A stretch of 64,000 nt of DNA, from IMG/VR virus record IMGVR_UViG_3300042261_000762, positions 32,001 through 96,000 of that record; one strand, 5' to 3'. This document shows positions 1 to 64,000 of the stretch, piece after piece. The number at the start of each line of letters is the position of its first letter. Within the stretch, counting starts at the first letter, position 1. The translations under genes were made by a program, and so were the position numbers. The notes below the pieces were generated by a model. It was not told the origin of the DNA. It did no database searches and saw only the letters and a program-made list of their open reading frames with translations. Source of the DNA: a virus.

Positions 1-290
1 AAGGTAAGAATATAAACGAAGCAATAGATAATTTATATGAAGCTATTGATGTTTTTAAAGAAATTTACATATGGAAAAATGGAAAATAGAAAATAGAATC
101 GAAGATATAATTGAAAATAATTGTATAGAACACAGATGGGAAGGAACTGAAGTTTACAAACAAAATATTAAAGACGAAGTTATGTCATTAATAGATGAAG
201 TCAAAAGGGAATTACTTAAAGATTTTGTTTTCGATCAATTTTTCTTCGGTGGTGATACAGATAGTTTCGTACAAAAATTTATTGATAAAA

Positions 291-584
291 ATGAAAAAGG
301 AAGTAAGGAAAATATTTAAGGAAGAAGTTTTCAAAAGAGACGGATATAAATGTGTCTTTTGTGATAAAGAATCAGTAGACGCTCACCACATAACAGACAG
401 GCACGAAATGCCGAACGGTGGATATGTAAAAGAGAATGGAATTTCTCTTTGCGGCGATCATCACAGGATTGCAGAAAAATATCACGAATCTTGCGGAAAA
501 ACTTATATAGAAGGTTTTCATCCTGATCAATTATATAGAAAAATAGGCAGTTCAAAAGAAATAGCAAAACAAAAAAGTATATAA
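291..584 (+). CDS. Small HNH endonuclease
   Basis: VFKRDGYKCVFC...DAHHI...NGISLCGDHH (CxxC plus HNH core). The ATG at 291 is a more plausible start than 195. Confidence 0.75.
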   Translation: MKKEVRKIFKEEVFKRDGYKCVFCDKESVDAHHITDRHEMPNGGYVKENGISLCGDHHRIAEKYHESCGKTYIEGFHPDQLYRKIGSSKEIAKQKSI

Positions 585-792
585 AAATGAAAGAAAAAAG
601 TATATTGGAGCCCATATACATAAAAGCGATAGAAGAGTACTATGAACAAGGAGTATCTCTTGCTGGGATAACATCCCTCCTGTATTACAAAGGAGTTACA
701 GGAATTCAGTATATGGAGCTTCGAAAAAATTGTGTTTAAAGAAATTCAAAGAATAGAATCAAGAAAATCTAAAAGTAAAAAGGAGACATAAA

Positions 793-1245
793 ATGAACGA
801 ATTTAATACAGTAGCATTAGCCTACACAAACGAAAATGGTGAAGTTGTCGCTTGGTCAGCAGACACTTTCGGATCACCGAGAAATTATCCGAAGACATAT
901 CAAGATTCTGAACAAGTTAGAGATATGCTTTCAAAAAAGTTATCAGATAGAGAAGAATTTGCAAACGGCGCCATTAATGTGGTATCTAAGGCTAATTCTG
1001 GAGCAGGAGCATTAATGGGAGCATCTTTAAGATCAGATAAGAACAAGTTTGCAGAACTTGGTGTTACTGGTTGGGCTTTGGCAGAACTTGAATTACATAC
1101 AGATTACAAGAGAGATCTTGATCTTCCGAAGTGGAGTCAAGTTGTCGAATGTGTTGACAATAAAAAATATAAATTAGTAAACAATTCATGCACATGTGAT
1201 ACTATGTGGGAAAGGCGAAATTCCAATAGTAACCAATTTGTGTGA
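793..1245 (+). CDS. Hypothetical protein
   Basis: 150-aa ORF with coding-like composition and AGGAG upstream; no motif recognised. Confidence 0.6.
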   Translation: MNEFNTVALAYTNENGEVVAWSADTFGSPRNYPKTYQDSEQVRDMLSKKLSDREEFANGAINVVSKANSGAGALMGASLRSDKNKFAELGVTGWALAELELHTDYKRDLDLPKWSQVVECVDNKKYKLVNNSCTCDTMWERRNSNSNQFV

Positions 1246-1272
1246 TTATTGTAAGAAAAGAATATAAACAAA

Positions 1273-3300
1273 ATGAATATAAAAAACAGAAATATAGGAA
1301 TAGTCGCTCATATAGATGCAGGTAAAACTACACTAACTGAGAGAATATTATATTATACTGGTCAAAATCATAAAATGGGCGAGGTACATGATGGTAATAC
1401 TGTCACTGATTTCCTTCCACAGGAACAAGAACGAGGTATTACTATCATGGCTGCTGCCGTTACTACATATTGGAATGACCATAAAATTAATATAATAGAT
1501 ACTCCAGGACACATAGATTTTACTGGCGAAGTAGAACGTTCCCTTAGAGTGTTAGATGGCGCTGTTGTTGTATTCTGTGGAGTTGGTGGTGTGCAACCAC
1601 AATCAGAAACAGTTTGGCGTCAAGCTAATAGATACAAGGTGCCGAGAATAGCGTTTGTTAATAAGATGGATAGAACTGGTGCTGATTTTTTCAATGTAGT
1701 GAATCAAATAGAAAATAGACTCAAATCAAAACCTGTTATAATTCAATTACCCGTTGGTAGTGAAGATAACTTTAAGGGTATTATTGATTTAGTAAATATG
1801 AAATACATTACTTGGAAATCAGAAACTTTAGGTGAGGAATATGAAATTTCCGAAATACCACAAGAATATCTAGATAAAGCTATTTATTATAATGAACAAA
1901 TACTAGAATCTATTTGTGAGCATAACGATGATTTTATGCACAAATACTTAGAATCAGTAGAATTAATAACAAAAGAAGAAATATTAAAAAATCTTAGAGA
2001 TTTAACAATAAATTTTAAGATAGTTCCAGTGTTGTGTGGAACAGCTAAGAAAAATAAAGGAGTACAAACTCTCCTTGATGCTATTGTAGATCTTTTGCCT
2101 TCTCCTAAAGATAGGAATTATATCAAAGCTAAAAAAGAAGGAGAAGATATAGAATTAAGAACAGAAGACGATGAGGTTTTATCTGCTATTGTTTTTAAGA
2201 TAATGACAGATAAAAATGCAGGCAAATTATCTATGATAAGATTATATTCTGGAACACTTAAAGCCGGACAAACAATTTACAATGCTAGAACAGGAAAAGC
2301 CGAAAGAGTATCTAGAATATTTACAATTCAAGCTAATAAAAAGACTGATGTTAAATCAGTTGACGCCGGTGATATTTGTGCAATAGTTGGAGTTAAAGAT
2401 ATATGGACTGGCGATACTTTATGTGAAGATAAGAAAACATTCGAATTAGAAAACATAACTAACGCCAAACCAGTTATATCCATAACTGTTGAGCCTTTGA
2501 CAAATAAAGATACAGATAAATTAAGTTTTGCTTTACAGAAACTATCAGAAGAAGATCCTACTTTCTCAATAAAAGTTGATGAAAATGGACAAACTGTAAT
2601 AAGTGGAATGGGCGAACTTTATCTTGATGTTATATTGAGCAGAATGATAACCGAATTTGGAGTTGAATGTAATACAGGACAACCAAAAGTTTCATATAGA
2701 GAGAATATAACAAAACCAGTTACTCACAGAGAAAGATTATCAAGACAAACAGGCGGTAAAGGTATGTTTGCCGAGATTGAGTATAAAATAGAACCTGTTT
2801 CAGATGAAACAAAAGGATTATCTTTCGAATGGGCAGTTAAAGGCGGCAATGTTCCAAGAGAATATATGTCAACCATAGAAAAATCTTTCAAAGATTGTAT
2901 GGTTAGTGGACCATTAGCTGGTAATGAAATAGAAAGTTTAAAAGTTACTATACTCGATGGAATGACGCACCCTGTAGATTCTAGTCCTTTGGCATTTGAG
3001 ACTTGTGTGAAAATATCATTTCCAAAAGCATACATGAAAGGTGAACCTACTTTATTTGAACCTATAATGGATGAAGAAGTATCAACTCCCGAGGAATATT
3101 TGAGTGATATAATAGGAGAAATGAATAGACGTAGATCACAAGTGATGTCTATAAACACTTTACCAGATTCTACAATATTACTTAGAGCCAAATCGCCATT
3201 GTCTGAAAAATTTGGATTTATAACTACACTTAGAACTTTATCTCAAGGTAGGGCGTCTAATAATTTAACATTTTCACATTATGAAAGGGTAGAAATATGA
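1273..3300 (+). CDS. fusA: Translation elongation factor G (phage-encoded)
   Basis: [50 protein letters not shown] and LRTLSQGRA span all five EF-G domains. No rpsL/rpsG/tuf neighbours. Confidence 0.96.
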
Positions 3301-3944
3301 AAGAATATCCTCATATAGAATATGGTTATGGAATATATGGCGAAAACGTTTATGCTTTCGATAAACTTGACGGTAGTAATATTCGTGTAGAATGGGATAG
3401 AAAGGCAGCAAAGAAAAGCGATTATACTGGAGGGTTTAATAAATTTGGAACAAGAACTCAAATTATAAGCAAAGAAGATCAAAACTTTGGAGATTCTGTA
3501 GATTTATTTCTTAATAAATATTGCGAGCCTTTGAACAAAATATTCAAGGATGAAAAATATTTTAGAAATATAGATAAGATAACTTTATTCGCAGAATATT
3601 ATGGTCCAAATTCTTTTGCTGGAAGACACGAACCTGATGATGTGAAAGATGTTGTCTTATTTGATGTTTGTCCTTATAAGAAAGGATTTGTTATACCAAA
3701 ATTATTCGTAGAATATTTCGGACATTTACATATTCCTGATGTAATATATATTGGCAATTATAACAAAGAACTAATTCATAATATAAGAAGAGACAATGAT
3801 CTCAAAGAAGGTGTGGTATGTAAAGGTGTAAGAAAAACAAAGGGGAATGACATAGTTTGGATGACCAAGATTAAGACAAACGCTTGGATGGATAGACTAA
3901 AAAATAAATATGGAGAGGAAGCTCTAAAAGAGGAAATGAAATGA
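3297..3944 (+). CDS. ATP-dependent RNA ligase (Rnl2/Rnl5-like nucleotidyltransferase domain only)
   Basis: Motif I KLDGSN, III FAEYYG, IIIa LFDV, IV EGVVCK, V TKIKT. Confidence 0.8.
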
Positions 3945-4156
3945 ACAATATAAAAGTTTATATAGATAAAGACGACGATATTGGTGAAATAGTTCATATT
4001 CATAATGTTATAGATAACACATATTTATCTTATCTTAAAAATAATAGAAGGATAACGGTAGAATGTAAAAGTAGAGAAGAGGCATGTAAGGAAATTAAAA
4101 GAATAATGATTAGATTAAGAGAAGTAGATTAATTTTTTTTATAAATTAATATTTCT

Positions 4157-4164
4157 TATATTTG
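4157..4164 (+). promoter_or_regulatory. Bacteroidota-type -7 promoter element (TAnnTTTG)
   Basis: TATATTTG ends 7 nt before the 5' end of the RNase P RNA. Similar boxes at 13110, 13591, 15671, 21480 and 33757. Confidence 0.65.
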
Positions 4165-4170
4165 TATTAA

Positions 4171-4413
4171 GTAATCGTCCGATCTTACGCTGGTGAGATT
4201 CAAATAATCATTAGAGGAAGTTCGCGACTGTACCGCTTAAAGTTGGAGACCTAAACAGTCGTTTGCACAACTGAGACAGCAAGCCAAACAGACCGAGGCG
4301 GTGAGCGGGCCTAAAGGTCGGGTTGGTGCGCCCTCGATATATGGAGAGGGAGGTTTTTCAAAACCTAGATAAATGTAAGATTAGAAACAGGATCGCGGCT
4401 ATGAGATGATTAC
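4171..4413 (+). ncRNA. rnpB: RNase P RNA, minimal (S-domain strongly reduced)
   Basis: P1 GTAATCGTC/GATGATTAC; P2 GATCTTAC/GTAAGATT; CR-I GAGGAAGTTCGCGA pairs with CR-V AAACAGGATCGCGGCT (P4 with bulged U); CAGCAAGCCAAA and AGATAAATG conserved blocks. Confidence 0.9.
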
Positions 4414-4424
4414 AAAAGCGCAGG

Positions 4425-4453
4425 AAAAAAGAGGGATAGTCTCCCTCTTTTTT
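4425..4453 (+). terminator. Intrinsic terminator after the RNase P RNA
   Basis: AAAAAAGAGGGA-TAGTC-TCCCTCTTTTTT hairpin with A and U tracts. Confidence 0.8.
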
Positions 4454-4479
4454 CATTTTAAATATTAATATATAGGTTT

Positions 4480-5820
4480 ATGGTAATAAATTTCAAGAAT
4501 TATATATTTGAATCTGTCAATAAACCTAACGCTAGAATTGTAATGTCTTTCAAATGCAACAGAAAATGTAGAGGGTGTTGCAATCAAATAGCTGAATTTG
4601 ATCATATATTGGCTAAAATTGAAGAAATAAAAGATTACGAAAAAGTATTCATTACTGGTGGTGAGCCAATGTTATATCCAGATAGATTAATGGAAGTGAT
4701 TAATATTTTGAGAAATAATGGAAATAAGAAAATTTATTTATATACTGCTTGGCCTTATCCAAAAAAGAAATTTTTAGAAATATTAAAACATCTTGACGGT
4801 GTAAATCTTACATTACACGCAGCTTTAGATAGAATGTTGTTCTATGATAATGGATACGATAAGATGAAATTTCCAGGAAAAAGAATGGTTTTGAAAGTCT
4901 TTGGAGTTAAACATTTAAATATTGAAGGAGACTGGGATGCCAAGACAGCCAAATGGTTAAAGGATTGCCCAATGCCGCCAAGAGAAGATCTCTATGTTTT
5001 GACTGAAAATTGTAATAATAATTTATTAGAGAAAGTGGCAGAATCTCCAATAGTCGATATAAATAAGTATAATACCTCATTAAGTAAAACTATAGATGAA
5101 AAGTTATTTTTTTTAGATAAAATAAATACAGATTTAATTGTAGATTTTGGATGTGCCGATGGTAAAATATTACAAGCTATAAGACAAAGAAAACCAAAAA
5201 TTTCTTTAATAGGTTATGACGTGTCTGATGATATGTTAAATATAGCCAAAACGACATTACCTGGTGCAAACTTCACTAATGATTGGATAAGTGTGAGATC
5301 TGCGGCTTATAATCACGATAATCCTACCTTGTTATTATCAAGTGTTATACATGAAGTATATTCTTATTCTGATTCTAAAGAAGTTAAAAAATTCTGGGAG
5401 GAAAAAGTTTTTGGTGGCATGTTTAAGTATATTGTTATTAGAGATATGATACCATCAGTTGAATTACAAAGACAAGATTTTCTAAACTTCAGAGAAGATG
5501 CTAAAAAAATAAATAAAAGAGCTAATAAAAAATATTTAAATTCCTTTGAAAATGTTTGGGGTCTGATAGATAATGATTATAGAACGTTATTACAATGGCT
5601 ATTAAAGTATAGATATACTGATAATTGGGAGAGAGAACTTAAAGAAAATTATCTACCATTAACTCTAGAAACTCTCTATAAGAAAATCCCTTCCAATTAT
5701 AGAATATTGTTTAAAGATAATTATATTTTTGAACCCCTTCAAAAGCATGTAATGAATGATTTTGGTATAAAATTAAATCATACCACTCATACAAAAATGA
5801 TTATAGAAAGAGTTAGATAA
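4480..5820 (+). CDS. Radical SAM domain fused to class I SAM methyltransferase
   Basis: CNRKCRGC and ITGGEP in the N-terminal half; VDFGCADG and IGYD in the C-terminal half; leader MVINFKNYIFE. Confidence 0.75.
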   Translation: MVINFKNYIFESVNKPNARIVMSFKCNRKCRGCCNQIAEFDHILAKIEEIKDYEKVFITGGEPMLYPDRLMEVINILRNNGNKKIYLYTAWPYPKKKFLEILKHLDGVNLTLHAALDRMLFYDNGYDKMKFPGKRMVLKVFGVKHLNIEGDWDAKTAKWLKDCPMPPREDLYVLTENCNNNLLEKVAESPIVDINKYNTSLSKTIDEKLFFLDKINTDLIVDFGCADGKILQAIRQRKPKISLIGYDVSDDMLNIAKTTLPGANFTNDWISVRSAAYNHDNPTLLLSSVIHEVYSYSDSKEVKKFWEEKVFGGMFKYIVIRDMIPSVELQRQDFLNFREDAKKINKRANKKYLNSFENVWGLIDNDYRTLLQWLLKYRYTDNWERELKENYLPLTLETLYKKIPSNYRILFKDNYIFEPLQKHVMNDFGIKLNHTTHTKMIIERVR

Positions 5821-6334
5821 AACTCTTTATACATTCATATATACTCATTCTAACAGGAGCCCTATTATTTCCACCAAAATAAGGATAACCTTTTTTCTGA
5901 ATCTTGTGATCCTTTGTGTTATTTTTCATTTCTATTGTAGAATCACCAACTGATATAATATATTTATTATCTTGTATAACTATTTTTGCGTCATAAGTTA
6001 TATCAGTATTCACATTACAAATGTATTGACTTATATGTGGATCATTTCTTGTCCCATCATATACATAACCATATACTTTTATGTTATTTTGAGTTTTAAA
6101 ATCTGGGACCCAAGCCAATCTAACACTATTTTTATGTATAGCAAAAACCCCAAAAGATATACCACATAATTTATTTAAGTCATAATCATCGCTATTTCTA
6201 GGTGAATCCCACCAACATTCAGGTGAAAATTTAAATTTAATATTAAATTCTGTCTTATTGTAGAACCACCCGAAAAGTCTTTCTATCAAGAAAAAAGCAT
6301 AATGCCAACCTCTTAAAATTGTATATTTTTTCAT
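5813..6334 (-). CDS. Hypothetical beta-rich protein
   Basis: 173-aa ORF with PYFGGN near the C-terminus; function not recognised. Confidence 0.55.
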   Translation of the reverse strand: MKKYTILRGWHYAFFLIERLFGWFYNKTEFNIKFKFSPECWWDSPRNSDDYDLNKLCGISFGVFAIHKNSVRLAWVPDFKTQNNIKVYGYVYDGTRNDPHISQYICNVNTDITYDAKIVIQDNKYIISVGDSTIEMKNNTKDHKIQKKGYPYFGGNNRAPVRMSIYECIKSFI

Positions 6335-6535
6335 AACTTTTTTTATTTTATATATTAAATATTTTTTTCAACAACTTTCGTAATATATTGATGATCAAAT
6401 ATGTTTTTTTGTAAAAGGAAAAACTATGTCCTTTTTTCGTTATATATAATGACAGAATCATAATTTTAGATTTTGTTTATCTATGTAGCAGAATCGGTAA
6501 ATTTAAAAAAAAAACTTTATTAGGGGAGGTAAAAA

Positions 6536-7558
6536 ATGAGAGTGCTTTTTGTCTTGAAAGACAGATTTTACAACAAAACACATTCAAAGTCTTACGGTCT
6601 AATAAATTCATCAAAACAAGTAGCAGATTATTTGGAGACTATTGGATATACTTGTAAAGTTGTCCAGGTCATTGATGCGAATTATATAGATAGAGAGATA
6701 TTTGAGTTCAGACCAGATATAGTTATTATAGAAGCTTTATGGGTATCTGGAGCAAAAATGAAAGAGCTTATAGAAATAAAAAGGTATAAACATATTAAAT
6801 GGATAGTTAGAATTCATAGTAATATCGGATTTTTGAGTGCAGAAACATTAGCCTTAAAATATGTTAATGATTATATTGAACTTCAAAAAGAGAATTTATT
6901 TGTGTCTTGTAATAATCTAGAATTTAATAATAATTTATCTAAAGCAATGAATTATGAATTTGTATATCTACCAAATATTATTGATATTCATTTTCATGAA
7001 CCAGATAAGGAATATACAAATTATATTGATATAGGATGTTTTGGTTCTTTAAGAATTCTTAAAAATCAATGTTATCAAGCTATGTGTGCTATGGAGGCTG
7101 CAGATAGAATGAGAAAAAGACTTAGGTTTCATGTTACTGTAGATGTTGATATAGATCAAAAGAGTGTAGTAAATCCAGTGCTTAAGAATCTAGAAGAATT
7201 ATTTAAGAATAGTCAACACGAATTAGTTAAACACATGTGGTTAGAACAAGCAGAATTTCATCATCTCATTAAAGAAATGCATTTAGGATTACAAGATTCT
7301 TACACAGAAAGTTTTAATATAGTAACTTCAGATTTTGTCAATGAGGGTGTTCCAATAATAGTAAGTCCTTCTATAACATGGATGCCTTGGTTTTTTAAGA
7401 CATCTACTGTACATTTTCATAGAACAGTAAGAAAAATTATTTGGGTATATAGATTGAGAAAAAGTAGAATATTAAGATGGTGGAGTAGAAGAAATCTTTT
7501 AGCATATAACGGTTCCGCTAAAATGAAATGGAGATTTTTCTTACATAAATTCGATTAA
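6536..7558 (+). CDS. Glycosyltransferase-like protein (GT-B fold)
   Basis: PDIVIIEA, IGCFGSLRILKN, SYTESFNIVTSDFVNEGVPIIVS resemble GT4 donor-binding motifs. Confidence 0.65.
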   Translation: MRVLFVLKDRFYNKTHSKSYGLINSSKQVADYLETIGYTCKVVQVIDANYIDREIFEFRPDIVIIEALWVSGAKMKELIEIKRYKHIKWIVRIHSNIGFLSAETLALKYVNDYIELQKENLFVSCNNLEFNNNLSKAMNYEFVYLPNIIDIHFHEPDKEYTNYIDIGCFGSLRILKNQCYQAMCAMEAADRMRKRLRFHVTVDVDIDQKSVVNPVLKNLEELFKNSQHELVKHMWLEQAEFHHLIKEMHLGLQDSYTESFNIVTSDFVNEGVPIIVSPSITWMPWFFKTSTVHFHRTVRKIIWVYRLRKSRILRWWSRRNLLAYNGSAKMKWRFFLHKFD

Positions 7559-7560
7559 AT

Positions 7561-7590
7561 AAAAAAATCCCACAAAAATGTGGGATTTTT
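7561..7590 (+). terminator. Intrinsic terminator
   Basis: AAAAATCCCACA-AAAA-TGTGGGATTTTT. Confidence 0.75.
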
Positions 7591-7623
7591 ATTTTATATA
7601 TACAAAAAAATAACCATTCATCC

Positions 7624-7710
7624 ATGAATAATGTTCTAAAATTTAGTGACTATATAAAAGAGAACGCCGATAGGGCAAGAGATAAAGGAACGGACTCAAG
7701 ATTCTGGTAA
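7624..7710 (+). CDS. 28-aa micro-protein (capsid-targeting-like leader plus short peptide), absent from ORF track
   Basis: MNNVLKFSDYIKENADRARDKGTDSRFW*, preceded by TTTTATATATA. Confidence 0.55.
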   Translation: MNNVLKFSDYIKENADRARDKGTDSRFW

Positions 7711-7761
7711 AAAATGGGGAAAAAATATTAATATATAAAAGAAAAAATAATACTAAAGAAT

Positions 7762-8235
7762 ATGGGAAAATTAGAAAATTTGTTAGGTTTCGATGATTTT
7801 GAAAAAAGTTGGAAACCAAGAGAGCAAAAGTCCACCAAAAGAACAGATGTTGGTTTAGATATATTAAACGAAAACTTATATATGAAAGTTATGGATCAAG
7901 ATGCTGCTGGATGGAAGGAGAATGTTACTAAGTTCATTCAAAGCATAATGAAAGCCGTAAACGAAAATCAGATTAAGGATATTAAGGTAACTGATTCAAC
8001 TGCTTCTTTTACAATTCGTGGACGTAAACATAGAATAAACAAGGACGCTGGTTCTATTACTCTATGGAGAATGAAAGCTACTGCTTTTAGACCAACCTAT
8101 CACGATGAAGCTGGTCGTCTAAAACATGAGAAGAAACGTAAGAAAACACGTGAAGAGATTGAAGTAACAATTCCTATCAACAAAAATGAAGGAACTGCTA
8201 TTTATAATGCTCTTAAAGAAAGAGCTGAGGATTAA
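7762..8235 (+). CDS. Hypothetical protein, putative virion/late protein
   Basis: 157-aa ORF after a TTAATATATA motif and followed by a terminator. Confidence 0.6.
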   Translation: MGKLENLLGFDDFEKSWKPREQKSTKRTDVGLDILNENLYMKVMDQDAAGWKENVTKFIQSIMKAVNENQIKDIKVTDSTASFTIRGRKHRINKDAGSITLWRMKATAFRPTYHDEAGRLKHEKKRKKTREEIEVTIPINKNEGTAIYNALKERAED

Positions 8236-8281
8236 TATCATTAATGGTGGTGTCCCTCTAATGCGTCCCTTTCTTATTATT

Positions 8282-8313
8282 ACCGAACTACGTTAATAGT
8301 TCGGTTTTTTTTT
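8282..8313 (+). terminator. Intrinsic terminator
   Basis: ACCGAACTA-CGTTAA-TAGTTCGGT followed by a T-run. Confidence 0.8.
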
Positions 8314-8538
8314 AAACTTACCTTTCATTAATTTGTATATAATACATGATAGATATAATTGAAAAAGAACAAACAACAATCAATCAATTTGGATGCGAAA
8401 TCAGTATTGATTGTAAATACGTTTCATCTGTGGAAGATGAAAGACGTAATAGAATAGCATATGTCTATGAAATAGATAAAAAGACTCTATATGTCTTGAA
8501 TAAGAATTTCAAAACTCTAAAAATAGAATACGTCCCGA

Positions 8539-9894
8539 ATGAGTAATAATCATCCAAAAATAACTAATTCTATTGATGTGATGATTTCTGATGCCATGCT
8601 TGGTCTTCAGTATTATGGCGAATTTTGCCAGTATATAAATTTTAAAAATTATCACGCTATTGGAACTTGTGGAGTTAGAGTAGATTTAGCTGGTATGCGT
8701 TATTTCTATAACGAAGAATTTGTTGATGAAATGACACAAGGAGAAATGAATTTCATCATGTTACATGAAGTTCTTCACCTTTTATGGGATCATCAAGCAA
8801 GAACAAGAAGATGTGGTTATGATCATGAGCTTAGCAATATAGTTCAAGATATGATTATCAATGATGTTATTAAAACTGATATTATTGATAAGATGGAGTA
8901 TAGTAATAAAATAAATAAAAGAAATTGTCATTTTGCTGATATTCCAAGAAAAGAAGTAATGGTAAAACATGCCGATGGTAGTAAGACCGTTGGTAGAGAA
9001 GTTTGGGTTTTAGAAAAACCAGCAGAATATAAAGGGAAATTGTCATACGAAGAAATGTATGAATGGATATACGGCGAGAAACAAAAATATGATGAATGGA
9101 AAGATCATTGTGAGTGCGATAAAAGCTTGCCATGTAAATGTAATAGAAAAGACGGCGGAACAAAAGAAGGCAATCAGAAATGTAAATGTCAAGAATGTCC
9201 TGTAAGTAATTATTTGCGTGGCATTTTTGAGAAAATGGATATGGGTTTATTAGAATGGTTAGATAAACATTTACCTAGTGATATTCCAGAAGATTATAGA
9301 AAAAGCATAATAGAGAATGTAAAAAATAATCTTAGAGCAAGAGGATTAGAATCTGCTGATATTCTTGCAACTTTAGATAAGATAACAAAATCTAAAAAAG
9401 ATTATATTAAAAATATAAAAATAGGTATAAATGAACTTTTTGGGAATTATAAAAATAAATCAATAACTAAAAGAAATAGAAGATCTATAGAAGGAGTAAA
9501 AGGTAAAAGAAAAGAATCTTACGCTCTTAATGTTCTGCTGGATGTTTCTGGAAGTATGGAAGGATATTTTGAAAAAGCGTTATCTTATATTTTTCAAAAT
9601 GGTATAAAAATAAATCTTATACAATGTGATACTGTGGTAAAAGATTACATGGTTATAAAAGATAAAGCCCATTTTAGAAAAATAAAAATAAATGGATTGG
9701 GCGGGACAATTCTTCAACCAGGTATAGATTTCATATCATCAAACAAAGATTTGAGCGATTTGAATACTTTAATATTAACAGATGGAATGACTGATGAACT
9801 TGATGTAACAAAACTCAAAAAGACTATGATTATAAGTCATAATCAGAAATGTAAAGTAATAGGCGAGGCAAGACAAATTGTAATAAAAGAATGA
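8539..9894 (+). CDS. Metallopeptidase-like (HExxH) plus vWA domain protein (DUF2201-type)
   Basis: MLHEVLHLLWDH; MIDAS LLDVSGSM; GLGGT; ILTDG. Confidence 0.85.
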   Translation: MSNNHPKITNSIDVMISDAMLGLQYYGEFCQYINFKNYHAIGTCGVRVDLAGMRYFYNEEFVDEMTQGEMNFIMLHEVLHLLWDHQARTRRCGYDHELSNIVQDMIINDVIKTDIIDKMEYSNKINKRNCHFADIPRKEVMVKHADGSKTVGREVWVLEKPAEYKGKLSYEEMYEWIYGEKQKYDEWKDHCECDKSLPCKCNRKDGGTKEGNQKCKCQECPVSNYLRGIFEKMDMGLLEWLDKHLPSDIPEDYRKSIIENVKNNLRARGLESADILATLDKITKSKKDYIKNIKIGINELFGNYKNKSITKRNRRSIEGVKGKRKESYALNVLLDVSGSMEGYFEKALSYIFQNGIKINLIQCDTVVKDYMVIKDKAHFRKIKINGLGGTILQPGIDFISSNKDLSDLNTLILTDGMTDELDVTKLKKTMIISHNQKCKVIGEARQIVIKE

Positions 9895-10334
9895 ATTGGA
9901 CTTATAAGGAAATAAATTATTTTGATTTTTTGTTGGAATTTCCAGAAGTAGTAGATACTTTTTATTTACCAGCTGGTATAGATCCTTTATTCTACATAGA
10001 ATATGTAAAAGAAATTCATAAAACTAATCCAACTAAAAAACCTTTGATAATATTAGATAATGTGAAGTTATCAGAAGTTGTACATAGATGCATTAAAACA
10101 AATGAAGAAAAATTCGATATATTTAGAGGATATTTAAGTGTAAAAGTGAACAATGATGAAATTTTTCATGTAAAACCAACAAAAAATCTTTTAAGTTACG
10201 AAAGAAATAATTTGAAAGAATTAGAAGGAGAATTTACTATAATATCATCATTTCCACCGGGTTATTATAATTTTGATGAAGTGGAAATGAAAAACTTAAA
10301 AAGAGACCTTTTAATAGGTAAAATGTTTAGATGA
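9891..10334 (+). CDS. Hypothetical protein
   Basis: Translationally coupled (ATGA overlap) within the vWA/MoxR operon. Confidence 0.55.
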   Translation: MNWTYKEINYFDFLLEFPEVVDTFYLPAGIDPLFYIEYVKEIHKTNPTKKPLIILDNVKLSEVVHRCIKTNEEKFDIFRGYLSVKVNNDEIFHVKPTKNLLSYERNNLKELEGEFTIISSFPPGYYNFDEVEMKNLKRDLLIGKMFR

Positions 10335-10588
10335 AAACAATTAATATAAATGGTGACATATTTCATTTACAAAATGACGAACTTCATAGAGAAGATGGTC
10401 CAGCTATAGAATTTGCTAGTGGTATTCAATGGTGGATGCAAAGAGGTAAATTACATAGAGAGAATGGACCTGCGATAGTCGATAAAAGAGAATTTATTGA
10501 ATATTGGCTAAATGGAGAATCAGCCACAGAAGAAGAAATAATCAACATTAAAAGAAATAAATGGATAGATAAAAGTTATGAAAATTGA
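10331..10588 (+). CDS. LHRxDGPA-repeat protein
   Basis: LHREDGPAIE and LHRENGPAIV followed by EYWLNG; a repeat common in large viruses. Confidence 0.7.
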   Translation: MKTININGDIFHLQNDELHREDGPAIEFASGIQWWMQRGKLHRENGPAIVDKREFIEYWLNGESATEEEIINIKRNKWIDKSYEN

Positions 10589-11807
10589 CGAGAAAAGATA
10601 CACTCTATTATCAGATAGAGAAAGATTTTATTTTGATGTATTAGCATCAGGAAATTCCCTCTATTTAAGAGGAAGACCAGGAACAGCAAAATCTGCAATT
10701 GGACTATCAATGTCCAGAAAACTCAAGATCAGATATGTGGATAGAAGATTGAGTCAGATCGATGAGACAGATATTGGATTATACCCAGTATTAGATGATG
10801 GATTTAAGAATTTAGAAAAACTTGGAAAATTAATGGAATTTGGTTATCTAACAAATGAAGAGTTTAATGAAATGAAAAAACCAATCCTCGATAACATCAT
10901 CAACGGGCAAGTTGATATTCTTCATTTTGCTGTTCCAGATTGGGCATTTTCAGCCAACGTTGAACCAACTATCGTTCATTTGGAAGAATTGAATAGGGCT
11001 AATCTTCATGTAAGAAACGCTGCTCTTCAATTATTAAATGAAAGACAAATAGGCGATTTGAAACTAAATGATAATGTATATATCATGTCTTCTGGAAATC
11101 TTGGTGAAGAAGATGGCACTGAAGTTGATGAAATGGATTTGGCTTTAAGTAATCGTTTAGTCATAGTAGATCATGATTTGCCTTATGAAGAATGGATTAA
11201 TGAATTTGCTCAATATCATGTGTGGCAAATAATTATAGATTATATAAGAGCAAATCCCGGTGAATACTATAAATTACCAAATGAAAAAGAATTAAGATAT
11301 GCCACACCTAGAAGTTGGACAAATTTATCAAAATTCATAACCCATAAATGGGGAAGAGAACCAGACTTAAAGGAAAATGTTATTCCTTTCTTATTACATA
11401 GCGGGAAATGTTTTCTGGGGTCGAGTATAACAAATTTCACAAGATATTGTCAAGATATTTCTAATATTAATATCAATGATATTTTAATACGTTGGGAAGA
11501 AGTTAGAGCTGAAGTGGCTGGATTTAATAGATCAAGAATGTCGGAATTAATATCTAATTTGAGATACATGGATCTTAGGACACTAGACGAACTTCAATTT
11601 AGAAATTTATTAAATTTCCTATCCTCATTAAAAGACGATGATGAATTGACAAGTTACATAATTCATATACTTGACAGCACAAACGAATCCAATTATGATG
11701 TGAATAGTAGAATCATAAAACATTTTGATAAGAAAGTAAGAGAGTTAAGAAGTTATACAAGTCAAAATTTAAAGAAAGCTGAAACGACTGCTACTCCTCA
11801 GGTATAA
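10578..11807 (+). CDS. MoxR-like AAA+ ATPase
   Basis: Walker A GRPGTAKS, Walker B HLEELNRA, SSGN, ALSNR, TPRSW; co-operonic with the vWA protein. Confidence 0.88.
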   Translation: MKIDEKRYTLLSDRERFYFDVLASGNSLYLRGRPGTAKSAIGLSMSRKLKIRYVDRRLSQIDETDIGLYPVLDDGFKNLEKLGKLMEFGYLTNEEFNEMKKPILDNIINGQVDILHFAVPDWAFSANVEPTIVHLEELNRANLHVRNAALQLLNERQIGDLKLNDNVYIMSSGNLGEEDGTEVDEMDLALSNRLVIVDHDLPYEEWINEFAQYHVWQIIIDYIRANPGEYYKLPNEKELRYATPRSWTNLSKFITHKWGREPDLKENVIPFLLHSGKCFLGSSITNFTRYCQDISNININDILIRWEEVRAEVAGFNRSRMSELISNLRYMDLRTLDELQFRNLLNFLSSLKDDDELTSYIIHILDSTNESNYDVNSRIIKHFDKKVRELRSYTSQNLKKAETTATPQV

Positions 11808-12047
11808 AAAATAATTATTATATATGACAGTAAACTATGAAGATAATATATTATATGTTGATTATGTTAATATGAAACACAGAATGATTCTCTATAACAA
11901 TAGATCTAAAAGAATAAGATTGATCTTAGGACAAATTATAGATGAACAAAATTTTGATATAACTGTAGATACTATAAAACATTTACCGGAAGATATTAAC
12001 CTTAAAGTTAAAGAATATATCAGAACTATATTTTAATATATAGATTC

Positions 12048-13082
12048 ATGATTAAATTATTTGATAATTTCATTAATGAACAATACGAATTAGATCCTTA
12101 CGGTGAAGAAAATTTGGATGATAATGTTAAAGTTAGAATTGCCAAATGTAAAAAAGATTTCAAAATAGGGCGTGATAAGGTAGTGCTGTTTCATAAAGGG
12201 GATGAATATGAAATAGTAGATGATCACGATTGGGACGGATTTATGATTCTCAAAACTCAAATACATGGAACTCCACATAATCACGCAATACCATTAAATA
12301 ACATGTATAAAGATTCTTTTTGGAAACATTTTATTATTAAAGAAAATATTAAATCTGATGTAGATCCTTATGGTGAAGAAAATTGGAATGATTTGGAGCC
12401 AGTTGATGATGTAGTTCTAAGATTTCGAAATTATTATAAATGTGTTGAATGTGGCAATGAATGGGAAGATGAATGGGATTCTACTTGCGATGATGAATGT
12501 CCAAATTGTGGCACTATAATGACGCCATATGAAAGCGAAGATATAAATGAATCTTTTACAGAGGATGATCCTTATGGTGAAGAAATATGGAATGACATTA
12601 AACCGGATCCAATAAATAGAGATACTGAAATAGAAATTGGTGATAAGATATATTATCATTACGATAGAAATAATATCGAACCAGCATTCATGGGTGAAGT
12701 TGAAAGAATAATTAATCACCCTAAGTTTGGATTTGTTGATTATTTAATATCTGGAAAATATTCTCGAGAAATCAGTAAAATGAATTTGATTGGATGTGGG
12801 GCTAGAATAATAAAAAGGACAAATGAGACAATAAATATTGATCCTTATAATGAAGAAAATTGGAAAGATGAAGAGGAATTTAATATTGGTGATGAATTAA
12901 TTTGTAAAGAAGATATAATGACATCTACTGGCAAATATTGGCTGTTTCATCAAGGAAAAACGTATAGTATAATTAGAGTTACACATGATTGGATATTCGT
13001 TCTCACGAAATCTTTAGGACACGAAGTTAATATTCCTTTCACAAGAAAGGGCATTTGGAAAAGTTTCGATAAAAAAAATTAA
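12048..13082 (+). CDS. Modular polyprotein with four DPYGEE tags (small beta modules and a Zn ribbon)
   Basis: Leader MIKLFDNFINE; four DPY(G/N)EE motifs each preceded by an xNE/IKE junction; CVECG...CPNCG module. Confidence 0.7.
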   Translation: MIKLFDNFINEQYELDPYGEENLDDNVKVRIAKCKKDFKIGRDKVVLFHKGDEYEIVDDHDWDGFMILKTQIHGTPHNHAIPLNNMYKDSFWKHFIIKENIKSDVDPYGEENWNDLEPVDDVVLRFRNYYKCVECGNEWEDEWDSTCDDECPNCGTIMTPYESEDINESFTEDDPYGEEIWNDIKPDPINRDTEIEIGDKIYYHYDRNNIEPAFMGEVERIINHPKFGFVDYLISGKYSREISKMNLIGCGARIIKRTNETINIDPYNEENWKDEEEFNIGDELICKEDIMTSTGKYWLFHQGKTYSIIRVTHDWIFVLTKSLGHEVNIPFTRKGIWKSFDKKN

Positions 13083-13121
13083 AAAGTTTTTTATTTCACA
13101 GATATTTCATATCTTTGTAGT

Positions 13122-13355
13122 ATGAAAATTAAGTACTACGGATACGATTGTATTTTTCTTCCAACTGGACATATAGGGAAGATTATGAATGAATTGGATT
13201 CATTCAAATCTTTATGCTGGGACCCGAATAAGAAAGAATCTTATTACAAAGAATATCCTCCTCAATGGGGTATTTATTGGTATGGTGGAGATCAAATACG
13301 ACAAAAAGGAATGCCAAATTATTGGCAAGATAAAGATTTAATTCAGATATTATGA
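13122..13355 (+). CDS. Hypothetical protein
   Basis: 77-aa ORF immediately after a TATCTTTG promoter box. Confidence 0.55.
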   Translation: MKIKYYGYDCIFLPTGHIGKIMNELDSFKSLCWDPNKKESYYKEYPPQWGIYWYGGDQIRQKGMPNYWQDKDLIQIL

Positions 13356-13671
13356 AATCAAATGCTCAGAGATTAGGTGTGTTTTTATCAATTTTAACAA
13401 TAATTGTATGTGGAATTATTGGTGGAATGTTATGGTGCAAGATTTTTAGATTTTTGTAAAGGACACCCATATTGGATTTCTTCATGGATTTTGATTCTTC
13501 TTATTTTTGTAAATCCAGAAACATCTTATGATTTTTATAAAAAAATCAGTTATTTTTTTAGAATAATTTTTTAATTAAGCAAACTTTTTGTAATTTTGTA
13601 GTACAAATTAAGAAATGGAAAAAATTGACATTTTTTGGTTAATATATAACAAAGTATAAAAATTAAATATT

Positions 13672-13752
13672 ATGAACTTTCGAATAGAGAATATGATACA
13701 AGAACAGATGCAACAGATGGATAATCTGATTGGATGGACTATATCGTATTGA
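13672..13752 (+). CDS. Leader peptide (26 aa) of a putative tRNA-operon attenuator, absent from ORF track
   Basis: MNFRIENMIQEQMQQMDNLIGWTISY*. Codons 5-16 read ATA GAG AAT ATG ATA CAA GAA CAG ATG CAA CAG ATG. Confidence 0.75.
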   Translation: MNFRIENMIQEQMQQMDNLIGWTISY

Positions 13753-13806
13753 CAAAGTTCTAGATGATATAAACAAAACCCAATCAGAAAACTGATTGGG
13801 TTTTTT
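13725..13806 (+). promoter_or_regulatory. Attenuator: mutually exclusive antiterminator and terminator hairpins
   Basis: Terminator AAAACCCAATCAG-AAAA-CTGATTGGGTTTT plus U-tract (13775-13806). TCTGATTGG (13725-13733) inside the leader ORF is complementary to CCAATCAGA (13780-13788). Inner stem TATATCGT/ATGATATA. Confidence 0.75.
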
Positions 13807-13820
13807 GTTTTTTGACATAT

Positions 13821-13891
13821 GCTCCTATCGTCTAAAGGAAGGATTCGACTTTTTCACAGTCGGGATGCGGTCTCGGGATCCGCTGGGAGTA
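13821..13891 (+). tRNA. tRNA-Glu(TTC), non-canonical T-arm, no encoded CCA
   Basis: Acceptor GCTCCTA/TGGGAGT; anticodon arm CGACT-TTTTCAC-AGTCG; T-arm GCGGT-CTCGGGA-TCCGC lacks TTCGA. Confidence 0.75.
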
Positions 13892-13901
13892 CAAAAGATT
13901 A

Positions 13902-13918
13902 AGTTCTTTGACATATTG
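13902..13918 (+). promoter_or_regulatory. BoxA-like antitermination element
   Basis: AGTTCTTTGACATATTG; related copy AGTTCATTGAATTATTG at 15691-15707; resembles the rrn boxA-type sequence. Confidence 0.5.
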
Positions 13919-13930
13919 GGAATAAATTAT

Positions 13931-14055
13931 AGGGAGGTAGTGTAATGGCTAGCACGACGTAATTCAACAAAAGTATTTTGACAAAAATATTTACAGCAAA
14001 TCAAAAGAAGAGGCATCATAAGCCGTATGTGGATGTTCGAATCATCCCCTCCCAA
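13931..14055 (+). tRNA. tRNA(CAT) interrupted by a 53-nt insertion in the anticodon stem
   Basis: GGGAGG/CCTCCC acceptor with A1:A72; D-arm GTGT/GCAC; ACG[53 nt, 13960-14012]GC-ATCATAA-GCCGT; T-arm GGATG-TTCGAAT-CATCC. Confidence 0.7.
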
Positions 14056-14136
14056 CAAATTGAGAAATGGACTCATCATTCCGAATTTAAACGGTCACAA
14101 AAAATTCCATTGACAGTCTGGAAAGACAGACGACAT

Positions 14137-14218
14137 AGCAACGTGCCGGAGTGGTCTATCGGGGATGTCTCATAAGCATCTGGCTTTGCCTTCGTGGGTT
14201 CAAACCCCACCGTTGCTA
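14137..14218 (+). tRNA. tRNA(CAT) with long (class II) variable arm
   Basis: AGCAACG/CGTTGCT; GATGT-CTCATAA-GCATC; variable arm TGGC-TTT-GCCTTC; GTGGG-TTCAAAC-CCCAC. Confidence 0.85.
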
Positions 14219-14223
14219 CACAT

Positions 14224-14306
14224 CGCGGGGTCGAGTAGATGGCCCAGCTATCTGGTCTCCAGGTCTCCCCAAAAGGGAGTCGTAGGTTCGAATCCTACCC
14301 CCGCTA
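14224..14306 (+). tRNA. Initiator-like tRNA mimic or pseudo-tRNA lacking a normal anticodon loop
   Basis: fMet-type acceptor CGCGGGG/CCCCGCT; intact T-arm GTAGG-TTCGAAT-CCTAC; anticodon arm reduced to TCTGG-TCT-CCAGG; extra arm CTCCC-CAAAA-GGGAG. Confidence 0.6.
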
Positions 14307-14320
14307 CTAAAAACAAACAT

Positions 14321-14396
14321 GGCCTCCTAGTGTAATGGTTGAGCATTTCTCCCTTTGAAGGAGCGGGTATTGGTTCGAATCCAGTGGGGGCTGCCA
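14321..14396 (+). tRNA. tRNA-Gln(TTG), CCA encoded
   Basis: GGCCTCC/GGGGGCT; CTCC-CTTTGAA-GGAG; ATTGG-TTCGAAT-CCAGT; ends GCCA. Confidence 0.88.
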
Positions 14397-14399
14397 AAT

Positions 14400-14470
14400 T
14401 GTTCTTTGGTGTAACGGGAGCATAAGTGACTCTGAATCACTCAGTCCTGGTTCGAATCCAGGAAGAACAA
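14400..14470 (+). tRNA. tRNA-Gln(CTG)
   Basis: TGTTCTT/AAGAACA; AGTGA-CTCTGAA-TCACT; CCTGG-TTCGAAT-CCAGG. Confidence 0.93.
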
Positions 14471-14493
14471 CAACAAAAATAGGAGATAAAAAT

Positions 14494-14751
14494 ATGAAAG
14501 GTATTACATTTAAAATCAACGGAGAACTTTCAGAAGAAGGTAAAAAGAAACTTCTGAAACACATTGAGGAAGGTAGAAAAAAAATGGAAGCCAGAATTGA
14601 AAAGTATAGAAAATACTTCGATCTTTTAGAAAAAATGAATAAAGATAATAGACACGAAGACTTCATTTATTTAGAGAATGGTAAACATTATATAGTATCT
14701 TGGGACAGTGGGAAATGGTCAGATCCGAGAGAAATTACATTTTTGGAATAA
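14494..14751 (+). CDS. Hypothetical protein within tRNA cluster
   Basis: 85-aa ORF with AGGAG upstream. Confidence 0.55.
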   Translation: MKGITFKINGELSEEGKKKLLKHIEEGRKKMEARIEKYRKYFDLLEKMNKDNRHEDFIYLENGKHYIVSWDSGKWSDPREITFLE

Positions 14752-15020
14752 ACTTAAAAAACGAACCTCGAACTTTTTATACATTAGAAACACATTGTAG
14801 AGGAAATCTAATAATTGAAAGAATAGAAGAAAAAATAAAACAAAAACAAAAGAACTTCATACATGGTTTTATGTTAAGAAGGAAAGTAGAGAGACCAACT
14901 TATGAAAAACTAATTGACGAGATAGAAAATCTTGGACTAGAGGGAGTTGGTAGAAAATATGGAGTAACTGGTAAAGCGATTAAAAAATGGGTTATTACAT
15001 ATCAAAAATATAATATATAA
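14750..15020 (+). pseudogene. Remnant C-terminus of a homing-endonuclease-type HTH protein
   Basis: RRKVERPTYEKLIDEIENLGLEGVGRKYGVTGKAIKKW resembles HTH tails of phage HNH endonucleases; no good start codon or nuclease core. Confidence 0.5.
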
Positions 15021-15025
15021 TGTAT

Positions 15026-15101
15026 TGATCATTAGCGCAATTGGTAGAGCGTTGGGTTTTGGTCCCAAAGGTTGGAGGTTCGAACCCTCCATGATCAACC
15101 A
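15026..15101 (+). tRNA. tRNA-Gln(TTG), CCA encoded
   Basis: TGATCAT/ATGATCA; TTGGG-TTTTGGT-CCCAA; GGAGG-TTCGAAC-CCTCC; ends ACCA. Confidence 0.88.
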
Positions 15102-15113
15102 AAGTTTTTTATT

Positions 15114-15635
15114 ATGAAGAAATTATTTACTATATTATTCATTATTATATCATTCTGTCTAAACGCCCAAACAAAGGGAACTTTCACAGATAATCGTGAC
15201 AATAAAACCTACAGATGGATAAAAATAGGCGAACAAGTTTGGATGAGGGATAATCTAAAATATAAAGATACAATATTTTATGATTATAAATCTGAAAAAA
15301 AGAATGATACATTAAAACTAGTTGCTTCTTGTCCAGATGGATGGCATCTACCAACACTAATAGAATGGAATCAATTGTTTACTACTCTTGGAAGAGTAAA
15401 TGCTGCTAATAGATTGCAAGAAGAAAATAGTTTTGATTGTTTATTGAATGGTAGATATAATGCTGATATAAAATCAGTTGAAAATAGAGGAACACATGCA
15501 TATTACTGGACTTCGACTGTTAGAGATGAAAATACAATGTGGACAATATTTATATTTTATGGTTCTGGAATGACAAGTAAAATAGATGGTGATAAGAGAT
15601 ATGGTTATTCTATAAGATGTATAAAAGATAAATAA
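15114..15635 (+). CDS. Secreted FISUMP-domain protein
   Basis: Signal peptide MKKLFTILFIIISFCLNAQ; FTDNRDNKTY, IGEQVWMRDNL, CPDGWHLPT, YYWTST, GYSIRCIKD. True start 15114; the track start overlaps a tRNA. Confidence 0.85.
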   Translation: MKKLFTILFIIISFCLNAQTKGTFTDNRDNKTYRWIKIGEQVWMRDNLKYKDTIFYDYKSEKKNDTLKLVASCPDGWHLPTLIEWNQLFTTLGRVNAANRLQEENSFDCLLNGRYNADIKSVENRGTHAYYWTSTVRDENTMWTIFIFYGSGMTSKIDGDKRYGYSIRCIKDK

Positions 15636-15717
15636 TTTTCCTGAAATTTTTTTAATTCGTAAATAAGTCGTATTTTTGTATTGTTAAATCAGTTCATTGA
15701 ATTATTGAAAAATATAT

Positions 15718-15791
15718 GGCGGGGTAGAGCAGAAGAAGCTCGTCGGGCTCATAATCCGAAGGTCGTGGTTGAGCATTTCCCACCCCCGCAA
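15718..15791 (+). tRNA. tRNA-fMet-like (CAT) with degenerate D and T loops
   Basis: GGCGGGG/CCCCGCA; TCGGG-CTCATAA-TCCGA; T-arm GTGG-TTGAGCATTTC-CCAC; D-loop lacks GG. Confidence 0.65.
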
Positions 15792-15796
15792 CACAT

Positions 15797-15871
15797 CGCG
15801 GGATGGAGCAGAGGTAGCTCGCAAGGCTCATAACCTTGAGGCCGAGGGTTCGATCCCCTCTCCCGCAACCA
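15797..15871 (+). tRNA. tRNA-fMet(CAT), CCA encoded
   Basis: CGCGGGA/TCCCGCA (C1:A72); CAAGG-CTCATAA-CCTTG; GAGGG-TTCGATC-CCCTC; ends ACCA. Confidence 0.93.
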
Positions 15872-15874
15872 AAT

Positions 15875-15947
15875 GGTCTCGTAGCTCAGGGGTGAGAGCA
15901 GGAAGCTTATACCTTCAAGGTCGGTGGTTCAATTCCATCCGGGACTA
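15875..15947 (+). tRNA. tRNA-Ile(TAT)
   Basis: GGTCTCG/CGGGACT; GAAG-CTTATAC-CTTC; GGTGG-TTCAATT-CCATC. Confidence 0.88.
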
Positions 15948-15957
15948 CAAATAAAAC

Positions 15958-16031
15958 TGGAGTGTAACTCAGTTGGTTAGAGTTCGAAGCTTATACCTTC
16001 GCGGTCGGGGGTTCAAGTCCCTCCACTCCAA
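15958..16031 (+). tRNA. tRNA-Ile(TAT), second copy
   Basis: TGGAGTG/CACTCCA; CGAAG-CTTATAC-CTTCG; GGGGG-TTCAAGT-CCCTC. Confidence 0.9.
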
Positions 16032-16035
16032 CAAT

Positions 16036-16155
16036 AGATAGTAAACCAGCTTCCCTATTCGCGACGGTGCCTATCCTACAAGGCCGGAACCATTAGCACC
16101 CGAGGGAACAATTAAGGTGGGAAGGGCGAGTCTCCCAATCTAACTGGAACTATCT
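16036..16155 (+). ncRNA. Unidentified structured RNA (about 120 nt)
   Basis: GC-rich island with nested stems AGATAGT/ACTATCT, CCAG/CTGG, TTCCCT/AGGGAA and GGTGC/GCACC, directly after tRNA-Ile. Confidence 0.55.
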
Positions 16156-16191
16156 TAAATTTTAATAAATAAATCAAAAAAACAACTAAAT

Positions 16192-16416
16192 ATGAAGATT
16201 CTCAGAAAAGGTGACGATTTCGTCAAAATGAATGACGCTACTGTTCAGGACATTGCGAAAATTGAAGATAAGATTAAAGATGGTTGGAAGTATTCTCCAA
16301 AGAAAGATTACAAGGATTTTTATAAAGCCGAAAAGACAGCGACAGAAGTAAAGACCGAAGAGAAGAAAGAGAAGAAGGCAAAGGAAAAGAAAGAAAAAAA
16401 TAAGAATAAAAAATAA
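16192..16416 (+). CDS. Small basic hypothetical protein
   Basis: 74 aa with Lys/Glu-rich tail. Confidence 0.6.
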   Translation: MKILRKGDDFVKMNDATVQDIAKIEDKIKDGWKYSPKKDYKDFYKAEKTATEVKTEEKKEKKAKEKKEKNKNKK

Positions 16417-16437
16417 TATATATCCATAAAAATTATT

Positions 16438-16983
16438 ATGTATAAGATAATTGTAAAAGGACCAGCTGGCGAATCAAATGTTTCTGATAGAAAAAAATTA
16501 GACGGCATTGATTGTCAGGACGAATTCTCTGAATATTTTCATGAAGCTTGGAATATAGGGGGAAAAGAAGATAGAAATCAGCAGAATTTGATTGATAAAG
16601 GAGTATCCGGTGGTTATATGAGGTTCGAATATGAACACAATAAACTATACGTAATAGTTGAGTATAATTCCGATGAAAAATTAAACGATGATGAAATCGA
16701 AGAGTTGAAAGACTACACCCAAGGTCAACTTTCCGACGGTATTGGTGAGGGATTTGAACAACAACCAGTCATGTATGAGAACGATAAAGAAATTTTTATA
16801 TCTCCCTGGTTTAGAGGACAAAAACTAAAAGTTGAACAAATTGAAGATGATACAATTGAACCAAAAAAGAAAGTCGCTGAAGATGATAATACATATTGGG
16901 AAGACCAATGTAAAAAAGATATAGAAAAAATGAACGCTTTAATGGACGAATTAAAAAAACTCCTCGATAAAGATAAAAAATAA
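16438..16983 (+). CDS. Hypothetical protein (GQxSDGxGEGFEQ motif)
   Basis: 181-aa ORF containing GQLSDGIGEGFEQ; function unknown. Confidence 0.6.
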   Translation: MYKIIVKGPAGESNVSDRKKLDGIDCQDEFSEYFHEAWNIGGKEDRNQQNLIDKGVSGGYMRFEYEHNKLYVIVEYNSDEKLNDDEIEELKDYTQGQLSDGIGEGFEQQPVMYENDKEIFISPWFRGQKLKVEQIEDDTIEPKKKVAEDDNTYWEDQCKKDIEKMNALMDELKKLLDKDKK

Positions 16984-16989
16984 CTAAAC

Positions 16990-17064
16990 GCTCCTGTCGT
17001 CTAATCGGTTAGGACATCGCCCTTTCACGGCGAAGATTTGCGGGTTCGAGTCCCGTCGGGAGTA
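16990..17064 (+). tRNA. tRNA-Glu(TTC)
   Basis: GCTCCTG/CGGGAGT; TCGCC-CTTTCAC-GGCGA; GCGGG-TTCGAGT-CCCGT. Confidence 0.93.
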
Positions 17065-17076
17065 CAAAAAATTTAC

Positions 17077-17149
17077 CGCCCTATCGACTAACAGGCTAGG
17101 TCACCGCTCTCTCACAGCGGAAATTCGGAATCGTACTCCGATAGGGTGA
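17077..17149 (+). tRNA. tRNA-Glu(CTC)
   Basis: CGCCCTA/TAGGGTG; CCGCT-CTCTCAC-AGCGG; TCGGA-ATCGTAC-TCCGA (atypical T-loop). Confidence 0.82.
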
Positions 17150-17594
17150 CTCCTTTCAATATTAAAGATATAGTAGATTTTGCACATTTAAGTTTTCTTG
17201 CAATATCTATTTTTTTAGACCCATCTTTGTATCTATTTTATCCCACACTTTTTTATCCATAGTTCGTTTTCTTTTGAGTAGATAAAAAAATTGAACTATT
17301 TCTATTTTATAAACAAGTACAATAATGTATAATATATACTATGTAAAAAGAATCAAGTTTTTATGAGAATAATAGCACAATCTTTACTGTTTATACTCAA
17401 CAAGTGGAATTTATCAATGGATGAATTCAATCCTATTGGTAAATTTTTATGGTATATACCAAATTTTCTAAATAACGTTTTAACACAGATTTTTTATTTC
17501 TGTTTATTCCCGTTTGTCTGTTTGTATTTTTATCTACACGAGAAGTCACAACTATACATTTTAATGTATAAGTTATTTTTAATACTTTTGAAAA

Positions 17595-18428
17595 TTAATC
17601 AATAACTCTAATTGGAGCCTGTTTAATGTGGTCTAATTCTGAGAACGGTGGTTTATAAACATGCCATCTTCCTTTTGGATCTAGTAATACTATTTCCTTC
17701 TTACGATCTCCTGGTTCTTTCATTATAACATCAGATACAAGGAATCTATCCTTGAATTTATATCCTCTTCTCATTTCATTTCCAATCCCTTCAGGAGTCA
17801 TTATTATAGTTTTATTTAGAAGTTGATCTTTTACTAATTTTATTATTTGATTATCAGTCATTCTTCCGAAATCCTGTAGAGAAAACGAAACAGTATTATC
17901 TTCTCCTTGTTCTTCCCATTCTTCTTCACCATACGGATCTTCTTCATCGTGATTAGCTTCTTCTTTGCCATCCTCATTTTCTAAGACTCTTAAAAATCTT
18001 CTACATCTAGCCAATCCCTCTTGTTTTTTATGATTTCTAGCTAATTTATCTGGGTTCCTCATTATATTCTCTATAACTACTTTAATATCTTCCGCTAAAT
18101 CCGCGTAGTTATTTTCGGCATACTCTTGAGCCATGTGATCAACTAGGGTTTTAAGATCTTCGTCAGACATTTTATCCATAGCTTTGTTTGTCAAATCATG
18201 CATATTATAAAGAAGACCTAATTTTTTGGATCTTGCTATAAATATATCTAATTCTCTAAAGACTCCTCTCATCGGTTTCGACCAGAAAAATAATGCTTTT
18301 AATACTCCTAATAAAGCATGTGCTTTAGCAAAACTATATTCGAGTTTGACTCTTCTACCAAATCTTTTAACATCTTTCCAATTTAATTCTTCATTTACAA
18401 ACTCATCGTATCCTTTAATATTGTTCAT
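17595..18428 (-). CDS. Hypothetical protein with targeting-like leader and DPYGEEEW tag
   Basis: MNNIKGYDEFVNE leader; internal EDPYGEEEW. Confidence 0.65.
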   Translation of the reverse strand: MNNIKGYDEFVNEELNWKDVKRFGRRVKLEYSFAKAHALLGVLKALFFWSKPMRGVFRELDIFIARSKKLGLLYNMHDLTNKAMDKMSDEDLKTLVDHMAQEYAENNYADLAEDIKVVIENIMRNPDKLARNHKKQEGLARCRRFLRVLENEDGKEEANHDEEDPYGEEEWEEQGEDNTVSFSLQDFGRMTDNQIIKLVKDQLLNKTIIMTPEGIGNEMRRGYKFKDRFLVSDVIMKEPGDRKKEIVLLDPKGRWHVYKPPFSELDHIKQAPIRVID

Positions 18429-18735
18429 GTTCTCTTAATTATTTATATGTTGGAAGATTTTCCCAATATTTTTTTTGGAATATACTTAAAGGTTTTTCTT
18501 TCTTCAAAACATTTCCAAAATTAATAGGTTTTACTTTATTTCCATATTTGGCTAGAACTCTCCACTTATAAGGTTTCTTACCTATATATCTTTTTGGAAC
18601 ATTAAATCCTGGGAAGTCCTCACCGTTGTATCGTACGAAATTTGGAAAAATTTGAACATTTTCAAGTTTTCCTTCGTTTATGTTATTATAAGTATTAAAA
18701 TTTTGTACTCCCATATTTTTATATTTCATTTTATA

Positions 18736-19404
18736 TCAATCCATTGGAATAGATCCTAATGGATCCATTAAAAAATATCCATCATTCCAGTTTTTAGTAA
18801 AATCGTTCCATTCCTTGTTAGGATCATTTACACGATGACGATATGATCTGACATGATGCATCTTATTTTTAGATAAACCTGTTCCTTTACAAAATCTACA
18901 TTTTCCTTTTCCTTCTGGATCTCTTCCAGTCCCATCGCAATATTCACACACTCCATTTAAGCTACCCTGTACTCTCTTTTTACCTTCACTTGTCATAACA
19001 GAATCTTGTTCTACATTATTTACATTATCTTTAGTTCCAAAATTAATTTTAACATATTTATAATATTTATTAACAATATCCTGAGCTGTTCTTTTAGAAT
19101 CTTTAGAATTATCTACCATTCTCTTAACTTCTGAAGCTTTCTCTGCTCCTAAATTAAAGAAAGAATTACAAACCTTATCTATATCTTGATCATTGGCATT
19201 AGGATTCTTTTTCAAAAGCATAGGTTTAAGAATAATTTTCATATGTTCTTGTATTTGTTGAAACTTATTTTCACTTCTTATATAGTCTGGATTATTAGAC
19301 ATATCATCTGATGTTACGCCCACTTCTTGTCTATTCATGGGCCATTCATTAGAATATGTTTGTTCTAGAACAAATTTGTCGAATTTTTTTATAAGTTGGC
19401 TCAT
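18736..19404 (-). CDS. Hypothetical protein with DnaJ-type Zn-finger repeats
   Basis: MSQLIKKFDKFVLE leader; CEYCDGTG...CRFCKGTG. Confidence 0.6.
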   Translation of the reverse strand: MSQLIKKFDKFVLEQTYSNEWPMNRQEVGVTSDDMSNNPDYIRSENKFQQIQEHMKIILKPMLLKKNPNANDQDIDKVCNSFFNLGAEKASEVKRMVDNSKDSKRTAQDIVNKYYKYVKINFGTKDNVNNVEQDSVMTSEGKKRVQGSLNGVCEYCDGTGRDPEGKGKCRFCKGTGLSKNKMHHVRSYRHRVNDPNKEWNDFTKNWNDGYFLMDPLGSIPMD

Positions 19405-19461
19405 TTAATTGTTCATATTTTATGATATATATAAAAAACTGAAAATCGTTTTTTAATATAT

Positions 19462-21445
19462 ATGTGCATGATAAGAAAATTTGAGTTATTCGAGTCCAAA
19501 GAACCATTTAATCCAAATATACATGAAGGAGATAGAATAATAATAACCAATGGAAAACATAAAAATCAAACTGGAGTGGTAATATTTGTGGAATCTCCAG
19601 AAGATTGTGGATTTATCGTAAACGATGTTGAAGTTAGAATGGATTATACTGAAAAGGAAATAGGGTTTAAATTTTCAGATATCGAAAAATTAGATCCAAT
19701 CGTTAATGTTACATCGGAAGACCCATACGGTGAAGAAGATTATAGAAACGATCCATGGGAAACATTTAGATATATAGAATACATAAGAGAAAACGAACTT
19801 AGGCTTGATGGTAAGCATGGATTCTTTATGTTCTTAAAACTCATAGACGATATGAAGATGCATTTTATTAAGACAAATCATTTTCTTAACGTTGGTAAAT
19901 ATCAATATTTCTTTACAACAGAAGCAATAAGAAGAAAAGATGAATTTATGGCATATTTCAAAGATTCTTTGTCTCTTAAAGTTACTTGTAGTACTGCTTT
20001 AAGAATAAAAGATGAAAGATTATCTTTTTATTTCGGTGTTAAAGGAAATAAATTGGAATATGGATTCCACGACGACATGAAAAGAGATATTTATAAGACT
20101 GGAATATTTGATATAAATACAAGATATTTAAGAAGTTTAAAATCTTATAAATGTTTAGTTCTTATCGAGAATATATTAAAATATTCTAACATATCTAATT
20201 TGAATCTTCTACAAGAAATTAAATCGCATTTTAAAGGGTGGTATGAAGGAAAAGGTAATGTATTAATATTGAATGAAAACATGATTAGAAAAACTCTTAA
20301 AAGAGAAGATATACATGATGATGCTAAAGAATCTGTAGCTTTATTACAAAAGTATGAAAAATGGTGTGAGAAATTTAAGTGGTGTAATAAAGTATATTAT
20401 TATATAGATAATGAGGAAGAGAATGAAGTAGATTTTTATATTAAAATAAAACCTAAAAAGAATGTTGAAGAAGTTTGAACAGTTTAATGATCCTTATGGT
20501 GAAGAAAACGATGATGTAATGTTAGAGCCACCTGAAGATTATTCTGGAGAAAATAGAAATCTGGAAGAAATTCTATCTGTTCTTGATAAAAAAGGATTTA
20601 TAGAGGGCGATGATTTATTCGATGAAGAGTATGATATTATTGATAATAATTTAGTTGATATAATATATAGAGGAGTAAATTTATCAGATAATTGTAATCT
20701 TTTTCAACTCGGAGAACTTATTGTTAGTCTTGATAAAGGAGATGAATATGGCCAAGGTTATTATCTGGCCAAAATAGATAGAATGGAAGAAGAATGATAA
20801 AAAGATATAAAATATTTGAACAAATTGACGATCCTTATGGTGAAGAAGTTGATGAATTCACAGACGGAAAAGACGAATTTGATGTAGAAGATCTTGAATT
20901 TTTAAATGGAAACGCTGAAACAAAATTCACATTAAATTATAAATTGTTTAATGATTGCATTACGTTTGAAGTATTTTACGATGATATGGGATATAATTAT
21001 TATGAAATATATAATAAAAATGAACTCCCTGAGAATATAATAAATTTATTAGAAGAATACAATGATGAAATTAGAATAAAATTACAAGAAGATATAAGAA
21101 ATGGGAGATTTTAAGAAATATAACGAATTTTTATTAACTGAAAGAAAAAAGGATCTTTTTAGTATGGTTCTCAACGATATTAATATAAACGTTGATGAAG
21201 TAGTAAAATTGTTATCAGAAAAATATAATTTTGGATGTTGGTTCTTATACAATAATGAAAACAATATAGCAATTGGATATTATCAAACATCAGACGATAG
21301 TAAAGAAAACGTAAATAAAATAAAAGAATTTTTATTTGAAAATCTTCCATACGTACAAAAAGTCGATGTTTATCCCGATGATAATAGAATGATGCTAAGA
21401 TTTATAGAAATTGGTGATCCTGTGAAGTTTAAATTTTATTTTTGA
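19462..21445 (+). CDS. Four coupled hypothetical genes (19462-20478, 20462-20797, 20794-21114, 21101-21445) with KFxxF(E) leaders, three with DPYGEE
   Basis: MIRKFELFE, MLKKFEQFNDPYGEE, MIKRYKIFEQIDDPYGEE, MGDFKKYNEFLLTE; overlapping stop/start codons. Confidence 0.65.
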
Positions 21446-21872
21446 TATTATTTTAATTTTTTTTAATAAAAAAAATTATTAAATTTGTTGAATGAAGAGT
21501 TAAAAATAGAAAAAATGAAAGTCTTATCAGAGAAAGAATTTGGGGTCATCTTTCACAAAAAGGAATCTTTGAAATTTAACAATCTGTATCTTACTTTTAA
21601 GTATCTTTGTATATGGTCGCCTTTTCTAGCGTTTATATGGTATATTGTGCCAAATCTTTGGTTATTTCCAACAATACTTCTTATTACAGTAGCTTCTTGG
21701 TTGTGTAGTGTTAAAATGAAATCTTTGAGAGATATAAATTACTTGGCAAGTAAATTCTTAAAAAATGAATATTTAGAAGAATACTTTAGATAAAACAAAA
21801 AAAACCTTGCCCGGGCACCAATGCAGGAGACCAGGACTTAAAGTCGGTTTTTCTATTTAATATCGAAAGATA

Positions 21873-22867
21873 TTAAGATCTCACTCTTCTAGAACCTTCT
21901 CCCCAGTTTCTAATACCTGTTTCCGACCATTTTCCTCCTTCATAATTAAAATACATAGCATCAGGATGCTCGGCTATGAATGTTATAAACTTCTGAGCGG
22001 CTTCTGAATCTTTTTGTAACCATTTATCATATACCACTTTATATTTAGGATTTCTGGCTATCATTTGTTTACCTTTTTGTACTAATTCTTCGGGTGTCAA
22101 GAATCCAGCTCCTTTTCTGACAGCATTACCAACACCTTTCCAGTCTTCTCCTTTAAATGGATTGAATTCTTCGTTTGTATATGTTTCAAATGTTTTTAAA
22201 TGATTAAGTTTCATATCTAGTTTTTTATTTTTTATTCATCGTCATCAAAATCGAAGTCTATATCTTCTATTTCAGATTTATTCTCGTCCCATTCGTCATC
22301 TTCACCGTAGACTTCTTGTTTGGCTTGATTCAATAATCTTTTTCTCGTGCCTTCACCAGGGTCGAGATTTCCTTTTTTCTTGGATTGATTTCTTCTCCAT
22401 TCTTTTAATAGTCTTTGATAAACTGCGTCTACTTCACTATCACCAATTTCGTCTTCTATTAAATCATCATCGTCTTCATCTAAATCATCTTCGTCATCAT
22501 ATGGACCATCTACAACCATATCGAAGTTTACTATGTATTTGACTTCATAAGTTTCAGATGCTCTTTCAAGATAATCTAGTGTTACTTCATACATTCTTTT
22601 CTTTTTTGCTCCTTCGGTAACTTCTAAAGTTAATTGTTCGTTAGGATCGATATATTGGAAATCTTGTTCAGTAACGTAAAATGACATAACAAGTCCTTCA
22701 TCAGGAACAAATTCAAATTTAGGTTTTTTAACTCTATCAAATATATCTCCAGCTATTTTCTTAGCTGTTTCTATGACTTCATTTGGAACATCATCCAACG
22801 ATCTAGCTTCCTTATCAGAATCAACGGCCTCATTAACAAAGTGTCTATATTTTCTGAGTATGTCCAT
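21873..22867 (-). CDS. Two hypothetical late proteins (21873-22214; 22232-22867, acidic)
   Basis: Leaders MKLNHLKTFETYTNE and MDILRKYRHFVNE; TTAATATATA upstream on the minus strand. Confidence 0.6.
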
Positions 22868-22947
22868 CTTTAATAATTCTTTTGTTTTGCTTTATATATT
22901 AATATAAAAAATTCATTTTTTTATTTTCTTGATAATTTTCTTTTTCT

Positions 22948-24006
22948 TTACTTAAGAAAGTCTGGATCCTTATTTTCGAAATAATCATATAGTAATGTAT
23001 AGATTTTATCTAATTTCCTATCCATTTTTTTACCAACTTTATTGAAATATCTTGTATATCTATCCAATGTGGCGTCTAATTCAACCTCTGTTATTTTTTT
23101 ATCTATGTCTATTTTGATTGGAATGTTTTTGAAAAAATCTTCTACACTATCAAATTCAGATATTCTTTTACCTAATTGTTTCATTACAGTAAAGAAAATT
23201 AATTTCTGGTCTGTTGTTGTTACGGGCGTTGTTTTGCCATCCTTTGTTCTGGCTTTTACATTAAACATTTTCTTCACATCAACATTTGATAAATCTCTAG
23301 CTAATCTAAATTCATAATTTTTTCTTTTAGTGAAATAATCTCTTAATTCTTGAACGTTCTTAATTTTTCTATATTTTAATTTGCCGTATAATTCTGCCAC
23401 AAAAGATCCTTGTTCTATATTTATCGATAGATAAACAAGACTAAGAAAATCTCTATATGGGAAAACATCAAAACTCTCTTTCAAAATATTATTTCTTAAA
23501 TATTTTGGATTGAATTTCATTTTAGTCTTACCCATTTTAACAAATTGTATAGCGTGATTTACTTCGTGATAAATATAATGTTTCCATATTTTATCTCTAA
23601 GTTTTCTATGAGTAAATGAAAAATGGAAAATATATCCGTCTTTTGTTAATTTGGAATGTAGCGGATCAAAAGAACCTTCAGATTTAGGATCAAATTTTTC
23701 TGTTTTACCACTGGAGTTTATTACATTTACAGAACTCCTATAATTTATTATTATTTTATATAAATTAATATCCAATTCGGGAAGTTCATCTATATTTATT
23801 ACATCTCTTTGTCTATGTCTCCCCAAGAGTCTTTGTAATAAAGGTAAATTTTTCTTATTTTCTTTATTTTCCTTTTGAAAAACGTAAGTCTTGTCCGGTT
23901 CAGCCTTGTTTAATTTATTAATAATAAAGTCAGATAAAACTTCAACATCTTTATTAACTCCAAGCCTTTCATTCACGAAACTATAATATTTATGAATAGA
24001 CATCAT
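22948..24006 (-). CDS. Putative zinc metallopeptidase-like virion protein
   Basis: YHEVNHAIQ (HExxH) with a downstream E; leader MSIHKYYSFVNE. Confidence 0.5.
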   Translation of the reverse strand: MMSIHKYYSFVNERLGVNKDVEVLSDFIINKLNKAEPDKTYVFQKENKENKKNLPLLQRLLGRHRQRDVINIDELPELDINLYKIIINYRSSVNVINSSGKTEKFDPKSEGSFDPLHSKLTKDGYIFHFSFTHRKLRDKIWKHYIYHEVNHAIQFVKMGKTKMKFNPKYLRNNILKESFDVFPYRDFLSLVYLSINIEQGSFVAELYGKLKYRKIKNVQELRDYFTKRKNYEFRLARDLSNVDVKKMFNVKARTKDGKTTPVTTTDQKLIFFTVMKQLGKRISEFDSVEDFFKNIPIKIDIDKKITEVELDATLDRYTRYFNKVGKKMDRKLDKIYTLLYDYFENKDPDFLK

Positions 24007-24025
24007 ATGTCTATATATAAAAATA

Positions 24026-25036
24026 TTATTTTAGAAAATCGTAATCTATAATGATATTAATTTTTATTAGAAGATCGCCTCTCTGATGGGGATTCATCAA
24101 TAACCCTTTTCCAGCTATACGTAAAAGTTCCCCGTCTTTTGTTTTTGGTGGAATTTTCAGAGCATATTTTTTACCATCGAGATGCTCATATTCAAAATCA
24201 TATCCATCAACTGCATATTGATAATGTAAATCTAAATGATAAATAAGAGTAGCTCCTTCTCTCGTGTAATGTGGATCATGATTATATTCCGCGTCAATAA
24301 TTAAAGTGCCAACTTTATTGGCATAATGTTTCGATTGATGTCCCATTCCTTTAATATATTTGACAAAACTTTTATCTACTGTAAAAACATTACCAAAAGC
24401 AAATTCCTCTTCTTTTGGAATTACTTTACTGCCATTACATTTTGTACAAGTTCCCGTATGAATTTTTCCAGTTCCATTACAATATTTACATTTGGTGAAT
24501 CCGTCGCCGCCCTTACCATCACAAGCATCGCATTCAAACTCATCTCCTTTTGGATCAAACCCCGTGAAATTGCAGTTATTACATTTTACATTGTGTGTAA
24601 ATTTAACTGGTATATTGCTATTATTATAAACATCTTTTAGTGTAACTTTAGTTGGAAAATGAATATCTAAATCTTCTGGAAATTCTTCTTTTCTATTAAA
24701 AATATCTCTAAAGAAAGGATCATTAAATGGACTTCCAAAATTACCAAAAGCTTCAAAAGGATTAAATCCACCACTACCACCAAATGTGAATCTAAATCCA
24801 CCAAAATTATTCGGGTTGTAATTTTTCCCATGCGGACTTTGAATATCATATCTACTACGCATTCCTTCGTCGCCTAACGTTTCATAAGCTTCTGAAAGAT
24901 CTTTAAATTTATTTTCATCACCTCCTTTATCTGGATGATGTTCTTTTGCTAATTTTCTATAAGATGAAATAATTTCCTTACTAGTTGCATCTTTATTTAA
25001 TCCTAATATTGAGTAATAATTTTTTTCACAATTCAT
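24026..25036 (-). CDS. dnaJ: DnaJ (Hsp40) chaperone
   Basis: J-domain with HPD, G/F-rich region, CxxCxGxG repeats, C-terminal GKG...RGDLLI. Confidence 0.92.
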   Translation of the reverse strand: MNCEKNYYSILGLNKDATSKEIISSYRKLAKEHHPDKGGDENKFKDLSEAYETLGDEGMRSRYDIQSPHGKNYNPNNFGGFRFTFGGSGGFNPFEAFGNFGSPFNDPFFRDIFNRKEEFPEDLDIHFPTKVTLKDVYNNSNIPVKFTHNVKCNNCNFTGFDPKGDEFECDACDGKGGDGFTKCKYCNGTGKIHTGTCTKCNGSKVIPKEEEFAFGNVFTVDKSFVKYIKGMGHQSKHYANKVGTLIIDAEYNHDPHYTREGATLIYHLDLHYQYAVDGYDFEYEHLDGKKYALKIPPKTKDGELLRIAGKGLLMNPHQRGDLLIKINIIIDYDFLK

Positions 25037-25943
25037 ATTTATACCATTTTCTTTTTAATATAGGAATATCTATATTTCTGATAATAGAAATCAATTTGTC
25101 AGCTTTACTACCGGTTATTTGTATAATAAAGGAATTGTGGGTTGGATATATCTTATTTTTTTTTATTTCTATAATTTCCCCTAAAGTTTCTTTTACCCAT
25201 TTTATAATATGGAAGCTACCTATTAATTGAATTCTCATATTGTTTTTATTTTTGTATATGCAACCATCACCGTCTATTAGACCAGCCATATAAGATAATT
25301 TATTTTCAAAATTATCTATATTTGGCGGTTTTAATGTCAAAGATTTTGCTGGGGTTATTTGAAAATTATTAAATAGATCGTTGATAATATCTCTAGAGTA
25401 CAATTCTATTATGGAATATTCTAAAATATTACCAGTAGCAGTCTTGTTAGTTTTATTTCTAATAGGGGCATCAGTCATTAAAGTTTTTTTAAAGAGTTCT
25501 AGATGATCTACATCTTTTTTTGATAATTTTATTCCTACCCCGTATGTTCCCTTTCTGATATATCCATCGGCGGCAATAAACCCAGCCCAATATGAGTTTA
25601 AATTGTTAATGTTATTAAAGAAATCATGAAGAACTCTATATTTATAATTTATATAGATCCTATTACTTTTTAATTTTAATAATGTTGCTCTGTTTAATAT
25701 AGAACTATAAGTTCTATTTCTTAATAAACTTTTATAATCTTCAAATGGCATTTTCCCATATTTATCAGATAAAATCTCATCTTCATCTTTACTCCATGTT
25801 TTTTTAAGATTTAAGGAATTCATTTTTGAACTAATTGATATTTCAGATCTGCCAAGTTCCACAGATAAATTCTTTATAGTTTTATAAATATAATTTTCTT
25901 TTAAAAATATTTCTTCGTCTAATGTCCATTTTCTTTTGTTCAT
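25026..25943 (-). CDS. Free-standing double-motif LAGLIDADG homing endonuclease with N-terminal Myb-like repeats
   Basis: YWAGFIAADG and YMAGLIDGDG; WTLDEEIFL and WSKDEDEIL repeats; C-terminal LKRKW. Confidence 0.85.
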   Translation of the reverse strand: MNKRKWTLDEEIFLKENYIYKTIKNLSVELGRSEISISSKMNSLNLKKTWSKDEDEILSDKYGKMPFEDYKSLLRNRTYSSILNRATLLKLKSNRIYINYKYRVLHDFFNNINNLNSYWAGFIAADGYIRKGTYGVGIKLSKKDVDHLELFKKTLMTDAPIRNKTNKTATGNILEYSIIELYSRDIINDLFNNFQITPAKSLTLKPPNIDNFENKLSYMAGLIDGDGCIYKNKNNMRIQLIGSFHIIKWVKETLGEIIEIKKNKIYPTHNSFIIQITGSKADKLISIIRNIDIPILKRKWYKYEL

Positions 25944-26007
25944 GCCTCATTAAATTCTTTAAAAGTATATATTATTTTTATAAAATGGTTTTTTATATAT
26001 AGAATGC

Positions 26008-27426
26008 GTGATAACTAAGTTTAAATTATTTGAAGCCAATAAGTACACAGACTATGATCCTGATGGTAACTTTAACGTCGGTGATAGAGTCATTGTTAAT
26101 GGTCATTATGTTAATATAACTTTCAAGGGGGAATCAGGAACAATAATTAATTTTTATGAAGCCGGAGATAATAGTAAAAAAAGGGAGATTTTAATTAGAT
26201 TTGACAGTAGATTTAATACAGATTTAATGTCGGGTGATAACAATGAAGATCCAAGTGGGACTTCATATTATGTCACTAGTGATTTGGTAGAATTGGAAGA
26301 TAAAACTCCTGGGAAAATTAAATGGTATAGTAAGGGTCTTTGGGAGAAATATAATGAAATAGATCCATATAATGAAGAAGACTGGGATGACAAGAATCAA
26401 ATATTTGTAATGTATAAAGGTTTTATGGCGGGCGAAGGACAAAGCTATCATTTACATGTAGTTGTTAATAAACATTATGGTGGAAACACAAACGGTCAAT
26501 ATCTTTGGGATGTAGATAAAAGAGGAATGCCTGATGTTGTTAAATGCGTTTCAGTATATGATCCACGTAGACATAAATTTGCTAGTAGTGAAGAAATAGA
26601 GAAATATTTAGATTTAGAAAAATTAGAGTCGGTATTTAATTATAGAAATGGTGAAGTTAGAGAAAGTGTTAAATGGTATAAAAATGGAAATTTTGAAAAT
26701 GAGCCAGAATGTAAACATGGTAAACATGAATATGTATTAACTCAGAAAGCAACATTTGATAAAAACACATTAAAACCATATTATAAAAATGAAATAAAAT
26801 GTAAAAGATGTGGTAGTGTTAAAAAATATTGTAAGCACGCTTGGTCATATTATGATCTAGTTACACAAGATAGGAATGGAAATAATAAAGTAAAACATTT
26901 GTTAAGATGTACCAAATGTGGAGAGTATGAAACAGATTTATCAAAAATGCCAAAAGAAAAGGGTGATAGTTTTTCGACAAAAATTAAAAAAATAATCAAA
27001 AAGAAATAATTGATAACGAAATTCAAAATATTTGAAAATAACACATTTAGTTTTAAGTTGGATGATATTCTATCACGAAATAGAATGCAAACAAATAGTG
27101 AAGCTGATCCTTACGGTGAAGAAGATTGGAATAATATTAATGAGGATTCTATAAAAAAAGAATTGATGGGAATAGTTTTAAATAGACACGTCGAGTTTAG
27201 AACTTTATCATCAGAAGGACCTTTATATAATAAAAAAGTTATCAAGGGTGTTGTTAAAGATGTTATTGTCAAATGGATACCCCATCATCTTGAATATTGG
27301 ATACTTTTTTTAATTAATGGTAAAAATCATTATGTTTATCCTAATTTAGATATAAAAGTTAAAGAAAATTTAATGGAACACATAGATATAGATCCTTATG
27401 GAGAAGAAAAATGGGATGAAGAATGA
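26008..27426 (+). CDS. Two tagged hypothetical proteins (26008-27009, 27010-27426)
   Basis: MITKFKLFE and MITKFKIFE leaders; DPY(G/N)EE tags; (I/V)KWYxxG motifs; Zn-ribbon repeats in the first. Confidence 0.6.
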
Positions 27427-30400
27427 TAAAGAAATTTAAAATATTTAAGATAAATGAAGGAATGTCATTAAATGACATAATATCCAAAGCTGAGAACAAA
27501 GGATACGGTGGAGATATTAGATATATCAAAAAAGATCTAGAGAATAATTTTCTTAATAAAAGAGTCAGAATATATAAAAAAGGCAAACCTTATGTAGAAA
27601 TAGATGTGGGAGCAATAGTTCGCGAAGGATTCACTTTTTATTTTGAGGCGTTGGAAGTTTTAGATATGGGAAATCGCGGCATGTATTGGAATTCTTATTC
27701 AGAAGCTGAGAAAAATACAATGATTGGTTTAGTAAAAGGACAAGATACTATTTTTATAAGAATAGACAGCGACGATGATATAGATATTATTGGTGAAGCG
27801 GATATTAAAAAGATAACAAGAAAGAAAGAACAGAGAAAATTAAGAGAATTAAAAAAAGACGTAGATCCTTATGGTGAAGAAGATTGGGGAGAAGACACTA
27901 ATAAAGTAATATCTAAATATGATATAAATAGCCCAGATGGACAAGAAAATTTATACAAAAAAGGCGAGGAATATGAAATCGAAACAAACGCAATACACGG
28001 TGATCTTATTGGAGTAAAAACAGAATTGTCATTTGGACAAAAATATGTTCATTATTTTAGAAGAGAAGACTTCAATGATTATTTTGATAGAATAACAGAA
28101 TCAATTGAAAATTTAGATCCTTATGGCGAAGAAAATTGGAATGATGATGAATCTCAGCTTTTTTTGGATTCAATTACTCGATACTTAGATATAAATGCAA
28201 AAATACATAATATTAAAGATAAATGGTATATTTATTTTGAAAAAGATGATGAATTTTATAAAATATGCAACAATGACGCTGGAAAAATACTTTTATATAA
28301 TCGCACAAATCATCATTCAATTGAATTAGTTGATAATGATATAGGTACAAAATTCGATTGGCTAAATATTAGATTAGCTATGCAAAAATTAGAACATAAA
28401 AAATCCTATGCAAAATTTCAAAATGAAAAAAGAGATTATAAAGACGTTGATCCTTATGGTGAAGAAATTTGGGCTGAAGAAGATGAATATAATTGGATTT
28501 ATATTAATGATCCATATGCTGAAGATGCTAATCCAACATTGAATTTATTAGAGCAACAAATAGGTAAATTTATTGTATTTAAGATTGATTGGACAAATGA
28601 ATATAAAGAAGGAGTTTTACAATCTGTTATGATTAATGTGCTTGGAGAAATAGAATTGGAGGTTGATAATCATTTTTATCTATTAGACGAAAGAGAAAGA
28701 ATAGGAGTAGCAAAGGAAAATATAATAACGGAACAGTATGATGAACAAGATCCATATGGTGAGGAAATTTGGAATGAAGATCCAAAATTTCAAATAGGAG
28801 ATAGAGTAGAATTTGCAAAAGATCCACCCAATAGATCATATTATTATCTGATTGAAGAATTTTTCCCGGATGATCGATCGTATAGATTGAGCATACACGA
28901 TAAAAATACCAATGAAAGATTTCCTGGTCATGTTTTGATAGATGAATTTAATTTAAAATTAGAAAATATAAAGGAAGAATTCAAGTGGAGAAATAAAAAC
29001 TATATTTATTATACTCAAACATTTATGGATAATAATAAAGTCAATAGAATAATGGAAAAAATTAGTCCTGAATGGATTACTAATAATCCTGTGGCTTTTG
29101 AAACATACAATAATAAATTATACTTAACTGAGGGACATCATAGATTTGAGGCTTGTTTAAGAAAGAATGATAAAAATTTATTAGAAACTTTATTTAAAAC
29201 TGCTTTATATTATCCAGTGAAAAGAGAACCTAGAAAATTTAAGAAAAAATATATTCCTGAAGATATTAAAATGATAAAAGAAAATAAAGAAATAACAGAC
29301 GAAAAGATAAAAGCAACCATTGATTTTATTTCTAAAACAATAAAAGGCACTGAATGGGAAGGTAAAGTTTATATGGCTGGCGGCGGCGTTAGAGACGAAC
29401 TCATGGGCAGAACTTCAAAAGATATAGATTTACTTATTAATGTACCAGACGGCGGAATAAACTTTGCTATATGGTTTACAAAGAAATTGAAAATATACAG
29501 AGAAGATAAAAATCCTGTTATCTATCCAAGATTTGGAACCGCTAAATTTACTCTAAGAAAACAAAAACATAACGGATTAGATTTATCAGGAATTGATATT
29601 GAATGTGTTATGCCAAGAAAAGAAACTTATACTGAAGGAAGTAGAGATCCAGAGGTAAGTCAAGGCACACTTAAAGATGATGTCGATAGGAGAGATTTTA
29701 CAGTTAATAGTTTGTTGAAAGATTTATCTACTGGGGAAATTCTAGACTTAACAGGAATGGGTAAAGAAGATATTAAAAGGGGAATAGTGAGAACTTCACT
29801 TAATCCTGATGTTATTTTTACTGAAGATCCTTTAAGAATGTTAAGAGCTATAAGATTCACAGTTAAATGTGATTGGGATTTACCTTTATTTATGATTAGA
29901 GCCTTAAAGAAGAACGCAAAACAACTTCAAATAATATCTTCAGAGAGAGTTCAAGATGAATTGAACAAAATGTTATTAACAGGTCATCCTGATAAGGCTA
30001 TAAGATTACTTCAGATAACGGGGTTGAGTAAATATATTTTCCCTGAACTTGATAAACTTATAAAAATGAAACAAAACAAGCATCATAAATATGATGCTAT
30101 GCGTCATTCTTTAGAAGTATTAAAGAATACTCCTCCAGATCTTGTAACAAGATTGTCTGCTTTATTACACGATATAGGTAAAAGTAAAACAAGAGAAATA
30201 ATTGATAATGAAGTTCATTTTTATGAGCATGAAAGGATTGGCGCATTTATGGTAAGGGATATATTAAAAAGGTTGAGATATCCAAAAGAAATAATAAATG
30301 CTGTTGTTATTGCAGTTGAAAATCACATGAAAACAAAACAGTCTGGAGATAAGGGAGATTTAAGTGATAGATCTTTAAGAAAATTGAAACAAGATTTGGG

Positions 30401-30737
30401 TCCACATCTTCAACAAACATTAGATTTAATTCACGCTGATAATATATCACATTCAGAAGAATCTAACATGCCAAATCAAGTAACTAATATCTTAAAAAGA
30501 TTTGCTGATTTGGAAGAAAGAGATAAACAAAAACAAAAACCAAATCCTTTAACTGGCAGCGAAGTAATGAAAATACTTGATATTAAAGAAGGACCAAAGG
30601 GTCCAGAAGATTCTAAAATGCGTCCTATTGTAGGAAAAATATTAAGATTATTGGGCGATATGTATTTAGATGACCCACATATGAGTAAAGAAGAATTAAC
30701 TGAAATAGTCAAAAAATCATACGAAGAATATAAATGA
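27423..30737 (+). CDS. cca: Polyprotein: DPYGEE-tagged modules, ParB-like module and C-terminal CCA-adding tRNA nucleotidyltransferase/HD domain
   Basis: GGGVRDELMGRTSKDIDL, RRDFTVNSL, EDPLRMLRAIRF, ERVQDEL, LLHDIGK in the last ~480 aa; LTEGHHRF; four DPYGEExW in the first half. Confidence 0.88.
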   Translation: MIKKFKIFKINEGMSLNDIISKAENKGYGGDIRYIKKDLENNFLNKRVRIYKKGKPYVEIDVGAIVREGFTFYFEALEVLDMGNRGMYWNSYSEAEKNTMIGLVKGQDTIFIRIDSDDDIDIIGEADIKKITRKKEQRKLRELKKDVDPYGEEDWGEDTNKVISKYDINSPDGQENLYKKGEEYEIETNAIHGDLIGVKTELSFGQKYVHYFRREDFNDYFDRITESIENLDPYGEENWNDDESQLFLDSITRYLDINAKIHNIKDKWYIYFEKDDEFYKICNNDAGKILLYNRTNHHSIELVDNDIGTKFDWLNIRLAMQKLEHKKSYAKFQNEKRDYKDVDPYGEEIWAEEDEYNWIYINDPYAEDANPTLNLLEQQIGKFIVFKIDWTNEYKEGVLQSVMINVLGEIELEVDNHFYLLDERERIGVAKENIITEQYDEQDPYGEEIWNEDPKFQIGDRVEFAKDPPNRSYYYLIEEFFPDDRSYRLSIHDKNTNERFPGHVLIDEFNLKLENIKEEFKWRNKNYIYYTQTFMDNNKVNRIMEKISPEWITNNPVAFETYNNKLYLTEGHHRFEACLRKNDKNLLETLFKTALYYPVKREPRKFKKKYIPEDIKMIKENKEITDEKIKATIDFISKTIKGTEWEGKVYMAGGGVRDELMGRTSKDIDLLINVPDGGINFAIWFTKKLKIYREDKNPVIYPRFGTAKFTLRKQKHNGLDLSGIDIECVMPRKETYTEGSRDPEVSQGTLKDDVDRRDFTVNSLLKDLSTGEILDLTGMGKEDIKRGIVRTSLNPDVIFTEDPLRMLRAIRFTVKCDWDLPLFMIRALKKNAKQLQIISSERVQDELNKMLLTGHPDKAIRLLQITGLSKYIFPELDKLIKMKQNKHHKYDAMRHSLEVLKNTPPDLVTRLSALLHDIGKSKTREIIDNEVHFYEHERIGAFMVRDILKRLRYPKEIINAVVIAVENHMKTKQSGDKGDLSDRSLRKLKQDLGPHLQQTLDLIHADNISHSEESNMPNQVTNILKRFADLEERDKQKQKPNPLTGSEVMKILDIKEGPKGPEDSKMRPIVGKILRLLGDMYLDDPHMSKEELTEIVKKSYEEYK

Positions 30738-31636
30738 AAGAATCTCTAATTACATATAAAGATTATAAAAGAAAAAGAAATTTCGCTATATGTGTTCATG
30801 ATGTGGTCGAATACGATTATTTAATGGATTTTTTAGAAGACAATAATTTTATATGGGGTGGATCAAGAACTCCCGTTAGGGATTTAAATCTCGCTAGATA
30901 TATTGGAGTTGAAGGAATATATATTTATATATCTTCATATAAAACTATTTCTTGGTCTGGATCATATCCCAAATCTGAAAAAGTTGTACAATTTAATGAT
31001 TTTTTTGTTAGAAGCAATATGAAAAAAATAGAAAGACCTGATCAAGATCCTTATAATGAAGAAGATTGGGGATATGAAACAAATGAACAATCTGACGCGG
31101 AACAATATGCAAAATTTCAAGATTATTATGGTAGATTAAAGGCTAAAAAAGAAGATGACGATTTATTTCCAATATTTAAAGTTGGAGATGAAGTAACTCC
31201 TGAAGATCCATATGGTGAAGAAGATTGGTCTGATAATTTTTATGAAAAAATGACAATTAAATTTTCAAGATTTTCTAAAATACAAGAAAATTCAAAGGAT
31301 GAAGAAATAATTTATATGAAAAATTTGTATGAAGAATATGATTATGTGTCTGATATTATAGAATATCTTAAACCGAAAATAATTGGTCATGAAATTAAAA
31401 TTCAAAAAAGAGATGAGAAAGGAGGGTGGAAAGATTTTATATTTGGATTAAATATTAATTATTATATTGAAAATATTTCAGGACATTATAATGATGATTT
31501 GAAAATAACATTATTAGTTAAACCAAAAGAAATTGGATGGGTTATGATTGATGAAAATTGTATATTAATAATAAAACCAATAGTTCGGGTTTTTTCTAAA
31601 AGCGATCCTTATGGTGAAGAAGTTTGGGAAATGTAA
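30734..31636 (+). CDS. Hypothetical protein with three DPY(G/N)EExW tags
   Basis: QDPYNEEDW, EDPYGEEDW, C-terminal SDPYGEEVWEM. Confidence 0.6.
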   Translation: MKESLITYKDYKRKRNFAICVHDVVEYDYLMDFLEDNNFIWGGSRTPVRDLNLARYIGVEGIYIYISSYKTISWSGSYPKSEKVVQFNDFFVRSNMKKIERPDQDPYNEEDWGYETNEQSDAEQYAKFQDYYGRLKAKKEDDDLFPIFKVGDEVTPEDPYGEEDWSDNFYEKMTIKFSRFSKIQENSKDEEIIYMKNLYEEYDYVSDIIEYLKPKIIGHEIKIQKRDEKGGWKDFIFGLNINYYIENISGHYNDDLKITLLVKPKEIGWVMIDENCILIIKPIVRVFSKSDPYGEEVWEM

Positions 31637-31771
31637 AAAAGAATAGAAATAATGAGAGATTGGTTTTTTCTTTTATATTTTGGAATAATAGGATTTATAG
31701 CAATAATATTCATGTTCCTATCTTATATGGGAATTTTATTATATTATCCAATATATTTATTAATAAAAAAA

Positions 31772-32989
31772 TTATAATATAGGATATACTATTTCTGGAA
31801 ATACTTGAAGTATTTCTTCCTTCTTGTTTTCATAAGGAATCTGATTTAGTATATATCTCATAGCATTCAATTTAGCAAACCTCTTATCGTTGGAATCTAC
31901 AATAATCCAAGGCGATTTCTCTGTCGAAGTCTTTCTAAACATTTCTTCTTTATAAGCAGAGAAAGCATCCCATTTTTCCATAGCCTTAGCATCATTTGGA
32001 CTAAATTTCCAATATTTCAATGGACTGGTTTGTCTCAATTTAAATCTTATTTTCTGAGTACTGTCTGTTATAGAAAACCAGAACTTAATTAGATAATAAC
32101 CACTATCTATCATTTTATATTCAAATGGTAATACTTCTTGCATAAATTCTTTATATTGTTCCGTTGTACAATATCCCATTACTGGTTCGACGACAGCCCT
32201 ATTATACCAGCTTCTATCATAAAATGCTATTTGTTGACTACTTGGAAGAACTTCCAAATATCTTTTAAACCAATTTTTCTTCTCTTCATCTGAAGGTATT
32301 CCGAATGTATTTATTCTATATGAATTTGGTGGAAGATTTTCAACAGCACTCTTTATAAAAGATCCTTTACCCGCAGCGTCTCTTCCTTCTAATACAATGA
32401 TGAGTTTTTTATTATTTGATTTCAACCATTCTAACATATGTAACAATTCAATATGTAATTGTGCCTTTTCAATTTCAAATCTATTTCTCTTCATTCTAAA
32501 TCTTGGCGCTTCAGCAACTACTTTTCTCCATTCATCAAATTCTTTTCCACTTAAATATGGATCATAGTAAACGTCTTCAGTGTCTATATCATCGTGAGTA
32601 TCTTTTATATCAATATTTTGTTCTTGGTTGTACATTATTTTCAATCTCTTAGGAATAGTTGATATATAGTCATTAAAATAAACATCAATTTTCTTTTCCT
32701 TCCCCTTTAACATTAGGTTATTAATTCCTCTGAAAAAAGTGTCAATATTTAATTCTTCAACTACTTTTCTATCAACAGTGCCTTCTATTTCTTGAAGTAA
32801 AGCTTTATCAATTTTTCTGATTTCGCCTTTCATTATTTTATTCTTATATGATGTAAGAATTCTAATAAGATCTGTTTCTAATTTTTCAATATCGTCTTGA
32901 CTATCGAAATAAGATCTAATGTTATGAAGAAGTTTAGTAAATTCCTTCTTTAAGTCCTCATTGAGAAATTCACCATAGTTATTTATCAT
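31772..32989 (-). CDS. ppk2: Polyphosphate kinase 2 with N-terminal extension
   Basis: LEGRDAAGKG, WFKRY, DRSWYNRA, KFWFSI, WKFSPND, SPWIIVDSNDKR; leader MINNYGEFLNE. Confidence 0.92.
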   Translation of the reverse strand: MINNYGEFLNEDLKKEFTKLLHNIRSYFDSQDDIEKLETDLIRILTSYKNKIMKGEIRKIDKALLQEIEGTVDRKVVEELNIDTFFRGINNLMLKGKEKKIDVYFNDYISTIPKRLKIMYNQEQNIDIKDTHDDIDTEDVYYDPYLSGKEFDEWRKVVAEAPRFRMKRNRFEIEKAQLHIELLHMLEWLKSNNKKLIIVLEGRDAAGKGSFIKSAVENLPPNSYRINTFGIPSDEEKKNWFKRYLEVLPSSQQIAFYDRSWYNRAVVEPVMGYCTTEQYKEFMQEVLPFEYKMIDSGYYLIKFWFSITDSTQKIRFKLRQTSPLKYWKFSPNDAKAMEKWDAFSAYKEEMFRKTSTEKSPWIIVDSNDKRFAKLNAMRYILNQIPYENKKEEILQVFPEIVYPIL

Positions 32990-33071
32990 TTAAAAGAATG
33001 CTTTTTCTTTCTATATATAAAAATATTTTTTCTAAAAATAAACTTTAATACGATGATTACATATCATATTT

Positions 33072-33539
33072 ATGAAAAAGCTATTATTAACTCTGTTATC
33101 ATTCTTGGCTTCCGTAATTGTCTTTGGCCAAGTTCAGTTTGATCAAATGATCAACATCGACGACTATTTAGGTCTCAATAAACAACAAATTAAAAAGGTA
33201 ATGAAATCTGAAGGTATAAAACCAAACATTTCAGATAAATTATATGTTATTGTTAATGAAAAAGGAAGTTGGGATTTAGATGAAAAGAATTACTCTTATA
33301 TATTTGACTATGATGATTATCATATAATATCATCATTTAATAATATTACAGATAAATGTGTTCGCACACACGTAAAAACTAAAATAGATTATTTTTATGA
33401 TTATGTTAAATTATTTGATAAAACATACAAGAGAAGTAATAGCGATTTAGTTTGGTATGGTGCAGATGTAAAAATAGTTATACACTTTATAATATCAGAA
33501 GACAAATATTATATGGGAATATATTACGAAAAACAATAA
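33072..33539 (+). CDS. Secreted hypothetical protein
   Basis: Signal peptide MKKLLLTLLSFLASVIVFGQ. Confidence 0.65.
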   Translation: MKKLLLTLLSFLASVIVFGQVQFDQMINIDDYLGLNKQQIKKVMKSEGIKPNISDKLYVIVNEKGSWDLDEKNYSYIFDYDDYHIISSFNNITDKCVRTHVKTKIDYFYDYVKLFDKTYKRSNSDLVWYGADVKIVIHFIISEDKYYMGIYYEKQ

Positions 33540-33778
33540 AAAATAACTAAAAAAGATGGAAGTAAAAGAATTGCAATTTATTAAAGGAAAAACCTTAAAT
33601 GAAGCTAAGAAATTAGTTGAACCATTCTGGATTGAAGAAACCAGAGTTGATGGAGTTGATAAATATGTTTCGGCTGAGCTACATAAGAAAAGAATTTTAG
33701 TTGAAACTTCCAAAGGAATAATTACAAAAATTATAGGAAATTATTAAAATAAATATTAAATTTGTAAAAAGAAAAGTT

Positions 33779-34273
33779 ATGAAGAAAATTTTTATGACAT
33801 TGATTGGTATTGTATTTACAATAACCACTTTATTTGGACAAACTTTCATTGGCATGGATAAGAAAGATGTAATGAAAGATATTAAAGTTAACGCTAAGAG
33901 TATTGGAAAGCCTGAAAAGGATGATAGAGGTTATTACTCTATTACTGCTAAATTTGATAATAACACAAACATGTATTCATTTACCGATGAAGATATGTGT
34001 TATTTCTACATGATTATGGAATATTATAGTTTAGAAAGATATAACTTTACTCTAAATTATTACGACCAAAATTATTTGAGAATTTATGATGATAGAAAAG
34101 AAAATAAATTTGATAATACTGTAACTATTTGGAAAGAACCAAAAGGAGAAACTCTCATCTATAGATGGATTGTAGTAAATTATAATACTGGTGTCATGTA
34201 CACACTCTATCTAACAAAAGAAAATTACGAGAATAATAAATATTCTTATTTGAAATCACTATTAGGGAGTTAA
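33779..34273 (+). CDS. Secreted hypothetical protein
   Basis: Signal peptide MKKIFMTLIGIVFTITTLFGQ; TAAATTTG box upstream. Confidence 0.65.
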   Translation: MKKIFMTLIGIVFTITTLFGQTFIGMDKKDVMKDIKVNAKSIGKPEKDDRGYYSITAKFDNNTNMYSFTDEDMCYFYMIMEYYSLERYNFTLNYYDQNYLRIYDDRKENKFDNTVTIWKEPKGETLIYRWIVVNYNTGVMYTLYLTKENYENNKYSYLKSLLGS

Positions 34274-34275
34274 AA

Positions 34276-34799
34276 ATGAAAATAAGAATAAATAAAGCCG
34301 GGAATAAAAAACATCTTCGTACAAGATAACGAATCAAAATCTAAAAAAAGGGACACTGAGGGGATTACACTTTCAGTGTCCTCCTTTTGAACAAGGAAAA
34401 TTAGTTAGAGTTATAAATGGTTCGGCGAGTGGTATAAGAACTTAGTAAATGAAGAATTTGATGTTGATGTTGTGACAAGATACATCGGTTATTGATTTCG
34501 CTGTAGATTTAAGGAAAAATTCACCAACTTACGGTAAATGGACATCCGCTACACTAACATCTGAAAATAAACATATATTCTGGGTGCCACCGGGATTTGC
34601 ACACGGTTTTGTGGCATTAGAAGATGATACAGTTTTTTCTTATAAATGTACAAATGTATATAATAAAGAATCCGAAAGATGTATAATATGGAATGATGAG
34701 GATTTAAATATAGATTGGCAAATAAAATCCCCAATATTATCGTTAAAAGATACTATGGGGATTTCATTTAAAGATTTTGAATCGCCTTTTATTCTATAG
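34276..34799 (+). pseudogene. rmlC: dTDP-4-dehydrorhamnose 3,5-epimerase pseudogene
   Basis: FVQDNESKS..GLHFQ..EQGKLVRV, IDFAVDLRKNSPTYGKW and VPPGFAHGF..YKCTNVY..WND are split by frameshifts and a 63-nt insertion (34427-34489) containing in-frame stops. Confidence 0.85.
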
Positions 34800-35808
34800 A
34801 TTTCATAGTTTTTAGAATTTTTCTTGTTACTCTATAAGGATCCATATTTGAAGCCGGTCTTCTATCTTCCAAATACCCCTTCCAATCATTTAAAGGAACA
34901 GATATAGGAATTCTAATTGATGCTCCTCTATCAGATAATCCATAAGAAAAAGTATTTATATCAGCAGTTTCATGATGCCCTGTCAATCTTTCATCATTAT
35001 TTGACCCATAAGCCAAGATATGTTCATCGTGGTTTTTTCTTAAAGCTTCACATATACTTGTAAAATATTCTCTGCCTCCTTCATCTCTCATTTTAGTATT
35101 CGAAAAATTAACGTGACACCCACTCCCATTCCAGTTTCCTTTAACTGGTTTTGGGTGAAGTTCTATTTTTAGACTATATTTTTCTGATAATCTATTTAAT
35201 AAATACCTAGCCAACCAGAGATCGTCCGATGCTTGTTGTGCCCCTTTTCCAAATAACTGAAATTCCCACTGTCCAAGTAATACTTCAGCATTTATCCCTG
35301 TTACATCAAGACCAGATTCTAAACAGGCATCTAGGTGTTCTTCAACTAATTGTCTAGCCTCAACGTGTCCGTGACCTACTGAGCAATAATACATACCTTG
35401 TCCTTCTGGATAACCATTTTCAGGAAAACCAACTGGTCTATTTGTTTTAGGATTTATTAGTGTATATTCTTGTTCAAACCCCCACCAAAAATCACTATCA
35501 TTTGAATATTCGTTTAATTTTGCCCTTCTATTAGAGATATGTGGCGTTCTGTCTGGATTAAGAACTTCGCACATAACAAGAAAAGCATTTTTTCTCTGTG
35601 GATCTTTTATCATTCTAACTGGTTTTATCAAACAATCAGAAGAATGACCGTCTGCTTGTTGAGTTGAACTTCCATCGAAACTCCACTCTGGCAATTGCCA
35701 CGGATATTGAAATTCTTCTTTTAGAACTTTAGTTTTGGATCTAAGATTTGGGTCGGGTCTGTACCCATCTAACCAAATATATTCATAACGGTATTTCTCA
35801 AGTATCAT
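34789..35808 (-). CDS. glnII: Glutamine synthetase type II
   Basis: EYIWLDG, LRSKT, WSFDGSST, GFEQEY, GINAEV, QWEFQ, WNGSGCH, RLTGHHET, DRGASIRIP, YLEDRRPASNMDPY. Confidence 0.95.
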   Translation of the reverse strand: MILEKYRYEYIWLDGYRPDPNLRSKTKVLKEEFQYPWQLPEWSFDGSSTQQADGHSSDCLIKPVRMIKDPQRKNAFLVMCEVLNPDRTPHISNRRAKLNEYSNDSDFWWGFEQEYTLINPKTNRPVGFPENGYPEGQGMYYCSVGHGHVEARQLVEEHLDACLESGLDVTGINAEVLLGQWEFQLFGKGAQQASDDLWLARYLLNRLSEKYSLKIELHPKPVKGNWNGSGCHVNFSNTKMRDEGGREYFTSICEALRKNHDEHILAYGSNNDERLTGHHETADINTFSYGLSDRGASIRIPISVPLNDWKGYLEDRRPASNMDPYRVTRKILKTMKSIE

Positions 35809-35835
35809 TCTTTATAATTTATTTTTTAAAAACAG

Positions 35836-35862
35836 AAAAGGGTGGAATTATCCACCCTTTTT
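35836..35862. terminator. Intrinsic terminator-like hairpin
   Basis: AAAAGGGTGGA-ATTA-TCCACCCTTTT. Confidence 0.65.
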
Positions 35863-36243
35863 AGTTTATGTTTTTATTGTAATTAATTTCATATATCTTA
35901 TATATTAAAAATATTTTTTTGTTTATTTTAATCGACTTCTGACCAGTTACATATTCTTTCCCGCTGAAGCTTTCATTTGATTTAATTTTAAAGACATATT
36001 TTTACCAAGATGAAGCGAATTTTTTATCTCCCCAGTGAAAATCAATAAAATTAACTTTACACGGTTTTCCTATTAATCTAATATAATATGTGTTATCTTC
36101 AAAACCAAAGGTGTCTTGAAGACAATCCATAATAGTAGATTTCCCTGCACCGTTATCTATTTTTTCTAGAAATATAAAATCTTTTAATGTTTTCTTGGTT
36201 ACTTCTTCTTCCTCAGTATGTTGTTCGTTGAATTTTAAAACTT

Positions 36244-37071
36244 TCATTTGAAGTCATTGTATTTTTTTATTCTTTCATCGACGGAATCTTTTCCATACCA
36301 CTTTATATTTCCACCGTTGAAATTATTAGCATCCATTTCATTTAATAATTCATCTTTATATTCTTGTGCTTTTTTCTTAGTTCCTTTGGAATAATATCCT
36401 CCTTTGTAATTAATTATATGATCTAAAGTATTTTTTATAAATTCCTCTGCAGTCGTTACTCTTGTGCCGACTACTTTCATGTTTTCTCCTTCTACTGTAA
36501 TAGATCCATTACAACACTCACCCCATCCTTCTTCCATTAAATCTTGATCCATTTCTGTTAATCTCTCAGATTCAAACCAACGAGGATAAGCTGATCCATC
36601 TCCACCATTACCGACTGAATACCATAAAGTTAATTTTGCCATATCTTAAAAATTTTTGAAATCGTTGAACCTATGAATATTTTTCAATTCTTTTGGTGGT
36701 TCTTTTTCTTTCATTATTTTTTCTTTTAATCTTTTATTTTTCATCGCGTTTAACATACCTGGACATGTACAACCCCATACTGTTTCTGGCCAGACTATAG
36801 ATATTCCATTACCGTGTTCTGAACCACAATAGGGGCAATAAGCATAATTGCCTTTATATTTTATGGGCAACATATCTAGTTCTTTAGTGTCACTATCGAC
36901 TATTCCTTTTTTTAATTTATCTTCAATTTTTTCTATCTTCACTGCTTTTCTCATTCCTTCACAATCACACATTTTTACGATATCTGCATATACATTAGAT
37001 ATACCATTACCGAATTCTCTATTACAATAAGGACAATATAAATAATTCCCTCTACTTTTTATAGGTAGCAT
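36244..37071 (-). CDS. Two hypothetical proteins (36244-36642; 36646-37071 with duplicated Cys module)
   Basis: MLPIKxxGNYxYCPYC..GNGIS..CxCxGM occurs twice in the second; both end in (K/R)(Y/F)NDF. Confidence 0.6.
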
Positions 37072-37594
37072 ACTATTTGTTTTTTATTTATATATTAAAA
37101 ATGAAATTTAATTTATGCCAAATCCTGAAAAATAATCGCCGCCTTGGTTGTCATCTAGTATGGTGTAATCGAATTCTTCACCTAATACTATTTCTATTCC
37201 GTATTTATTATTGAAATATTCTGTGGCATATTCGTCAGCTAGATAATACAACTCACCTACTGGACCTATAGATGAAAAATGAACATGATCTTCTAAAATC
37301 ATTTTTTCCATTTCATTAGAAAACAAAATAATATTCAATATACTTTGAATCTCTTTCATATCTAATCTTTCATCGCCATTTTGTATTAACTTATATTGGC
37401 TGTATGGTGTGATTTCATTTAGTAAAAGATATGATGTTATATTATTCTCTCTTAAAAAACTTTCAAGAACTGGAGAAGATTTTATTTTATGCACTATTTG
37501 TTTAGTATAATTAATAGTTTTGAGGTCGAAGTGTTCTCCCCATCTGTTAAAGAAATCATTTATTTCACCTATTAGAGACATCATAAATTATATA

Positions 37595-38341
37595 TTATTT
37601 TGCAAATTTAAGTTTTAATACACTTTCCAAGAAATTTGTTCCAGGAAACATTAGATCTATATTCAATAAATAAGAATCCAATTCTTTATCGTAATCATAA
37701 CCACTGAATTGCATTTCATCAAAATTACTAAATAAACTTAAAGCATATTTATATTGAGACTCCTTATCAAAATAAAAGAAATCTTTTTCATTTAAAATAT
37801 AATCTCTAAATATCTGAGTATTAAAATATTGAGATGTAGTAATAAAACTAATTTCATCAAATAGTGACTTGAATCCTTTTTTCAGATATATGTCAAAATC
37901 AAGATCTAGATATTCTATGATATATTTTAGGTTATTAGATATGTTTAGTGGATTTTCTGTAGCTATGTATTTTAGGCCGCTTGGTTCGAGATTCATTCCC
38001 ATTTTATTTAGCATAACATTCATAAGAGTTGGAAGGATGTCCCAACTATAATAGAAGAATGTTGGTATAAATTCGCTGTCTGGAGTAAGAATAAAAACAA
38101 ATCTAAAATCCTTATAATAAAAGTCAACGAATCTGCCTATTTTTTGATATTCATTTGATTTGAATATATCTTCAAGAATTGTTATGTCGGTTTCTTGTGG
38201 TATGATTATTTTAATATAATCAAATAACTGTTTTTCTTTATAAACAAAAGGAATTTCATTACGAATTTCCTTTCCATCTAATTTATCAGAAACTTCTTTA
38301 AGAAGTTTAAGGAATTCAGGTCTTTCCAGTTTCCTGCTCAT
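37595..38341 (-). CDS. Degenerate Pol-beta-superfamily nucleotidyltransferase-like protein
   Basis: Layout IPFVYKEKQLFDYIKII...FYYSW..L..L..KMGM..GL..YLDLD..GF..FITTSQYFN recalls a phage NTase family, but the GDxD residues are missing. Confidence 0.4.
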   Translation of the reverse strand: MSRKLERPEFLKLLKEVSDKLDGKEIRNEIPFVYKEKQLFDYIKIIIPQETDITILEDIFKSNEYQKIGRFVDFYYKDFRFVFILTPDSEFIPTFFYYSWDILPTLMNVMLNKMGMNLEPSGLKYIATENPLNISNNLKYIIEYLDLDFDIYLKKGFKSLFDEISFITTSQYFNTQIFRDYILNEKDFFYFDKESQYKYALSLFSNFDEMQFSGYDYDKELDSYLLNIDLMFPGTNFLESVLKLKFAK

Positions 38342-38547
38342 ATAATTTTATTAATTCATTTTTTGCATCCATATAAGATGGAAAAACTTTAACATTGGCA
38401 TATTCCAAATCGTTCTCAAGAATATATGCCCATCCATACCATTTTCTTTCTTTTATGGCATAGAACCACACGGCGTTTAATCTCTTCTTAGCGGTGAAAG
38501 AAGTCTTTGATATTGACCAAGTACTTACTTTTCTATATTTAACTATT

Positions 38548-38967
38548 TTATATTTTTTCAATTAACTCATTAAATTTTTCTTCAAATATGATATTATCTG
38601 GTATTTCTTCAATTCTAAACATCATAGCCATTTCCTCGGGAGAATAGAAATTTAAATTTGTGCCTTCGCCTTTGTATGCAATAAAAAAATCTTTATCTGG
38701 ATTCTCCTTTGCAAATACATAAAGTCCATGTATTTCTTGCATTATCTGTCCAACTGTTCTGCTAGGTTGTTTTTTCTTTGTCAAATCTTTTGTTATAATA
38801 GCATAAGATTGTCCTTGCATACCGTGACACCTTCCATATATGGCTCCGAAATTTTGATAAGCATATAGGGCTGCACCTTTACCGTGTCGACCTTCTGTGT
38901 TAGCACCAAATACAAATATTTCATTAGGTAATAATTCTTTTATATCACCTTTATAAGTTCTTCTCAT
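38548..38967 (-). CDS. Macro-like phage protein (IFVFGxNxxGxHGxGAA family)
   Basis: EIFVFGANTEGRHGKGAALYA..FGA.YG..G.QGQSYAI.TK. Confidence 0.75.
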   Translation of the reverse strand: MRRTYKGDIKELLPNEIFVFGANTEGRHGKGAALYAYQNFGAIYGRCHGMQGQSYAIITKDLTKKKQPSRTVGQIMQEIHGLYVFAKENPDKDFFIAYKGEGTNLNFYSPEEMAMMFRIEEIPDNIIFEEKFNELIEKI

Positions 38968-38969
38968 TT

Positions 38970-39506
38970 TTAATCCTCCCAAATTTCTTCACCATAAGGA
39001 TCTAAATCTGATATTATTTGTCCTCTTGGCTCTTCTGGTTCATTATTATTATATTTAAAATCTAAGTATGCCAAATGTCCAACTGGAGCTGACATAGGTT
39101 TAACAGCAACTAAATCAAGTCCAATAGTTTTAGCCGCCACTTTCATGGAAAGTGGTAATAACCCTTCGTTACAATCACGAATAGATGTTCCTTCATCATC
39201 CCAGTTTTCCTCACCGTAAGGATCTATTTCTGATATTTTTTGTCCTTTTGGTTCTTGGTGTGCATCCCAATAAGGGTCATAAGATCCAAAATAACCATTA
39301 ATATCATCTATAACTGGATTCTCACTCGGTTTAACCTTTACTAGATCAAGCCCAATAGTTTGCTTAGCTTTATTCCAAGTGTCAGCATTAATATTATCAT
39401 TCCAATCATCGTAGAAATTCCTCCACTCTGGTGATATACCAAGTTTGCTCCACCTATCTATTACTTCTTGGCGGGTATCTTTAATTTTCCCATTGTTCTT
39501 CTCCAT
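38970..39506 (-). CDS. Major-capsid-protein fragment (gp23-like N-proximal region) with two DPYGEE tags
   Basis: LLPLSMKVAAKTIGLDLVAVKPMSAPVGHLAYLDFKY parallels the gp23 IAFDICGVQPMxxPTG region (recalled). Confidence 0.7.
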   Translation of the reverse strand: MEKNNGKIKDTRQEVIDRWSKLGISPEWRNFYDDWNDNINADTWNKAKQTIGLDLVKVKPSENPVIDDINGYFGSYDPYWDAHQEPKGQKISEIDPYGEENWDDEGTSIRDCNEGLLPLSMKVAAKTIGLDLVAVKPMSAPVGHLAYLDFKYNNNEPEEPRGQIISDLDPYGEEIWED

Positions 39507-39855
39507 ATGGATCTAAATCTGAATATACTCTTTTTATTTCTTTTCTTGGAGTTCTAACTAAATGTTCTACCTCTCTTTTAATTATATCTCTTAAATTAGA
39601 TCTTACATCTATATTAAAGTAAGATCTCATATCTTCTAACATACTCCTATTAACAGAACAACTTATTTCTCTTCCGTCCAATAGTCTGATCCTCATTCTT
39701 GGAGCCCATGTAGCCTCACTAATCATTTGAACAGACTGTATTCCATATTCTATCATTTCTTCTTCAGAGAATAAAGAATTATCTTTACTTGTAGTTTTCT
39801 CTATAACAGGTTTTGACTGTTCTTTATATCTTTCCCAATTATTAAAAAAATTCAT
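39481..39855 (-). CDS. Major-capsid-protein fragment chimera with DPYGEE tag
   Basis: QSVQMISEATWAPRM and MLEDMRSYFNIDVRSNLRDIIKRE (cf. gp23 ELAQDLRAVHGMDADAEL..E, recalled). Confidence 0.55.
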   Translation of the reverse strand: MNFFNNWERYKEQSKPVIEKTTSKDNSLFSEEEMIEYGIQSVQMISEATWAPRMRIRLLDGREISCSVNRSMLEDMRSYFNIDVRSNLRDIIKREVEHLVRTPRKEIKRVYSDLDPYGEEQWEN

Positions 39856-39856
39856 A

Positions 39857-40111
39857 TTATTCCTCCCAATCTTCTTCTCCAAAAGGATCTAGTTCAGAAT
39901 ATATCCTTTTTATTTCTTTTTGTTTTGACGGAATATTTATTGTAGAATAAAATCTATTATCTATCATAGTTGTTGCATACCTAGATTTAATAGTCTTCTT
40001 TGGAATATTAGTTGAAACATCCACAACTTCACATGGTTTATAAGGCATGTAAACATAACCTTGATTATTTTTTATCCTTTCCATCTCTAGTCTATACATA
40101 TTATAACTCAT
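39857..40111 (-). CDS. Major-capsid-protein C-terminal fragment with DPFGEE tag
   Basis: GYVYMPY...PKKTIKSRYA..IDNRFYSTI (cf. gp23 GIYYAPY...PVMGFKTRYG, recalled). Confidence 0.7.
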   Translation of the reverse strand: MSYNMYRLEMERIKNNQGYVYMPYKPCEVVDVSTNIPKKTIKSRYATTMIDNRFYSTINIPSKQKEIKRIYSELDPFGEEDWEE

Positions 40112-40114
40112 AAT

Positions 40115-40309
40115 TTAATCCTCCCAATCTTCTTCCCCAAAAGGATCTAAGTCTGAATATACTCTCTTTATTTCCTTTTCTGGCATACTGTGTAATACTG
40201 AATATTCTCTAATCCATGCCATTTTTTCTTCGTCTGTTATTTTAAGTTTGCGTTCTTGCGGTAAAACCCAACTCTTTACAGCTTTTTCTTTATCTATAAT
40301 TAAATACAT
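40115..40309 (-). CDS. Putative capsid-protein N-terminal fragment with DPFGEE tag
   Basis: IDKEKAVKSW...AWIREYSVLH resembles the KW-P-L start of gp23-type propeptides. Confidence 0.45.
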   Translation of the reverse strand: MYLIIDKEKAVKSWVLPQERKLKITDEEKMAWIREYSVLHSMPEKEIKRVYSDLDPFGEEDWED

Positions 40310-40312
40310 AAA

Positions 40313-40699
40313 TTAATCCTCCCAATCTTCTTCGCCATAAGGATCTAAATCTGTAAATTTTTGACCCTTTGGTACATGAGTACTATTATTGCTTATTCCT
40401 CCTGTTCCACTTGATCCACTTACTCCATGAGGACTACAAGAATAATAAGGTCTCCCTATTCCGGCAACTCCTGATGTTCCGCTAGTGCCTACTGCACCAC
40501 TCATTCCCATTTTAGCCTTACTAAATCCTGGATCTGCCACTATATCGTAAGATAATATTTTGTGGGATTTAATATATCTATCTACTACTTCTCCTACTCC
40601 TCTACTACAAACAACAAAATTAGCAGGCGCTGTTCTGCCAGCCTCTGATATTATATTAGAAGCTTCAAGTATCTTGCCTACTAATTTTTTGTTGTTCAT
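40313..40699 (-). CDS. Major-capsid-protein central fragment, Gly/Ser linker and DPYGEE tag
   Basis: KLVGKILEASNIISEAGRTAPANFVVCSRGV (cf. gp23 QIDKEAVEIARQTGRGEGNFIIASRNV, recalled). Confidence 0.7.
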   Translation of the reverse strand: MNNKKLVGKILEASNIISEAGRTAPANFVVCSRGVGEVVDRYIKSHKILSYDIVADPGFSKAKMGMSGAVGTSGTSGVAGIGRPYYSCSPHGVSGSSGTGGISNNSTHVPKGQKFTDLDPYGEEDWED

Positions 40700-41058
40700 A
40701 ATTCTATACTTCCTATCCCCTCATTCCTATCTATACATATTGCTGTAGCCGAATTAGACCCGTCTGATTTCTTATCATTTATAACTATTCTCTCACCTCT
40801 ACCTAATCCCATAACAAGTTGATCATATACAACACCAGATTCAGCTAATTGTTTAATAGTAAAATCTCTTAAACATTCCCTTCTTCCTGTAGTTATAACA
40901 ACATAATAACCAGCCACTTCCCATTCGTCTAATTTTTCTTTAACTCCAGGTAAAAGAACTGTTTCATTATCTTTCAAGGATGACGAATGTCCTCCGTGAT
41001 GTTTTAATAAACATCCGTCTATGTCTAGAAAAATTACTTTACTACTATAATCTATCAT
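40696..41058 (-). CDS. Small HAD-family phosphatase
   Basis: FLDIDG, ITTGR, YDQLVMG, INDK. Confidence 0.8.
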   Translation of the reverse strand: MIDYSSKVIFLDIDGCLLKHHGGHSSSLKDNETVLLPGVKEKLDEWEVAGYYVVITTGRRECLRDFTIKQLAESGVVYDQLVMGLGRGERIVINDKKSDGSNSATAICIDRNEGIGSIEL

Positions 41059-42191
41059 TTATCTTTAAATTCTTTTTTATCTACTGATTGATAAAACTTA
41101 GAAAAATCGAAATATTTATCAAATACATTTCTAATTTCCTCATAAGTCAGAGTTGGTAATATTTTCTCTAAAGAGAACTTATCCATCTCTATAAATTTAT
41201 ATCCATTATTATGTAATAAGATGTTTTCTTTTTCGTATTTATTTTGATAGTATTTCTTAGTTATTTCAAATCTTTCCCTTGTTAAATATTTATCTGGATT
41301 ATCTAATATATTCTTTATTAATTCCTGAACTTTATCTACATTCTTATTTGAAGTTACAGTCTCAAATATAGCTATGGCAGAATTATTAGTTACTTCTCTA
41401 TTATAACAATGAACAAAATACACAAGCCCGTGCTTCTCTCTTATTTCTTGATAAAGAGGAGATTTCAATCCGCCACCTAACATTCTTGTTATGAATTGAA
41501 GATGTGGGAAATGATCATGTATAATTGGTGATAAGTTAATAATAGAAGATTTATCTTTATAACTATTTCCTTTTTCATATATGAAATCGTTATCTACATT
41601 AAGAACTAACTCTTTATCTTCATAGGTTCTATTATCAAATTCCACTTTAGAGAAGAATTCTTCTGTCTTTTTATCTGTGCTTTTTGATACGTCTACAATC
41701 ATAGTTGGTTTTCTGTATTGTAGTTCAAAGAAATCCTGACAATCTTTTAATGTTAGACCTTCTAAATCTTCTAGTAATCCTATTGCTTCATAATAACCAT
41801 ATAATTTTCTAAAAAGATTTTGACCGTGAGCGTCTGATTGTTTATTGAAAGAATCTTTATATTCTTCTATAACAATTTTTTTCTCATTTTGAAATTGCTC
41901 TTCAGTGATATTGAAATTCTGAAGATGTTCGAAGAATTTCTTTTTCCATCTTTTAACATTTTTATCCATTCCAGTCATATAAAATACAATCTCTTTGTCT
42001 GAAGTATATGCATTCCAATGTATAGCATCTCTTTCGAAATCTTCCATTAGACTATCTATTCCTTTACATACAAGGTGTTCCATTATGTGTGAAATACCAT
42101 AGATTCCTTTATGTTCATTCATTGTGCTTCCATAATAAGCAATGTAAAACCCAGATAAGGGTGTTGGTGATTTGATTTTCTTATAATTCAT
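41055..42191 (-). CDS. M16 (insulinase-family) zinc peptidase
   Basis: GISHIMEH (inverted HxxEH), NAYTS, EKKIVIEE, SPLYQEIREKHGLVY. Confidence 0.9.
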   Translation of the reverse strand: MNYKKIKSPTPLSGFYIAYYGSTMNEHKGIYGISHIMEHLVCKGIDSLMEDFERDAIHWNAYTSDKEIVFYMTGMDKNVKRWKKKFFEHLQNFNITEEQFQNEKKIVIEEYKDSFNKQSDAHGQNLFRKLYGYYEAIGLLEDLEGLTLKDCQDFFELQYRKPTMIVDVSKSTDKKTEEFFSKVEFDNRTYEDKELVLNVDNDFIYEKGNSYKDKSSIINLSPIIHDHFPHLQFITRMLGGGLKSPLYQEIREKHGLVYFVHCYNREVTNNSAIAIFETVTSNKNVDKVQELIKNILDNPDKYLTRERFEITKKYYQNKYEKENILLHNNGYKFIEMDKFSLEKILPTLTYEEIRNVFDKYFDFSKFYQSVDKKEFKDK

Positions 42192-42195
42192 ATAT

Positions 42196-43188
42196 TTATT
42201 TATTTTTAATTTTTATTAACATATCTTTATCTATAACATTATAGATTGAATCATCATTTTTTAAATATTCTTGATAACAAGTGCCATTGAATCTATCTGA
42301 CCATCTATTACTTTTCATTGGTTTATAAATGTCAATTTGAGAATCTTGAACTTCTTGTCCTGATAATAGTTTCAAAAGAAGATTTTCTTTTTCGACTGAC
42401 CATTTTATTAATCCAGTTAACCATTTTTTTAACATACAATCTTCCATAAAATAAACTAACCAAGATGTCAAGTGTAAAGCATAAGTTGGATAATCTGTTG
42501 ATGATAAAAATTTTCTAAACCAGCTTTCACTTTTTGCTTTTTCGGTTATTGCATATAATTTATATCCATTATTAGCATCAGATTTTTCATCATAAACCCA
42601 ACCTTTACCATCCCAATTATGCCACAATCCTGTATTTGGATCAACATCCATATACCATAGACTATCTCTATCTTTATAACCTAACATTTTATATAATAGT
42701 TTATTCCATAAAATACCAGGCACGAATTCTATAAGTTCGAATATTCCAAATAGATTTGTCCACCATTTACTTTTTGATGTTGCCATTCTAATCCAAACCC
42801 ATAAAGTAGGACCCATAAGAAATCTCTTACTCAATCTAAATCTTAAATGTCTTCCTATTTCTTTAAGTTCTTTTTCATCTCCATTAAATTTCAATGAAGC
42901 CAAAGCCATTATAGTTTGATCACGGCTCATGTCATTTTCGCCATATCTAGGATAACATCTTGCCCCTTGATAATAATATTTACCATTAGGTTTTTCGACT
43001 TTTGTAAAACATGATAATATTCCTTCTTTAAGAATTTTATCTCCATAAGAAATATAAGACATTGATGTTCTGTGACAAGCGTCAGCTTCTCCTATATTTT
43101 TTGGATTTTCCCAACCCTCGGGAGTTTGAAACATCATTTTTTTATTAATGTCAAAAAATCTATATGTTTTTGATGTAGTATTAAACAT
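42196..43188 (-). CDS. Hypothetical protein
   Basis: 330-aa ORF; no motif recognised. Confidence 0.6.
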   Translation of the reverse strand: MFNTTSKTYRFFDINKKMMFQTPEGWENPKNIGEADACHRTSMSYISYGDKILKEGILSCFTKVEKPNGKYYYQGARCYPRYGENDMSRDQTIMALASLKFNGDEKELKEIGRHLRFRLSKRFLMGPTLWVWIRMATSKSKWWTNLFGIFELIEFVPGILWNKLLYKMLGYKDRDSLWYMDVDPNTGLWHNWDGKGWVYDEKSDANNGYKLYAITEKAKSESWFRKFLSSTDYPTYALHLTSWLVYFMEDCMLKKWLTGLIKWSVEKENLLLKLLSGQEVQDSQIDIYKPMKSNRWSDRFNGTCYQEYLKNDDSIYNVIDKDMLIKIKNK

Positions 43189-43400
43189 AATTTTAATTAT
43201 TTTTTATGAACTAAAATGTTCATATACAGTTTTTAATGGCATCAAATAACAATTATCCACATCACCTTCACTGGATTCTATGATTATTACTTGAACGTCA
43301 TTTTTGTCGTTTTTATTTGTGAAACTTCTAGTTTCAGCGTAATAATATTGGTCCTTCTTAAAAGGACCAATATCTTTTACGCATTTTATTTTAACTTCTG

Positions 43401-44345
43401 TTATATCCATCTTACTGAGTGTAAATCTTCTAATTTTCTACCTCCACCATAACTTATACTTGATTGTAAACATTCAGTCAAATAATCAAGATATTCCAAA
43501 GTGGAAACATTTTTTAGTTTATTTAATTTTACAGTGCCTTCTATTCTATTTAATTTTTTACCTTGTCTTGTAGAAGCACTCCCATAAAATTCTTTAAATT
43601 TAACATCATCAATTTCAACAACTCTTCCAGGCGAATCTAAAAAAGCTGACATCATACCACCAACCATAACCACAGAAGCTCCAAGAACTATAGATTTAGC
43701 AATATCTGCGGGGGATTTAATTCCACCGTCAGCTATTATGTGTTTCTTTGTTACTTTAGAACAATCATGAACAACAGAAGCTTGTATATTTCTACTACCA
43801 AAACCTGTTGTTGGATAAGTAGTACAAGCACTTCCTGGTCCAACTCCTACTTTTATAGCGTCAGCTCCCCAATTATCTAGGTCGACAGTTGCTTCTATAC
43901 TAGCAACATTTCCAGCTATAATAAAACTTTTAATATCAAGATCTTTTAAAAATTTGAGAATTTTTTTCATCTTCTTACAATGACCGTGAGCTATATCTAT
44001 AGTTATAAAGTCTGGTACTAATTTTTCTTTAACTAATTCTCTCATAAGATCATAAGAATCTTCATTCACTCCAATTGAAATTGAAGTTGGTAGATTTTCT
44101 TTTTTCATGTCCATGATGAATTTTTTATTATCAACTCCAAATCTATGCATTATATAAAAATATCCATTTCTAGCTAAAATCTTAGATAATTCTTCGTCTA
44201 TTACACATTCCATATTGGCAGGTATAACAGGATTTTTGAATCTAAAATCGCCGAATTGAATATTTGTATCACATTCGCTTCTACTATCAACAGTACTATA
44301 TCTTGGAATCAAATTTATATCATCGTAGTCAAATTTTCCTATCAT
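43401..44345 (-). CDS. guaC: GMP reductase
   Basis: FDYDDINLIP, SRSECDT, PVIPANM, YFYIMHRF, ITIDIAHGH, KVGVGPGSACTT, IIADGGI, LQSSISYGG. Confidence 0.93.
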   Translation of the reverse strand: MIGKFDYDDINLIPRYSTVDSRSECDTNIQFGDFRFKNPVIPANMECVIDEELSKILARNGYFYIMHRFGVDNKKFIMDMKKENLPTSISIGVNEDSYDLMRELVKEKLVPDFITIDIAHGHCKKMKKILKFLKDLDIKSFIIAGNVASIEATVDLDNWGADAIKVGVGPGSACTTYPTTGFGSRNIQASVVHDCSKVTKKHIIADGGIKSPADIAKSIVLGASVVMVGGMMSAFLDSPGRVVEIDDVKFKEFYGSASTRQGKKLNRIEGTVKLNKLKNVSTLEYLDYLTECLQSSISYGGGRKLEDLHSVRWI

Positions 44346-44529
44346 AAGTCTAGTTTTAATTGATTGGGATTTTCGTTTAATTTTTCTTTATCTTCTATGA
44401 AATCTAATATTTTTTTATAACTATCATTCGATCCTTCCATGTAAGGAGATGGAGAACAGCCGTTTATATAACAATATCTTTCATTGCTTTTAATTAATTG
44501 TAAAATATAATTCTTTACATCTTTCATAA

Positions 44530-45516
44530 TTAATTTTTTATTTTTTCGTTTAATTCTAATAATCGATTAAACATATTAATTCTGAATATATCAGATATTC
44601 TTTTTATAAATTTATCATATTTGATATTATCAACATAATGTTGGAACATTCCAATGTCCAATTTGTCTTCTGGTATTCTTGACATTCTGTTCATATTTTT
44701 TTCAAGCCATTTGACAGAATCTAACTCTATATTCTTTTTTTGTGATGTTACTGTATCATATAAATGGGCGCTTTCAGCCATCTTAAATTTCTCATAAGAC
44801 TCTTTTAACTCTTCAACATATGATGTATGATAATATTCGCCGCCATCGGTATATGAAAAATATAAAATTTGAGAATCTTTCAAGAATCTTCTCAAATTAT
44901 CATTATCTGGATGTTGAATCCATGTATTTTCATTTTCCGCTGGCTTTACTATCATCGTTATTGGATCTAAAGAAGAGATATCAATGATGTTTTTTTGTTT
45001 ATCATCGTATATTACTTCATAAGCCAGATACCCGTCTATTAATAATACTTTAATTGTATGATAAAAGCTAATATCTTCAACATCTACAATTTTTCTTATT
45101 GGGTCATATTTCGGATGACTATAGAATCCTTTTATGCTATCCCATATATCATCTGTTACAATATCAATAAAATTTTTAATTTCGTCTTTTATTGATAATT
45201 GCCTTAATGTTTTTCTTTTTTCTAAATAAGTTCTATCTCTATAATCGATTGAAGATTTTCTATTATAAGATTCTTCTATTATGGATATTTTTGTTTTGGA
45301 TTGTAAAGCGTTAATTCTTTTATTTATAGTTTTACCTAATTTGTCTAGATATTTTTCTTCATCCCCATAATCTTTTACGACTGTTTGAGTGATGCCCACA
45401 TCCCATCCGTTTTCTTTTAGATATTCATTTATTAAATAAATTATTGTCGATTTTCCGGTATTAGACCAACCTTTAACAACGATCGACAGTTCGTTGATTT
45501 CTTTCTCTTTTTTCAT
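44530..45516 (-). CDS. P-loop segment fused to an internally deleted gp20-like portal protein
   Basis: GWSNTGKST; then LIDGYLAYEVIYDDKQKNI..LDPITM, SYVEEL..Y..K..E, VKWL...MSRIP, IKYDKFIKRI, matching the order of gp20 blocks (recalled). Confidence 0.65.
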   Translation of the reverse strand: MKKEKEINELSIVVKGWSNTGKSTIIYLINEYLKENGWDVGITQTVVKDYGDEEKYLDKLGKTINKRINALQSKTKISIIEESYNRKSSIDYRDRTYLEKRKTLRQLSIKDEIKNFIDIVTDDIWDSIKGFYSHPKYDPIRKIVDVEDISFYHTIKVLLIDGYLAYEVIYDDKQKNIIDISSLDPITMIVKPAENENTWIQHPDNDNLRRFLKDSQILYFSYTDGGEYYHTSYVEELKESYEKFKMAESAHLYDTVTSQKKNIELDSVKWLEKNMNRMSRIPEDKLDIGMFQHYVDNIKYDKFIKRISDIFRINMFNRLLELNEKIKN

Positions 45517-45572
45517 TTTGATTTGATTATTTTTTGATTTGTTTTGGTTTTCATTTTGTTTTGTTTTGTTTT

Positions 45573-46469
45573 TTATATTAAATCTGACTCATCAATTTCG
45601 TCATTAATTCCACATTCTTTACATCTATCCCACAATAGTCCTCCGGGAATACCTATATCATTGGGAGTAAATTTTTCTCCTTTTTCGTTACACATTACCA
45701 TTTCATTATTTAATTCCCAATCTCCTTTTTCTATGAAATGACAATATCCAGATTCTTGATTGTGTTTACTCGGATTGTGATCGGAATATGGGCAAGGTTT
45801 CTCATCATAACAATAAACACCACTAGGTATTATTGATGTGTCCTTATTTTTTACTTTTTTACTTATTTCTAATAATTCTTTGTAACATTTTCTACAAAGA
45901 GGAATGTAACTATCATTCCCTCCTATTTCCACTTGTTCTCCTTCTGTTACTATATCTTTAAAATGACCATATAAGAAATCTTTTTTCTTATATCTTATAT
46001 TTAATACTGCTTTCTTTTCACAATTATGACACAGGGTTTTTAATTCTTCTATTTGATCTGCTAAAGTTAACATATAAATAGAACCTTCAAATGGTTCTGT
46101 TTGGAAATCACTTCTTAGTCCATAAACGATAACCGGAATATTTAATTTATCTACTATGTCAGCTAATTCGTAGATGTGATGTTTCTTAAAGAATTGAACT
46201 TCATCTACTAAAATACAATCATAATTATAATTATTTCTTGGTTTGTGAGTTCTAACATATTCAAATATGTTCATTTCGTCTGTAATTCCAACAGCCGGTT
46301 TTTCCAAACCAGTTCTTGATTTTACGATATTATCACCGTATCTATTGTCTTTGGCTGATGTTAGTATAAGAACATTTTTGTGGTGTTCTTCGTAGTTGTA
46401 ACAAGTTTTTAATAAATCTAAACTTTTACCTGCTCCCATTGAGCTATATCTGAAAAATAATTTTGCCAT
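45573..46469 (-). CDS. tdk: Thymidine kinase with Cys-rich C-terminal extension
   Basis: YSSMGAGKS, SRTGL, ILVDEVQF, YGLRSDF, LAD.IEELKTLC, IGGNDSYIPLCRKC. Confidence 0.93.
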   Translation of the reverse strand: MAKLFFRYSSMGAGKSLDLLKTCYNYEEHHKNVLILTSAKDNRYGDNIVKSRTGLEKPAVGITDEMNIFEYVRTHKPRNNYNYDCILVDEVQFFKKHHIYELADIVDKLNIPVIVYGLRSDFQTEPFEGSIYMLTLADQIEELKTLCHNCEKKAVLNIRYKKKDFLYGHFKDIVTEGEQVEIGGNDSYIPLCRKCYKELLEISKKVKNKDTSIIPSGVYCYDEKPCPYSDHNPSKHNQESGYCHFIEKGDWELNNEMVMCNEKGEKFTPNDIGIPGGLLWDRCKECGINDEIDESDLI

Positions 46470-46471
46470 AT

Positions 46472-47053
46472 TTACATTCCTATCGTATTATAATGTTTTT
46501 CTGATGATTCTTCCCACGATTTTGGAAATTCATAAAGTCCTAACATTATATCATCATATGCCATTCTCATTTGTTTAGCACATAAATCATAAGGAACTTT
46601 ACCTACACCAGTACCGAATCCACTCATAGTTACAGTCTTAATTCTTTCCTCTTCTTGTTTCAATAAGAGAAATACCGCTCTTGCGGCAAGATAAACATTT
46701 GGAGTTTTTTCTAAAATCATTGGAACTCTCATTGTTGGTGCTGATATACAAAAAGGTATATCTCTATTGTCAGTTTCCACTAATTCAGCCTGACCAACAA
46801 GTAATTCGCCGTTGTATTTTTCTTTTATTTGTTTTTGTAATTTTTCTTGAACTTGCCAGCCAATAACCATAGATATTGCTAAATCTAAACCACCATCCAT
46901 ATATCCAAAAGAATTAGCTGGAGATACTACGCAGTCTGTTGGTAGATCAAAAAAGTCACCATGATGAACTATAACATCTGGAATATCTTTGAAAAAATAT
47001 TTCCAGATATTACACATGGGTTTATTTCTATCAATTAATTGAATTTTTGTCAT
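46472..47053 (-). CDS. Macro domain (ADP-ribose hydrolase-like) protein
   Basis: VVSPANSFGYMDGGLDLAI, APTMRVP, GFGTGVG. Confidence 0.88.
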   Translation of the reverse strand: MTKIQLIDRNKPMCNIWKYFFKDIPDVIVHHGDFFDLPTDCVVSPANSFGYMDGGLDLAISMVIGWQVQEKLQKQIKEKYNGELLVGQAELVETDNRDIPFCISAPTMRVPMILEKTPNVYLAARAVFLLLKQEEERIKTVTMSGFGTGVGKVPYDLCAKQMRMAYDDIMLGLYEFPKSWEESSEKHYNTIGM

Positions 47054-48069
47054 TTACTTAAATAATCCTCTATTTCTTTTTTGGATCTTTCTTCTTCCTC
47101 TATTTGAAATTTAGCTTCTAATTCTTTTTTCAAGTCTGAAGCTAAATTAAACATGTTCAAATATTCTTCTCTGGATATTTGTTCCGATATATGATCATAA
47201 GCTATTGAATAGTTAGATGCTAAGTTAAATACAGATATACATATATCTCCACTTATGGTGCATCCGCCACTAAACCAAATATGGTCTGGGTGTTTTATTG
47301 ATTTCAAGCTTTTATGAAAAGCTTCTATTAGTTTATCTTTCATCTTTTTATATCCTCATAATTTTCTGGCGCATCAGGATAAAAATCCTTCAACATTTCC
47401 CATTTTTTCAATTCTTCAAAATCACCTTTTGTTAATTGATTCAATCTAAGAGCTTTAGCCCAAGTGAACATTATTCTCAATTGATCTTTAGTAAATCCCC
47501 CTACAGTTCTTTCGGGTTCCGAATCTACTTGATTTATAGAATTTATTTTTTTATCTAATAATTCTCTATAATTTTTTTCTTTTTTAATTTTAATAATATC
47601 TGATGTTATTCCTAATTGTTCCTCTATGAAGAGCAATCTTTCTTCTAAATTCGATATTCTTTCAGCTAATGTCATATTAATAATTTTCTATTTCTTTTAA
47701 GACTCTATCTATTTGTCTTCCGATGTCTAAAGGCAACATCATATTGGTTCTACATTGTTCCAATAAATATTTCATTCTCATAGACACATCGAGAAGAGCG
47801 GCTATGTCTTTTTCCATATTTTTATCCATTTTTTGTTTATTAGATGATTCTACTTGTTCTCTTAATTTTTGATTTTCCAATCTGAGATATTCAAGTTCGT
47901 AATTTTTATCTTCATTTCCCCAACCAGGCAAAGCCCAAGGATCTTTTTTCTTTCTAGTTGCCATTTTAGAACATTCTTTTTTTGTTATATAATTTTTTAA
48001 CTGAAAGGTTTTATTTATCAAAAAAACAATTTTTTGAATTTAATATATAACAAAAAGAAAATATTAACC

Positions 48070-48519
48070 ATGAAAGTTAAAACATTATTAGATTTCATAA
48101 ACGAACAATCTGGTAGCGATTACGATAAAATTTTTTGGGATCCATCAGGACCATATGGCGTTGGTAAGGCAGATAAACCAATTTATAAAAAGCTCAGAGA
48201 GAGAATAATTCCCGGATATGATGGTCCGATTGAAGAAGAGGATGAAGATCCATTCATGTCCGGCCTTAATCAAAAAAGAAATTACAACAAAATAGAGAAT
48301 GATGCTGAAGTTTTATATCATTCTGTAGAACCAGAAAATCTTGAAGATGTTATGGAAGAAGGACTTCATGGTCAAATATATTTAACAAAAACTCCACAAG
48401 AAGCACGTAAACATCATCCTATAGTCCTAAAAATAAACGTTAAAGGTCGTAAATTAACAGTAAAAGATGAAGGTTTTGTAGTAAAAGATGTTCCTGTAGA
48501 TCAAATAACTGAATTATAA
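48070..48519 (+). CDS. Putative ADP-ribosyltransferase-fold protein with targeting-like leader
   Basis: MKVKTLLDFINE; LYHSVEPENLEDVMEEGL..IYLT....A...IVLKIN resembles Tpt1/KptA-type ART motifs. Confidence 0.5.
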   Translation: MKVKTLLDFINEQSGSDYDKIFWDPSGPYGVGKADKPIYKKLRERIIPGYDGPIEEEDEDPFMSGLNQKRNYNKIENDAEVLYHSVEPENLEDVMEEGLHGQIYLTKTPQEARKHHPIVLKINVKGRKLTVKDEGFVVKDVPVDQITEL

Positions 48520-48536
48520 AAGAAATTATAAAAAAA

Positions 48537-49046
48537 ATGACGGATAAAGAACAAAAATTATTAAATTCATTATATCAATTTTATTCTACTGAAGAAAAAA
48601 AACCTGTTGCTGGAAATTTTGAATTCTCTGAAGGAGATAATGTTATTTATAACAACATGGGAGAAAGACATGCCGGAGAAGTTGGTGTTTATAAAGGTAG
48701 AAGACAAGAAGATGGTAAAATTAAAATAAAATACGCTAATGTTATTTTTTGGGCTAATCCAAAATATGTGGCTCCAGCCAATACAGTAAAAGATTTATCT
48801 AGATTATATAGAATATTAGATCAAATGGTACAAGATGGAGATCTATCAAGATCAGTTGTGGATAAATTTAAAAGAGAAGTAGAACAAAAAACTCAAAGGA
48901 AAAAATTAGATCCATATAACGAAGAATCTTGGGATGACGATGAACCTGAGCAAATTATAAAACCACCTAGACCAAATCCTCCTCAACAAAGAAGACAAAC
49001 CGCTGACCCATGCGCCAGAGGCGGATATACTAGAGGAGGTTGTTAA
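48537..49046 (+). CDS. Hypothetical protein with SH3/KOW-like module and DPYNEESW tag
   Basis: FSEGDNVIY..GEVGVY; LDPYNEESW; Pro/Gln-rich tail. Confidence 0.55.
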   Translation: MTDKEQKLLNSLYQFYSTEEKKPVAGNFEFSEGDNVIYNNMGERHAGEVGVYKGRRQEDGKIKIKYANVIFWANPKYVAPANTVKDLSRLYRILDQMVQDGDLSRSVVDKFKREVEQKTQRKKLDPYNEESWDDDEPEQIIKPPRPNPPQQRRQTADPCARGGYTRGGC

Positions 49047-49047
49047 T

Positions 49048-49920
49048 ATGATATTATACGGAAAAGAAATAGAACCAAGACAATATTATTGTCAATTATT
49101 CGATTGCGATTTAGAGGCAGTAGAAAAACCTTATATGAACATTCAAGTTAAATTAAAAGGATGTAATGCTGATTGTTTGTTCTGTGAAAGTAAAGAACCA
49201 GGTAATTTTGACGAAGATAAATATTTTGAAAAATTGAAGAAAATATCCGAGCAAGTACCAATTTATAAATTGAACTTCACTGGAGGCGAGCCAACACTAA
49301 ATTTCGAAAGACTTAAAAGATTAATAAAAGGATCAATTGAAATCATACCCGATGTTTATATCGCTATAAACACCAATGGATATAACTTCGAAAGATTATT
49401 TGAAGAAAATATACATGAATTAGTTGGTAATATTCAATTATCAAGACACCATTATAGCGATATGTTAAACGATAAAATTCTTGGAGTTAAATCTGTTTCT
49501 AAAGATACAATAAAATCTATCGCTTCGAAATTAGAGAATAAAAGACTTCTCAATTTGTCTTGCAATCTTATAAAAAGTTGTATTGATAATGAAGAAGAAA
49601 TAATAAGATATTTAGAAGAAGCATCAGCAATTGATATAAGATGGGTTGGTTTTGTAACTCTTATACCATTAAATGATTTTTGTGTAGATCAAAAAATATT
49701 ATTCGAAGACATGAAATTGGAATGTGATAGGTTTATATTAACAAAACATTGGAAATATGAAAATAAATGTCAGTGTTATGGTTATGTGTATATTCCAACA
49801 GACGGTGGAGACCCAATAAGAGTTTATAATAAGAGAACTGAGAAAGCAGATCTTAAGAACATATTAGTCTTTGATGGGGAAAATTTTAATATTGGATTCT
49901 CAAATGATGCTTTACTTTAA
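49048..49920 (+). CDS. Radical SAM protein
   Basis: CNADCLFC, FTGGEP, NTNG, LSRHHY. Confidence 0.88.
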   Translation: MILYGKEIEPRQYYCQLFDCDLEAVEKPYMNIQVKLKGCNADCLFCESKEPGNFDEDKYFEKLKKISEQVPIYKLNFTGGEPTLNFERLKRLIKGSIEIIPDVYIAINTNGYNFERLFEENIHELVGNIQLSRHHYSDMLNDKILGVKSVSKDTIKSIASKLENKRLLNLSCNLIKSCIDNEEEIIRYLEEASAIDIRWVGFVTLIPLNDFCVDQKILFEDMKLECDRFILTKHWKYENKCQCYGYVYIPTDGGDPIRVYNKRTEKADLKNILVFDGENFNIGFSNDALL

Positions 49921-50541
49921 TGGTCTAGCATATATCTCCAACATATTAGATGGCGCTGGATCGTAATCATAAGGCTGTTTAACAACAACATTAGATTCTA
50001 TTATTTCAAATCTTTTGGAAATTAGTTCATCCCATTGTTCTTTTGTCCTCATAGATTTGCCTGTATTTATTCCGCCAACATTAACTATTTTAACAGATAC
50101 GAACAATAATCCATTCATTGTAATAGTTCTATGAAATTCATCTAAAATATTTGATGTTTGTTCGTCATTGAAATAATGTAGAGATAATCTTGAAAATATA
50201 ATATCAAACATTCCCTCTCTAAATGGTAATTTTCCTTCACTTATGTCTTGTAATATCCATGTATTATTTGGTAAAATATCTTTTATTTTATTAATAGCAA
50301 CATCACTTATATCTATTCCATATACATCATAACCTTTCTTATCAAAATATAAAGCATTAGATCCGTCACCGACTCCAACGTCTAGAACTTTTCCTCTTTT
50401 GATAATTGAAGATATTTTATCTATATTGTTATCTGGAGTGCTTTGTGTATATTTTCCTGTTCCAATTTTACCATATAAATCATTCCACATTTCTGTAGCA
50501 CTACTATATTGTTCATTTAAGATGTGTGTGAATTTTCTCAT
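49912..50541 (-). CDS. Class I SAM-dependent methyltransferase
   Basis: VLDVGVGDG, GIDIS, FDIIFSRLSLHYF; leader MRKFTHILNE. Confidence 0.85.
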   Translation of the reverse strand: MRKFTHILNEQYSSATEMWNDLYGKIGTGKYTQSTPDNNIDKISSIIKRGKVLDVGVGDGSNALYFDKKGYDVYGIDISDVAINKIKDILPNNTWILQDISEGKLPFREGMFDIIFSRLSLHYFNDEQTSNILDEFHRTITMNGLLFVSVKIVNVGGINTGKSMRTKEQWDELISKRFEIIESNVVVKQPYDYDPAPSNMLEIYARPLK

Positions 50542-50709
50542 GAATTATAATGCTCTAACTTTTTAGTTATCTCTTGATAAGTTTTTTCAGGAAGAAGTTT
50601 TTTAATTTCGGATATTTCATCCAATATCGGCAATACTACCGCCGTAACTTCTTCTAATTGTCTAAGTAATTTTATTTCTTCTGAATCTGCCATTTTATTT
50701 TATTTATTA

Positions 50710-51751
50710 TTAAAACCAACCTCCGAAAAAAGAAGTCTGTTGTTTTGGTGGTTTAAGACAAGTAGATTTTGTCCACATATTAAAATAACCAGTTATTAAT
50801 CCAAGTGATGTGTTTGGTACTCTAATTAAATAATCACATTTATCAGTATTTGGAGAATCACAGAGGTTGTGATGTTTGTAACTTACATGATCTATTTTTA
50901 TTACAGTTACTTGTTTACCGTGATGTAAATTCCACATATAAGGAAAACAATTAATATCTGGAACATATGTATATACTCCATTTACCTTAATTTTTTCTAC
51001 TGATTTTTGATTTTGTTTTCCTGGTCCAGTTCCGTTTTTTATTGTTAAAGTCCCGTCTTTATCATCAATACTCCAATTTCCTGGTTTATGCCAAGGGCCA
51101 TTTGGATCTTTAGATTTCTGCTCTGGTTTAGCGACCGGTTTAGGCTCTGTCTTTTCTTTTTTCTTAAAACATTTGGTCCATGCTATAGTGATATTTCTTT
51201 GACATTCATTGGCTTTTTTATATCTTTTGGCTTTTGGATACAAAGATTCTATTTCTTTCATCAAAGGCAACGCCATATCAACAAGAAATCTAAGTCTATC
51301 TTCCATAGCTTTATTTGAATTTGAATCTGAATCTGTATTAATAAAAGCTGGCATGCCATCCACGTCTTCAGCATTCTTATCTATTGATTCTGATAAAAAC
51401 TTTTTATAATTTTTATTAATTTTCCCAGTCTTCTTCTCCATATGGATCTTCTTTTGTTATTTTTCTTTTTCCCTGAGGATAATAAGGCACATCTTTGCCA
51501 CTCATCATCATACCCATTCTTATAGCACTTACATAAGAAAATATATTAGCTAATCCCATCTGACTAGCTGTTGTTTGATAGATTTCCGTCCCGTCTTTTA
51601 TTTTTAATACGAACATGTTGTTTTCTGTTACCATTGATAAATGTGGATATATTTTCCAAACCGCGGCCATTATTCCTTTTATGTCGTCAATAGTAACATC
51701 ATCGCCATGTTTCATTTGTTCTTTTAATATATCTTGAAATCTTTTAACCAT
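50710..51751 (-). CDS. Two hypothetical late proteins (50710-51441; 51416-51751 with C-terminal DPYGEEDW)
   Basis: Leaders NKNYKKFLSE and MVKRFQDILKE. Confidence 0.55.
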
Positions 51752-52323
51752 TACTTCATGTTATTTTCATATCTTAATTTTAACAACAAATAATCAGTAA
51801 CTAAATCGTGGATTTTAATATTATCTATATCACCCAAACTTACTTTAACTACTCTATTTTCTTCTGTTATTTTTACGCTAGATTGTTTATAATCGTTATA
51901 ATTTATATTTAATAAACATATATGGTATTGACCAACATTATTATCTCCTTTGAATAATACTTTATCTACTTCTATTGGAAAAAGATTATTAAGTACTACT
52001 CCCGTTTTTTCATAAAGTATTCTTCTAACATTTTGCGTTGGAGTTTGATCATCATTAAAATCATCTTTGATGGTAGTAAGATAAAAATCTACTGTATTAT
52101 ATTCTGATTTATCTTTATATTTGAACTTAAAAGCAGGACATTTTTCATATTTTAGAAGTATAAATCCATCGTCTTTGAAATATGGAAGTATTACGACTTG
52201 AGCGTTGCTTATAATAATATCTTTATCATCGAACTTTATAATAGATATTTCATCATTCTTGAAAAGATCTTCATTTGATTTTGTTTTTGGTTCATTCTTT
52301 TTTATTTTTGTAAATTTTTCCAT
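51751..52323 (-). CDS. Degenerate Nudix-fold protein
   Basis: VVILPY..ILLKYE..P; the Nudix box appears eroded to DDQTPTQNVRRILYEKTG. Confidence 0.5.
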   Translation of the reverse strand: MEKFTKIKKNEPKTKSNEDLFKNDEISIIKFDDKDIIISNAQVVILPYFKDDGFILLKYEKCPAFKFKYKDKSEYNTVDFYLTTIKDDFNDDQTPTQNVRRILYEKTGVVLNNLFPIEVDKVLFKGDNNVGQYHICLLNINYNDYKQSSVKITEENRVVKVSLGDIDNIKIHDLVTDYLLLKLRYENNMK

Positions 52324-52338
52324 ATTTATTTAATTTTT

Positions 52339-53039
52339 TTATCTTTCTAATTTTCCTACAAAAATTAAAGATCTGTCAACTTGAGCTTGCATGTAAGGAT
52401 CTTCTTCTCCCCTGTTTCCATTATTAAAATTTATATTTATAAATTCATCTATGTTTTCACCTATTACTTTAGTCCTGGTATCTACAATATTCGGTCCTAT
52501 TACGTTTTGATTAATATTCCAAATTATATAAACATATCCTCTAATAAAATGGTTTTCATAATTTCTTGTGCATAAATATATGTTATTCATACTTGTTATT
52601 TCCTGTTCTTCTACAGGATTCCATATTTCCTCACCATATGGATCTATTTTATTAAATTTCTCAAATGTCTTTATTATGCTTTTTTCCATAATCCGTCAAA
52701 TTCTCCTTTTTTTAGTTGAGATCCGTCTGCTGTTACTAACCTATAATCGCCTGGTTTATTATTATCTATTAATAATTTAGCTCTTTCAAGATTAAATTTT
52801 AAAACTCTTTCGTCTCTATACTTAATGTTTTTTCCACCAGACATCGCTGTAAATTGGTTAAACTTACCATCTCTCATTTGCGTTAGAAAAAATTTTTTAC
52901 CATGTTCCACTTTAAATATAGCCCATCCTCTTTCATACCAAGGCAAATCATCTTCAAAATCTTCTTCAGTATTATCTACTTCATCGAAATTACCTTTTTT
53001 ATACCATTTGATAGAAAATTCTTCAAACATCTTAACCAT
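52339..53039 (-). CDS. Two tagged hypothetical proteins (52339-52689; 52674-53039)
   Basis: IIKTFEKFNKIDPYGEEIW; MVKMFEEFSIKWYKKGNF. Confidence 0.55.
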
Positions 53040-53655
53040 TTATATTAATTAATTTTTCAAAAGCCTCTTCCACTAATTGTGGACTTAATAATGTAATATC
53101 TGAAATATTAAAATCACCTTCATTTCCTAAATTCCATCTCTGTATGACTCTTATAGAAACCTTATCCATCGGTTTCGAATCAAGAACATGCGGGGCATCA
53201 TCTACTTGAACATCAGATTGATCCCATTTATCTAATGATCTAGGAACAAAAGATATATCATCATAAGGTATTTTATATTTTCTTATCCAGTCCATTGCTC
53301 CTTGTTGAGCATTCTTTCCAGGTTGGCATGTAACTATTCTAACCAAAATACCATTATTTTGTGTGTATTCATACACTTCTCTCATCGTTTCTACTGCTCC
53401 TACATATGGTTTTGAATTTTTCCACATTTCATATCTATGATCGTCTATCCATTTATAAGGATCCATCCCATTATAGTCTAAAGAATGGTACCAATACCAG
53501 TCTGATACTTGATTCGATGGAATGAATTTATTACCTGGAAAACATTTAGAATAAACGCAATTGAAGCTTTCGGCAAAATCGTTCAAGACTCCATCCAAAT
53601 CTATTCCCAGTACCTTTTCATTTAAATGGTTGAATTTTTCGAAAGTTTTTAACAT
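53032..53655 (-). CDS. 5'(3')-deoxyribonucleotidase-like HAD phosphatase
   Basis: GIDLDGVL, PYVGAVE, IVT, QVDDAP, WN; leader MLKTFEKFNHLNE. Confidence 0.8.
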   Translation of the reverse strand: MLKTFEKFNHLNEKVLGIDLDGVLNDFAESFNCVYSKCFPGNKFIPSNQVSDWYWYHSLDYNGMDPYKWIDDHRYEMWKNSKPYVGAVETMREVYEYTQNNGILVRIVTCQPGKNAQQGAMDWIRKYKIPYDDISFVPRSLDKWDQSDVQVDDAPHVLDSKPMDKVSIRVIQRWNLGNEGDFNISDITLLSPQLVEEAFEKLINING

Positions 53656-53780
53656 TAAGAAATCTTTGTTTTATGCTATATATAAAAAACTAAAAATATA
53701 ATTTAATATATACGAAAGAGATATTTTGTTTTATTTAAAAAACGCTGTATCTTAGCTGTACAAAAAACAATTTTGAAAAT

Positions 53781-54353
53781 ATGAAATTTGGACAATTTTT
53801 AAGAAAAAAATCTCAAGAAGATAGAAAAGATGAATGGATTGAACAACCAATAAATCCAATCATGGAACAAAGATATGGTGACGATGACGATGACGATGAT
53901 CGTCCTGGAAAATATCCGCCAAAGAAAGGAAAACCTGGTAAAGAAGAAAAATCTCATAAAGAATTTTATCCTGGGGATATATTAGTTTTGGTTGATAATA
54001 AACCATCTAGGAAAGTTCCACAAGATGCTTGGGATTTTCTTATGACATATAAAGAATTTAAGGTAAGAAAAATAAACGATAAAGGGCAACTAGATCTTGG
54101 TTGTCTAATATCTAAAAATACTCCTGAAGGTGGTGTAGAAAAAAGATATATGTTCTCACCTAATAGATTCGAACTTAAGAATGCAAGACCTGAAGGATGG
54201 GTGAAACCAGTTCCAGAAGGAGGAATAAAACCACTTGAAGTAGACGAAGATGGTAATCCTGTTACCGCTCCTGGATTTGCTTCAGAAGATGGTCCACATA
54301 TGGATGTTAGAGCAACAGCACCTGGATTCTGGGATAATTTTCCTCTAAGATAA
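53781..54353 (+). CDS. Hypothetical late protein
   Basis: 190-aa ORF after TTTAATATATA; repeated TAPGF. Confidence 0.55.
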   Translation: MKFGQFLRKKSQEDRKDEWIEQPINPIMEQRYGDDDDDDDRPGKYPPKKGKPGKEEKSHKEFYPGDILVLVDNKPSRKVPQDAWDFLMTYKEFKVRKINDKGQLDLGCLISKNTPEGGVEKRYMFSPNRFELKNARPEGWVKPVPEGGIKPLEVDEDGNPVTAPGFASEDGPHMDVRATAPGFWDNFPLR

Positions 54354-54441
54354 GCAGATTTGAGTGAATTCCGTTACGATTTAACCGATGACGATGATGA
54401 TGAAAATGTCGGTAGAGCTTATATAGCTTAATTTAAATAAC

Positions 54442-54480
54442 AAAAAAAAAGAGATCCGATTAATTCGGATCTCTTTTTTT
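54442..54480. terminator. Bidirectional intrinsic terminator between convergent genes
   Basis: A-run-GAGATCCGA-TTAAT-TCGGATCTC-T-run. Confidence 0.85.
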
Positions 54481-54502
54481 GCGATAAAGTAAGTGAGTCG
54501 GA

Positions 54503-55293
54503 TTATTGTTTTATTGTTTTTAATTTATTAAGCCCCCAGAATATATCAACTATTCTACATTTAATAACACCGTAATATGGTTGTGCATTCCAACTTGTTG
54601 ATTTCTGCGGTTTTTGTAACAAAGCAGTTACCCAGATTATATCTCCTCTTTTAACTTCTTTTACTCCGAGATCAGCGTTAAAAGTAGGTCCGCCTGATAT
54701 GTTTTCTTCTAATTTAGCTATTCTATCTTTATCGGTTATGACTGAAGTTACCTGAACTATCTCAACTGGATCCGTAATTTTTTCTATATCGCCATTCTCC
54801 AGTTCTCTTAAAGCAATAATATCCGATGAAAGTTGATCAAATTCTTTTTTTCTTTTGAACTCTTTTACTTTTCCTTTTTTATATTCTTCAAAGTCTTTAG
54901 TTATATCAGACATTATTTTCTTTAATATTTTTTAACTTACCAATCTTCCTCTCCGTAAGGATCTACACTTCTCATTCTATCTTTTAATTGTTGTTTCTTG
55001 ATCATCCACTTATCAAAATCTTTTTTTTTAAGAAAATTGTTATGCCATTGAGTTCCTATTAGTATTCCGGATTCTATATCTATTATATCAAGAAGACCGT
55101 CTGATCTAGAATCAGTAACTCTATATGCATTACCTGTAGTTAGATAACGATTTGTGAATGTGCTATAAATAATATCTCCAACATCAAATGGTTGTTTTGG
55201 ACCTTTTCCTTTAGGATGTTTCATTTCAGGAGCCCTGTGTGGAAGATTTGTCTCATATATGTATCTTTCAAATGATCTTATATTATTAAGCAT
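54503..55293 (-). CDS. Two hypothetical proteins (54503-54913; 54937-55293 with C-terminal DPYGEEDW)
   Basis: MSDITKDFEEYK; MLNNIRSFERYIYE...VDPYGEEDW*. Confidence 0.55.
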
Positions 55294-55771
55294 TATTTCT
55301 CGATCTTTTTTGACTTCTTTTTAAATCGGATACCTCTTTTAATAAAAGATCCATAGTTTCTTTTATTTTTTTATATTCTTCGTCTTCTTCATCGTCTTCT
55401 TCTGAAAATTCTTCAACATCTTCCTGAATGTCTTCAACATCTTCCTGAATGTCTTCAACATCTTCCTGAATATCCTCTACGTCTTCTTGAATTTCTTCAA
55501 CGTCTTTTTGAATATCTTCAACATCAGAAGCAACAGATTCAAGTTTTTTGGCTTGAAAATTAACACTCATTTGAATAAATATAGAGAGGTAGATTGCTTC
55601 TAAAGATACTATTGTAGTTAATACTAATAGTACAGTGCTGATGTCTATTCCTAGAACATATAGAACGAAAAATACTATAAAAAGAACTGTATGAATAATT
55701 AATGATTCAACTGATCCTATCCATTTGATAGCTTTAGCTGAAAATGTCTCAAGTACCTCCCTTTTAATCAT
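55286..55771 (-). CDS. DUF1003-like membrane protein with acidic heptad coiled coil
   Basis: WIGS..SLIIHT, LLVLTTIVSLEAIYLSIFIQMSVN, then DVEDIQE repeats. Confidence 0.7.
   Translation of the reverse strand: MIKREVLETFSAKAIKWIGSVESLIIHTVLFIVFFVLYVLGIDISTVLLVLTTIVSLEAIYLSIFIQMSVNFQAKKLESVASDVEDIQKDVEEIQEDVEDIQEDVEDIQEDVEDIQEDVEEFSEEDDEEDEEYKKIKETMDLLLKEVSDLKRSQKRSRNNA
55410..55525 (-). repeat. 21-bp tandem repeat (about 5.5 units) encoding DVEDIQE
   Basis: TCTTCAACATCTTCCTGAATG and variants on the plus strand. Confidence 0.85.
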
Positions 55772-55824
55772 ATGTTAATCTCCTTATCCCATTTTAAATG
55801 AATTTATTTCTTTATTATTTATAT

Positions 55825-57417
55825 TTACTCTGCTGGTGGTATTACCATCGGAGCGAACTTTTTCTTGACTTTAATATTATAATGAGTCAATCTTTGAAGT
55901 GTTCCTTCTTTACCAATAATTTCCATTATATCAAACAGAGAAGGACCATATCCCATTCCAGTTAAAACAAGTCTTAAAATTGGAGCAATATCTCCAAATT
56001 GAAGATTGTTTTGTGCTACATATCCTTCAAAAGCCTTTTGAATATTTTCTGAGCTCCATTCAGATACAGTTGCTAAGGCGTCTTTTAAACCAGCTAGAAT
56101 TGCAGGACTTTTATCGTTCCATTTATTTTTAACTGTTTTTTCATCAAAATTCGTTGGTGGTTTGAATAAATACATAGAAGCTTCATAAATATCACCAATG
56201 AAATTGGCCTTACCTTTATTCATTTGAACCATTTTTGCTACGGTTCTATCAGGAAGATTAATTCCTTTTTCTTTTAGAATAGGAATAAGTTTAGCTGTAC
56301 ATTCTTCATCAGATACTTGTTTTAAGTATTGACCATTGTACCATTTAGCTTTATCAATATTAAATTTAGCTCCTGCTCTACCACAACGCTCTAATGAGAA
56401 TGCAGCGATAAGTTCATCCATACTCATTATTTCTTGTTCTGTTCCTGGATTCCAACCTAAGAAAGCTAAGAAGTTTACAAAAGCTTCTGGGAAATATCCT
56501 TCTTCTTTATATTTTAATGTAAATACGGAAAATCCTAAATCTTCAGCATTACGTTTTGATAATTTTCCGGCTCCGCCTGGGTTAAGTAAGAGAGCCAAGT
56601 GGGCAAATTTAGGAACTTCCCATCCTAAAGATTTGTACAGAAAAACATGAAGCGGGGCACTTGGAAGCCACTCTTCACCACGAATTACATGACTCGTTTT
56701 CATTAAATGGTCATCAACTATGTTAGCTAAGTGATATGTTGGAAGACCATCCGACTTGAACAGAACTTTATCATCAAGTGTATTTGTGTTAGCTTCAACG
56801 TTACCTCTGATAACATCCTCTACAACTATAATTTCATTTTCTGGAAACTTCGCTCTGATTACATGAGGAGTATTCTTAGCAAGTAAGTTTTGTACTTCTT
56901 CTGAACTCATTGTAAGTGAGTTCTTCATTGTCATTCTAGTAGTATGATCATATTGTGGTGATGCTACCCCTTTTTCGATCAATTTGGATTTCATATTTTC
57001 GATATCGTCTGGAGTATCAAAACAATAATATGCGTGACCTTTATCAATAAGTTCCTTGGCATATTTTGGATAAATATCATATCTCTCAGACTGACGATAT
57101 GGACCATATGGTCCACCGATCCATGGGGCTTCATCCGGAGCAATTCCCATCCAATCTAATGATTTTTTAATATAATCTTCCGCTCCTTGAACGAAACGCT
57201 GTTGGTCTGTATCTTCTATTCTAAGATAGAATACGCCATTATATTTTTTAGCAAAAAGGTAATTATAAAGAGCTGTTCTTGCTCCACCAATATGCAAAAG
57301 TCCCGTAGGACTGGGAGCGAATCTGGTGCGAACCGTCCCAGATACACTTTCTTTCATCATACCAACGAATTTTTCAAATTCAGTAATGTTTATTAAATTC
57401 ATGTTTTTCATGTTCAT
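55825..57417 (-). CDS. gltX: Glutamyl-tRNA synthetase with N-terminal targeting-like leader
   Basis: VRTRFAPSPTG, HIGG, RIEDTD, YRQSER, PTYHLANIVDDH, IRGEEW, KLSKR, anticodon-binding domain. Confidence 0.96.
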   Translation of the reverse strand: MNMKNMNLINITEFEKFVGMMKESVSGTVRTRFAPSPTGLLHIGGARTALYNYLFAKKYNGVFYLRIEDTDQQRFVQGAEDYIKKSLDWMGIAPDEAPWIGGPYGPYRQSERYDIYPKYAKELIDKGHAYYCFDTPDDIENMKSKLIEKGVASPQYDHTTRMTMKNSLTMSSEEVQNLLAKNTPHVIRAKFPENEIIVVEDVIRGNVEANTNTLDDKVLFKSDGLPTYHLANIVDDHLMKTSHVIRGEEWLPSAPLHVFLYKSLGWEVPKFAHLALLLNPGGAGKLSKRNAEDLGFSVFTLKYKEEGYFPEAFVNFLAFLGWNPGTEQEIMSMDELIAAFSLERCGRAGAKFNIDKAKWYNGQYLKQVSDEECTAKLIPILKEKGINLPDRTVAKMVQMNKGKANFIGDIYEASMYLFKPPTNFDEKTVKNKWNDKSPAILAGLKDALATVSEWSSENIQKAFEGYVAQNNLQFGDIAPILRLVLTGMGYGPSLFDIMEIIGKEGTLQRLTHYNIKVKKKFAPMVIPPAE

Positions 57418-57569
57418 CTTTTATTTTTTATAATCCAATTATATCCTAAATATTTATAATTATTTTTAATTATACTTCTGAAATTAATTTTTAATTTTTT
57501 TCTTAATTCGTAAATAGAATTATATATTTTTATTATAATGTGTATATGTATTGTTTATCTTTCATTCTA

Positions 57570-60500
57570 TTAAAAAAGCCAGTTTTCTTCTGGTTTGTAA
57601 TCATTCATATAATCGTTTATAATATCTTTTAATTTTTTATCTTCTCTTTCATCCCAATTTTCTTCGCTATATGGGTCTATATCAGATTCTTCTTCTACAC
57701 TTTCCCATACTTCTTCACCATAAGGATCTTCTGGATGTTCTTCCATCCATCTTAATCTTTTTATTTCAAATTCTTCTAATTTTCTTTTATATTTTTCTAT
57801 TGTTTCTTTTGGAGCTTTTAATAGAAGTTTTTCTCCAACTATGTGACAAAATGGTTCTTCGTTGTCTATAAAACACACCTTGAATCTTCTAGGCCCGTGT
57901 TGGTATCCACGATAAGGTAAAGGAACTTCATCTATTATTTTAACAATACCTTTTTCTAGATGATTAAAATTTCCATTATAGATTGCATAATCTCCAACGT
58001 TTAAATCTCCTAATTGTTCATTTACAAAACTGTTAAAATTTAACATTAATTTTTTTATTTTTTTCTATAATTCAATTCATAATAATCTATATATCCTGTA
58101 CCATTACATTCTGGACAATCAACTTCTTCGCCTGTGTCTTGGTCTGTCCATCCACCTTCTCCTCCACATTCATCACACATTTCATCATCTCTGTCACCAC
58201 ATAATTGCTTTAATTCTTCGTCTGTATAATTTAAAAGAGACTGTCTTATTAAATCACTTATGAAGTGTCTATAATCATAAGGATTATTAATTAGATCCTC
58301 TATTATATCAGAAATCATTCTATCTCTATCTAATTCCATTGGTTTTTCATTCCAATTTTCTTCTCCATAAGGGTCTAATATATTATCCATGTCTTTTTTG
58401 TTTTCGAATGCAAAATTATGAAAATTTTTTATATTTTCCATCAAAATTTTTATTTTTCTTCCCAATTTTCTTCTCCATAAGGATCATTAATATATTTTGG
58501 AGGATCTATTTCTTTATTCATAATTAAAGCAAGAATATCATCTAATCTTTGATTAATATTTTTTTCCATAAGTTCTAAACGTCTTATAACTCTTCTTGCA
58601 CCAGAGTAAGCATCACAAGACTCATCTATTTTTTCAAATTCATCTATTATTTCATTAAAAGATTTCACGTTCCTATATATTAAAATTATTTTTTAATTAA
58701 TTATATATCCCAACCCGGATCTTTTAAACACATATCACATATCTTCTCTACAATCAGGACAAACTTGGTCTAACATTAAAGCATATGGATAACGTTCTCC
58801 ACATATTCTACAATGAGTATAATCAAGTTCTCTATCTCTATCATCTAAATAATCCAATATCCCTCTATCAAATTCTTCCTTTTCCTTATCTTCGTTCCAG
58901 TTTTCTTCACCATAAGGATCTAAATCATTTTGATTTTCGAATATCTTAAATTTATTATCATTCAAATATTTTCTTTTATTATAGTCGTGAATTTTAAAAA
59001 CTTCTTCCCAACTTATTATTCCTTCTTCTGGTCTTGATATCTCATCCGTTTTAATTTTTTTGAAAATATCAATCTCTTTAATAACAAAATCTTCCATTAT
59101 TTTATCTCTCAATGTATCTTTTTCAAGACTATTAAAATATCTAGTTTTTTTCTTTCTATTATTTTCTATATTTTTATTTTTTTTAATCTTTTTAATTCTA
59201 GCTCTTCTGCTACCAGCAAAATATGGATCTTCTATTACGTCACTAGCAACACCAATAACATCTGGACGTCTGAATGTTGCAGAATCAGGACCTTTATTGA
59301 AAGAAGGACCGGCATTTTGTTGATCGCTATGACCCATAGAACCATATCCTGTTACATTTCTATAATCAGAATACTCGTTTAGTGGACTTTGACACATTAT
59401 AAAATCTTCTTTTGAAATTTTAAATATTTTCAATATATCTGAAAATTTTAAGTCTTGAAAATCCCCTTCTCCTTGCCAATCGCATACATATACTTTTATT
59501 CCAATTTTATCATCCATTACTAATTTCTTTTCTTCTTCGTTTAATGGAATAAAATCCCAGTCTGGAAGAGGGAAAAATTCAAATGAATATCCTTTTTCAA
59601 AACATTCACCAACAGCCATTAAATAATCACATGCTTTTGTTCCTTGAAATCTAAATTGAATTATACCTCCTTCTTTATTAACCGGATTGGCGTCGTTGTG
59701 ATAAGAAGAAAAATAATAAAACCCACCGTCTTTTAATGCTACTTTTTGAATATCAAATCCGTTTAATTCTTCCCATATTTCTTCACCATATGGGTCTATT
59801 TTATTTCTATCTTGTTCGAATAATTTGAATTTTTTTATCATAAAATTAATTTTTTTTAAAATCTGTTATCTTCTCTAAAATATATTTCTTCTCTATGCAT
59901 TAGCCAATCGAAGTGTTCACTACACAAATAAGTTGTTAAATTATGTCTCATTTCAAATTCTCTATATTGTTCTTCTTCAAAATGTGGGTTCCACGGATTT
60001 TCTTCTCCTACTTTATGACTTGCCATATTTTGACAACCAACTATCATACATTTAACTCCTTTAACAGAACCTGGTAATTTATGTTCATCCCCCCAGTTTT
60101 CTTCCCCGTAAGGATCTATTTTATTTTTACCTCTTTTATATCTCTTATTCTCATCAATCTTATTTTCAATTCTTTTCTTCATTTTATTTATGAGTTCGTC
60201 TAATTGAAGAATAAAATTTTCTTTGGATGTTATGTTTGTTGTTTCTGTTTTTGTTTCATTCCCTCTTTCGTGTGATAATTGTAATGTATTTTGCCCGTGT
60301 AATTCATAGAAATCGAAATTAAATCCCTTAAATTTAAATTCTATGGTTCTACCTATCTTTGGATAATCTGGATCAGCATCCATGTATGTAAAATTCTTAA
60401 CTCCTCTTATATTTTTTATAAAATCGATGTAATCGTCAAATGGAAATTCATTCCAATCTTCCTCACCGTAAGGATCGATATTAGAGTCGATTTGTTCAAA

Positions 60501-61345
60501 TATTTTAAATTTTCTTATCACTTAATTCTTTTTAATTTTTCTATTATTGGATCTATTCTTCTTTTAAGACCATATAAAATACTAGTCCCTTCAAAAGCGT
60601 CATTCCAAACATGGGCTATATATTTAATTCTAGCAATAGTTGCTTCGTCAATTTGACCATCACTCTTTTTCAAGAAAGATAAAATTTTCTTTTCTATTGT
60701 ATCAGGTTTTGTATCTTTTAATAATTCAATAACTTCAGACATATTTTGTAATGTATCTAATAGATCAATAAATCCACTAACATCAGTGTGTACTGATTCT
60801 TGCGCCCATTCACCTTCTACATAATTATATTTAAATTTTTTATTTTTATCTTTTTCTCCCCATTCTTCTTCACCATAAGGATCATGTGCTTGAATTTTTT
60901 TTCTTTCTTCTTCTTGTTCATCTTTATATTTTCTTGTAGCGACTGGATCTAATTCCAACATGTGTTCTGGAACTCCTTTTAATGTTCTTATAGTATCAGT
61001 TCTAGTTATAGAATCCTTTTTACATCGTCCTTCTTCATCATAAATTAGATGCATAATTCCACTATAAACATCTAAAAATTCTATAGCATATGTATTTGTT
61101 TTAGATTTTGCAAATGGAATTTCAATATAACGATCTCTATCTATTCTATCGCCGATTCCTTGAAAAAAACTTCTACCTTTTTTTCTAGTTCCATATGAAA
61201 TTTTACATAATTTACCATCAAGTTCTTTATCGTTAGGATTATGATATATACAAATATCACCGCCATGAAATTTATGTTTATGAAAATGGTGTTCCAAACC
61301 CATTATTTTTACTTCTTCGTTATATTTCTGAAATTTCTTTATCAT
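57570..61345 (-). CDS. Six tagged hypothetical genes (57570-58046, 58055-58441, 58450-58668, 58735-59841, 59856-60521, 60518-61345)
   Basis: All have KFxxF-type leaders and one or two DPY(G/S)EExW tags; several carry Zn ribbons. Confidence 0.65.
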
Positions 61346-61483
61346 AAATTTTCTGACCAATCTTCTTCACCATAAGGATCAAAGATTTTATTTTTATTTT
61401 TTTATTTCTTCTAATTTTGTTCTTTGTTCATCGATGGCATTTTTCTTTTTTCTAAATATATTAAATTCTTCAAATGTTCTCAT
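61342..61483 (-). pseudogene. Small tagged gene frameshifted in an A7 run
   Basis: MRTFEEFNIF...LEEIKK* continues in another frame as NKIFDPYGEEDWSENL*. Removing one A at 61397-61403 restores a single ORF coupled to the ATG at 61345. Confidence 0.6.
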
Positions 61484-63987
61484 TATGTCCAATTTTTATT
61501 TACATAGTTATCAGTATAAATATTTCTATCTGCATTATCAGCCAATAATACTTTTTCAGCGTTAGCAATATAGTATTGATTTAATACATTCCTTATTTCA
61601 TTATCTGGAATTATATCTGTTAATATTCTTAAATTAGTATATTTAATATTAGTTCCTTTTATTTCAATGTCAGATTCATGTGTGAAAGATTGATTTAACG
61701 TATCTGTGTACTTAACATCTTTAACAGTTATATAATCTGTTGATAAATTTCTAGACTCTTCTTGATTATCTACGGGTTTATATCCGGCACTTATTAAATA
61801 AGTATATCCAGTTGAGTCCGCCCAATTTATAGATTCTACTTGATAAGAAGTAGGATTAAAGAACACTATATTATAATCATTTTCTCTTGTGTGCAAATTC
61901 AAAGATAACGTTTGTTGTCTTTGATCTATGTTTATTACAAGAGAATACCAAATATTGGTCAATAGATTTACATTCTGTAATTTATAATATTGTTCATTTA
62001 ATTGGAAATTAATATCTTTTTTGAAATACCATAATCTATATCCTGTTTTAGTAGTTTCATCGTAATTATCTAATAACCAGAAATTAGTATTTTGATCAAC
62101 GTTATATAATTCTATAGCATTTTTATTCGGTTTTTCTGGTGTCCATCCATTATTGAAATTAAACCAACATATTATTGATCTGTTTGTTGATTCCGTAAAA
62201 GTATTATCGGTCTTTTTATATACTATAGCAGTTTTTCCTATAGCCTTACTAAAATCATAATGACTCTTCGATACATCAAAATTACCATTTGTTATTAATT
62301 CTTGAACTCTAATTACTTTATTATTAACAACGTAACGCATAGGATCAAAAGTAAATGGTTTGAATTGTTCGATATTAGCGATCATTTCTTCTTCATTTTT
62401 CTTTTCTGGGCCGAAGAGTTCGCTCATTGTAGTATTTTTTGTAAGAGTATCGAGTAAAGCTTTTGATTCTTCGTGTAAGTTTCTGATGTTTGCTTTTTGT
62501 TCGTATTTTTCTAATATTACTTTATAATAATATCCAGCGTTCATTACGTCTCTGAATACTTGTGCGTGTTTTATGTAATATAATCTATTTATAGGGCACA
62601 TGAATAATATGTCATTCTCTGAAGGACGTGCTGTTATTCCAAATTTACGTTTAAACTCATCTTTCAAAATATGAATTTCGAATGTATCAAAGAGATCAAG
62701 ACTAAATTGATTAAATTTAATCATGTTATCTGGGAATTTATTATCAGGCACAAGAACCTTTATTTTTTTCATATCAACTATATTGAATAATTGATATTCG
62801 TGTAATATCATATCTTCACCATTTGAATCTGGATCTGTTAAATGATAATCAACTTCCCAAGCAAATATGTTATTAACATCATTTGCTAACTTATTAGCAA
62901 ATGCCATAATTTGTGTTATATCATATGGTTTCCATAATGTATCTGTGTTAGCTTGATTCTCTGCTGTCATTCCAGCCATAACTCCACCAGCTGGCACTGT
63001 TCCATTAGAACTTAAAGGGCTCGTGGAATAACAACTTAATCCTTGTGTCCAAAAATTCATATTTAGATCATATGGTGTCATCGCTCCTGTCGGAGTACCA
63101 TTACCTGGTGCTATTCCATAAGATACTCCAGATGTAGTCGGAATATTAAATCCACAAGAATCTGTCGCTCCCGTTGATTGATTTATATAAGGTACTAAAC
63201 AGTCTTGTCTTATTCCATATCTATTTGTTTTCAGATAATTAGCTGAAACGTTTTGAAAATTTCCAGTTAAAATAATATCATAAACGTTATTTGGTTGATC
63301 TGATTCTATATATAATTTCACTTTATATTCAATTCTAGCAAACCTTAAATTATTAAATCTAAAAGTTGATATATTAGATTTTGTAAGTGGTTCCCATTTT
63401 GAATAAGTTCTTCCATTGTCTTGTGTAACTCTATACATAATATCAAGATTACCTGGATCATCCGCTATAATTTGAAAGTCACTCAAAGAGAATATTTTAT
63501 AAATATCTTTTGGTATTAAGATAACTGCGTTGTCCTCTTCTGTGCCTCCAGACAGAGTAAAGGGTCCATCTGTATAATTGAATTCATAATCTCCATAAAT
63601 AACCAATGCTTGTGAGTATTGATCATCCCCAAAATAGATATTAGTTCTTGGGTGTTGTGCGTCATTCGCTCCATCGTCTACTCTCATTATAAAGAACTCA
63701 ATATCAAAAGGAACATTCGGAAGACAAGTTATTCCGGTAATTGATTCTATTGGCATCATGTCACTCCAACAATCTTGACATCTAGCTCCTTCATTGTCAT
63801 ATTTATTTTGATATTTGAAAAATATCTTGACGTATTGCCATGTTTTTTCTCCTCTTATGATGTCAGTATATGCTCTTATATTTTTAACTCCTGTAATGGG
63901 AGCAGTTGGTCTAAGATACAACGTATTGTTTGTTGGGGACAAAATTTGATAACCAATGAAATTCATTGTAAAAGTGCCGTCATACAT
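61483..63987 (-). CDS. Virion structural protein with gp14-like neck (head-completion) domain and C-terminal LamG-like region
   Basis: EDMILHEY...FNQFSLDLFDTFEIHILKDEFKRKFG...RPSENDILF..INRLYYI parallels T4 gp14 (recalled); WYSLVINID-type beta strands. Confidence 0.55.
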   Translation of the reverse strand: MYDGTFTMNFIGYQILSPTNNTLYLRPTAPITGVKNIRAYTDIIRGEKTWQYVKIFFKYQNKYDNEGARCQDCWSDMMPIESITGITCLPNVPFDIEFFIMRVDDGANDAQHPRTNIYFGDDQYSQALVIYGDYEFNYTDGPFTLSGGTEEDNAVILIPKDIYKIFSLSDFQIIADDPGNLDIMYRVTQDNGRTYSKWEPLTKSNISTFRFNNLRFARIEYKVKLYIESDQPNNVYDIILTGNFQNVSANYLKTNRYGIRQDCLVPYINQSTGATDSCGFNIPTTSGVSYGIAPGNGTPTGAMTPYDLNMNFWTQGLSCYSTSPLSSNGTVPAGGVMAGMTAENQANTDTLWKPYDITQIMAFANKLANDVNNIFAWEVDYHLTDPDSNGEDMILHEYQLFNIVDMKKIKVLVPDNKFPDNMIKFNQFSLDLFDTFEIHILKDEFKRKFGITARPSENDILFMCPINRLYYIKHAQVFRDVMNAGYYYKVILEKYEQKANIRNLHEESKALLDTLTKNTTMSELFGPEKKNEEEMIANIEQFKPFTFDPMRYVVNNKVIRVQELITNGNFDVSKSHYDFSKAIGKTAIVYKKTDNTFTESTNRSIICWFNFNNGWTPEKPNKNAIELYNVDQNTNFWLLDNYDETTKTGYRLWYFKKDINFQLNEQYYKLQNVNLLTNIWYSLVINIDQRQQTLSLNLHTRENDYNIVFFNPTSYQVESINWADSTGYTYLISAGYKPVDNQEESRNLSTDYITVKDVKYTDTLNQSFTHESDIEIKGTNIKYTNLRILTDIIPDNEIRNVLNQYYIANAEKVLLADNADRNIYTDNYVNKNWT

Positions 63988-64000
63988 TTTATTTAAGAGA

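Follow-up and report, generated by a model that had tools for sequence, protein, structure and literature searches.

Leaders resembling the T4 capsid-targeting sequence on about a quarter of the proteins in a huge-phage genome fragment

Background

The capsid targeting sequence (CTS) of phage T4 is MKTYQEFIAE (PMC8442874), in which residues 4 and 7 control targeting and residues 8 and 10 control processing (PMC9026906). The phages phiKZ, 201phi2-1 and SPN3US resemble the phages studied here, as we read them below, in being large, in having many varied head proteins that include enzymes (there the virion RNA polymerase) and in using a related protease that trims after Glu; their gp21-related protease cuts the propeptides of ejection and inner-body proteins at (S/A/G)-x-E, and in SPN3US processing affects only 8 of the roughly 50 head proteins (PMC5694885). 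Those propeptides are mostly longer than 100 residues, share no common short N-terminal consensus and have a small residue at P3, whereas the leaders described here have 9-23 residues and I, L or V at P3, and are thus not of the phiKZ/SPN3US type. The cargo-loading peptides of encapsulins are also short and transferable, and direct the unrelated enzymes that bear them into an HK97-fold shell; they usually sit at the C-terminus, make direct contact with the shell protein, remain uncleaved and belong to cellular nanocompartments, not virions.

We analysed a window of 64,000 nucleotides (positions 32,001 to 96,000 of IMG/VR record IMGVR_UViG_3300042261_000762) on a 104-kb contig, together with relatives that include LR756501, a 735-kb genome which we take to be the largest phage genome known. 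Mahaphage-type phages, with genomes of 0.6-0.7 Mb, are the largest known phages.

Leader motif and its carriers

About a quarter of the proteins of this fragment, which comes from an uncultured giant lake phage, begin with one of two patterns, a tRNA synthetase and other host-type enzymes being among them: M-[ILV]-K-[KN]-[FY]-x-x-[FY]-[ILV]-N-E or M-I-K-K-F-K-[LI]-F-E. The preliminary description had reported T4 CTS-like leaders on more than 30 proteins; we found them at 31 proteins of the window (34 of 142 contig-wide), and all the N-termini that it quoted are present at the genes it named. The leader-bearing genes are given below with strand, leader (a slash marks its end) and position-matrix score (PSSM).

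4480..5820, + strand: radical SAM and methyltransferase protein; leader MVINFKNYIFE/S; PSSM 15.1; Radical_SAM from residue 21
7762..8235, + strand: weak or atypical leader MGKLENLLGFDDFE/K; PSSM 9.4, borderline
9891..10334, + strand: weak or atypical leader ...YFDFLLE/F; PSSM 10.0, borderline
12048..13082, + strand: modular ORFan; leader MIKLFDNFINE/Q; PSSM 18.5; four DPYGEE junctions
17595..18428, - strand: ORFan; leader MNNIKGYDEFVNE/E; PSSM 17.3
18439..18729, - strand: small ORFan; leader ...MGVQNFNTYNNINE/G; PSSM 9.9
18736..19404, - strand: ORFan; leader MSQLIKKFDKFVLE/Q; PSSM 18.4
19462..20478, + strand: ORFan; leader MIRKFELFE/S; PSSM 15.0; start probably at 19468
20462..20797, + strand: small ORFan; MLKKFEQF with DPYGEE directly after; PSSM 12.6
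20794..21114, + strand: small ORFan; leader MIKRYKIFE/Q, then DPYGEE; PSSM 13.6
21101..21445, + strand: small ORFan; MGDFKKYNEFLL; PSSM 8.9; orthologue MTAYKNYNEFLLE
21873..22214, - strand: small ORFan; leader MKLNHLKTFETYTNE/E; PSSM 14.0
22232..22867, - strand: ORFan; leader MDILRKYRHFVNE/A; PSSM 16.3; orthologue MDILRKYRHFINE
22948..24006, - strand: ORFan; leader MSIHKYYSFVNE/R; PSSM 14.8
26008..27009, + strand: ORFan; leader MITKFKLFE/A; PSSM 17.5
27010..27426, + strand: ORFan; leader MITKFKIFE/N; PSSM 18.9
27423..30737, + strand: 1104-residue modular protein; leader MIKKFKIFKINE/G; PSSM 12.6; five DPYGEE-type junctions; CCA-adding/HD enzyme from residue 649 (Pfam)
31772..32989, - strand: PPK2; leader MINNYGEFLNE/D; PSSM 15.7; PPK2 domain from residue 167 (Pfam); orthologue MISNYDNFMNE
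48034..48519, + strand: ORFan; leader MKVKTLLDFINE/Q; PSSM 8.4; start probably at 48070
49912..50541, - strand: SAM methyltransferase (Pfam); leader MRKFTHILNE/Q; PSSM 9.6; orthologue MMIKKYIQFINE, 19.7
50710..51441, - strand: ORFan; leader ...NYKKFLSE/S; PSSM 13.3
51416..51751, - strand: small ORFan; leader MVKRFQDILKE/Q; PSSM 6.8, under the threshold, with fitting pattern
52339..52689, - strand: small ORFan; MEKSIIKTFEKFNKI, then DPYGEE; PSSM 12.2
52674..53039, - strand: small ORFan; MVKMFEEF..., terminal Glu lacking; PSSM 9.1, borderline
53032..53655, - strand: NT5C-type 5'-nucleotidase; leader MLKTFEKFNHLNE/K; PSSM 6.8 (longer spacing); NT5C from residue 14
54937..55293, - strand: small ORFan; leader MLNNIRSFERYIYE/T; PSSM 13.0
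55825..57417, - strand: GluRS; 23-residue leader ...NITEFEKFVGMMKE/SVSG; PSSM 8.7; catalytic domain from residue 29
57570..58046, - strand: ORFan; leader MLNFNSFVNE/Q; PSSM 18.2
58055..58465, - strand: ORFan; leader MENIKNFHNFAFE/N; PSSM 16.8; start probably at 58441
58450..58668, - strand: small ORFan; leader MKSFNEIIDE/F; PSSM 8.5
58735..59841, - strand: modular ORFan; leader MIKKFKLFE/Q, then DPYGEE; PSSM 16.7; second FKIFE and DPYGEE at residues 298-313
59856..60521, - strand: ORFan; leader MIRKFKIFE/Q, then DPYGEE; PSSM 14.1
60518..61360, - strand: ORFan; leader MIKKFQKYNE/E; PSSM 17.0; start probably at 61345

The position matrix was derived from huge-phage N-termini, omitting the Met column, and was applied with a threshold of 8 bits. 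It matched 34 of the 142 N-termini of the contig compared with 5 of 1549 internal 16-residue windows (0.3%); in LR756501 the matches were 149 of 902 N-termini and 95 of 12099 internal windows. With the Lys-rich positions dropped, the core-only score matched 28 of 142 N-termini and 14 of 1549 internal windows (p=1e-21), and the N-terminal over internal enrichment in this control was 22-104-fold. An artefact of Lys-rich N-terminal composition is ruled out by the core-only score and by T4, where only a handful of the 282 ORFs match, its three internal virion proteins included. Columns that played no part in choosing the seeds are still informative (Met at -4 in 55%, I, L, V or M at -3 in 83%), which indicates that the distance between motif and start codon is fixed.

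It is very improbable that the pattern arose by chance, by an AT-rich compositional effect or as the common N-terminus of one paralogous family. The genome has 29% G+C, Lys, Asn, Phe and Ile are common, and several carriers are small paralogous ORFans with common DPYGEE motifs, as such an origin would predict, but the N-terminal enrichment (p down to 1e-21) and the presence of at least six unrelated Pfam folds among the carriers effectively refute it, and the fact that T4 gives just a few matches, its internal proteins among them, also speaks against it.

F and Y, and likewise I, L and V, swap freely at their positions in the leaders. Synonymous codons follow genome usage, apart from an over-use of ATA for Ile, and orthologues hold the pattern while residues drift; selection therefore acts on the leader peptide and not on the DNA, which rules out a repeat or translation signal at the DNA level. 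Read directly, the leaders show no run of hydrophobic residues and terminate in Asn-Glu, so that the h-region of at least 10 residues, preceded by a basic n-region, that marks Sec, Tat and lipoprotein signal peptides is missing.

Comparison with the T4 signal

The four conserved leader positions correspond to residues 4, 7, 8 and 10 of the T4 CTS (Y, F, I and E in MKTYQEFIAE). Like the CTS, the leaders are short and lie at the extreme N-terminus (9-23 residues from Met to Glu, compared with about 10-20 in signals of the T4 type), with F or Y at both aromatic positions, three residues apart, an aliphatic residue at the equivalent of position 8 and Glu at that of position 10. I, L or V occupies P3 in 84% of class A leaders (n=80), and L or I in 80% of class B, the second class KKFK[LI]FE (n=26), giving the aliphatic P3 and Glu P1 that determine processing in T4. 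The T4 CTS scores 16.3 bits on the huge-phage matrix, a likeness inflated at the forced positions, including both aromatic ones, since the seeds were picked by a T4-inspired regular expression. The ranking within T4 is independent of this forcing, and there ipII and ipIII are second and third of the 282 ORFs (ipI scores 8.9).

As in T4, the tag is borne by unrelated, fast-evolving proteins in a lineage with a gp21-type protease, a gp23-type capsid protein and a gp20-type portal. The number of carriers differs, being 3-5 in T4 against about 35 per 104 kb, or 125-150 per 735-kb genome, in these phages, and we know of no characterised phage that tags anywhere near 14-24% of its proteome. Further differences from T4 are the host-type enzymes among the carriers (GluRS, CCA-adding enzyme, PPK2), cargo that is not basic, the second leader class and the association with a DPYGEExW tag. 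Literature searches for the leader family, or for DPYGEE in phages, returned nothing relevant; the leaders, probably a T4-type signal in a variant form, are not described in any paper we found.

Promoter-like boxes at leader genes

Leader genes and giant structural ORFs have in common a ATATATAG box (43 of 150, compared with 36 of 778), which is present at only about 29% of leader genes. The following copies of the form [AT]TATATAG lie in the window.

4468..4475, + strand: promoter-like box; start codon 4 nt downstream
12036..12043, + strand: box; start codon 4 nt downstream
25995..26002, + strand: box; start codon 5 nt downstream
24011..24018, - strand: box; start codon 4 nt downstream
33011..33018, - strand: box; PPK2 start 21 nt downstream
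53676..53683, - strand: box; nucleotidase start 20 nt downstream
58673..58680, - strand: box; start codon 4 nt downstream

Several start codons have the ATATATAG box only 4-6 nt away, which suggests unusual initiation. This is one of several observations that would suit a role of the leader unrelated to the head, whether as a stability or degradation signal, as a tag for some other phage-made compartment or hub, or as a translation-initiation enhancer in the first codons, with convergent likeness to the T4 CTS. Short amphipathic N-termini with Lys and aromatics could serve a wide range of functions, A/T content around the start is very high and ATA is over-used for Ile, and the co-occurring DPYGEExW tag has no known function. 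We nevertheless consider such a role unlikely, as codon usage is otherwise that of the genome with free interchange of F/Y and I/L/V, the lineage is truly T4-type in its head genes, and convergence would have to yield all four functional CTS positions and also the same heptad in the head scaffold.

Nature of the tagged proteins

The leader is found on unrelated folds, namely radical SAM, PPK2, GluRS, NT5C, methyltransferase, CCA/HD, CoaE, GNAT and deaminase, the last three being tagged enzymes of a relative. About 90% of the tagged proteins are ORFans, and in the complete relative only about a dozen of 113 have any Pfam domain. The median length is 230 residues. The suggestion that the enzyme domain begins right after the Glu applies to NT5C (residue 14), radical SAM (21), GluRS (29) and the methyltransferase (about 30), but not to PPK2 (167) or the CCA enzyme (649). 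The proposed comparison of GluRS with bacterial homologues showed that the leader is missing from the bacterial enzymes and is a phage-specific addition. On the same contig the EF-G-like, LeuRS and TrpRS/TyrRS-like genes are without a leader. Of 29 replication, tail and terminase proteins with homologues in T4, 28 lack it.

In their mature form the tagged proteins are slightly acidic, with a median net charge of -0.02 per residue and 65-67% of them on the acidic side. They do not resemble the small, highly basic, DNA-associated internal proteins IPI-III of T4, and basic charge, sought as a mark of IP-like cargo, was not found. The DPYGEExW tag is strongly associated with the leader.

Head protease and repeat scaffold in relatives

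A search for a head protease on the 104-kb contig gave no match. The head module is not on this contig, and the evidence on protease and scaffold therefore comes from relatives with about 50-80% protein identity. LR756501 encodes, in T4 order, a gp20-like portal (E=6e-27), an 807-residue protease (phrog_207, E=5e-27) and a Gp23 capsid protein (90 bits), and the combination of gp21-family protease, gp23-type capsid protein and gp20-type portal was found in LR756501, LR756504 and 15 IMG/VR loci. Pfam Peptidase_S77 gives the 807-residue protein 22.9 bits, under its 27-bit cut-off, and a single-sequence search against solved structures had no match; the protease-family profile, searched against the same structures, has T4 gp21 (PDB 5JBL, E=1e-11) as its sole match. 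The catalytic His and Ser positions, H77 and S132, are invariant, and the aligned residues of 5JBL are Ala in the crystal sequence and His and Ser in the T4 genome. Judged by sequence, the 807-residue protein is a prohead protease of the Peptidase S77 (T4 gp21) family.

In the relatives the protease is joined to a long helical region that resembles a scaffold and in which about 11-15 units of 14 residues stand in tandem, each with an Ar-x-x-Ar-[ILV]-x-E core; in LR756501 this tail contains about 13 tandem Y-S-E-Y-I-A-E units, which equal the leader core. With 7 internal leader-core matches the protease has the most among about 900 proteins, any other having at most 2, and the density of internal [ILV]-x-E is high in the scaffold region. 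The repeats are kept in 16 further phages (15 IMG/VR relatives, down to 52% identity, and LR756504). From the AlphaFold model of the protease-scaffold protein only secondary structure was used, because its confidence is low (pLDDT 48.6). In T4 the core proteins gp21, gp22 and gp68 were tried as carriers of internal CTS-like repeats and none was found, so the fusion of protease and tandem CTS-like repeats distinguishes these phages from T4.

Proposed role of the leaders

The idea of a T4-like leader cut after its Glu by a gp21-type protease thus gains strong support of a purely comparative kind, from the CTS positions, the recovery of the T4 internal proteins, the head module and the leader-like scaffold repeats. 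The box shared with giant structural ORFs and the lack of the leader on T4-homologous replication, tail and terminase proteins also favour it; the sheer scale of tagging, the slight acidity of the mature proteins and the low share of leader genes with the box count against it. On balance the leader is likely to be a capsid-targeting propeptide of the T4 type, employed on a very large scale, and the tagged proteins are probably packed into the capsid, since the tag is a close match both to the T4 head-loading signal and to the unit repeated in the phage's own scaffold. During head assembly the leader would mimic a single repeat of the scaffold and so dock into its core, and closure of a gp23-type shell would enclose the tagged protein. 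The protease would then cut after the Glu of every [ILV]-x-E; the scaffold would fall apart into short peptides and exit the head, and the cargo, now freed, would stay inside and enter the host with the DNA.

The evidence that ties the leader to scaffold and protease would also fit if it were a docking and cleavage signal for the scaffold-protease on proteins that are not delivered. These might be accessory factors of the core or of assembly, or enzymes brought together at assembly sites, and would be degraded or expelled at maturation or only activated by propeptide removal. Expelled T4 core proteins are acidic and retained T4 internal proteins are basic, so the slight acidity of the tagged proteins points in this direction, and their very large number is easier to square with transient association. 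However, enzymes that are folded, 200-1100 residues long and provided with just one N-terminal site resemble cargo and not scaffold, and head capacity is not limiting, given the more than 40 MDa of ejection proteins reported for SPN3US (PMC7411985). We judge non-delivery to be quite unlikely.

Under capsid targeting with delivery, the cargo would consist mostly of ORFans that evolve fast and, as in T4, probably act in host takeover or against host defence, and enzymes would be the smaller part (GluRS, CCA-adding enzyme, PPK2, radical SAM/methyltransferase and nucleotidase, and in the relative CoaE, GNAT and deaminase). A 'translation starter kit' of injected enzymes that would support translation before phage gene expression is only an inference; ORFans make up about 90% of the carriers, and neither EF-G nor LeuRS has a tag. 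It is possible, and we put it forward tentatively, that Mahaphage-type phages use a scaffold-mimicry tag to pre-load each capsid with well over 100 different proteins, which would be injected along with the DNA as a 'starter proteome'. Among these would be a tRNA synthetase, a polyphosphate kinase and a CCA-adding enzyme; the scaffold of tag-like repeats, fused to the protease, would serve as a multivalent loading rack, and the huge capsid would exist partly for protein cargo, not for the DNA alone.

If the tag acts as it does in T4, as many as a quarter of the fragment's genes, and 14-16% of the LR756501 genome, would encode in-particle proteins. Many 'extra' genes of huge phages would then be injected effectors or enzymes active before any phage gene expression, and a simple sequence rule would predict virion cargo in uncultured T4-type phages. 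We are aware of no defined partner of the T4 CTS, and the tag-like repeat scaffold suggests a concrete physical one, a core of repeats with which it would co-assemble. Being short and transferable, and near enough to the T4 CTS, the tag could be tried in T4 itself.

Other terminal elements

Al-Shayeb et al. reportedly described rpS21 with a 'basic/aromatic N-terminal extension', which we considered as the same tag; rpS21 of LR756501 has 66 residues and no extension. True signal peptides do occur in the window, for example at 33072 and 33779, and differ from the leaders. The preliminary description had also seen F/Y-x-x-F/Y copies at C-termini, which proved not to be enriched (12% of proteins have Ar-x-x-Ar within their final 12 residues, compared with 8.6% of internal windows), and both cases that it cited end at ordinary stop codons. 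One of these C-terminal copies (36244-36642) is nevertheless kept in the LR756501 orthologue.

Leader peptides on the proteins of the window

The window (bases 32001-96000 of the 104-kb virus contig, 29% G+C) has its closest database relative in LR756501, a 735-kb sequence labelled "uncultured phage" from the 2020 study by Al-Shayeb et al., whose GluRS is 77% identical. The largest genomes of that study were assigned to the Bacteroidetes-infecting "Mahaphage" clade (PMC7162821). Since 92-94% of the relatives is covered by standard-code ORFs, no sign of recoding was seen.

For the N-terminal leaders, seeds matching a loose pattern were taken from the contig and from LR756501 and aligned on the first aromatic residue, which gave the consensus M-[ILV]-K-[KN]-[FY]-x-x-[FY]-[ILV]-N-E. 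The informative columns not forced by the seed pattern are Met at -4 (55%), I/L/V/M at -3 (83%) and Lys at -2 and -1. A scoring matrix built without the Met column, with a threshold of at least 8 bits, was applied to N-termini and internal windows of three genomes, including the further relative LR756504.

Table. Sequences scoring at least 8 bits on the leader matrix
104-kb contig: N-termini 34/142; internal windows 5/1549
LR756501: N-termini 149/902; internal windows 95/12099
LR756504 (first 400 kb): N-termini 55/538; internal windows 70/6323

With the Lys-rich positions removed (core-only score), N-terminal enrichment on the contig is still 22-104-fold, and the T4 control gave just three N-terminal core matches. 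The preliminary description had placed leaders on more than 30 proteins; 31 window genes reach 8 bits, two further genes fit by eye, and every N-terminus quoted there was found, confirming the existence of the leader family on window proteins. The leaders fall into class A, [FY]-x-x-[FY]-[ILV]-[NK]-E (n=80), and class B, K-K-F-[KE]-[LI]-F-E (n=26), both with Glu at P1 and an aliphatic P3 in at least 80% (P1 and P3 being residues 1 and 3 before the predicted cut). Synonymous codons for F, Y, K, E and N follow genome usage in the leaders, and between orthologues the pattern survives the drift of individual residues (PPK2, MINNYGEFLNE and MISNYDNFMNE; methyltransferase, MRKFTHILNE and MMIKKYIQFINE). 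The conserved entity is the peptide, not the DNA. Our literature search found no papers on such leaders in huge phages.

C-terminal copies of the motif had also been proposed; these are not enriched (12% vs 8.6%) and are ended by ordinary stops, although one is conserved. This copy, at the end of 36244-36642 (minus strand), reads ...[RK]-I-K-K-Y-[NK]-D-F-K, is kept in the orthologue LR756501 148398-148781 (62% identity) and corresponds to the leader's first half, lacking the Glu. The gene end overlaps the next start (ATGA), and the next gene opens with the weak leader MKVLKFNEQ.

Proteins that carry the leader

The carriers have unrelated folds (Pfam), and the leader is an add-on to proteins, not one protein family.

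Table. Start of the Pfam domain in leader carriers
Radical SAM: from aa 21
NT5C: from aa 14
GluRS: from aa 29
Methyltransferase: from about aa 30
PPK2: from aa 167
CCA/HD: from aa 649

Comparison of 120 GluRS homologues revealed a clean split between bacterial and phage N-termini. The R-F-A-P-S-P-T-G motif is preceded by 5-9 residues in bacterial enzymes (Cryomorphaceae, Bacteroidales; 55-57% identity), whereas two phage clades have a conserved pre-sequence of 25-33 residues, of the form ...L-T-E-F-E-Q-F-K-x-L-M-K-E|S-V-S-G or ...S-T-F-K-E-F-K-K-L-N-E|S-V-S-G. The leader of GluRS is thus a phage addition, as had been suspected, and it is translated, despite one public gene call starting downstream of it.

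Among the 113 tagged LR756501 proteins that reach 100 aa, Pfam domains were found in about a dozen (PPK2, CoaE, CCA/HD, methyltransferase, DeoC, radical SAM, GNAT, deaminase, DHH, Ig); the remainder are ORFans. Tagged proteins diverge somewhat faster (median identity 51% vs 63% for others, p=0.046) and are slightly acidic, in contrast to the basic T4 internal proteins. Leader genes are clustered in islands, with none in the replication region or among the giant structural ORFs. Among T4-homologous replication, tail and terminase proteins, 1/29 reaches the score of a tagged protein, through the conserved Rad50-type N-terminus. Delivery of the tagged enzymes into the host is plausible. Packaged enzymes had been proposed to support translation; on the contig, none of the EF-G-like, LeuRS and TrpRS/TyrRS-like genes is tagged, so a "translation starter kit" would fit no more than a minor part of the cargo.

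Comparison with the T4 capsid-targeting sequence

Cleavage of the gp21 type follows the rule (L/I)-x-E. The "LIE-9" site cited in PMC9026906 is consistent with it, and T4-type proteases cleave after Glu (PMC5694885). In the T4 capsid-targeting sequence (CTS), MKTYQEFIAE (PMC8442874), suppressor analysis assigned residues 4 and 7 mainly to targeting and 8 and 10 to processing (PMC9026906); these residues, Y, F, I and E, are the four conserved positions of the huge-phage leader. The T4 CTS scores 16.3 bits on the huge-phage matrix, and the best three among 282 T4 ORFs are gp61.1, ipII and ipIII, with ipI at 8.9 bits. On the comparative evidence, T4-like capsid targeting is the best explanation of the leaders and a fairly likely one.

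CTS-like N-termini also occur on two hypothetical proteins of T4: gp61.1 (NC_000866 18966-19130; MKTFKEFIKE, 18.7 bits, above ipII and ipIII) and gp24.2 (NC_000866 109650-109928; MEQYDLYENE, 10.0 bits).

Head module and scaffold-like repeats in the relatives

As no head protease was found on the contig, the relatives were examined for a head module. The head genes of LR756501 stand in T4 order: first a homologue of the T4 ORF at 76885-77337 (gp4), then the gp20-like portal (E=6e-27), next a protease protein of 807 aa (phrog_207 "head maturation protease", E=5e-27; Pfam S77, 22.9 bits, under the cut-off), and last the capsid protein of the Gp23 family (90 bits). A profile of 14 protease domains had T4 gp21 (5JBL, E=1e-11) as its sole significant match among solved structures. 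H77 and S132 are invariant and align to 5JBL residues that are Ala in the crystal sequence and His and Ser in the T4 genome.

In the LR756501 protease protein, residues about 320-480 consist of about 13 tandem repeats, each 14 residues long, with the consensus Y-[SAT]-E-Y-I-A-E-x-[LV]-D-x-x-I-x. Every repeat holds Ar-x-x-Ar-[ILV]-x-E (Ar, aromatic), the counterpart of Y-Q-E-F-I-A-E in the T4 CTS. When about 900 proteins were scanned without bias for internal leader-core matches of at least 10 bits, the protease protein had the most, 7, and no other protein more than 2. The repeats are kept in 15 IMG/VR relatives (11-15 copies, to 52% identity) and in LR756504 (11 copies); T4 gp21, gp22 and gp68 showed no comparable repeats. 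A low-confidence AlphaFold model (pLDDT 48.6) predicts a nearly continuous helix at residues 208-482, followed by an acidic, disordered linker and, at the C-terminus, a small domain. From these leader-like scaffold repeats fused to the protease, we infer that the leader may gain entry to the head core through mimicry of the repeat, and that the fused protease would then cleave scaffold and leaders at one common motif.

Just upstream of the head genes, LR756501 61904-66169 encodes a tandem array of four paralogous proteins, each about 350 aa long, three with clear leaders (MSTLSHYKNFVNE, ...NFNGYVYE, MALYNYNGFLFE) and a fourth with a weak one. They matched no Pfam or PHROG family and are candidate major internal head proteins. 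The capsid protein (76340-78166) has about 90 residues ahead of a conserved G-Y-A-T-L-N segment, which corresponds to G-Y-N-A-T-N of T4 gp23, just past the gp23 cleavage site. At its candidate maturation sites, M-N-E|N and E-Y-A-E|M, the P3 residue is Met or Tyr, not Ile or Leu.

Upstream box and DPYGEE tag

The box ATATATAG lies upstream of 43/150 leader genes vs 36/778 others (p=1e-16). The same box is found ahead of giant structural ORFs, and near-variants of it ahead of the portal and protease genes. On the contig, leader genes make up 10/11 box-bearing ORFs, two of them at just 6.8-7.0 bits. The distance to the start codon is often just 4-6 nt.

Table. [AT]TATATAG boxes ending 4-6 nt ahead of a leader-gene start codon
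4468-4475
12036-12043
25995-26002
24011-24018, minus strand
58673-58680, minus strand

The T4 late promoter is TATAAATA. If [AT]TATATAG is a -10-like or late promoter, the mRNAs of these leader genes would be leaderless or nearly so. One further copy, at 14688, lies within the tRNA region.

A second tag, DP[YF]GEE-x-W, occurs on the contig in 16/25 leader proteins vs 11/117 others (p=2e-8). Its sequence departs from the [ILV]-x-E cleavage rule. The tag is found immediately behind leaders, at C-termini, and where modules of 80-110 aa adjoin; five such junctions occur in the CCA protein (27423-30737). Carriers of the longer form [LIV]-D-P-Y-G-E-E-x-W-[ED]-[DE] include 12048-13082, 27423-30737, 58735-59841 and 38970-40699, as well as many gene ends. 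Weak Gp23-family matches were also detected in short LR756501 ORFs apart from the main capsid gene (145855-146025, 276453-276566 and 517537-517779). The match near 146 kb is in synteny with those window genes, at about 39-40.7 kb, whose C-termini are DPYGEE tags.

Follow-up and report, generated by a model that had tools for sequence, protein, structure and literature searches.

What does one short acidic-aromatic peptide do on so many otherwise unrelated proteins of a single phage? The question arises from a 64-kb stretch of viral DNA (64,000 nucleotides; hereafter, the window) belonging to a phage related to the largest bacteriophage known. An earlier note on this DNA had reported about 38 copies of the peptide on roughly 25 proteins and proposed that it was a short linear docking motif.

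Abundance and distribution of the tag

A six-frame regex search of the window with the strict pattern DP[YF]xx[ED]xW returned 34 copies, and four more have the tryptophan replaced (at 12093, ..NL; 19720, ..DY; 20489, ..ND; and 20830, ..VD). The total of 38 copies of DP[YF][GNS]EEx[W/other], carried by 24 ORFs and one orphan frame of 19 codons, reproduces the reported count. Chance is excluded as their origin: the analytical expectation for the 104-kb contig is 1.4e-4 copies versus 38 observed in the window alone, and 2000 residue shuffles of the proteome yielded none. Seven of the eight motif positions are near-invariant. The core comprises ten residues, [ILV]-DPYGEE-x-W-[DEN]-[DEN], and the C-terminal form is extended upstream to reach about 18, [KR][RK][VI][FYI][ST]x[LE]-DPYGEExW-xx-stop.

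Extending the count to relatives, as had been suggested, gave 103 copies in the 735-kb phage LR756501 (reversed control pattern, 0) and 223 further unique copies in IMG/VR loci. Tagged proteins make up ~9% of the LR756501 proteome and 18% of that of the studied contig, i.e., about one protein in five. No copies were found in Lak-C1, LR756502, LR745206, LR756504 or phage G, a set that includes three 635-642-kb relatives, and 596 Gb of prokaryote genomes gave only 72 matches, all scattered singles. Judged by this distribution, the tag is specific to the uncultured lineage of the 735-kb phage. The 642-kb sister phage LR756502 has a different, strictly C-terminal tag (..KLxxLGI-stop).

The carriers had been described as unrelated, and at the BLAST level they are: when the tag and residues 1-12 were masked, the contig's 29 tagged proteins fell into 29 unlinked groups. 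The tag is absent, as previously noted, from EF-G, glutamine synthetase, Tdk and DnaJ, identities that are backed by Pfam, and from the protein earlier called GuaC, which Pfam places in the IMPDH/GMP-reductase family.

Conservation of the peptide rather than the DNA

Motif copies lie in the frame of an ORF on both strands, tracking gene orientation. The two exceptions are a start-less relic outside the window and the following orphan:

61357-61483, minus strand: orphan tag (61357-61380) in a 19-codon frame, +1 to and behind a 29-codon leader ORF that starts with the ATG at 61483 and ends in an A-run followed by TAA

Were the 24-nt repeat a DNA or RNA signal, with the peptide as a by-product, copies should be similarly frequent out of frame or in intergenic DNA, and none was seen there bar these two orphans. 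CCT and GGT are used more in the tag than in the genome as a whole, a preference that could speak for such a signal. This preference also qualifies the earlier statement that third positions vary freely; synonymous codons do differ among copies, but not freely. However, the genome's ordinary P-Y, Y-G and G-E codon pairs show the same bias: outside tags in LR756501, P before Y is CCT in 54%, Y before G is TAC in 68%, and G before E is GGT in 64% of cases. Most of the codon bias is thus due to the genome's own codon-context preferences, so conservation as peptide rather than DNA stands, and a nucleic-acid element is close to refuted.

As DNA, copies of the 24-nt unit are 82% identical, the level predicted by peptide plus codon context, and decayed copies are rare. 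In orthologue pairs the tag forms an island of identity amid diverged flanks, and it is invariant between genomes whose conserved enzymes are only ~60% identical. The residues D, P, Y, G, E, E and W are kept in >300 copies, including between genomes whose synonymous sites are saturated. Selection, as read from these sequence patterns, is on the peptide and not on the DNA.

Tag sites and module shuffling

The carriers other than those of a head-fragment cluster (described below) are as follows:

12048-13082, plus strand: 344-aa carrier; N-leader MIKLFDNFINE, tag variant 12093-12116 (DPYGEENL), module, tag 12363-12386, Zn ribbon, tag 12567-12590, SH3-like module, tag 12840-12863, SH3-like module
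19462-20478, plus strand: 338-aa carrier; N-terminal KOW/SH3-like module and tag variant 19720-19743 (DPYGEEDY) ahead of the body
20462-20797, plus strand: 111-aa carrier; leader MLKKFEQFN, then directly tag variant 20489-20512 (DPYGEEND)
20794-21114, plus strand: 106-aa carrier; leader MIKRYKIFE, tag variant 20830-20853 (DPYGEEVD)
26227-27009, plus strand: 260-aa carrier; tag 26362-26385 (DPYNEEDW)
27085-27426, plus strand: 113-aa carrier; N-terminal tag 27106-27129, C-terminal tag 27391-27414; stop codon shared in part with the start of the gene that follows
27423-30737, plus strand: 1104-aa CCA-adding tRNA nucleotidyltransferase (Pfam PolyA_pol, RNA-binding and HD domains); leader MIKKFKIFKINE; N-terminal extension of ~450 aa with four small modules, each tag-ended (27864-27887, 28116-28139, 28449-28472, 28749-28772)
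30734-31636, plus strand: 300-aa carrier; tags 31046-31069 and 31205-31228, C-terminal tag 31604-31627
48537-49046, plus strand: 169-aa carrier; tag 48909-48932 (DPYNEESW), in the same place in the LR756501 orthologue
17595-18428, minus strand: 277-aa carrier; internal tag 17916-17939 (DPYGEEEW), acidic linker
51416-51751, minus strand: 111-aa carrier; C-terminal tag 51425-51448
52339-52689, minus strand: 116-aa carrier; leader, then tag 52621-52644
54937-55293, minus strand: 118-aa carrier; leader, SH3-like body, tag at the extreme C-terminus (54940-54963)
57570-58046, minus strand: 158-aa carrier; leader MLNFNSFVNE, SH3-like body, adjacent tags 57705-57728 and 57654-57677
58055-58441, minus strand: 128-aa carrier; leader, tag 58352-58375 (kept in the LR756501 orthologue), Zn-ribbon body
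58450-58569, minus strand: 39-aa ORF; tag 58462-58485 at the end
58735-59841, minus strand: 368-aa carrier; leader MIKKFKLFE, tag 59773-59796, body, internal leader-like KFKIFE, tag 58897-58920, Zn ribbon
59856-60521, minus strand: 221-aa carrier, GTG start; leader-like KFKIFEQ, tag 60453-60476, internal tag 60093-60116
60518-61345, minus strand: 275-aa carrier; internal tag 60860-60883

Tags occupy three kinds of site, i.e., two residues before the stop, just past an N-leader like the T4 CTS, or every junction of shuffled small modules, with up to four per protein. The sites assigned earlier were correct for the C-terminal (38970-40699 cluster, 51416, 54937 and 58450), post-leader (20462, 20794, 58735 and 59856) and inter-module (12048 and 27423) classes. 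C-terminal tags are ~40% of all and join nothing downstream; 32 of 41 in LR756501 and 41 of 67 in the IMG/VR loci stop exactly two residues past the W. In an AF2 model of the 12048-13082 carrier all four tags fall in segments of pLDDT <50, versus 60-87 for its Zn ribbon and SH3-like modules; as modelled, tags lie in flexible linkers or termini.

The modules (SH3-like, Zn ribbon, LRR and GNAT) differ in order among relatives, with a tag at every junction; those of 12048-13082 are in another order in relatives P0002-P0007, and in the CCA-adding enzyme and its LR756501 orthologue the tags align while the intervening modules differ. Tagged arrays keep their syntenic slots with reshuffled contents, and tagged bodies diverge faster than untagged ones (median identity to LR756501 40% vs 60%, p 0.008). 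Fusion and fission events are located at tags, the same modules occurring fused or as separate genes. Residues 104-338 of 19462-20478 share 65% identity with the 242-aa B165347 of LR756501, and the C-terminal body of 60518-61345 shares 68% with its 104-aa B130487, both freestanding and untagged. In one relative an internal leader directly follows a tag and therefore marks a gene fusion. Because all tags at module boundaries share one codon phase, they may double as in-frame joints for module shuffling, fusion and splitting.

Could the tag be such a joint and nothing more, a phase-0 cassette spread by shuffling and kept as a soluble, flexible, acidic connector with no dedicated reader? Reordered yet always tag-joined modules, fusion and fission at tags, reshuffled contents in conserved slots and predicted flexibility would all suit this. 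However, a plain connector would not hold seven residues invariant over so many copies, the terminal tags connect nothing, decayed copies are rare, and the DNA identity is what peptide and codon context predict. We regard this explanation as quite unlikely.

Head-protein fragments and the N-terminal leader

A cluster of five tagged genes at 38970-40699 consists entirely of copies of head-protein fragments, and an untagged fragment lies at 44530-45516:

38970-39506, minus strand: 178-aa carrier; two copies of a capsid N-arm segment (TIGLDLVxVKP), each then tagged (39201-39224; C-terminal, 38979-39002)
39481-39855, minus strand: 124-aa carrier; copy of the capsid C-terminal strand (ISEATWAPRM), C-terminal tag 39490-39513
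39857-40111, minus strand: 84-aa carrier; copy of a capsid C-terminal segment, C-terminal tag 39866-39889 (DPFGEEDW)
40115-40309, minus strand: 64-aa carrier; copy of the putative capsid propeptide (MCP residues 1-43), C-terminal tag 40124-40147 (DPFGEEDW)
40313-40699, minus strand: 128-aa carrier; copy of the prohead-protease domain end (YDIVADPGFSKAKM), Gly/Ser-rich stretch, C-terminal tag 40322-40345
44530-45516, minus strand: untagged 328-aa portal fragment paralogue, 46% identity to portal residues 82-268

The N-arm carrier (family P0009-P0015) matches PF07068 partially (profile positions 5-49), is 59% identical to MCP residues 81-124, and has no globular fold in AF2. The strand copy is identical to MCP 537-554 at 14 of 18 positions, the 84-aa protein covers PF07068 profile positions 313-356 and is homologous to the tagged B145891, and the 64-aa protein shares 43% identity (E 1e-8) with the putative MCP propeptide region. 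Metagenome relatives have a mosaic of protease strand, MCP propeptide, tag, MCP N-arm and tag. No tag is present on the capsid protein, portal, protease or sheath themselves. Fragment paralogues of portal (PF07230), S77 prohead protease, capsid (PF07068) and sheath account for 12 of 118 tagged versus 11 of 1138 untagged proteins (odds ratio 11.6, p 1.5e-7), although structural fragments are only ~10% of tagged proteins and untagged fragments are equally numerous. Among 115 large proteins, the capsid protein has the most short-fragment copies.

Tagged proteins are enriched for the leader M[IVLM]xx[FY]xx[FY] (odds ratio 16, p 5e-16), which ends in I/L/V/F-x-E 9-13 residues in; 64 of the 89 tagged proteins of LR756501 are without a recognisable leader.

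What may read the tag

Peptide-level conservation, flexible placement, unrelated and fast-evolving carriers, invariance across genomes and absence from prokaryotes save the 72 singles are properties that a docking or address label with a single reader should have. The earlier proposal of a short linear docking motif therefore holds for these properties, and docking itself is what we infer from them. We give an even chance to DPYGEExW being a portable, lineage-specific label of this kind with one common partner and a probable connection to prohead assembly or loading; such a label looks to be undescribed. The partner would have co-evolved within the 735-kb phage lineage. In the favoured context, the prohead, fast-evolving small modules and enzymes would be gathered or held in the head via the tag. 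Many tagged proteins also bear the T4-CTS-like leader with its putative hydrophobic-x-Glu protease-type site, and the mosaic mini-proteins (protease-domain end, capsid propeptide, N-arm, C-terminal strands, portal and sheath pieces) may link the tag network to shell and core.

Among the receptors proposed earlier, a prohead or scaffold component gains indirect support from the structural-fragment enrichment and the leader linkage. The protease protein has scaffold-like 14-residue repeats, but these are acidic and therefore an unlikely receptor for an acidic tag. Five C-tagged proteins open with a transmembrane helix, as would suit docking at a membrane tether more than packaging as cargo. A host protein or phage compartment may be the receptor instead. 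The near-invariance of the tag exceeds that of most docking motifs, and an enzyme recognition site would suit it equally.

Two further phage proteins bear on the choice of reader:

41055-42191, minus strand: M16 zinc peptidase with intact HxxEH, one gene upstream of the cluster of tagged head fragments
24026-25036: phage DnaJ (Pfam), untagged

The M16 peptidase, predicted to be active, lies one gene away from the tagged cluster in both the studied phage and LR756501. As the tag reader it was rejected as not specific, being present at 41-50% identity in three tagless 635-642-kb phages, which have no tagged cluster beside it. More broadly, the tag could be what a protease or transpeptidase recognises, an enzyme from the phage (M16, S77 prohead protease) or the host that splits multi-module proteins and trims leader-plus-tag or tag tails, with C-terminal tags as cut ends. 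Such processing would account for near-invariance, for a tag at every boundary of bead-on-string proteins whose modules also exist as separate genes, for the C-terminal form fixed at W+2, and for leaders ending in hydrophobic-x-E, the type cut by the T4 protease. Against it, the tag itself breaks the T4-type (L/I)-x-E rule (a hydrophobic position 7, then W and D/E, occurs in about one-fifth of copies), and ~40% of tags have just two residues beyond them, so a cut after the tag frees nothing. We consider processing unlikely, though worth weighing.

A degron or chaperone handle would pass carriers to a host or phage protease or chaperone (e.g., the phage DnaJ) for timed turnover or folding, with the structural fragment copies as short-lived assembly regulators. 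Exposure of the tag at the termini of small non-globular proteins agrees with this, interface-segment copies could cap unassembled subunits, and the phage encodes both DnaJ and an M16 peptidase. But these two also occur in tagless phages, the tag is unlike any known degron, and internal copies in a working enzyme, the CCA-adding one, speak against a degradation signal, making this role very improbable.

Comparison with known systems

A close parallel to the docking-label reading is the T4 capsid targeting sequence (CTS), MKTYQEFIAE, found on the internal proteins IPI-III and Alt (PMC8442874; PMC5694885). It too is a short portable peptide sending unrelated proteins to the prohead core, in a phage with T4-type portal, S77 protease and gp23-type capsid, and the tag-associated leader (M-I-K-K-F-K-I-F-E, hydrophobic-x-E after 9-13 residues) closely resembles it. 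Unlike the CTS, DPYGEExW is acidic-aromatic, lies at C-termini and in internal linkers as well as near N-termini, lacks an (L/I)-x-E site for cleavage, and is found on ~90 proteins in a genome, against a handful for the CTS.

Encapsulin targeting peptides are known from C-termini, from N-termini and, with a C-terminal repeat, from between domains; their Family 1 cargo-loading consensus is SDGSLGIGSLKRS (PMC8346489). They likewise are short peptides on flexible ends that bring cargo into an HK97-fold shell, but have no sequence likeness to DPYGEExW (the C-terminal tag of LR756502 is somewhat nearer), serve one to few cargo types, and have proven shell binding, whereas the tag is a putative docking label. 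In the giant phages SPN3US and phiKZ, whose head genes are T4-type, a diverged extra prohead-protease copy is found and N-terminal propeptides bring many proteins into the head (PMC5694885). Those paralogues are whole domains without a common tag, while the studied phage copies short protease, capsid, portal and sheath segments into tagged mini-proteins.

The SSB acidic-aromatic tail, with which the tag had been compared, is a weak match: SSB has one tail on one protein, aromatic at its last residue and bound by many partners, whereas the tag has many carriers, internal copies and a W fixed at -3 relative to the C-terminus. The His-box motifs of T-even tail-fibre adhesins, which have a structural metal-binding role, are in-frame recombination joints and resemble the tag as conserved short peptide-coding motifs at module borders that permit in-frame swapping, but they belong to one gene family, whereas the tag is proteome-wide and often terminal. 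Eukaryotic endocytic adaptor motifs (DPF, DPW, NPF, WxxF-acidic) are multi-copy and acidic or aromatic, and Legionella Dot/Icm effectors have a Glu-rich C-terminal E-block. Both belong to unrelated organisms and machinery and are far more degenerate than DPYGEExW. In each, a single short motif, often repeated within a protein, lies in disordered stretches of many unrelated, fast-evolving carriers and is recognised by one hub domain. If the tag is a docking label, it would work as these motifs do, with many carriers and one hub domain.

Tag census and distribution

A six-frame scan of the window recovered 38 copies of the acidic tag DPYGEExW (34 strict matches and four W-variants) on 24 ORFs and one orphan frame, in agreement with the earlier note, which had counted about 38 copies on roughly 25 proteins. 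The chance expectation for the 104-kb viral contig that contains the window is 1.4e-4 copies, and none appeared in 2000 proteome shuffles. The uncultured, 735-kb tag-bearing phage LR756501, our main reference, has 103 exact DPYGEExW copies and none of a reversed control pattern; by simple ORF calls, 102 copies lie on 88 of its 1080 proteins. The recurrence thus stands when counted against shuffled proteomes and in relatives. So does the claim that the carriers are unrelated: after masking of the tag and the first 12 residues, all 29 tagged contig proteins stayed separate, as 29 groups with no BLAST link (genes were called as greedy longest ORFs, so protein counts are approximate).

The contig is mostly syntenic with kb 124–230 of LR756501, and the conserved proteins share 55–86% identity. 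Lak phages are distant relatives (CCA-adding enzyme ~28% identical). The window has a G+C content of 29.5% and encodes EF-G, glutamine synthetase, an IMPDH/GMP-reductase-family protein, thymidine kinase, DnaJ, a CCA-adding enzyme, a class I Glu/Gln-type tRNA synthetase, an M16 peptidase and ten tRNAs:

13821-17150, plus strand: array of ten tRNA genes (Glu x3, Gln x3, Met x2, Ile(TAT) x2)

Three small plus-strand proteins (15114-15635, 33072-33539 and 33779-34273) start with signal peptides whose last residues are ..AQ or ..GQ, a style associated with Bacteroidota and that would presumably fit the host proposed for this phage group.

In IMG/VR, tags were found in at least 113 stretches from several dozen large contigs, giving 223 unique copies. 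No tag was detected, even with a looser pattern, in Lak-C1, phage G or the 635–642-kb phages LR756502 (the 642-kb sister), LR745206 and LR756504. Mimicry of a host motif was considered and rejected, as a degenerate pattern matched 185,579 prokaryote genomes (596 Gb) only 72 times, in scattered single hits with no taxon enrichment. Being absent from these relatives and having only scattered prokaryote matches, the tag is no host motif but arose in the LR756501 lineage. A literature search for DPYGEE found no mention of the motif and matched only unrelated eukaryotic and yeast peptides, and a sequence search of all PDB chains with the 22-residue C-terminal form (C-tag) gave no match.

The tag is conserved as a peptide

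Every copy sits in the coding frame of an ORF, with the exception of two orphans, one in the window and one outside it:

61357-61483, minus strand: 29-codon leader ORF (MRTFEEFNIF...) ending AAAAAAA-TAA; the +1 frame, one base on, reads KNKIFDPYGEEDWSENL-stop
contig ~19348 (window -12652, outside the window): orphan tag in an ATG-less frame of 38 codons, its C-terminal context complete (KGQIISQVDPYGEENWNI-stop)

The first would become a 46-aa protein of leader and tag alone if its stop is bypassed by a +1 frameshift or if the homopolymer length is in error; the second probably remains from a carrier gene that has been lost.

Between orthologues, the tag keeps its position and its sequence where flanking residues and entire modules have diverged, and decayed copies are occasional. 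The earlier note had described third codon positions as varying freely. Synonymous sites do vary, but CCT and GGT are over-used in the tag, as is TAC in LR756501. Ordinary P-Y, Y-G and G-E codon pairs elsewhere in LR756501 show the same preferences, and the bias is therefore one of codon context. Coding frame, strand, varying synonymous sites and this codon-context control all speak against a DNA repeat or mobile element, which was rejected; selection acts on the tag as a peptide, as had been claimed.

Two further explanations at the level of gene structure were rejected. If the tag belonged to a gene-splitting cassette (tag, stop, start, leader), the next gene should open with a leader, but the arrangement is not fixed: the leader pattern was present in 3 of 40 same-strand downstream genes, or ~10 of 40 after mis-called starts were corrected by eye. 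An alternative genetic code, under which the tags would only appear C-terminal, is not favored either, since their stops are mostly TAA (33/41), like those of the genome, and recoding gains little coding density.

Placement of the tag and properties of its carriers

Tags in LR756501 (n = 102) are C-terminal (n = 41), internal (n = 42) or within 35 residues of the start, after a separate leader (n = 19), and the proportions are similar in the IMG/VR loci. C-terminal tags carry an upstream extension, [KR][RK][VI][FYI][ST]x[LE], and exactly two residues follow the W in 32 of the 41 in LR756501.

The four-tag modular carrier at 12048-13082 (plus strand) was modeled using AF2. All four tags had pLDDT <50, and the flanking Zn ribbon and SH3-like module scored 60–87. 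Docking of the tag in cis on the SH3-like module, which often lies eight residues downstream, was rejected on the same low scores, which come from a shallow model and are weak evidence. Relatives of this carrier have the same modules in another order, with LRR or GNAT domains added and a tag at each junction; in one, an internal IIKKFKIFEQ leader directly follows a tag, and the sequence reads as a gene-fusion scar. Two window carriers have a module plus tag fused ahead of bodies that are free-standing and untagged in LR756501. The bodies of tagged proteins evolve faster than untagged proteins do (median identity 40% vs 60%, p 0.008), and tagged arrays keep their syntenic slots with reshuffled contents. 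A role as an in-frame shuffling joint is rather a side effect of the tag and insufficient as its explanation.

A further group of C-tagged proteins in LR756501 has a predicted membrane segment, which would tether the tag at the cytoplasmic face of the membrane:

LR756501 196539-196790, 505983-506309, 560179-560463, 697593-697817 and 697818-698165, minus strand: five small C-tagged proteins, each with an N-terminal hydrophobic helix, then basic residues

Some tagged proteins carry copies of head-protein segments

The structural set of LR756501 used for comparison comprised the portal (PF07230), the S77 prohead protease with thirteen acidic 14-residue repeats, the gp23-type capsid protein and the sheath. 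The protease is probably fused to scaffold, judging from its layout:

LR756501 73913-76336, plus strand: S77 prohead protease with ~thirteen acidic repeats (YIAENLDKSIxYSE), a Gln/Ala-rich stretch and an SH3-like domain

Five small C-tagged genes on the minus strand at 38970-40699 contain three partial matches to PF07068 (gp23), and each of the five proved to be a short copy of a head-protein segment followed by a tag. One covers the end of the protease domain together with a Gly/Ser stretch, one the propeptide of the capsid protein (residues 1-43), two (differing from each other) the capsid-protein C-terminal strands, and one has two copies of the capsid-protein N-arm. The N-arm segment seems to match the Gol region of T4 gp23. 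That region is highly conserved and binds EF-Tu (PMC3014915).

Across the contig and LR756501, fragments of portal, protease, capsid or sheath were present in 12 of 118 tagged vs 11 of 1138 untagged proteins (odds ratio 11.6, p 1.5e-7), and the capsid protein tops 115 large proteins in its number of short-fragment copies. A tagged LR756501 protein (619760-620383) copies three of the 14-residue protease repeats behind a collagen-like Gly/Ser stretch. In metagenome relatives a single chain runs protease strand, major capsid protein (MCP) propeptide, tag, MCP N-arm, tag. The AF2 model of the window member of this mosaic has no globular fold (mean pLDDT 48.7), which fits a string of linear contact segments.

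Partial paralogues of portal, capsid protein, protease and sheath are also numerous in the LR756501 lineage, and the window has an untagged one:

44530-45516, minus strand: untagged 328-aa copy of portal residues 82-268 (46% identity), with its orthologue B142020 in the same syntenic place in LR756501

A capsid-targeting-like leader co-occurs with the tag

A leader of the form M-x(1-9)-[FY]xx[FY]-x(0-2)-E starts ~11% of LR756501, 15% of contig and 10% of LR756502 proteins, vs a rate of 2.4% at internal Met. It is 9–13 residues long, has small residues after the E, and has I, L, V or F at P3 in 82 of 111 cases. Of the 47 proteins with its stricter form, M[IVLM]xx[FY]xx[FY], 25 carry the tag, as do 64 of the 963 others (odds ratio 16, p 5e-16). 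LR756502, which lacks the tag, has the same leader type (MKHLKKYKIFE followed by S). Within the window, M-x-[KR]-x-[FY]-x-x-[FY]-x-(N)-E is present on both tagged and untagged proteins, for example at 27423, 31772(-), 22232(-), 22948(-), 4480 and 53032(-). When the LR756501 capsid protein is aligned with T4 gp23, the cut would presumably fall after ..HQMNE, a leader-type site. The T4 capsid targeting sequence (CTS) is MKTYQEFIAE and ends in (L/I)-x-E (PMC5694885; PMC8442874), and the leader resembles it in length and in this end.

Candidate readers and processing of the tag

The main rival to docking is that the tag is a processing signal. The phiKZ protease cleaves by the rule (S/A/G)-x-E, which the G-E-E of the tag formally fits; the protease here is of T4/S77 type, whose rule, (L/I)-x-E, is not followed by the tag. 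A second protease lies one gene from the tagged cluster at 38970-40699, in a synteny kept in LR756501:

41055-42191, minus strand: M16 (pitrilysin/PqqF-type) zinc peptidase with intact HIMEH (HxxEH), 77.5% identical to that of LR756501; 42196-43188 (minus strand) lies upstream

Among 50,697 phage records, M16 peptidases were found only in 635–735-kb phages and, weakly, in phage G (gp2). Homologues are encoded by three tag-less huge phages (LR756502, LR745206 and LR756504), with no tagged genes adjoining, which argues against M16 both as the processing enzyme and as a specific reader, i.e., the hypothetical common partner of the tag. The acidic 14-residue protease repeats were rejected as receptor because the tag is acidic as well. 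Pfam searches found no peptide-binding domain in eight untagged window proteins that are conserved in LR756501 without an LR756502 homologue, or in 36244-36642 and 38548-38967.

A different tag in the sister phage

Throughout the LR756502 genome (loci L236-L268), ~36–55 small orphan proteins end in [IL]R[DN]xKLxx[LI]GI-stop. The regular expression matched within three residues of the stop in 26 of 29 cases and gave no match in LR756501, and the carriers cluster near both genome ends. This is a second, distinct proteome-wide C-terminal tag. As LR756502 uses a different tag, proteome-wide tags seem to be a lineage-specific code within this phage group.

Interpretation and comparison with known systems

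The results show that the tag is a peptide-level, exposed, portable and lineage-specific motif. What this analysis adds is the enrichment of fragment paralogues, the leader statistics, a codon-context control, the test of M16 and the tag of the sister lineage. The earlier note had proposed a short linear docking motif. The exposed, portable peptide is borne out (pLDDT <50, an island of identity); for the docking, the most economical reading is that the tag binds one co-evolving, putative reader. The links to head fragments and leaders favor the prohead as the site of tag action, a possibility that we take seriously while leaning against it. Caution is advised because five carriers are membrane-anchored, many lack a leader and the reader is only putative.

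We consider it possible but unlikely that lineage-specific addressing codes and mosaic adaptors gather effectors and enzymes into the head for ejection with the DNA. The code would be DPYGEExW in the 735-kb lineage and, in the 642-kb sister, a carboxyl-terminal R[DN]xKLxxLGI. The former would pair with adaptor mini-proteins that copy prohead contact segments, namely the protease end and the propeptide and N-arm of the capsid protein. In this way about a hundred fast-evolving enzymes and effector modules, strung like beads, would be brought into the head and ejected into the host, e.g., the CCA-adding enzyme or, in relatives, proteins of LRR and GNAT type.

Should the tag prove to be an address label, it would list the clients of a single machine in the largest known phages (~90 proteins per genome, mostly orphans), and hundreds of unannotatable genes would become a testable set. 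The link to head fragments and a CTS-like leader points to a packaged or ejected protein arsenal far above that of any studied phage. A ten-residue label that can be placed terminally or internally would also be a useful handle to load foreign proteins into capsids. The different tag of the sister lineage suggests that such codes are a general, undescribed feature of huge phages.

Among known systems, the SSB acidic-aromatic tail had been proposed as a parallel in spirit, but the likeness is weak. An SSB-type tail belongs to one hub protein, has a hydrophobic or aromatic carboxyl end and serves many partners, and the tag differs: LR756501 has ~90 carriers, 60% of copies are non-terminal, W is fixed at -3 and the last residues are D/E/N/K. 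Encapsulin targeting peptides have the consensus (S/D)GSLGIGSLK (PMC8346489), which DPYGEExW does not match. Such peptides bind in a luminal pocket of an HK97-fold shell protein, and the shell protein here is a gp23-type capsid protein. Finally, a T4-type CTS, which steers proteins fused to it into the prohead core, occupies the extreme N-terminus over ~10–20 residues, whereas the tag is mostly C-terminal or internal; the prohead-protease site (L/I)-x-E, absent from most tags, is present in the leader that co-occurs with them.

Follow-up and report, generated by a model that had tools for sequence, protein, structure and literature searches.

The tRNA operon that begins at position 13821 of the window, the 64,000-nucleotide stretch of IMG/VR record IMGVR_UViG_3300042261_000762 analyzed here, is very likely gated by a ribosome-mediated, leader-peptide transcription attenuator, one of at least four such elements on the contig. 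A first-pass annotation had read this locus as a trp/his-type attenuator, and that reading is supported by paralogous elements on the same contig, by their orthologs in LR756501, by further members in IMG/VR, and by a permutation test. The features of the window element are listed in Table 1.

Table 1. Features of the leader region and of the tRNA cluster behind it (window positions)
Feature	Position	Strand	Source or remark
Host-type promoter box TAATTTTG	13591..13598	+	read directly from sequence
Phage-type promoter box AAATGGAAAAAATTGACATTTTTT..TAATATATAA	13613..13649	+	recurrent motif
Leader ORF, 26 codons + stop, reading MNFRIENMIQEQMQQMDNLIGWTISY	13672..13752	+	read directly from sequence
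Regulatory run, codons 5-16	13684..13719	+	11/12 codons cognate to downstream anticodons
Region 1 (CAACAGAT)	13711..13718	+	pairs with region 2 in ribosome-free fold
Region 2, antiterminator strand, codons 18-21	13725..13733	+	perfect 9-nt complement of 13780-13788
Intrinsic terminator, regions 3 and 4, then T-tract	13775..13813	+	13-bp stem, 4-nt loop
tRNA-Glu (TTC), first regulated gene	13821..13892	+	ARAGORN
boxA-like motif GTTCTTTGACATATTGG	13903..13919	+	putative function
tRNA(CAT) split by 52-nt insert (13960-14011) in 5' strand of anticodon stem	13932..14054	+	Rfam
tRNA with CAT anticodon, long variable arm	14137..14219	+	ARAGORN, Rfam
tRNA-like element without anticodon loop	14225..14304	+	Rfam
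tRNA-Gln (TTG), tRNA-Gln (CTG)	14321..14471	+	ARAGORN, Rfam
tRNA-Gln (TTG)	15026..15101	+	ARAGORN, Rfam
Internal host-type promoter TTAATTCG..TATTTTTG	15652..15678	+	-7 box at 15671-15678
Initiator-like tRNA(CAT), tRNA(CAT), tRNA-Ile (TAT) x2	15718..16032	+	ARAGORN, Rfam
tRNA-Glu (TTC), tRNA-Glu (CTC), cluster end	16990..17150	+	ARAGORN

The leader ORF is present as the first-pass annotation had it, between the phage-type promoter box and the first tRNA; no Shine-Dalgarno sequence is present for it. Its codons 5 to 16 read ATA GAG AAT ATG ATA CAA GAA CAG ATG CAA CAG ATG, and a recount agrees that 11 of the 12 fall in the set {ATA, GAG, GAA, ATG, CAA, CAG}. This set accounts for 17.2% of the codons in the contig's long ORFs, and 11 or more such codons would arise by chance with P ~ 4e-8 per 12-codon stretch (binomial); among the contig's 658 ORFs that start with ATG and span 15-45 codons, the window leader alone reaches this count. 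G-ending codons are indeed disfavored, as had been suspected: in the contig's long ORFs, CAG occurs at 4.3 versus 22.1 per thousand for CAA, and GAG at 10.2 versus 66.9 for GAA.

The source of the window is a giant uncultured lake phage. Between 13821 and 17150, ARAGORN identifies 10 tRNAs, namely, Glu-TTC (two), Glu-CTC, Gln-TTG (two), Gln-CTG, CAT (two), and Ile-TAT (two), and Rfam adds three tRNA-like genes, at 15718-15791, 13932-14054, and 14225-14304. The first of these has a CAT anticodon and an initiator-like look; the second is called as tRNA(CAT) after removal of its insert, and the interrupted gene is conserved in LR756501. The cluster therefore holds six anticodon types and no others, as previously noted, although its CAT genes had been undercounted. 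Small ORFs of unknown function and an ORF with a Fib_succ_major domain also lie behind the leader.

The 104-kb contig carries four such units, the window element (D) and three paralogs (A, B, and C), since each of the three other plus-strand tRNA clusters is preceded by a promoter box, a leader ORF, an antiterminator, and a terminator. Leader A (MTYTSKHSKHSSFSSKWFTTF..), rich in S, K, H, F, and W, stands before Trp, His (two), Phe (two), Lys (five), and Ser tRNAs and a trpS-like (TrpRS-like) ORF. The Leu-rich leader B (MNNILHNNLLNLLLLLG..) precedes five tRNA-Leu genes, a LeuRS gene (TIGR00396, 570 bits), and another tRNA-Leu, while leader C (MKNMVYNINDCIYNDK..), made up of V, Y, N, I, D, C, and K, precedes an L7/L12 gene and the Ile-GAT, Cys, Asp, Asn, Lys-CTT, Tyr, and Val tRNAs. 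In the best 12-codon window, the leaders contain 7 (A), 8 (B), 12 (C), and 11 (D) codons cognate to their own clusters, with cross-matches of 1 to 6. Among the contig's 658 short ORFs, the counts of C and D are reached only by their own leaders, and that of B is tied by one other ORF.

LR756501, a 735-kb related phage (DNA identity, ~74-84%), has orthologs of all four units. The ORFs are of equal length for A, C, and D, and three codons shorter for B. Their residue composition is retained while the order is shuffled (SKHSKHSSFSSKWF versus SKHSKHFSSSSKWF), and the segment from region 2 to region 4 is almost invariant. The ortholog of the window leader has an equal length, the same stop position, and synonymous changes; in it, a GAG and an ATG are replaced by noncognate ATT. 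The conserved ORF lengths at this degree of divergence would also be expected if the short ORFs encoded functional micropeptides and the terminator merely ended their transcripts. We find this hard to credit, given that the residues are permuted, so that composition rather than sequence is conserved, that the four paralogous peptides share only the stretch encoding region 2, and that the amino-acid sets follow the downstream tRNAs.

Beyond these two genomes, one IMG/VR scan yielded six additional distinct leaders ahead of tRNA clusters in unrelated contigs, for example, a ..MEAMLWSVAEAVEVDDL.. leader ahead of Ala, Glu, Leu, Val, Trp, Asp, and Met tRNAs. When leaders were permuted against clusters (10 elements, 200,000 permutations), the observed match was never reached, at either the codon or the amino-acid level. 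The expectation that related elements would combine a leader with a terminator, and that leaders would covary with downstream anticodons, is thus borne out in the paralogs, in LR756501, and in IMG/VR. The first-pass annotation had further claimed that sensing codons and tRNAs match exactly. This holds at the amino-acid level, but the agreement of synonymous codons across elements falls short of significance (22 of 48 informative codons versus 17.7 expected; P = 0.10), and matching finer than the amino-acid level is only suggestive.

This weak synonymous match is one of the observations that would fit a translated attenuator reporting general translation capacity or amino-acid starvation rather than specific tRNA supply, with any ribosome slowdown opening the operon and the match in composition reflecting shared ancestry or regional codon habits. 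To a stalled ribosome, the absence of a tRNA and the lack of its charging look alike, and clusters A and B also contain aminoacyl-tRNA synthetase genes. We nevertheless regard such a general sensor as unlikely: it would have no need for four leaders with almost nonoverlapping amino-acid sets, each ahead of the matching cluster, and the orthologs retain their composition despite the shuffled order.

The RNA structures required for attenuation of the specific kind favored here are also in place. The strong terminator claimed ahead of the first tRNA forms from a stem of 13775-13787 and 13792-13804, followed by a T-tract to 13813 (fold z = -5.45), and an intrinsic terminator is likewise found in all paralogs. 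The leader segment said to sequester its 5' arm, TCTGATTGG, is perfectly complementary to CCAATCAGA within that arm. In every element, region 2 is complementary to its own terminator arm, with at least five distinct, covarying sequence pairs, and in 8 of the 9 elements with a correctly located region 2, this region lies 51-68 nt from the ATG.

We also computed ribosome-masked cotranscriptional folds, in which the terminator 3' arm was treated as not yet transcribed. For the four contig leaders, the antiterminator is predicted to form with the A site at codons up to 14-16 and to be blocked later (boundary codons 15-17); in each of the four, this switch point coincides with where the regulatory run ends, with the caveat of the stop-codon position in A and D. 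The stop codon of the window element lies 17 nt beyond region 2, and a ribosome waiting there leaves region 2 unmasked (P = 0.61); default termination would therefore rely on timing or on re-pairing of regions 1 and 2. The ribosome-free truncated transcript is divided about evenly between both states (0.49). In equilibrium folds, the full terminator always prevails for elements C and D, so the switch would have to be kinetic, as in trp.

The predominance of the terminator at equilibrium would also suit a constitutive terminator or insulator, with an untranslated short ORF, a chance match, and tRNAs driven by their own downstream promoters. In this regard, the promoter box suspected at 15671 proves to be part of an internal host-type promoter, a near-identical copy of which lies upstream of tRNA-Leu-TAA in cluster B (genome 26970-27005); it may leave the six distal tRNAs free of attenuator control. 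Yet the leader is set off from the gene upstream by a conserved promoter box, and the first tRNA follows the T-tract within only 15 nt. Both the frame of the ORF and the site of its stop codon are maintained, and in view of the paralogs, the orthologs, and the permutation test, a chance match can be excluded. We therefore consider a constitutive terminator very unlikely.

The promoter boxes claimed upstream of the leader are genuine recurrent motifs. The host-type box fits the Bacteroidota -7 consensus, TAnnTTTG, and the block around it, AAGCAAACTTTT.GTAATTTTGT.GTA, reappears upstream of paralog C. Paralogs A, B, and C and the LR756501 orthologs begin with the phage-type box as well, and its kin (TGACATTTTT-N8-ATATATAA) are found upstream of ordinary genes. 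The ATG inside this box is missing from the orthologs, which marks the box as a DNA element rather than an ORF. Downstream of the terminator, a boxA-like motif recurs within the tRNA clusters: GTTC[AT]TT[GA]A has 20 copies on the plus strand of the contig versus 3 on the minus strand, mostly within these clusters. In rRNA and tRNA operons, boxA, a conserved sequence downstream of the promoter that is bound by NusB/S10, supports Nus-factor processive antitermination, likewise from GTTCTTTGA-type motifs 3' of a terminator, but the phage motif resembles it in sequence only. Should it be functional, its effect would come once the attenuator has decided and would not replace that decision.

Taken together, the parts, how they are arranged and conserved, and the match between leaders and clusters lead us to infer translation of the leader, termination, ribosome-polymerase coupling, and a physiological trigger, for which starvation and anticodon nucleases are candidates; we assume that the presumed Bacteroidota host couples transcription and translation. 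No RNA run was found to contain this stretch. Transcription would start at the promoter box or boxes at 13591-13649, and a ribosome would translate the leader while RNA polymerase nears the terminator. With Ile-AUA, Glu, Gln, and Met aminoacyl-tRNAs abundant, the ribosome would pass codon 16 and cover region 2 as region 3 emerges, the terminator would form, and transcription would end ahead of tRNA-Glu. Were any of these tRNAs scarce, the ribosome would stall in codons 5-15, leaving region 1 melted and region 2 free for region 3 (13780-13788); the terminator would then not form, and polymerase would read through into the Glu, Met, Gln, and Ile tRNA genes. The operon product would relieve the stall, closing a feedback loop that adjusts tRNA supply to demand.

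Leader-peptide attenuation is a textbook mechanism for amino-acid operons, and the phage elements share the architecture of thrL, ilvL, leuL, hisL, and trpL: a short leader ORF with a regulatory codon run, a region 2 at its end complementary to the 5' arm of an intrinsic terminator, and a choice between antiterminator and terminator set by ribosome position. The five Leu codons in a row in leader B are particularly reminiscent of leuL. Enterobacterial leaders can be multivalent (Thr and Ile in thrL; Ile, Leu, and Val in ilvL), whereas a single phage leader covers up to seven amino acids. The phage elements also differ in being encoded by Bacteroidota-type phages, without sequence or Rfam similarity to known leaders; in 13000-17600, no Rfam leader family (Leu, His, Thr, Trp leaders, and others) matched at E <= 1. 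They precede tRNAs, together with LeuRS, a TrpRS-like gene, and L7/L12, instead of biosynthetic enzymes; genes for amino-acid biosynthesis or transport, the scope of classical attenuators, are not among the genes regulated by the window element or its paralogs. The feedback would thus act on tRNA supply and not on amino-acid synthesis. Another related system is the pheM leader, which attenuates the E. coli pheST (PheRS) operon and so controls a component of the translation apparatus, as cluster B does with LeuRS. However, pheST encodes the synthetase only, and we know of no tRNA gene behind a pheM-type leader. A full-text literature search found no description of leader-peptide attenuation of tRNA genes, and to our knowledge no such case is known.

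T-box riboswitches likewise sense tRNA status and control terminator readthrough upstream of translation-related genes, but they bind uncharged tRNA directly, without a ribosome. With tRNAs and synthetases being usual T-box territory, we considered a translation-independent, T-box-like switch, with the codon-like run itself serving as the binding site of uncharged tRNAs. This is extremely improbable: the Rfam search of 13000-17600 returned no T-box or other riboswitch, specifier-loop and T-box-sequence architecture is lacking, and the run comprises at least 12 codons, representing up to seven amino acids, within a single conserved frame that has both start and stop codons.

Under ribosome-mediated attenuation, the phage probably makes each tRNA block only when the matching codons are read slowly by ribosomes. 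One tentative extension, which is less likely than not, is that the elements are counterdefense sensors: replacement tRNA sets would stay silent until certain tRNAs run short under host defenses or host shut-off (anticodon nucleases or tRNA cleavage, for instance), a stalled leader would turn on only the matching block, and the blocks, sorted by amino-acid group, would form a self-regulating tRNA homeostat. If so, phage translation would be largely independent of the host. The attenuators would also offer compact, codon-programmable sensors of tRNA availability and a direct way to address by experiment what large phages gain from their tRNAs, be it codon-usage compensation, post-shut-off replacement, or escape from tRNA-targeting defenses. 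If the mechanism is real, phage tRNA genes would be expressed on demand and not constitutively, the ribosome itself would be the gauge of tRNA supply, with separate channels for each amino-acid group, and the way huge phages group their tRNA genes by amino acid would be tied to block regulation.

The tRNA cluster that begins with tRNA-Glu is headed by a compact unit (element D) of promoter boxes, a short leader ORF and a terminator. The first-pass annotation had proposed an attenuator here, and what it had reported of the ORF, its sensing codons, the terminator and the downstream anticodon set was borne out in every checkable detail. Codons 5-16 of the leader read ATA GAG AAT ATG ATA CAA GAA CAG ATG CAA CAG ATG, and the ten tRNAs called by ARAGORN up to 17150 carry exactly the anticodons TTC, CTC, TTG, CTG, CAT and TAT; the G closing the first T run of the terminator lies 15 nt before tRNA-Glu. 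According to Rfam, the cluster holds three further tRNA-like genes. The contig to which the window belongs (104 kb, 30% G+C; the window covers its positions 32001-96000) has 40 tRNAs in four plus-strand clusters sorted by amino acid. We read the DNA ahead of the other three clusters, and all three begin with a unit like element D (elements A, B and C). ARAGORN with intron or relaxed settings gave extra calls that were mostly spurious; only the extra Ser-GGA calls were used, as a lead, and they place two such tRNAs in cluster A at the relaxed threshold.

Features of the attenuator elements and their tRNA clusters. Coordinates are those of the window unless marked genome, L002 (holding cluster A) or L003 (holding cluster B); region 2 is the antiterminator strand in the ORF.
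Feature	Position	Strand	Remarks
Host-type box	13591-13598	+	TAATTTTG, 5' of the conserved box
Conserved promoter box	13613-13649	+	AAATGGAAAAAATTGACATTTTTT..TAATATATAA
Leader D	13672-13752	+	26 codons, MNFRIENMIQEQMQQMDNLIGWTISY
Terminator D	13775-13813	+	13-bp hairpin, 4-nt loop, then T-tract
tRNA-Glu	from 13821	+	first in cluster D
CAT tRNA with 52-nt insert	13932-14054 (insert 13960-14011)		Rfam; ARAGORN after insert removal
tRNA-like piece	14225-14304		Rfam; no anticodon loop
Initiator-like CAT tRNA	15718-15791		Rfam
Leader A	genome 10227-10322		MTYTSKHSKHSSFSSKWFTTFGVETELLCVS; region 2 TTCGGGGTT, terminator arm AACCCCGAA
Cluster A			Trp, His x2, Phe x2, Lys x5, Ser-CGA tRNAs; trpS-like ORF
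Leader B	genome 24127-24204		MNNILHNNLLNLLLLLGIIGLGVLC; ten Leu codons of five types; region 2 GGATTGGGT, terminator arm ACCCAATCC
Cluster B			Leu-GAG, TAG, CAA, TAA, TAG tRNAs; LeuRS; Leu-TAA tRNA
Leader C	genome 27804-27872		MKNMVYNINDCIYNDKRKMLIG; region 2 CTGATTGG, terminator arm CCAATCAG
Cluster C			L7/L12 gene; Ile-GAT x2, Cys, Asp x2, Asn x2, Lys-CTT, Tyr, Val-AAC tRNAs
IMG/VR leader			..NLYNIDLYLDMDD..; before Tyr, Leu, Met, Asp, Arg tRNAs
IMG/VR leader			..GIAIIGGGAGA..; before Ala, Gly tRNAs
IMG/VR leader			..MEAMLWSVAEAVEVDDL..; before Ala, Glu, Leu, Val, Trp, Asp, Met tRNAs
GTTC[AT]TTGA[AC]ATATTG copies	13903-13919, 15692-15708; L002 10383, 10488, 11115; L003 7014, 7936, 8720, 9723, 10977
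G+C-rich stretches	L002 11160-11585, 13056-13375; L003 9948-10268, 10352-10672

Each leader matches the cluster that it precedes. In the best 12-codon window, 7 (A), 8 (B), 12 (C) and 11 (D) codons are cognate to the leader's own cluster, while the same four leaders score 1-6 against the wrong clusters. Among long ORFs of the contig, the six codons cognate to cluster D account for 17.2% of all codons, a share from which 11 of 12 has a binomial P of ~4e-8 per 12-codon stretch; of the contig's 658 ORFs that start with ATG and span 15-45 codons, leader D alone reaches this score. When leaders were shuffled against clusters 200,000 times over ten elements, no permutation attained the observed match at either the codon or the amino-acid level, and the diagonal of the leader-by-cluster matrix was the row maximum in 8 of 10 rows. 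Leader composition tracks the downstream tRNAs, as had been anticipated. The stricter claim that they match the tRNAs exactly held for amino acids but not for synonymous codons, where the agreement over the ten elements was not significant (22/48 versus 17.7 expected; P = 0.10), gaps in the tRNA lists being part of the reason. Tests on single leaders were likewise weak (CAG, P = 0.13; GAG, P = 0.25; Leu codon diversity, P = 0.20), with the exception of the B ortholog described below, where all six Leu codons appear among seven Leu positions (P = 0.003). The Ile codon of the regulatory run is ATT in leader C, ahead of tRNA-Ile-GAT, and ATA in leader D, ahead of tRNA-Ile-TAT.

The closest public relative of the contig is LR756501, a 735-kb "uncultured phage" of the Mahaphage clade, whose predicted hosts are Bacteroidetes (PMC7162821). 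Short ORFs with terminators ahead of tRNA clusters, which the first-pass annotation had suggested seeking in related phages, occur both there and in IMG/VR contigs. All four units have orthologs in LR756501; ORF length is unchanged for A, C and D, and B is three codons shorter. The segment from region 2 to the terminator is nearly invariant between the two genomes, and the regulatory run keeps its composition in an altered order (SKHSKHSSFSSKWF becomes SKHSKHFSSSSKWF in A, and VYNINDCIYNDK becomes VRKYNDYCINDK in C), a pattern that fits selection on codon content rather than on the peptide. A single IMG/VR scan with the terminator arm as query gave six further distinct leaders, each ahead of a tRNA cluster, on contigs of ~29-32% G+C. 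Two near-identical IMG/VR contigs, L022 and L016, differ by a ~38-nt deletion within the leader ORF; only 12 codons of the ORF are left, and the terminator is unaffected. Either natural variation of the attenuator or a difference in assembly may account for this.

Region 2 is always complementary to its own terminator arm, through at least five different sequence pairs. Its distance from the ATG is 51-68 nt in eight of the nine elements in which its position was correctly assigned (hairpins were picked automatically, except that of the IMG/VR contig L012, read by eye). In the ribosome-free fold of element D, CAACAGAT (13711-13718) pairs with region 2 and makes up the region 1:2 hairpin of classical attenuators. 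When a ribosome was masked and the complete terminator was present, equilibrium folds showed no switching in C and D, where the terminator wins, as expected of a kinetic switch such as trp. This version was replaced by co-transcriptional folds, in which the 3' arm had still to be transcribed and 30 nt were masked as the ribosome footprint. In these, the antiterminator forms with the A site at codons up to 14-16 and is blocked at later codons; in each of the four leaders, this switch point falls where the regulatory run ends. Two points weaken the model. The truncated transcript without a ribosome splits about evenly between the two states. The stop codon of element D lies 17 nt beyond region 2; thus, a ribosome parked there leaves region 2 unmasked.

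Two promoter classes were found: a host-type TAnnTTTG box (also at 15671-15678) and a phage-type TGACATTTTT-N8-ATATATAA box, which precedes ordinary genes too. Both stand in tandem before leaders C and D. A host-type promoter within cluster D (15652-15678) probably allows transcription of the six distal tRNAs of this cluster independently of the attenuator; cluster B has a twin of it ahead of tRNA-Leu-TAA. The MEKID.. mini-ORF within the promoter box was rejected as a gene, since its ATG is missing from the orthologs. The motif GTTC[AT]TTGA[AC]ATATTG has 20 copies on the plus strand versus 3 on the minus strand, most of them directly 3' of attenuator terminators or between tRNAs; we take it to resemble rrn boxA antitermination sites.

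The clusters and their surroundings show other unusual features. The A/T-rich insert in tRNA(CAT) interrupts the 5' strand of the anticodon stem, and its removal restores a canonical ARAGORN call; the interrupted gene is kept in LR756501 (L001, ~6641-6775), with a longer insert. A group I intron would be longer than this insert, whose position is also non-canonical. Long variable arms are unusual in Met or Trp tRNAs; two tRNAs with anticodons CAT (14137-14219) and CCA (L002 10401-10484) have one, giving a type II shape. The tRNA-like piece, with only a weak tRNA-Sec-like Rfam hit (26 bits), combines an acceptor stem and a T arm with a long extra arm, and a 3-nt hairpin replaces its anticodon loop. 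Within the clusters of this 30% G+C genome lie G+C-rich, apparently structured stretches; they had no Rfam match, and some contain T-arm-like pieces or unusual Ser-like tRNAs. Between the first two tRNAs of cluster A is an HNH-nuclease ORF (L002 10567-11115) whose HNH domain is similar to those of Cas9 and IscB. The phage LeuRS (L003 5099-6658) has 519 aa, matches a profile of ~843 positions in three stretches, and probably lacks the editing domain. The peptide motif DP[YN][GN]EE.W recurs both inside single ORFs and between ORFs that are unrelated in other respects (12048-13082; 17595-18428, minus strand), with four copies in the 344-aa ORF immediately upstream of leader D.

Element D has all the structural features of the multivalent enterobacterial attenuators thrL, ilvL and leuL and would work alike. 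Unlike them, it is phage-borne, precedes tRNA rather than biosynthetic genes, and lacks Rfam similarity to known leaders. The Rfam search matched no leader, T-box or riboswitch family, and a T-box identity was discarded on this ground. Neither a full-text literature search nor the huge-phage paper (PMC7162821) yielded a description of leader-peptide control of tRNA genes. A search of sequencing runs for 13580-14480 returned no RNA data set. Judged from sequence, these elements form a real, conserved family of predicted leader-peptide attenuators ahead of phage tRNA clusters, and attenuation through the leader peptide is quite likely how they act. Candidate triggers are codon-usage mismatch, host shut-off, starvation and anticodon nucleases.

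Follow-up and report, generated by a model that had tools for sequence, protein, structure and literature searches.

The window analysed here, a 64,000-nucleotide stretch of viral DNA, is part of a fragment, 104 kb in length, from a huge phage of the Mahaphage type whose DNA is ~76% identical to that of the 735-kb LR756501. Between positions 38970 and 40699 it carries five co-oriented open reading frames (ORFs) in a tight row on the minus strand, namely O5 (40313..40699, 128 aa), O4 (40115..40309, 64 aa), O3 (39857..40111, 84 aa), O2 (39481..39855 from an ATG, or from a TTG at 39882; 124 or 133 aa) and O1 (38970..39506, 178 aa). Upstream of the array, and within the same tightly packed transcription unit, the minus strand carries one gene for a HAD-type phosphatase (40696-41058) and one for an M16 peptidase that has an HxxEH motif (41055-42191); both serve as synteny anchors for comparison with LR756501 and a second relative, L013. 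The operon as a whole comprises nucleotide-metabolism and accessory genes, including those for thymidine kinase, a GMP-reductase-like protein, the M16 peptidase and the HAD phosphatase, and lies outside the head module. Translation genes are abundant on the contig, which has 40 tRNA genes.

A 4-nt overlap joins the start of O5 to the stop of the HAD gene, and the five genes are translationally coupled to one another either by TAA-N1-3-ATG junctions or by a start codon placed within the tag-coding sequence of the upstream gene. The ATG of O1 lies inside the O2 tag in another frame, giving an overlap of 26 nt, and the TTG start assigned to O2 by the gene caller at 39882 falls within the O3 tag; judging from the TAA-T-ATG junction, O2 most likely begins instead with the ATG at 39855. 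A scan for sigma-70 promoters and terminators returned nothing exceeding chance, and a conserved motif found upstream of the major capsid protein (MCP) gene has only three occurrences in LR756501. O5, O4 and O3 share one frame with single TAA codons between them, and we considered a read-through polyprotein with recoded stops; this was rejected since O2 and O1 lie in other frames and a TAA-reading tRNA was found neither in the contig nor in LR756501, which has only two tRNA-CUA. We read the five ORFs as separate genes.

Each ORF ends in (KEIKR[VI]YS or P[KR]GQxxx)[DE]LDP[YF]GEExWE[DEN] followed by TAA. The five tandem, tailed ORFs are present as the initial annotation described them, and O1 adds a second, internal copy, so that six in-frame copies of the tag (D-P-[YF]-G-E-E-x-W) are distributed over the five ORFs. 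Those at the C-termini, all on the minus strand, are DLDPYGEEDWED in O5 (40316..40351), DLDPFGEEDWED in O4 (40118..40153), ELDPFGEEDWEE in O3 (39860..39895), DLDPYGEEQWEN in O2 (39484..39519, the copy that holds the O1 ATG) and DLDPYGEEIWED in O1 (38973..39008), while the internal copy EIDPYGEENWDD (39195..39230, minus strand) separates the two capsid-derived pieces of O1.

The initial annotation had treated this common tail as the mark of the five genes, a view that did not survive a genome-wide search, which found ~40 copies in ~27 ORFs of the contig; in LR756501, with its roughly 1000 ORFs, 89 ORFs carry the tag, in 103 copies altogether. The tag is acidic, its DNA is similar among copies, and it occurs at C-termini, at N-termini or in linkers. 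As a portable, lineage-wide peptide it carries no particular message about capsid biology; because a CCA-adding enzyme is among its carriers, together with many ORFans, a link to the head is not required. Some other tagged ORFs of the contig begin with MIKKFKIFE, which O1-O5 do not. A tblastn row places the tail of O4 and the body of O3 collinear with MCP 518-587, and in T4 the stretch RVY..IDQY aligns with RVYSDLDP in the tail (z -0.7). An origin of the tag as a copy of the MCP hairpin VDPYMRWDD was rejected, as a profile built from the 103 tags fails to pick out the MCP (E >60).

Capsid-protein pieces in the ORF bodies

The bodies of the five ORFs had been ascribed to gp23-family capsid proteins on the basis of motifs, and profile comparison bears this out. 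An HMM built from 28 full-length MCPs of the clade aligns significantly with all five (per-sequence E of 4e-25 for O1, 3e-12 for O4, 4e-9 for O2, 6e-8 for O5 and 1.7e-4 for O3), and shuffling against the full-length LR756501 MCP gave z scores of 22 for O1, 15 for O4, 8.2 for O2, 7.5 for O5 and 4.0 for O3. At the level of sequence, the capsid origin of the five bodies is far beyond chance. The MCP of the lineage itself is 583 aa long, and full-length parents of the fragments are found in LR756501.

The Pfam Gp23 profile (PF07068) gave three matches below its gathering cut-off of 24.4 bits, to O1 at profile positions 5-48 (22.4 bits, E 9e-5), to O3 at 314-356 (16.1 bits) and to O5 at 222-256 (13.5 bits), the three E-values being 9e-5, 0.008 and 0.047 and each match covering at most 44 of the 376 profile positions; O2 and O4 had no Gp23 match. 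All five ORFs derive from the family and none is a member of it, their scores being below the cut-off and the fold not being covered. Alignment of O1-O5 to T4 gp23 itself is weak (z 0.3-3.3), though it falls at the motif regions named in the initial annotation, whose positions in T4 gp23 proved correct (IAFDICGVQPM at 107, QDLRAVHGMD at 276, EIARQTGRGEGNFIIAS at 363, YYAPYV at 449 and KTRYG at 474).

Each protein consists of one to three pieces of 18-55 residues, joined by low-complexity linkers. Every piece amounts to one secondary-structure unit, with boundaries that track the structural units of the modelled MCP, and identity to the MCP ranges from 24 to 78% overall. The order of the pieces is a mosaic that is not collinear with the MCP and each gene has its own tail, both as originally noted. 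In O5, residues 4-39 correspond to MCP 434-469 (HMM positions 426-462), a helix-strand-helix element of the A-domain, and residues 47-64 to residues 149-166 of the prohead protease (18 residues, 72% identity), followed by a Gly/Ser-rich linker and the tag; the capsid match had been recognised in the initial annotation and the protease piece had not.

O4 residues 1-44 match MCP 1-43 (43% identity, E 1.6e-10), which is the whole two-helix propeptide through the Glu of an LxE-type cleavage site, where the MCP consensus reads ...LNE / NV..., and the extended tag KEIKRVYSDLDPFGEEDWED follows directly. An early guess that one ORF held a propeptide start was right, and all five invariant propeptide residues, including the cleavage-type Glu, are retained. 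O3 residues 15-50 correspond to MCP 527-562, the C-terminal beta-hairpin (GYVYMPY...KSRYA), and then the tag.

O2, in the numbering of the 133-aa form, has two HMM domains ahead of its tag: residues 49-66 match MCP 537-554 of the C-terminal hairpin (ISEATWAPRM, 78% identity) and residues 72-109 match MCP 341-378, the spine helix. Their order is reversed with respect to the MCP, since the hairpin piece precedes the spine helix; the assignment of O2 to the capsid protein stands, while its strongest piece, the hairpin, had been missed.

In O1, residues 47-85 match MCP 94-132, a variant of the N-arm, and are followed by the internal tag; residues 102-154 match MCP 71-124, the N-arm helix and first strand, with the C-terminal tag last. 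O1 carries this N-arm ("Gol"-equivalent) region twice and is equivalent in position to the gp23 region around IAFDICGVQPM, with residues 113-156 matching Pfam Gp23 5-48 and residues 128-155 aligning with T4 gp23 107-134 (z 3.3). Prediction of a complex between the MCP and O1 scored 0.01 against a mark of 0.32, with the predicted fold of O1 itself uncertain, and speaks neither for nor against binding.

Conservation in related phages

The number of such genes at the locus varies among relatives, being 0, 2, 5 or 9. O3 has orthologues in LR756501 (78 aa) and L013 (84 aa), O2 has three homologues, and O1, O2 and O4 are without orthologues in LR756501. The O1 family has eight members that are 42-48% identical to O1, in which the two-tag plan, the N-arm motif and both tags are invariant. 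A homologue search with O4 returned only O4 itself, and an 81-aa gene of L013 is known as its relative by synteny alone. At least four genomes have the ORFs in intact, coupled form, and dN/dS across relatives was ~0.24-0.60 (0.28 in the least saturated pair), values that are rough because dS is saturated. Judging from these comparisons, the five genes are under purifying selection, and the array genes evolve 2-5 times faster than the genes that flank them. Residues invariant in the MCP are preferentially retained, at 56 of 81 positions, including 5/5 in O4, 5/5 in the hairpin piece of O2, and 19/23 and 12/15 in O1. The early view that this is not simple gene decay agrees with the intact, coupled ORFs, the orthologues in L013 and LR756501, dN/dS below 1 and the retained MCP invariants.

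The MCP is one of several parents, which also include the portal, sheath and protease genes and a neighbouring PolB-like gene. A prohead-protease piece occurs in L013 as it does in O5, an array gene of L013 has a C-terminal piece of the tail sheath, and scrambled portal pieces and scaffold repeats are fused to the tag in LR756501 and in two further relatives, L132 and L134. In the complete LR756501 the fragments are dispersed, and three adjacent head genes at 72-78 kb, those for portal, protease-scaffold and MCP, are among the top four parents by number of fragment ORFs. Many other phage clusters encode N-arm mini-proteins (90-140 aa) that stand alone and end in quite different C-terminal tails, so the payload persists as the tail changes. 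Several related huge phages were found within the same samples.

Possible functions of the tagged ORFs

We tentatively favour, at somewhat less than even confidence, a reading in which O1-O5 are tagged interface mimics, similar to microProteins, that engage head assembly. O1-O5 would then represent a lineage-specific class of small "collage" proteins made from the phage's own head proteins, in which each copied segment may bind whatever its counterpart binds in the real capsid protein, candidates being an adjacent subunit, the core of scaffold and protease, or a partner in folding or assembly. Through the tag, every collage protein would be linked to one common, putative reader. In sum, they may restrain, guide or escort the subunits of the assembling head, either as modulators of assembly or by riding along in the prohead core. 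We infer binding by the pieces, a partner for the tag, and an effect that could be either helpful or inhibitory. As in microProteins, the proteins are small and their homology is confined to putative interaction segments of larger proteins that the genome lineage encodes. Against a role as interface mimics, the turnover in gene number looks more like that of arms-race accessory genes than that of core assembly factors, the spine helix and the A-domain element are buried elements of the fold and not obvious subunit interfaces, and the array sits outside the head module among metabolic and accessory genes.

The turnover of the genes between relatives, their evolution at 2-5 times the rate of flanking genes, and their placement with accessory and metabolic genes, away from head genes, would suit immune decoys or baits, in which copies of conserved virion-protein parts, possibly positioned via the tag, soak up or mislead host sensors. 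The parents are core proteins of phages, a type of target that CapRel, Lit and Avs-type receptors sense. We nevertheless regard decoys as unlikely. Avs-type sensors are reported to recognise extended folded surfaces and not short linear pieces (bioRxiv 10.64898/2026.01.04.697583), and pieces of 18-55 residues cannot reproduce such interfaces. In T4 it is the Gol region by itself, when bound to EF-Tu, that promotes Lit cleavage (PMC3014915), so that at Lit, the one known peptide-level sensor, the region that O1 carries twice is an activator. Moreover, none of the five ORFs matched known anti-defence families.

Three further readings are each improbable. The pieces could be interference weapons, dominant-negative fragments that poison the building of heads or tails by satellites or by related phages infecting the same cell, in a manner comparable to Gag-derived restriction factors; the repertoire is variable, related huge phages share samples, and the retained clade-wide MCP invariants could allow the proteins of relatives to be engaged. 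This is hard to reconcile with pieces that are at least as close to the MCP of their own lineage as to any other, as self-poisoning would have to be avoided, and we give it little credence.

O1 at least might instead take over host translation, its free, tagged N-arm copies binding or redirecting EF-Tu. The Gol region of T4 gp23 binds EF-Tu domains II/III and inhibits the EF-Tu GTPase. Residues 128-155 of O1 align with T4 gp23 107-134, a review calls Gol the most conserved gp23 region, one that may bind the EF-Tu of all hosts, stand-alone N-arm copies are the most widespread type of fragment, and the contig is rich in translation and tRNA genes. We consider such a takeover a slim prospect, given that it accounts for one of the five genes only and that the alignment to T4 is weak.

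Finally, functionless debris, scattered from highly expressed genes by ectopic recombination at ~100 tag-coding sites whose similar DNA could act as microhomology, would fit the scrambled mosaic order, the dispersal in LR756501 and the variable copy number, and is very unlikely in view of the preservation of intact, coupled ORFs in four or more genomes, motifs invariant in family members only 42-48% identical to O1, dN/dS below 1, and the recurrence of the same payload with unrelated tails in other lineages.

In a wider reading, huge phages may encode an addressable library of mini-proteins that together display almost all conserved stretches of their own capsid, protease-scaffold, portal and sheath proteins, each mini-protein carrying one lineage-specific docking tag. 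The payload would be conserved across lineages while tag and reader are swapped, and the library would serve as a general, so far unrecognised control of giant-virion self-assembly or to defeat host sensors of virion proteins. Taken jointly, this is a speculative and rather doubtful proposal.

We found no published account of a tagged capsid-fragment gene design in the literature on DPYGEE, Mahaphage, capsid decoys or truncated capsid proteins. Should the ORFs function as interface mimics, this would be the first natural case of a phage that regulates or protects the assembly of its own capsid, portal and sheath by means of tagged peptide copies; it would bear on how capsids for genomes of 0.5-0.7 Mb are built without runaway mis-assembly, and would mark short segments of HK97-type shell proteins that suffice for binding. 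Should they instead be decoys, the fragments would show the regions of core virion proteins that host immunity reads in Bacteroidetes. Either way, a conserved payload with interchangeable lineage tags points to a docking system with a putative reader that involves about a tenth of the proteome.

Comparison with known systems

Each body segment of O1-O5 is homologous to a defined stretch of gp23 (PF07068) and of the lineage MCP, from which the ORFs differ in holding scrambled pieces of 18-55 residues that cannot form the HK97-like fold. T4 gp67 and gp68 are likewise small acidic proteins of head assembly, but they lie within the head module and have no such tag. As candidate gp23-like pieces gp67 and gp68 were rejected, having no significant similarity to gp23, gp22, gp21, gp20 or gp24 (best z 3.0).

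MicroProteins of plants and animals such as Id and LITTLE ZIPPER, and capsid-derived restriction factors such as Fv1 and enJS56A1, copy an interaction segment and form non-productive or regulatory complexes. Unlike O1-O5, these are eukaryotic, usually consist of one folded interaction domain, and have neither a shared docking tag nor a scrambled mosaic.

The T-even internal proteins (IPI-III, Alt) resemble the array in being small genes with variable bodies and one short label (CTS, MKTYQEFIAE), and their loci are polymorphic; however, they are not capsid fragments. The T4 CTS is N-terminal, is cut at L/I-x-E, and loads proteins into the prohead core. The label described here is by contrast acidic, stands at the C-terminus, the N-terminus or in linkers, and has no sequence likeness to the CTS; none of the five ORFs shares an N-terminal L/I-x-E leader of ~10 residues.

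The nearest parallel for O1 is the T4 Gol/EF-Tu/Lit system of e14, as O1 has twice the most conserved N-terminal part of gp23, from which a short free peptide is biologically active in T4 (PMC3014915). In T4 this peptide is a liability because it triggers host suicide. Whereas Gol is part of gp23 itself, the O1 family carries the region, with putative EF-Tu binding, in separate, conserved and tagged genes.

Array layout and operon context

The interval at 38970-40699 is filled by five minus-strand ORFs, transcribed in the order O5 (128 aa), O4 (64 aa), O3 (84 aa), O2 (124 aa) and O1 (178 aa), all of which end in the tag [DE]LDP[YF]GEExWE[DEN] followed by a TAA stop. O1 has an additional tag copy inside the protein. 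Gene junctions read TAA-TTT-ATG, TAA-ATT-ATG and TAA-T-ATG, and the O1 ATG lies within the O2 tag, generating a 26-nt overlap; the same overlap is seen again in P0005, a distant family member. Upstream, 4-nt overlaps link O5 to the HAD phosphatase gene and the HAD gene in turn to the M16 peptidase gene. The array lies inside a densely packed minus-strand unit (~47964 to 36002) that comprises these two genes along with a thymidine kinase, a GMP-reductase-like gene and a macro-like gene; the unit does not correspond to a virion module.

The array is followed directly by a conserved 248-aa gene (37595-38341, minus) that is 75% identical in the Mahaphage relative LR756501. This gene matches a PHROG DNA polymerase weakly (E 2e-5), has zero Pfam matches and may represent a further shortened version of a core protein. 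A 144-aa gene (38548-38982, minus) belongs to the function-unknown family PHROG 2072 (E 1.5e-34) and has ~68% DNA identity to genes found in Bacteroides phages and in one crAss-like phage.

The window covers bases 32001-96000 of a 104,107-bp IMG/VR viral contig (~32% complete by CheckV, G+C ~29%), which carries no full-length capsid gene. Around the array, its DNA is ~76% identical to LR756501, a Mahaphage-clade genome of 735 kb; the predicted hosts of the largest members of that clade are Bacteroidetes (PMC7162821). Two tRNA genes with the TAG-reading anticodon CUA are located at 690585-690738 of LR756501, and TAG is the stop in only 4 of the 81 long ORFs of the window's contig, a pattern that may reflect late TAG recoding. 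Such recoding occurs in Lak phages.

Capsid and protease origin of the array proteins

The proposal in the initial annotation that the bodies are gp23-family capsid pieces was borne out by three comparisons. Pfam Gp23 gave sub-threshold matches for three of the five ORFs, each at a different part of the profile. LR756501 encodes a full major capsid protein (MCP) in a 608-aa frame whose true start, Met26, yields 583 aa, and against this protein the five ORFs had shuffle z-scores of 22, 15, 8.2, 7.5 and 4.0. Finally, an HMM of 28 full-length MCPs of this clade, taken from IMG/VR, matched O1 (per-sequence E 4e-25), O4 (3e-12), O2 (4e-9), O5 (6e-8) and O3 (1.7e-4). The lineage MCP aligns with T4 gp23* (PDB 5vf3, E 1e-4). 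Compared directly with T4, the ORFs align weakly; the T4 motifs cited in the annotation were found where it placed them.

We mapped the pieces in 583-aa MCP numbering and took the structural elements from an AlphaFold2 prediction for this protein (mean pLDDT 67). Along the operon, O5 4-39 corresponds to MCP 434-469 (A-domain helix-strand-helix), O4 1-44 to 1-43 (two propeptide helices), O3 15-50 to 527-562 (C-terminal hairpin), O2 49-66 to 537-554 (C-terminal hairpin) and 72-109 to 341-378 (spine helix), and O1 47-85 and 102-154 to 94-132 and 71-124, respectively (N-arm helix and first strand in each). In agreement with the initial annotation, the array order is therefore not collinear with the MCP, and it is scrambled even inside one gene. 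O5 47-64 shares 72% identity with residues 149-166 of the LR756501 S77 protease-scaffold fusion protein, and on this match we assign it to the prohead protease and not the MCP.

An element conserved upstream of MCP genes (L064, L066, L040, L075 and others), TGGAAAAAA-N-TGAC-T-rich-AAATATATAA, precedes the MCP start by ~20-30 nt. Because LR756501 has only three such sites (76386, 188527 and 207550), the element may act as a specialized, strong promoter.

The tag and the design beyond the array

The common C-terminal tail had been taken to mark these five genes; the tag is in wide use outside the array. DP[YF]GEEx[WLY] occurs in ~40 copies in ~27 ORFs of the contig, spanning 12048-61360 of the window on both strands, at C-termini, directly after N-terminal leaders and in linkers. 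In LR756501 there are 103 copies, of which 41 are C-terminal, distributed over 89 ORFs. In its extended form the consensus reads K-x-x-K-R-V-F-S-E-L-DPYGEE-x-W-[ED]-[DE]. Among the carriers on the contig, several begin with the leader MIKKFKIFE(Q) and have the tag within ~15 residues after it, and one of 1104 aa (27423-30737) bears four tags in front of a CCA-adding/HD enzyme.

The MCP profile matched ten further small ORFs dispersed over LR756501, some tagged and some untagged, that jointly cover nearly the whole MCP. In an all-against-all search of this genome, the parents with most fragment ORFs were the MCP (6), protease-scaffold (3), portal (3) and a 1755-aa protein (3); the MCP, protease-scaffold and portal are encoded by adjacent head genes. 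Further examples include a truncated protease domain with a tag; scaffold repeats with a propeptide bit and a tag; portal motifs as a scrambled mosaic around a tag; an array gene of the relative L013 copying tail-sheath residues 1181-1256; and a 456-aa PolB-like protein (LR756501 497197-498567, minus) that combines a peptide resembling the tail-sheath N-terminus (KSPGIFVTEIDNS), a tag at residue 114 and, at residues 338-377, a piece of the MCP N-arm. The array's own operon contains, 4 kb upstream, an untagged 328-aa paralogue of the portal N-terminal half (44530-45516, minus; 342 aa in LR756501, where it is conserved), with 46% identity between its residues 87-252 and the 82-268 stretch of the LR756501 T4-type portal. 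The design is not confined to the MCP. Beyond this lineage, the N-arm region recurs in many proteins of 90-140 aa, where an unrelated basic helical tail comes after it.

LR756501 also encodes an untagged 196-aa mini-MCP (276342-276932, minus; L007:1390-1980) that joins MCP frame residues 22-121, 366-410 and 559-584 in collinear order (propeptide and N-arm, spine helix, C-terminal strands), with a paralogue at 565330-565899. On the window's contig, outside the window, 7440-7490 (minus) matches MCP frame residues 70-86 at 10/17 residues (NQNGMGR..AP) and may be another capsid fragment.

Conservation and selection

In two relatives, orthologues occupy the interval bounded by the HAD gene and the conserved 248-aa gene: two array-type genes (78 and 101 aa) in LR756501 and nine tagged ones on the IMG/VR contig from which L013 derives. 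Two other relatives, L009 and L011/L012, have zero array genes at the locus, and orthologues of O1, O2 and O4 are absent from the complete LR756501 genome. A LAGLIDADG-type homing endonuclease gene at the M16-HAD junction in LR756501 (L002:9069-9869, minus) and L013 (2489-3301, plus), absent from the window, could promote turnover of the locus. The O1 family comprises ~11 clusters at E <=1e-30 among 1.84 billion representatives, and its 8 aligned members share the plan N-terminal piece, tag, N-arm piece, tag.

With dS saturated, NG86 gave dN/dS of 0.24-0.60 for the array versus 0.04-0.14 for flanking genes, and array dN 2-5x that of flanking genes; the least saturated pair had a dN/dS of 0.28 at dS 0.76. 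Residues invariant in 34 MCPs are kept at 5/5 positions in O4, 19/23 and 12/15 in the O1 pieces, 5/5 and 4/12 in the O2 pieces, 4/7 in O5 and 7/14 in O3.

Possible roles of the array proteins

Short and scrambled as they are, the bodies could not adopt the capsid-protein fold; the pieces nonetheless retain residues that the MCP cannot change. The simplest reading, which we put forward tentatively and at somewhat less than even odds, is that the array proteins would be tagged interface mimics of head-assembly proteins, in which each piece would still contact a partner, its role in the parent protein. A core role in assembly is opposed by gene content that differs among relatives and by the array's position in a non-structural operon. 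It seems unlikely that the proteins are immune decoys, as Avs sensors are reported to recognize extended folded surfaces (bioRxiv 10.64898/2026.01.04.697583) and the free T4 Gol region activates Lit rather than blocking it (PMC3014915). Interference with related phages, EF-Tu targeting by O1 as the Gol equivalent, and recombination debris without function are each improbable. Our literature search found no published description of such tagged capsid-fragment genes. The MCP part of O4 stops precisely at the Glu of the propeptide LxE-type site, an end point consistent with the cleavage rule reported for T4 gp21.
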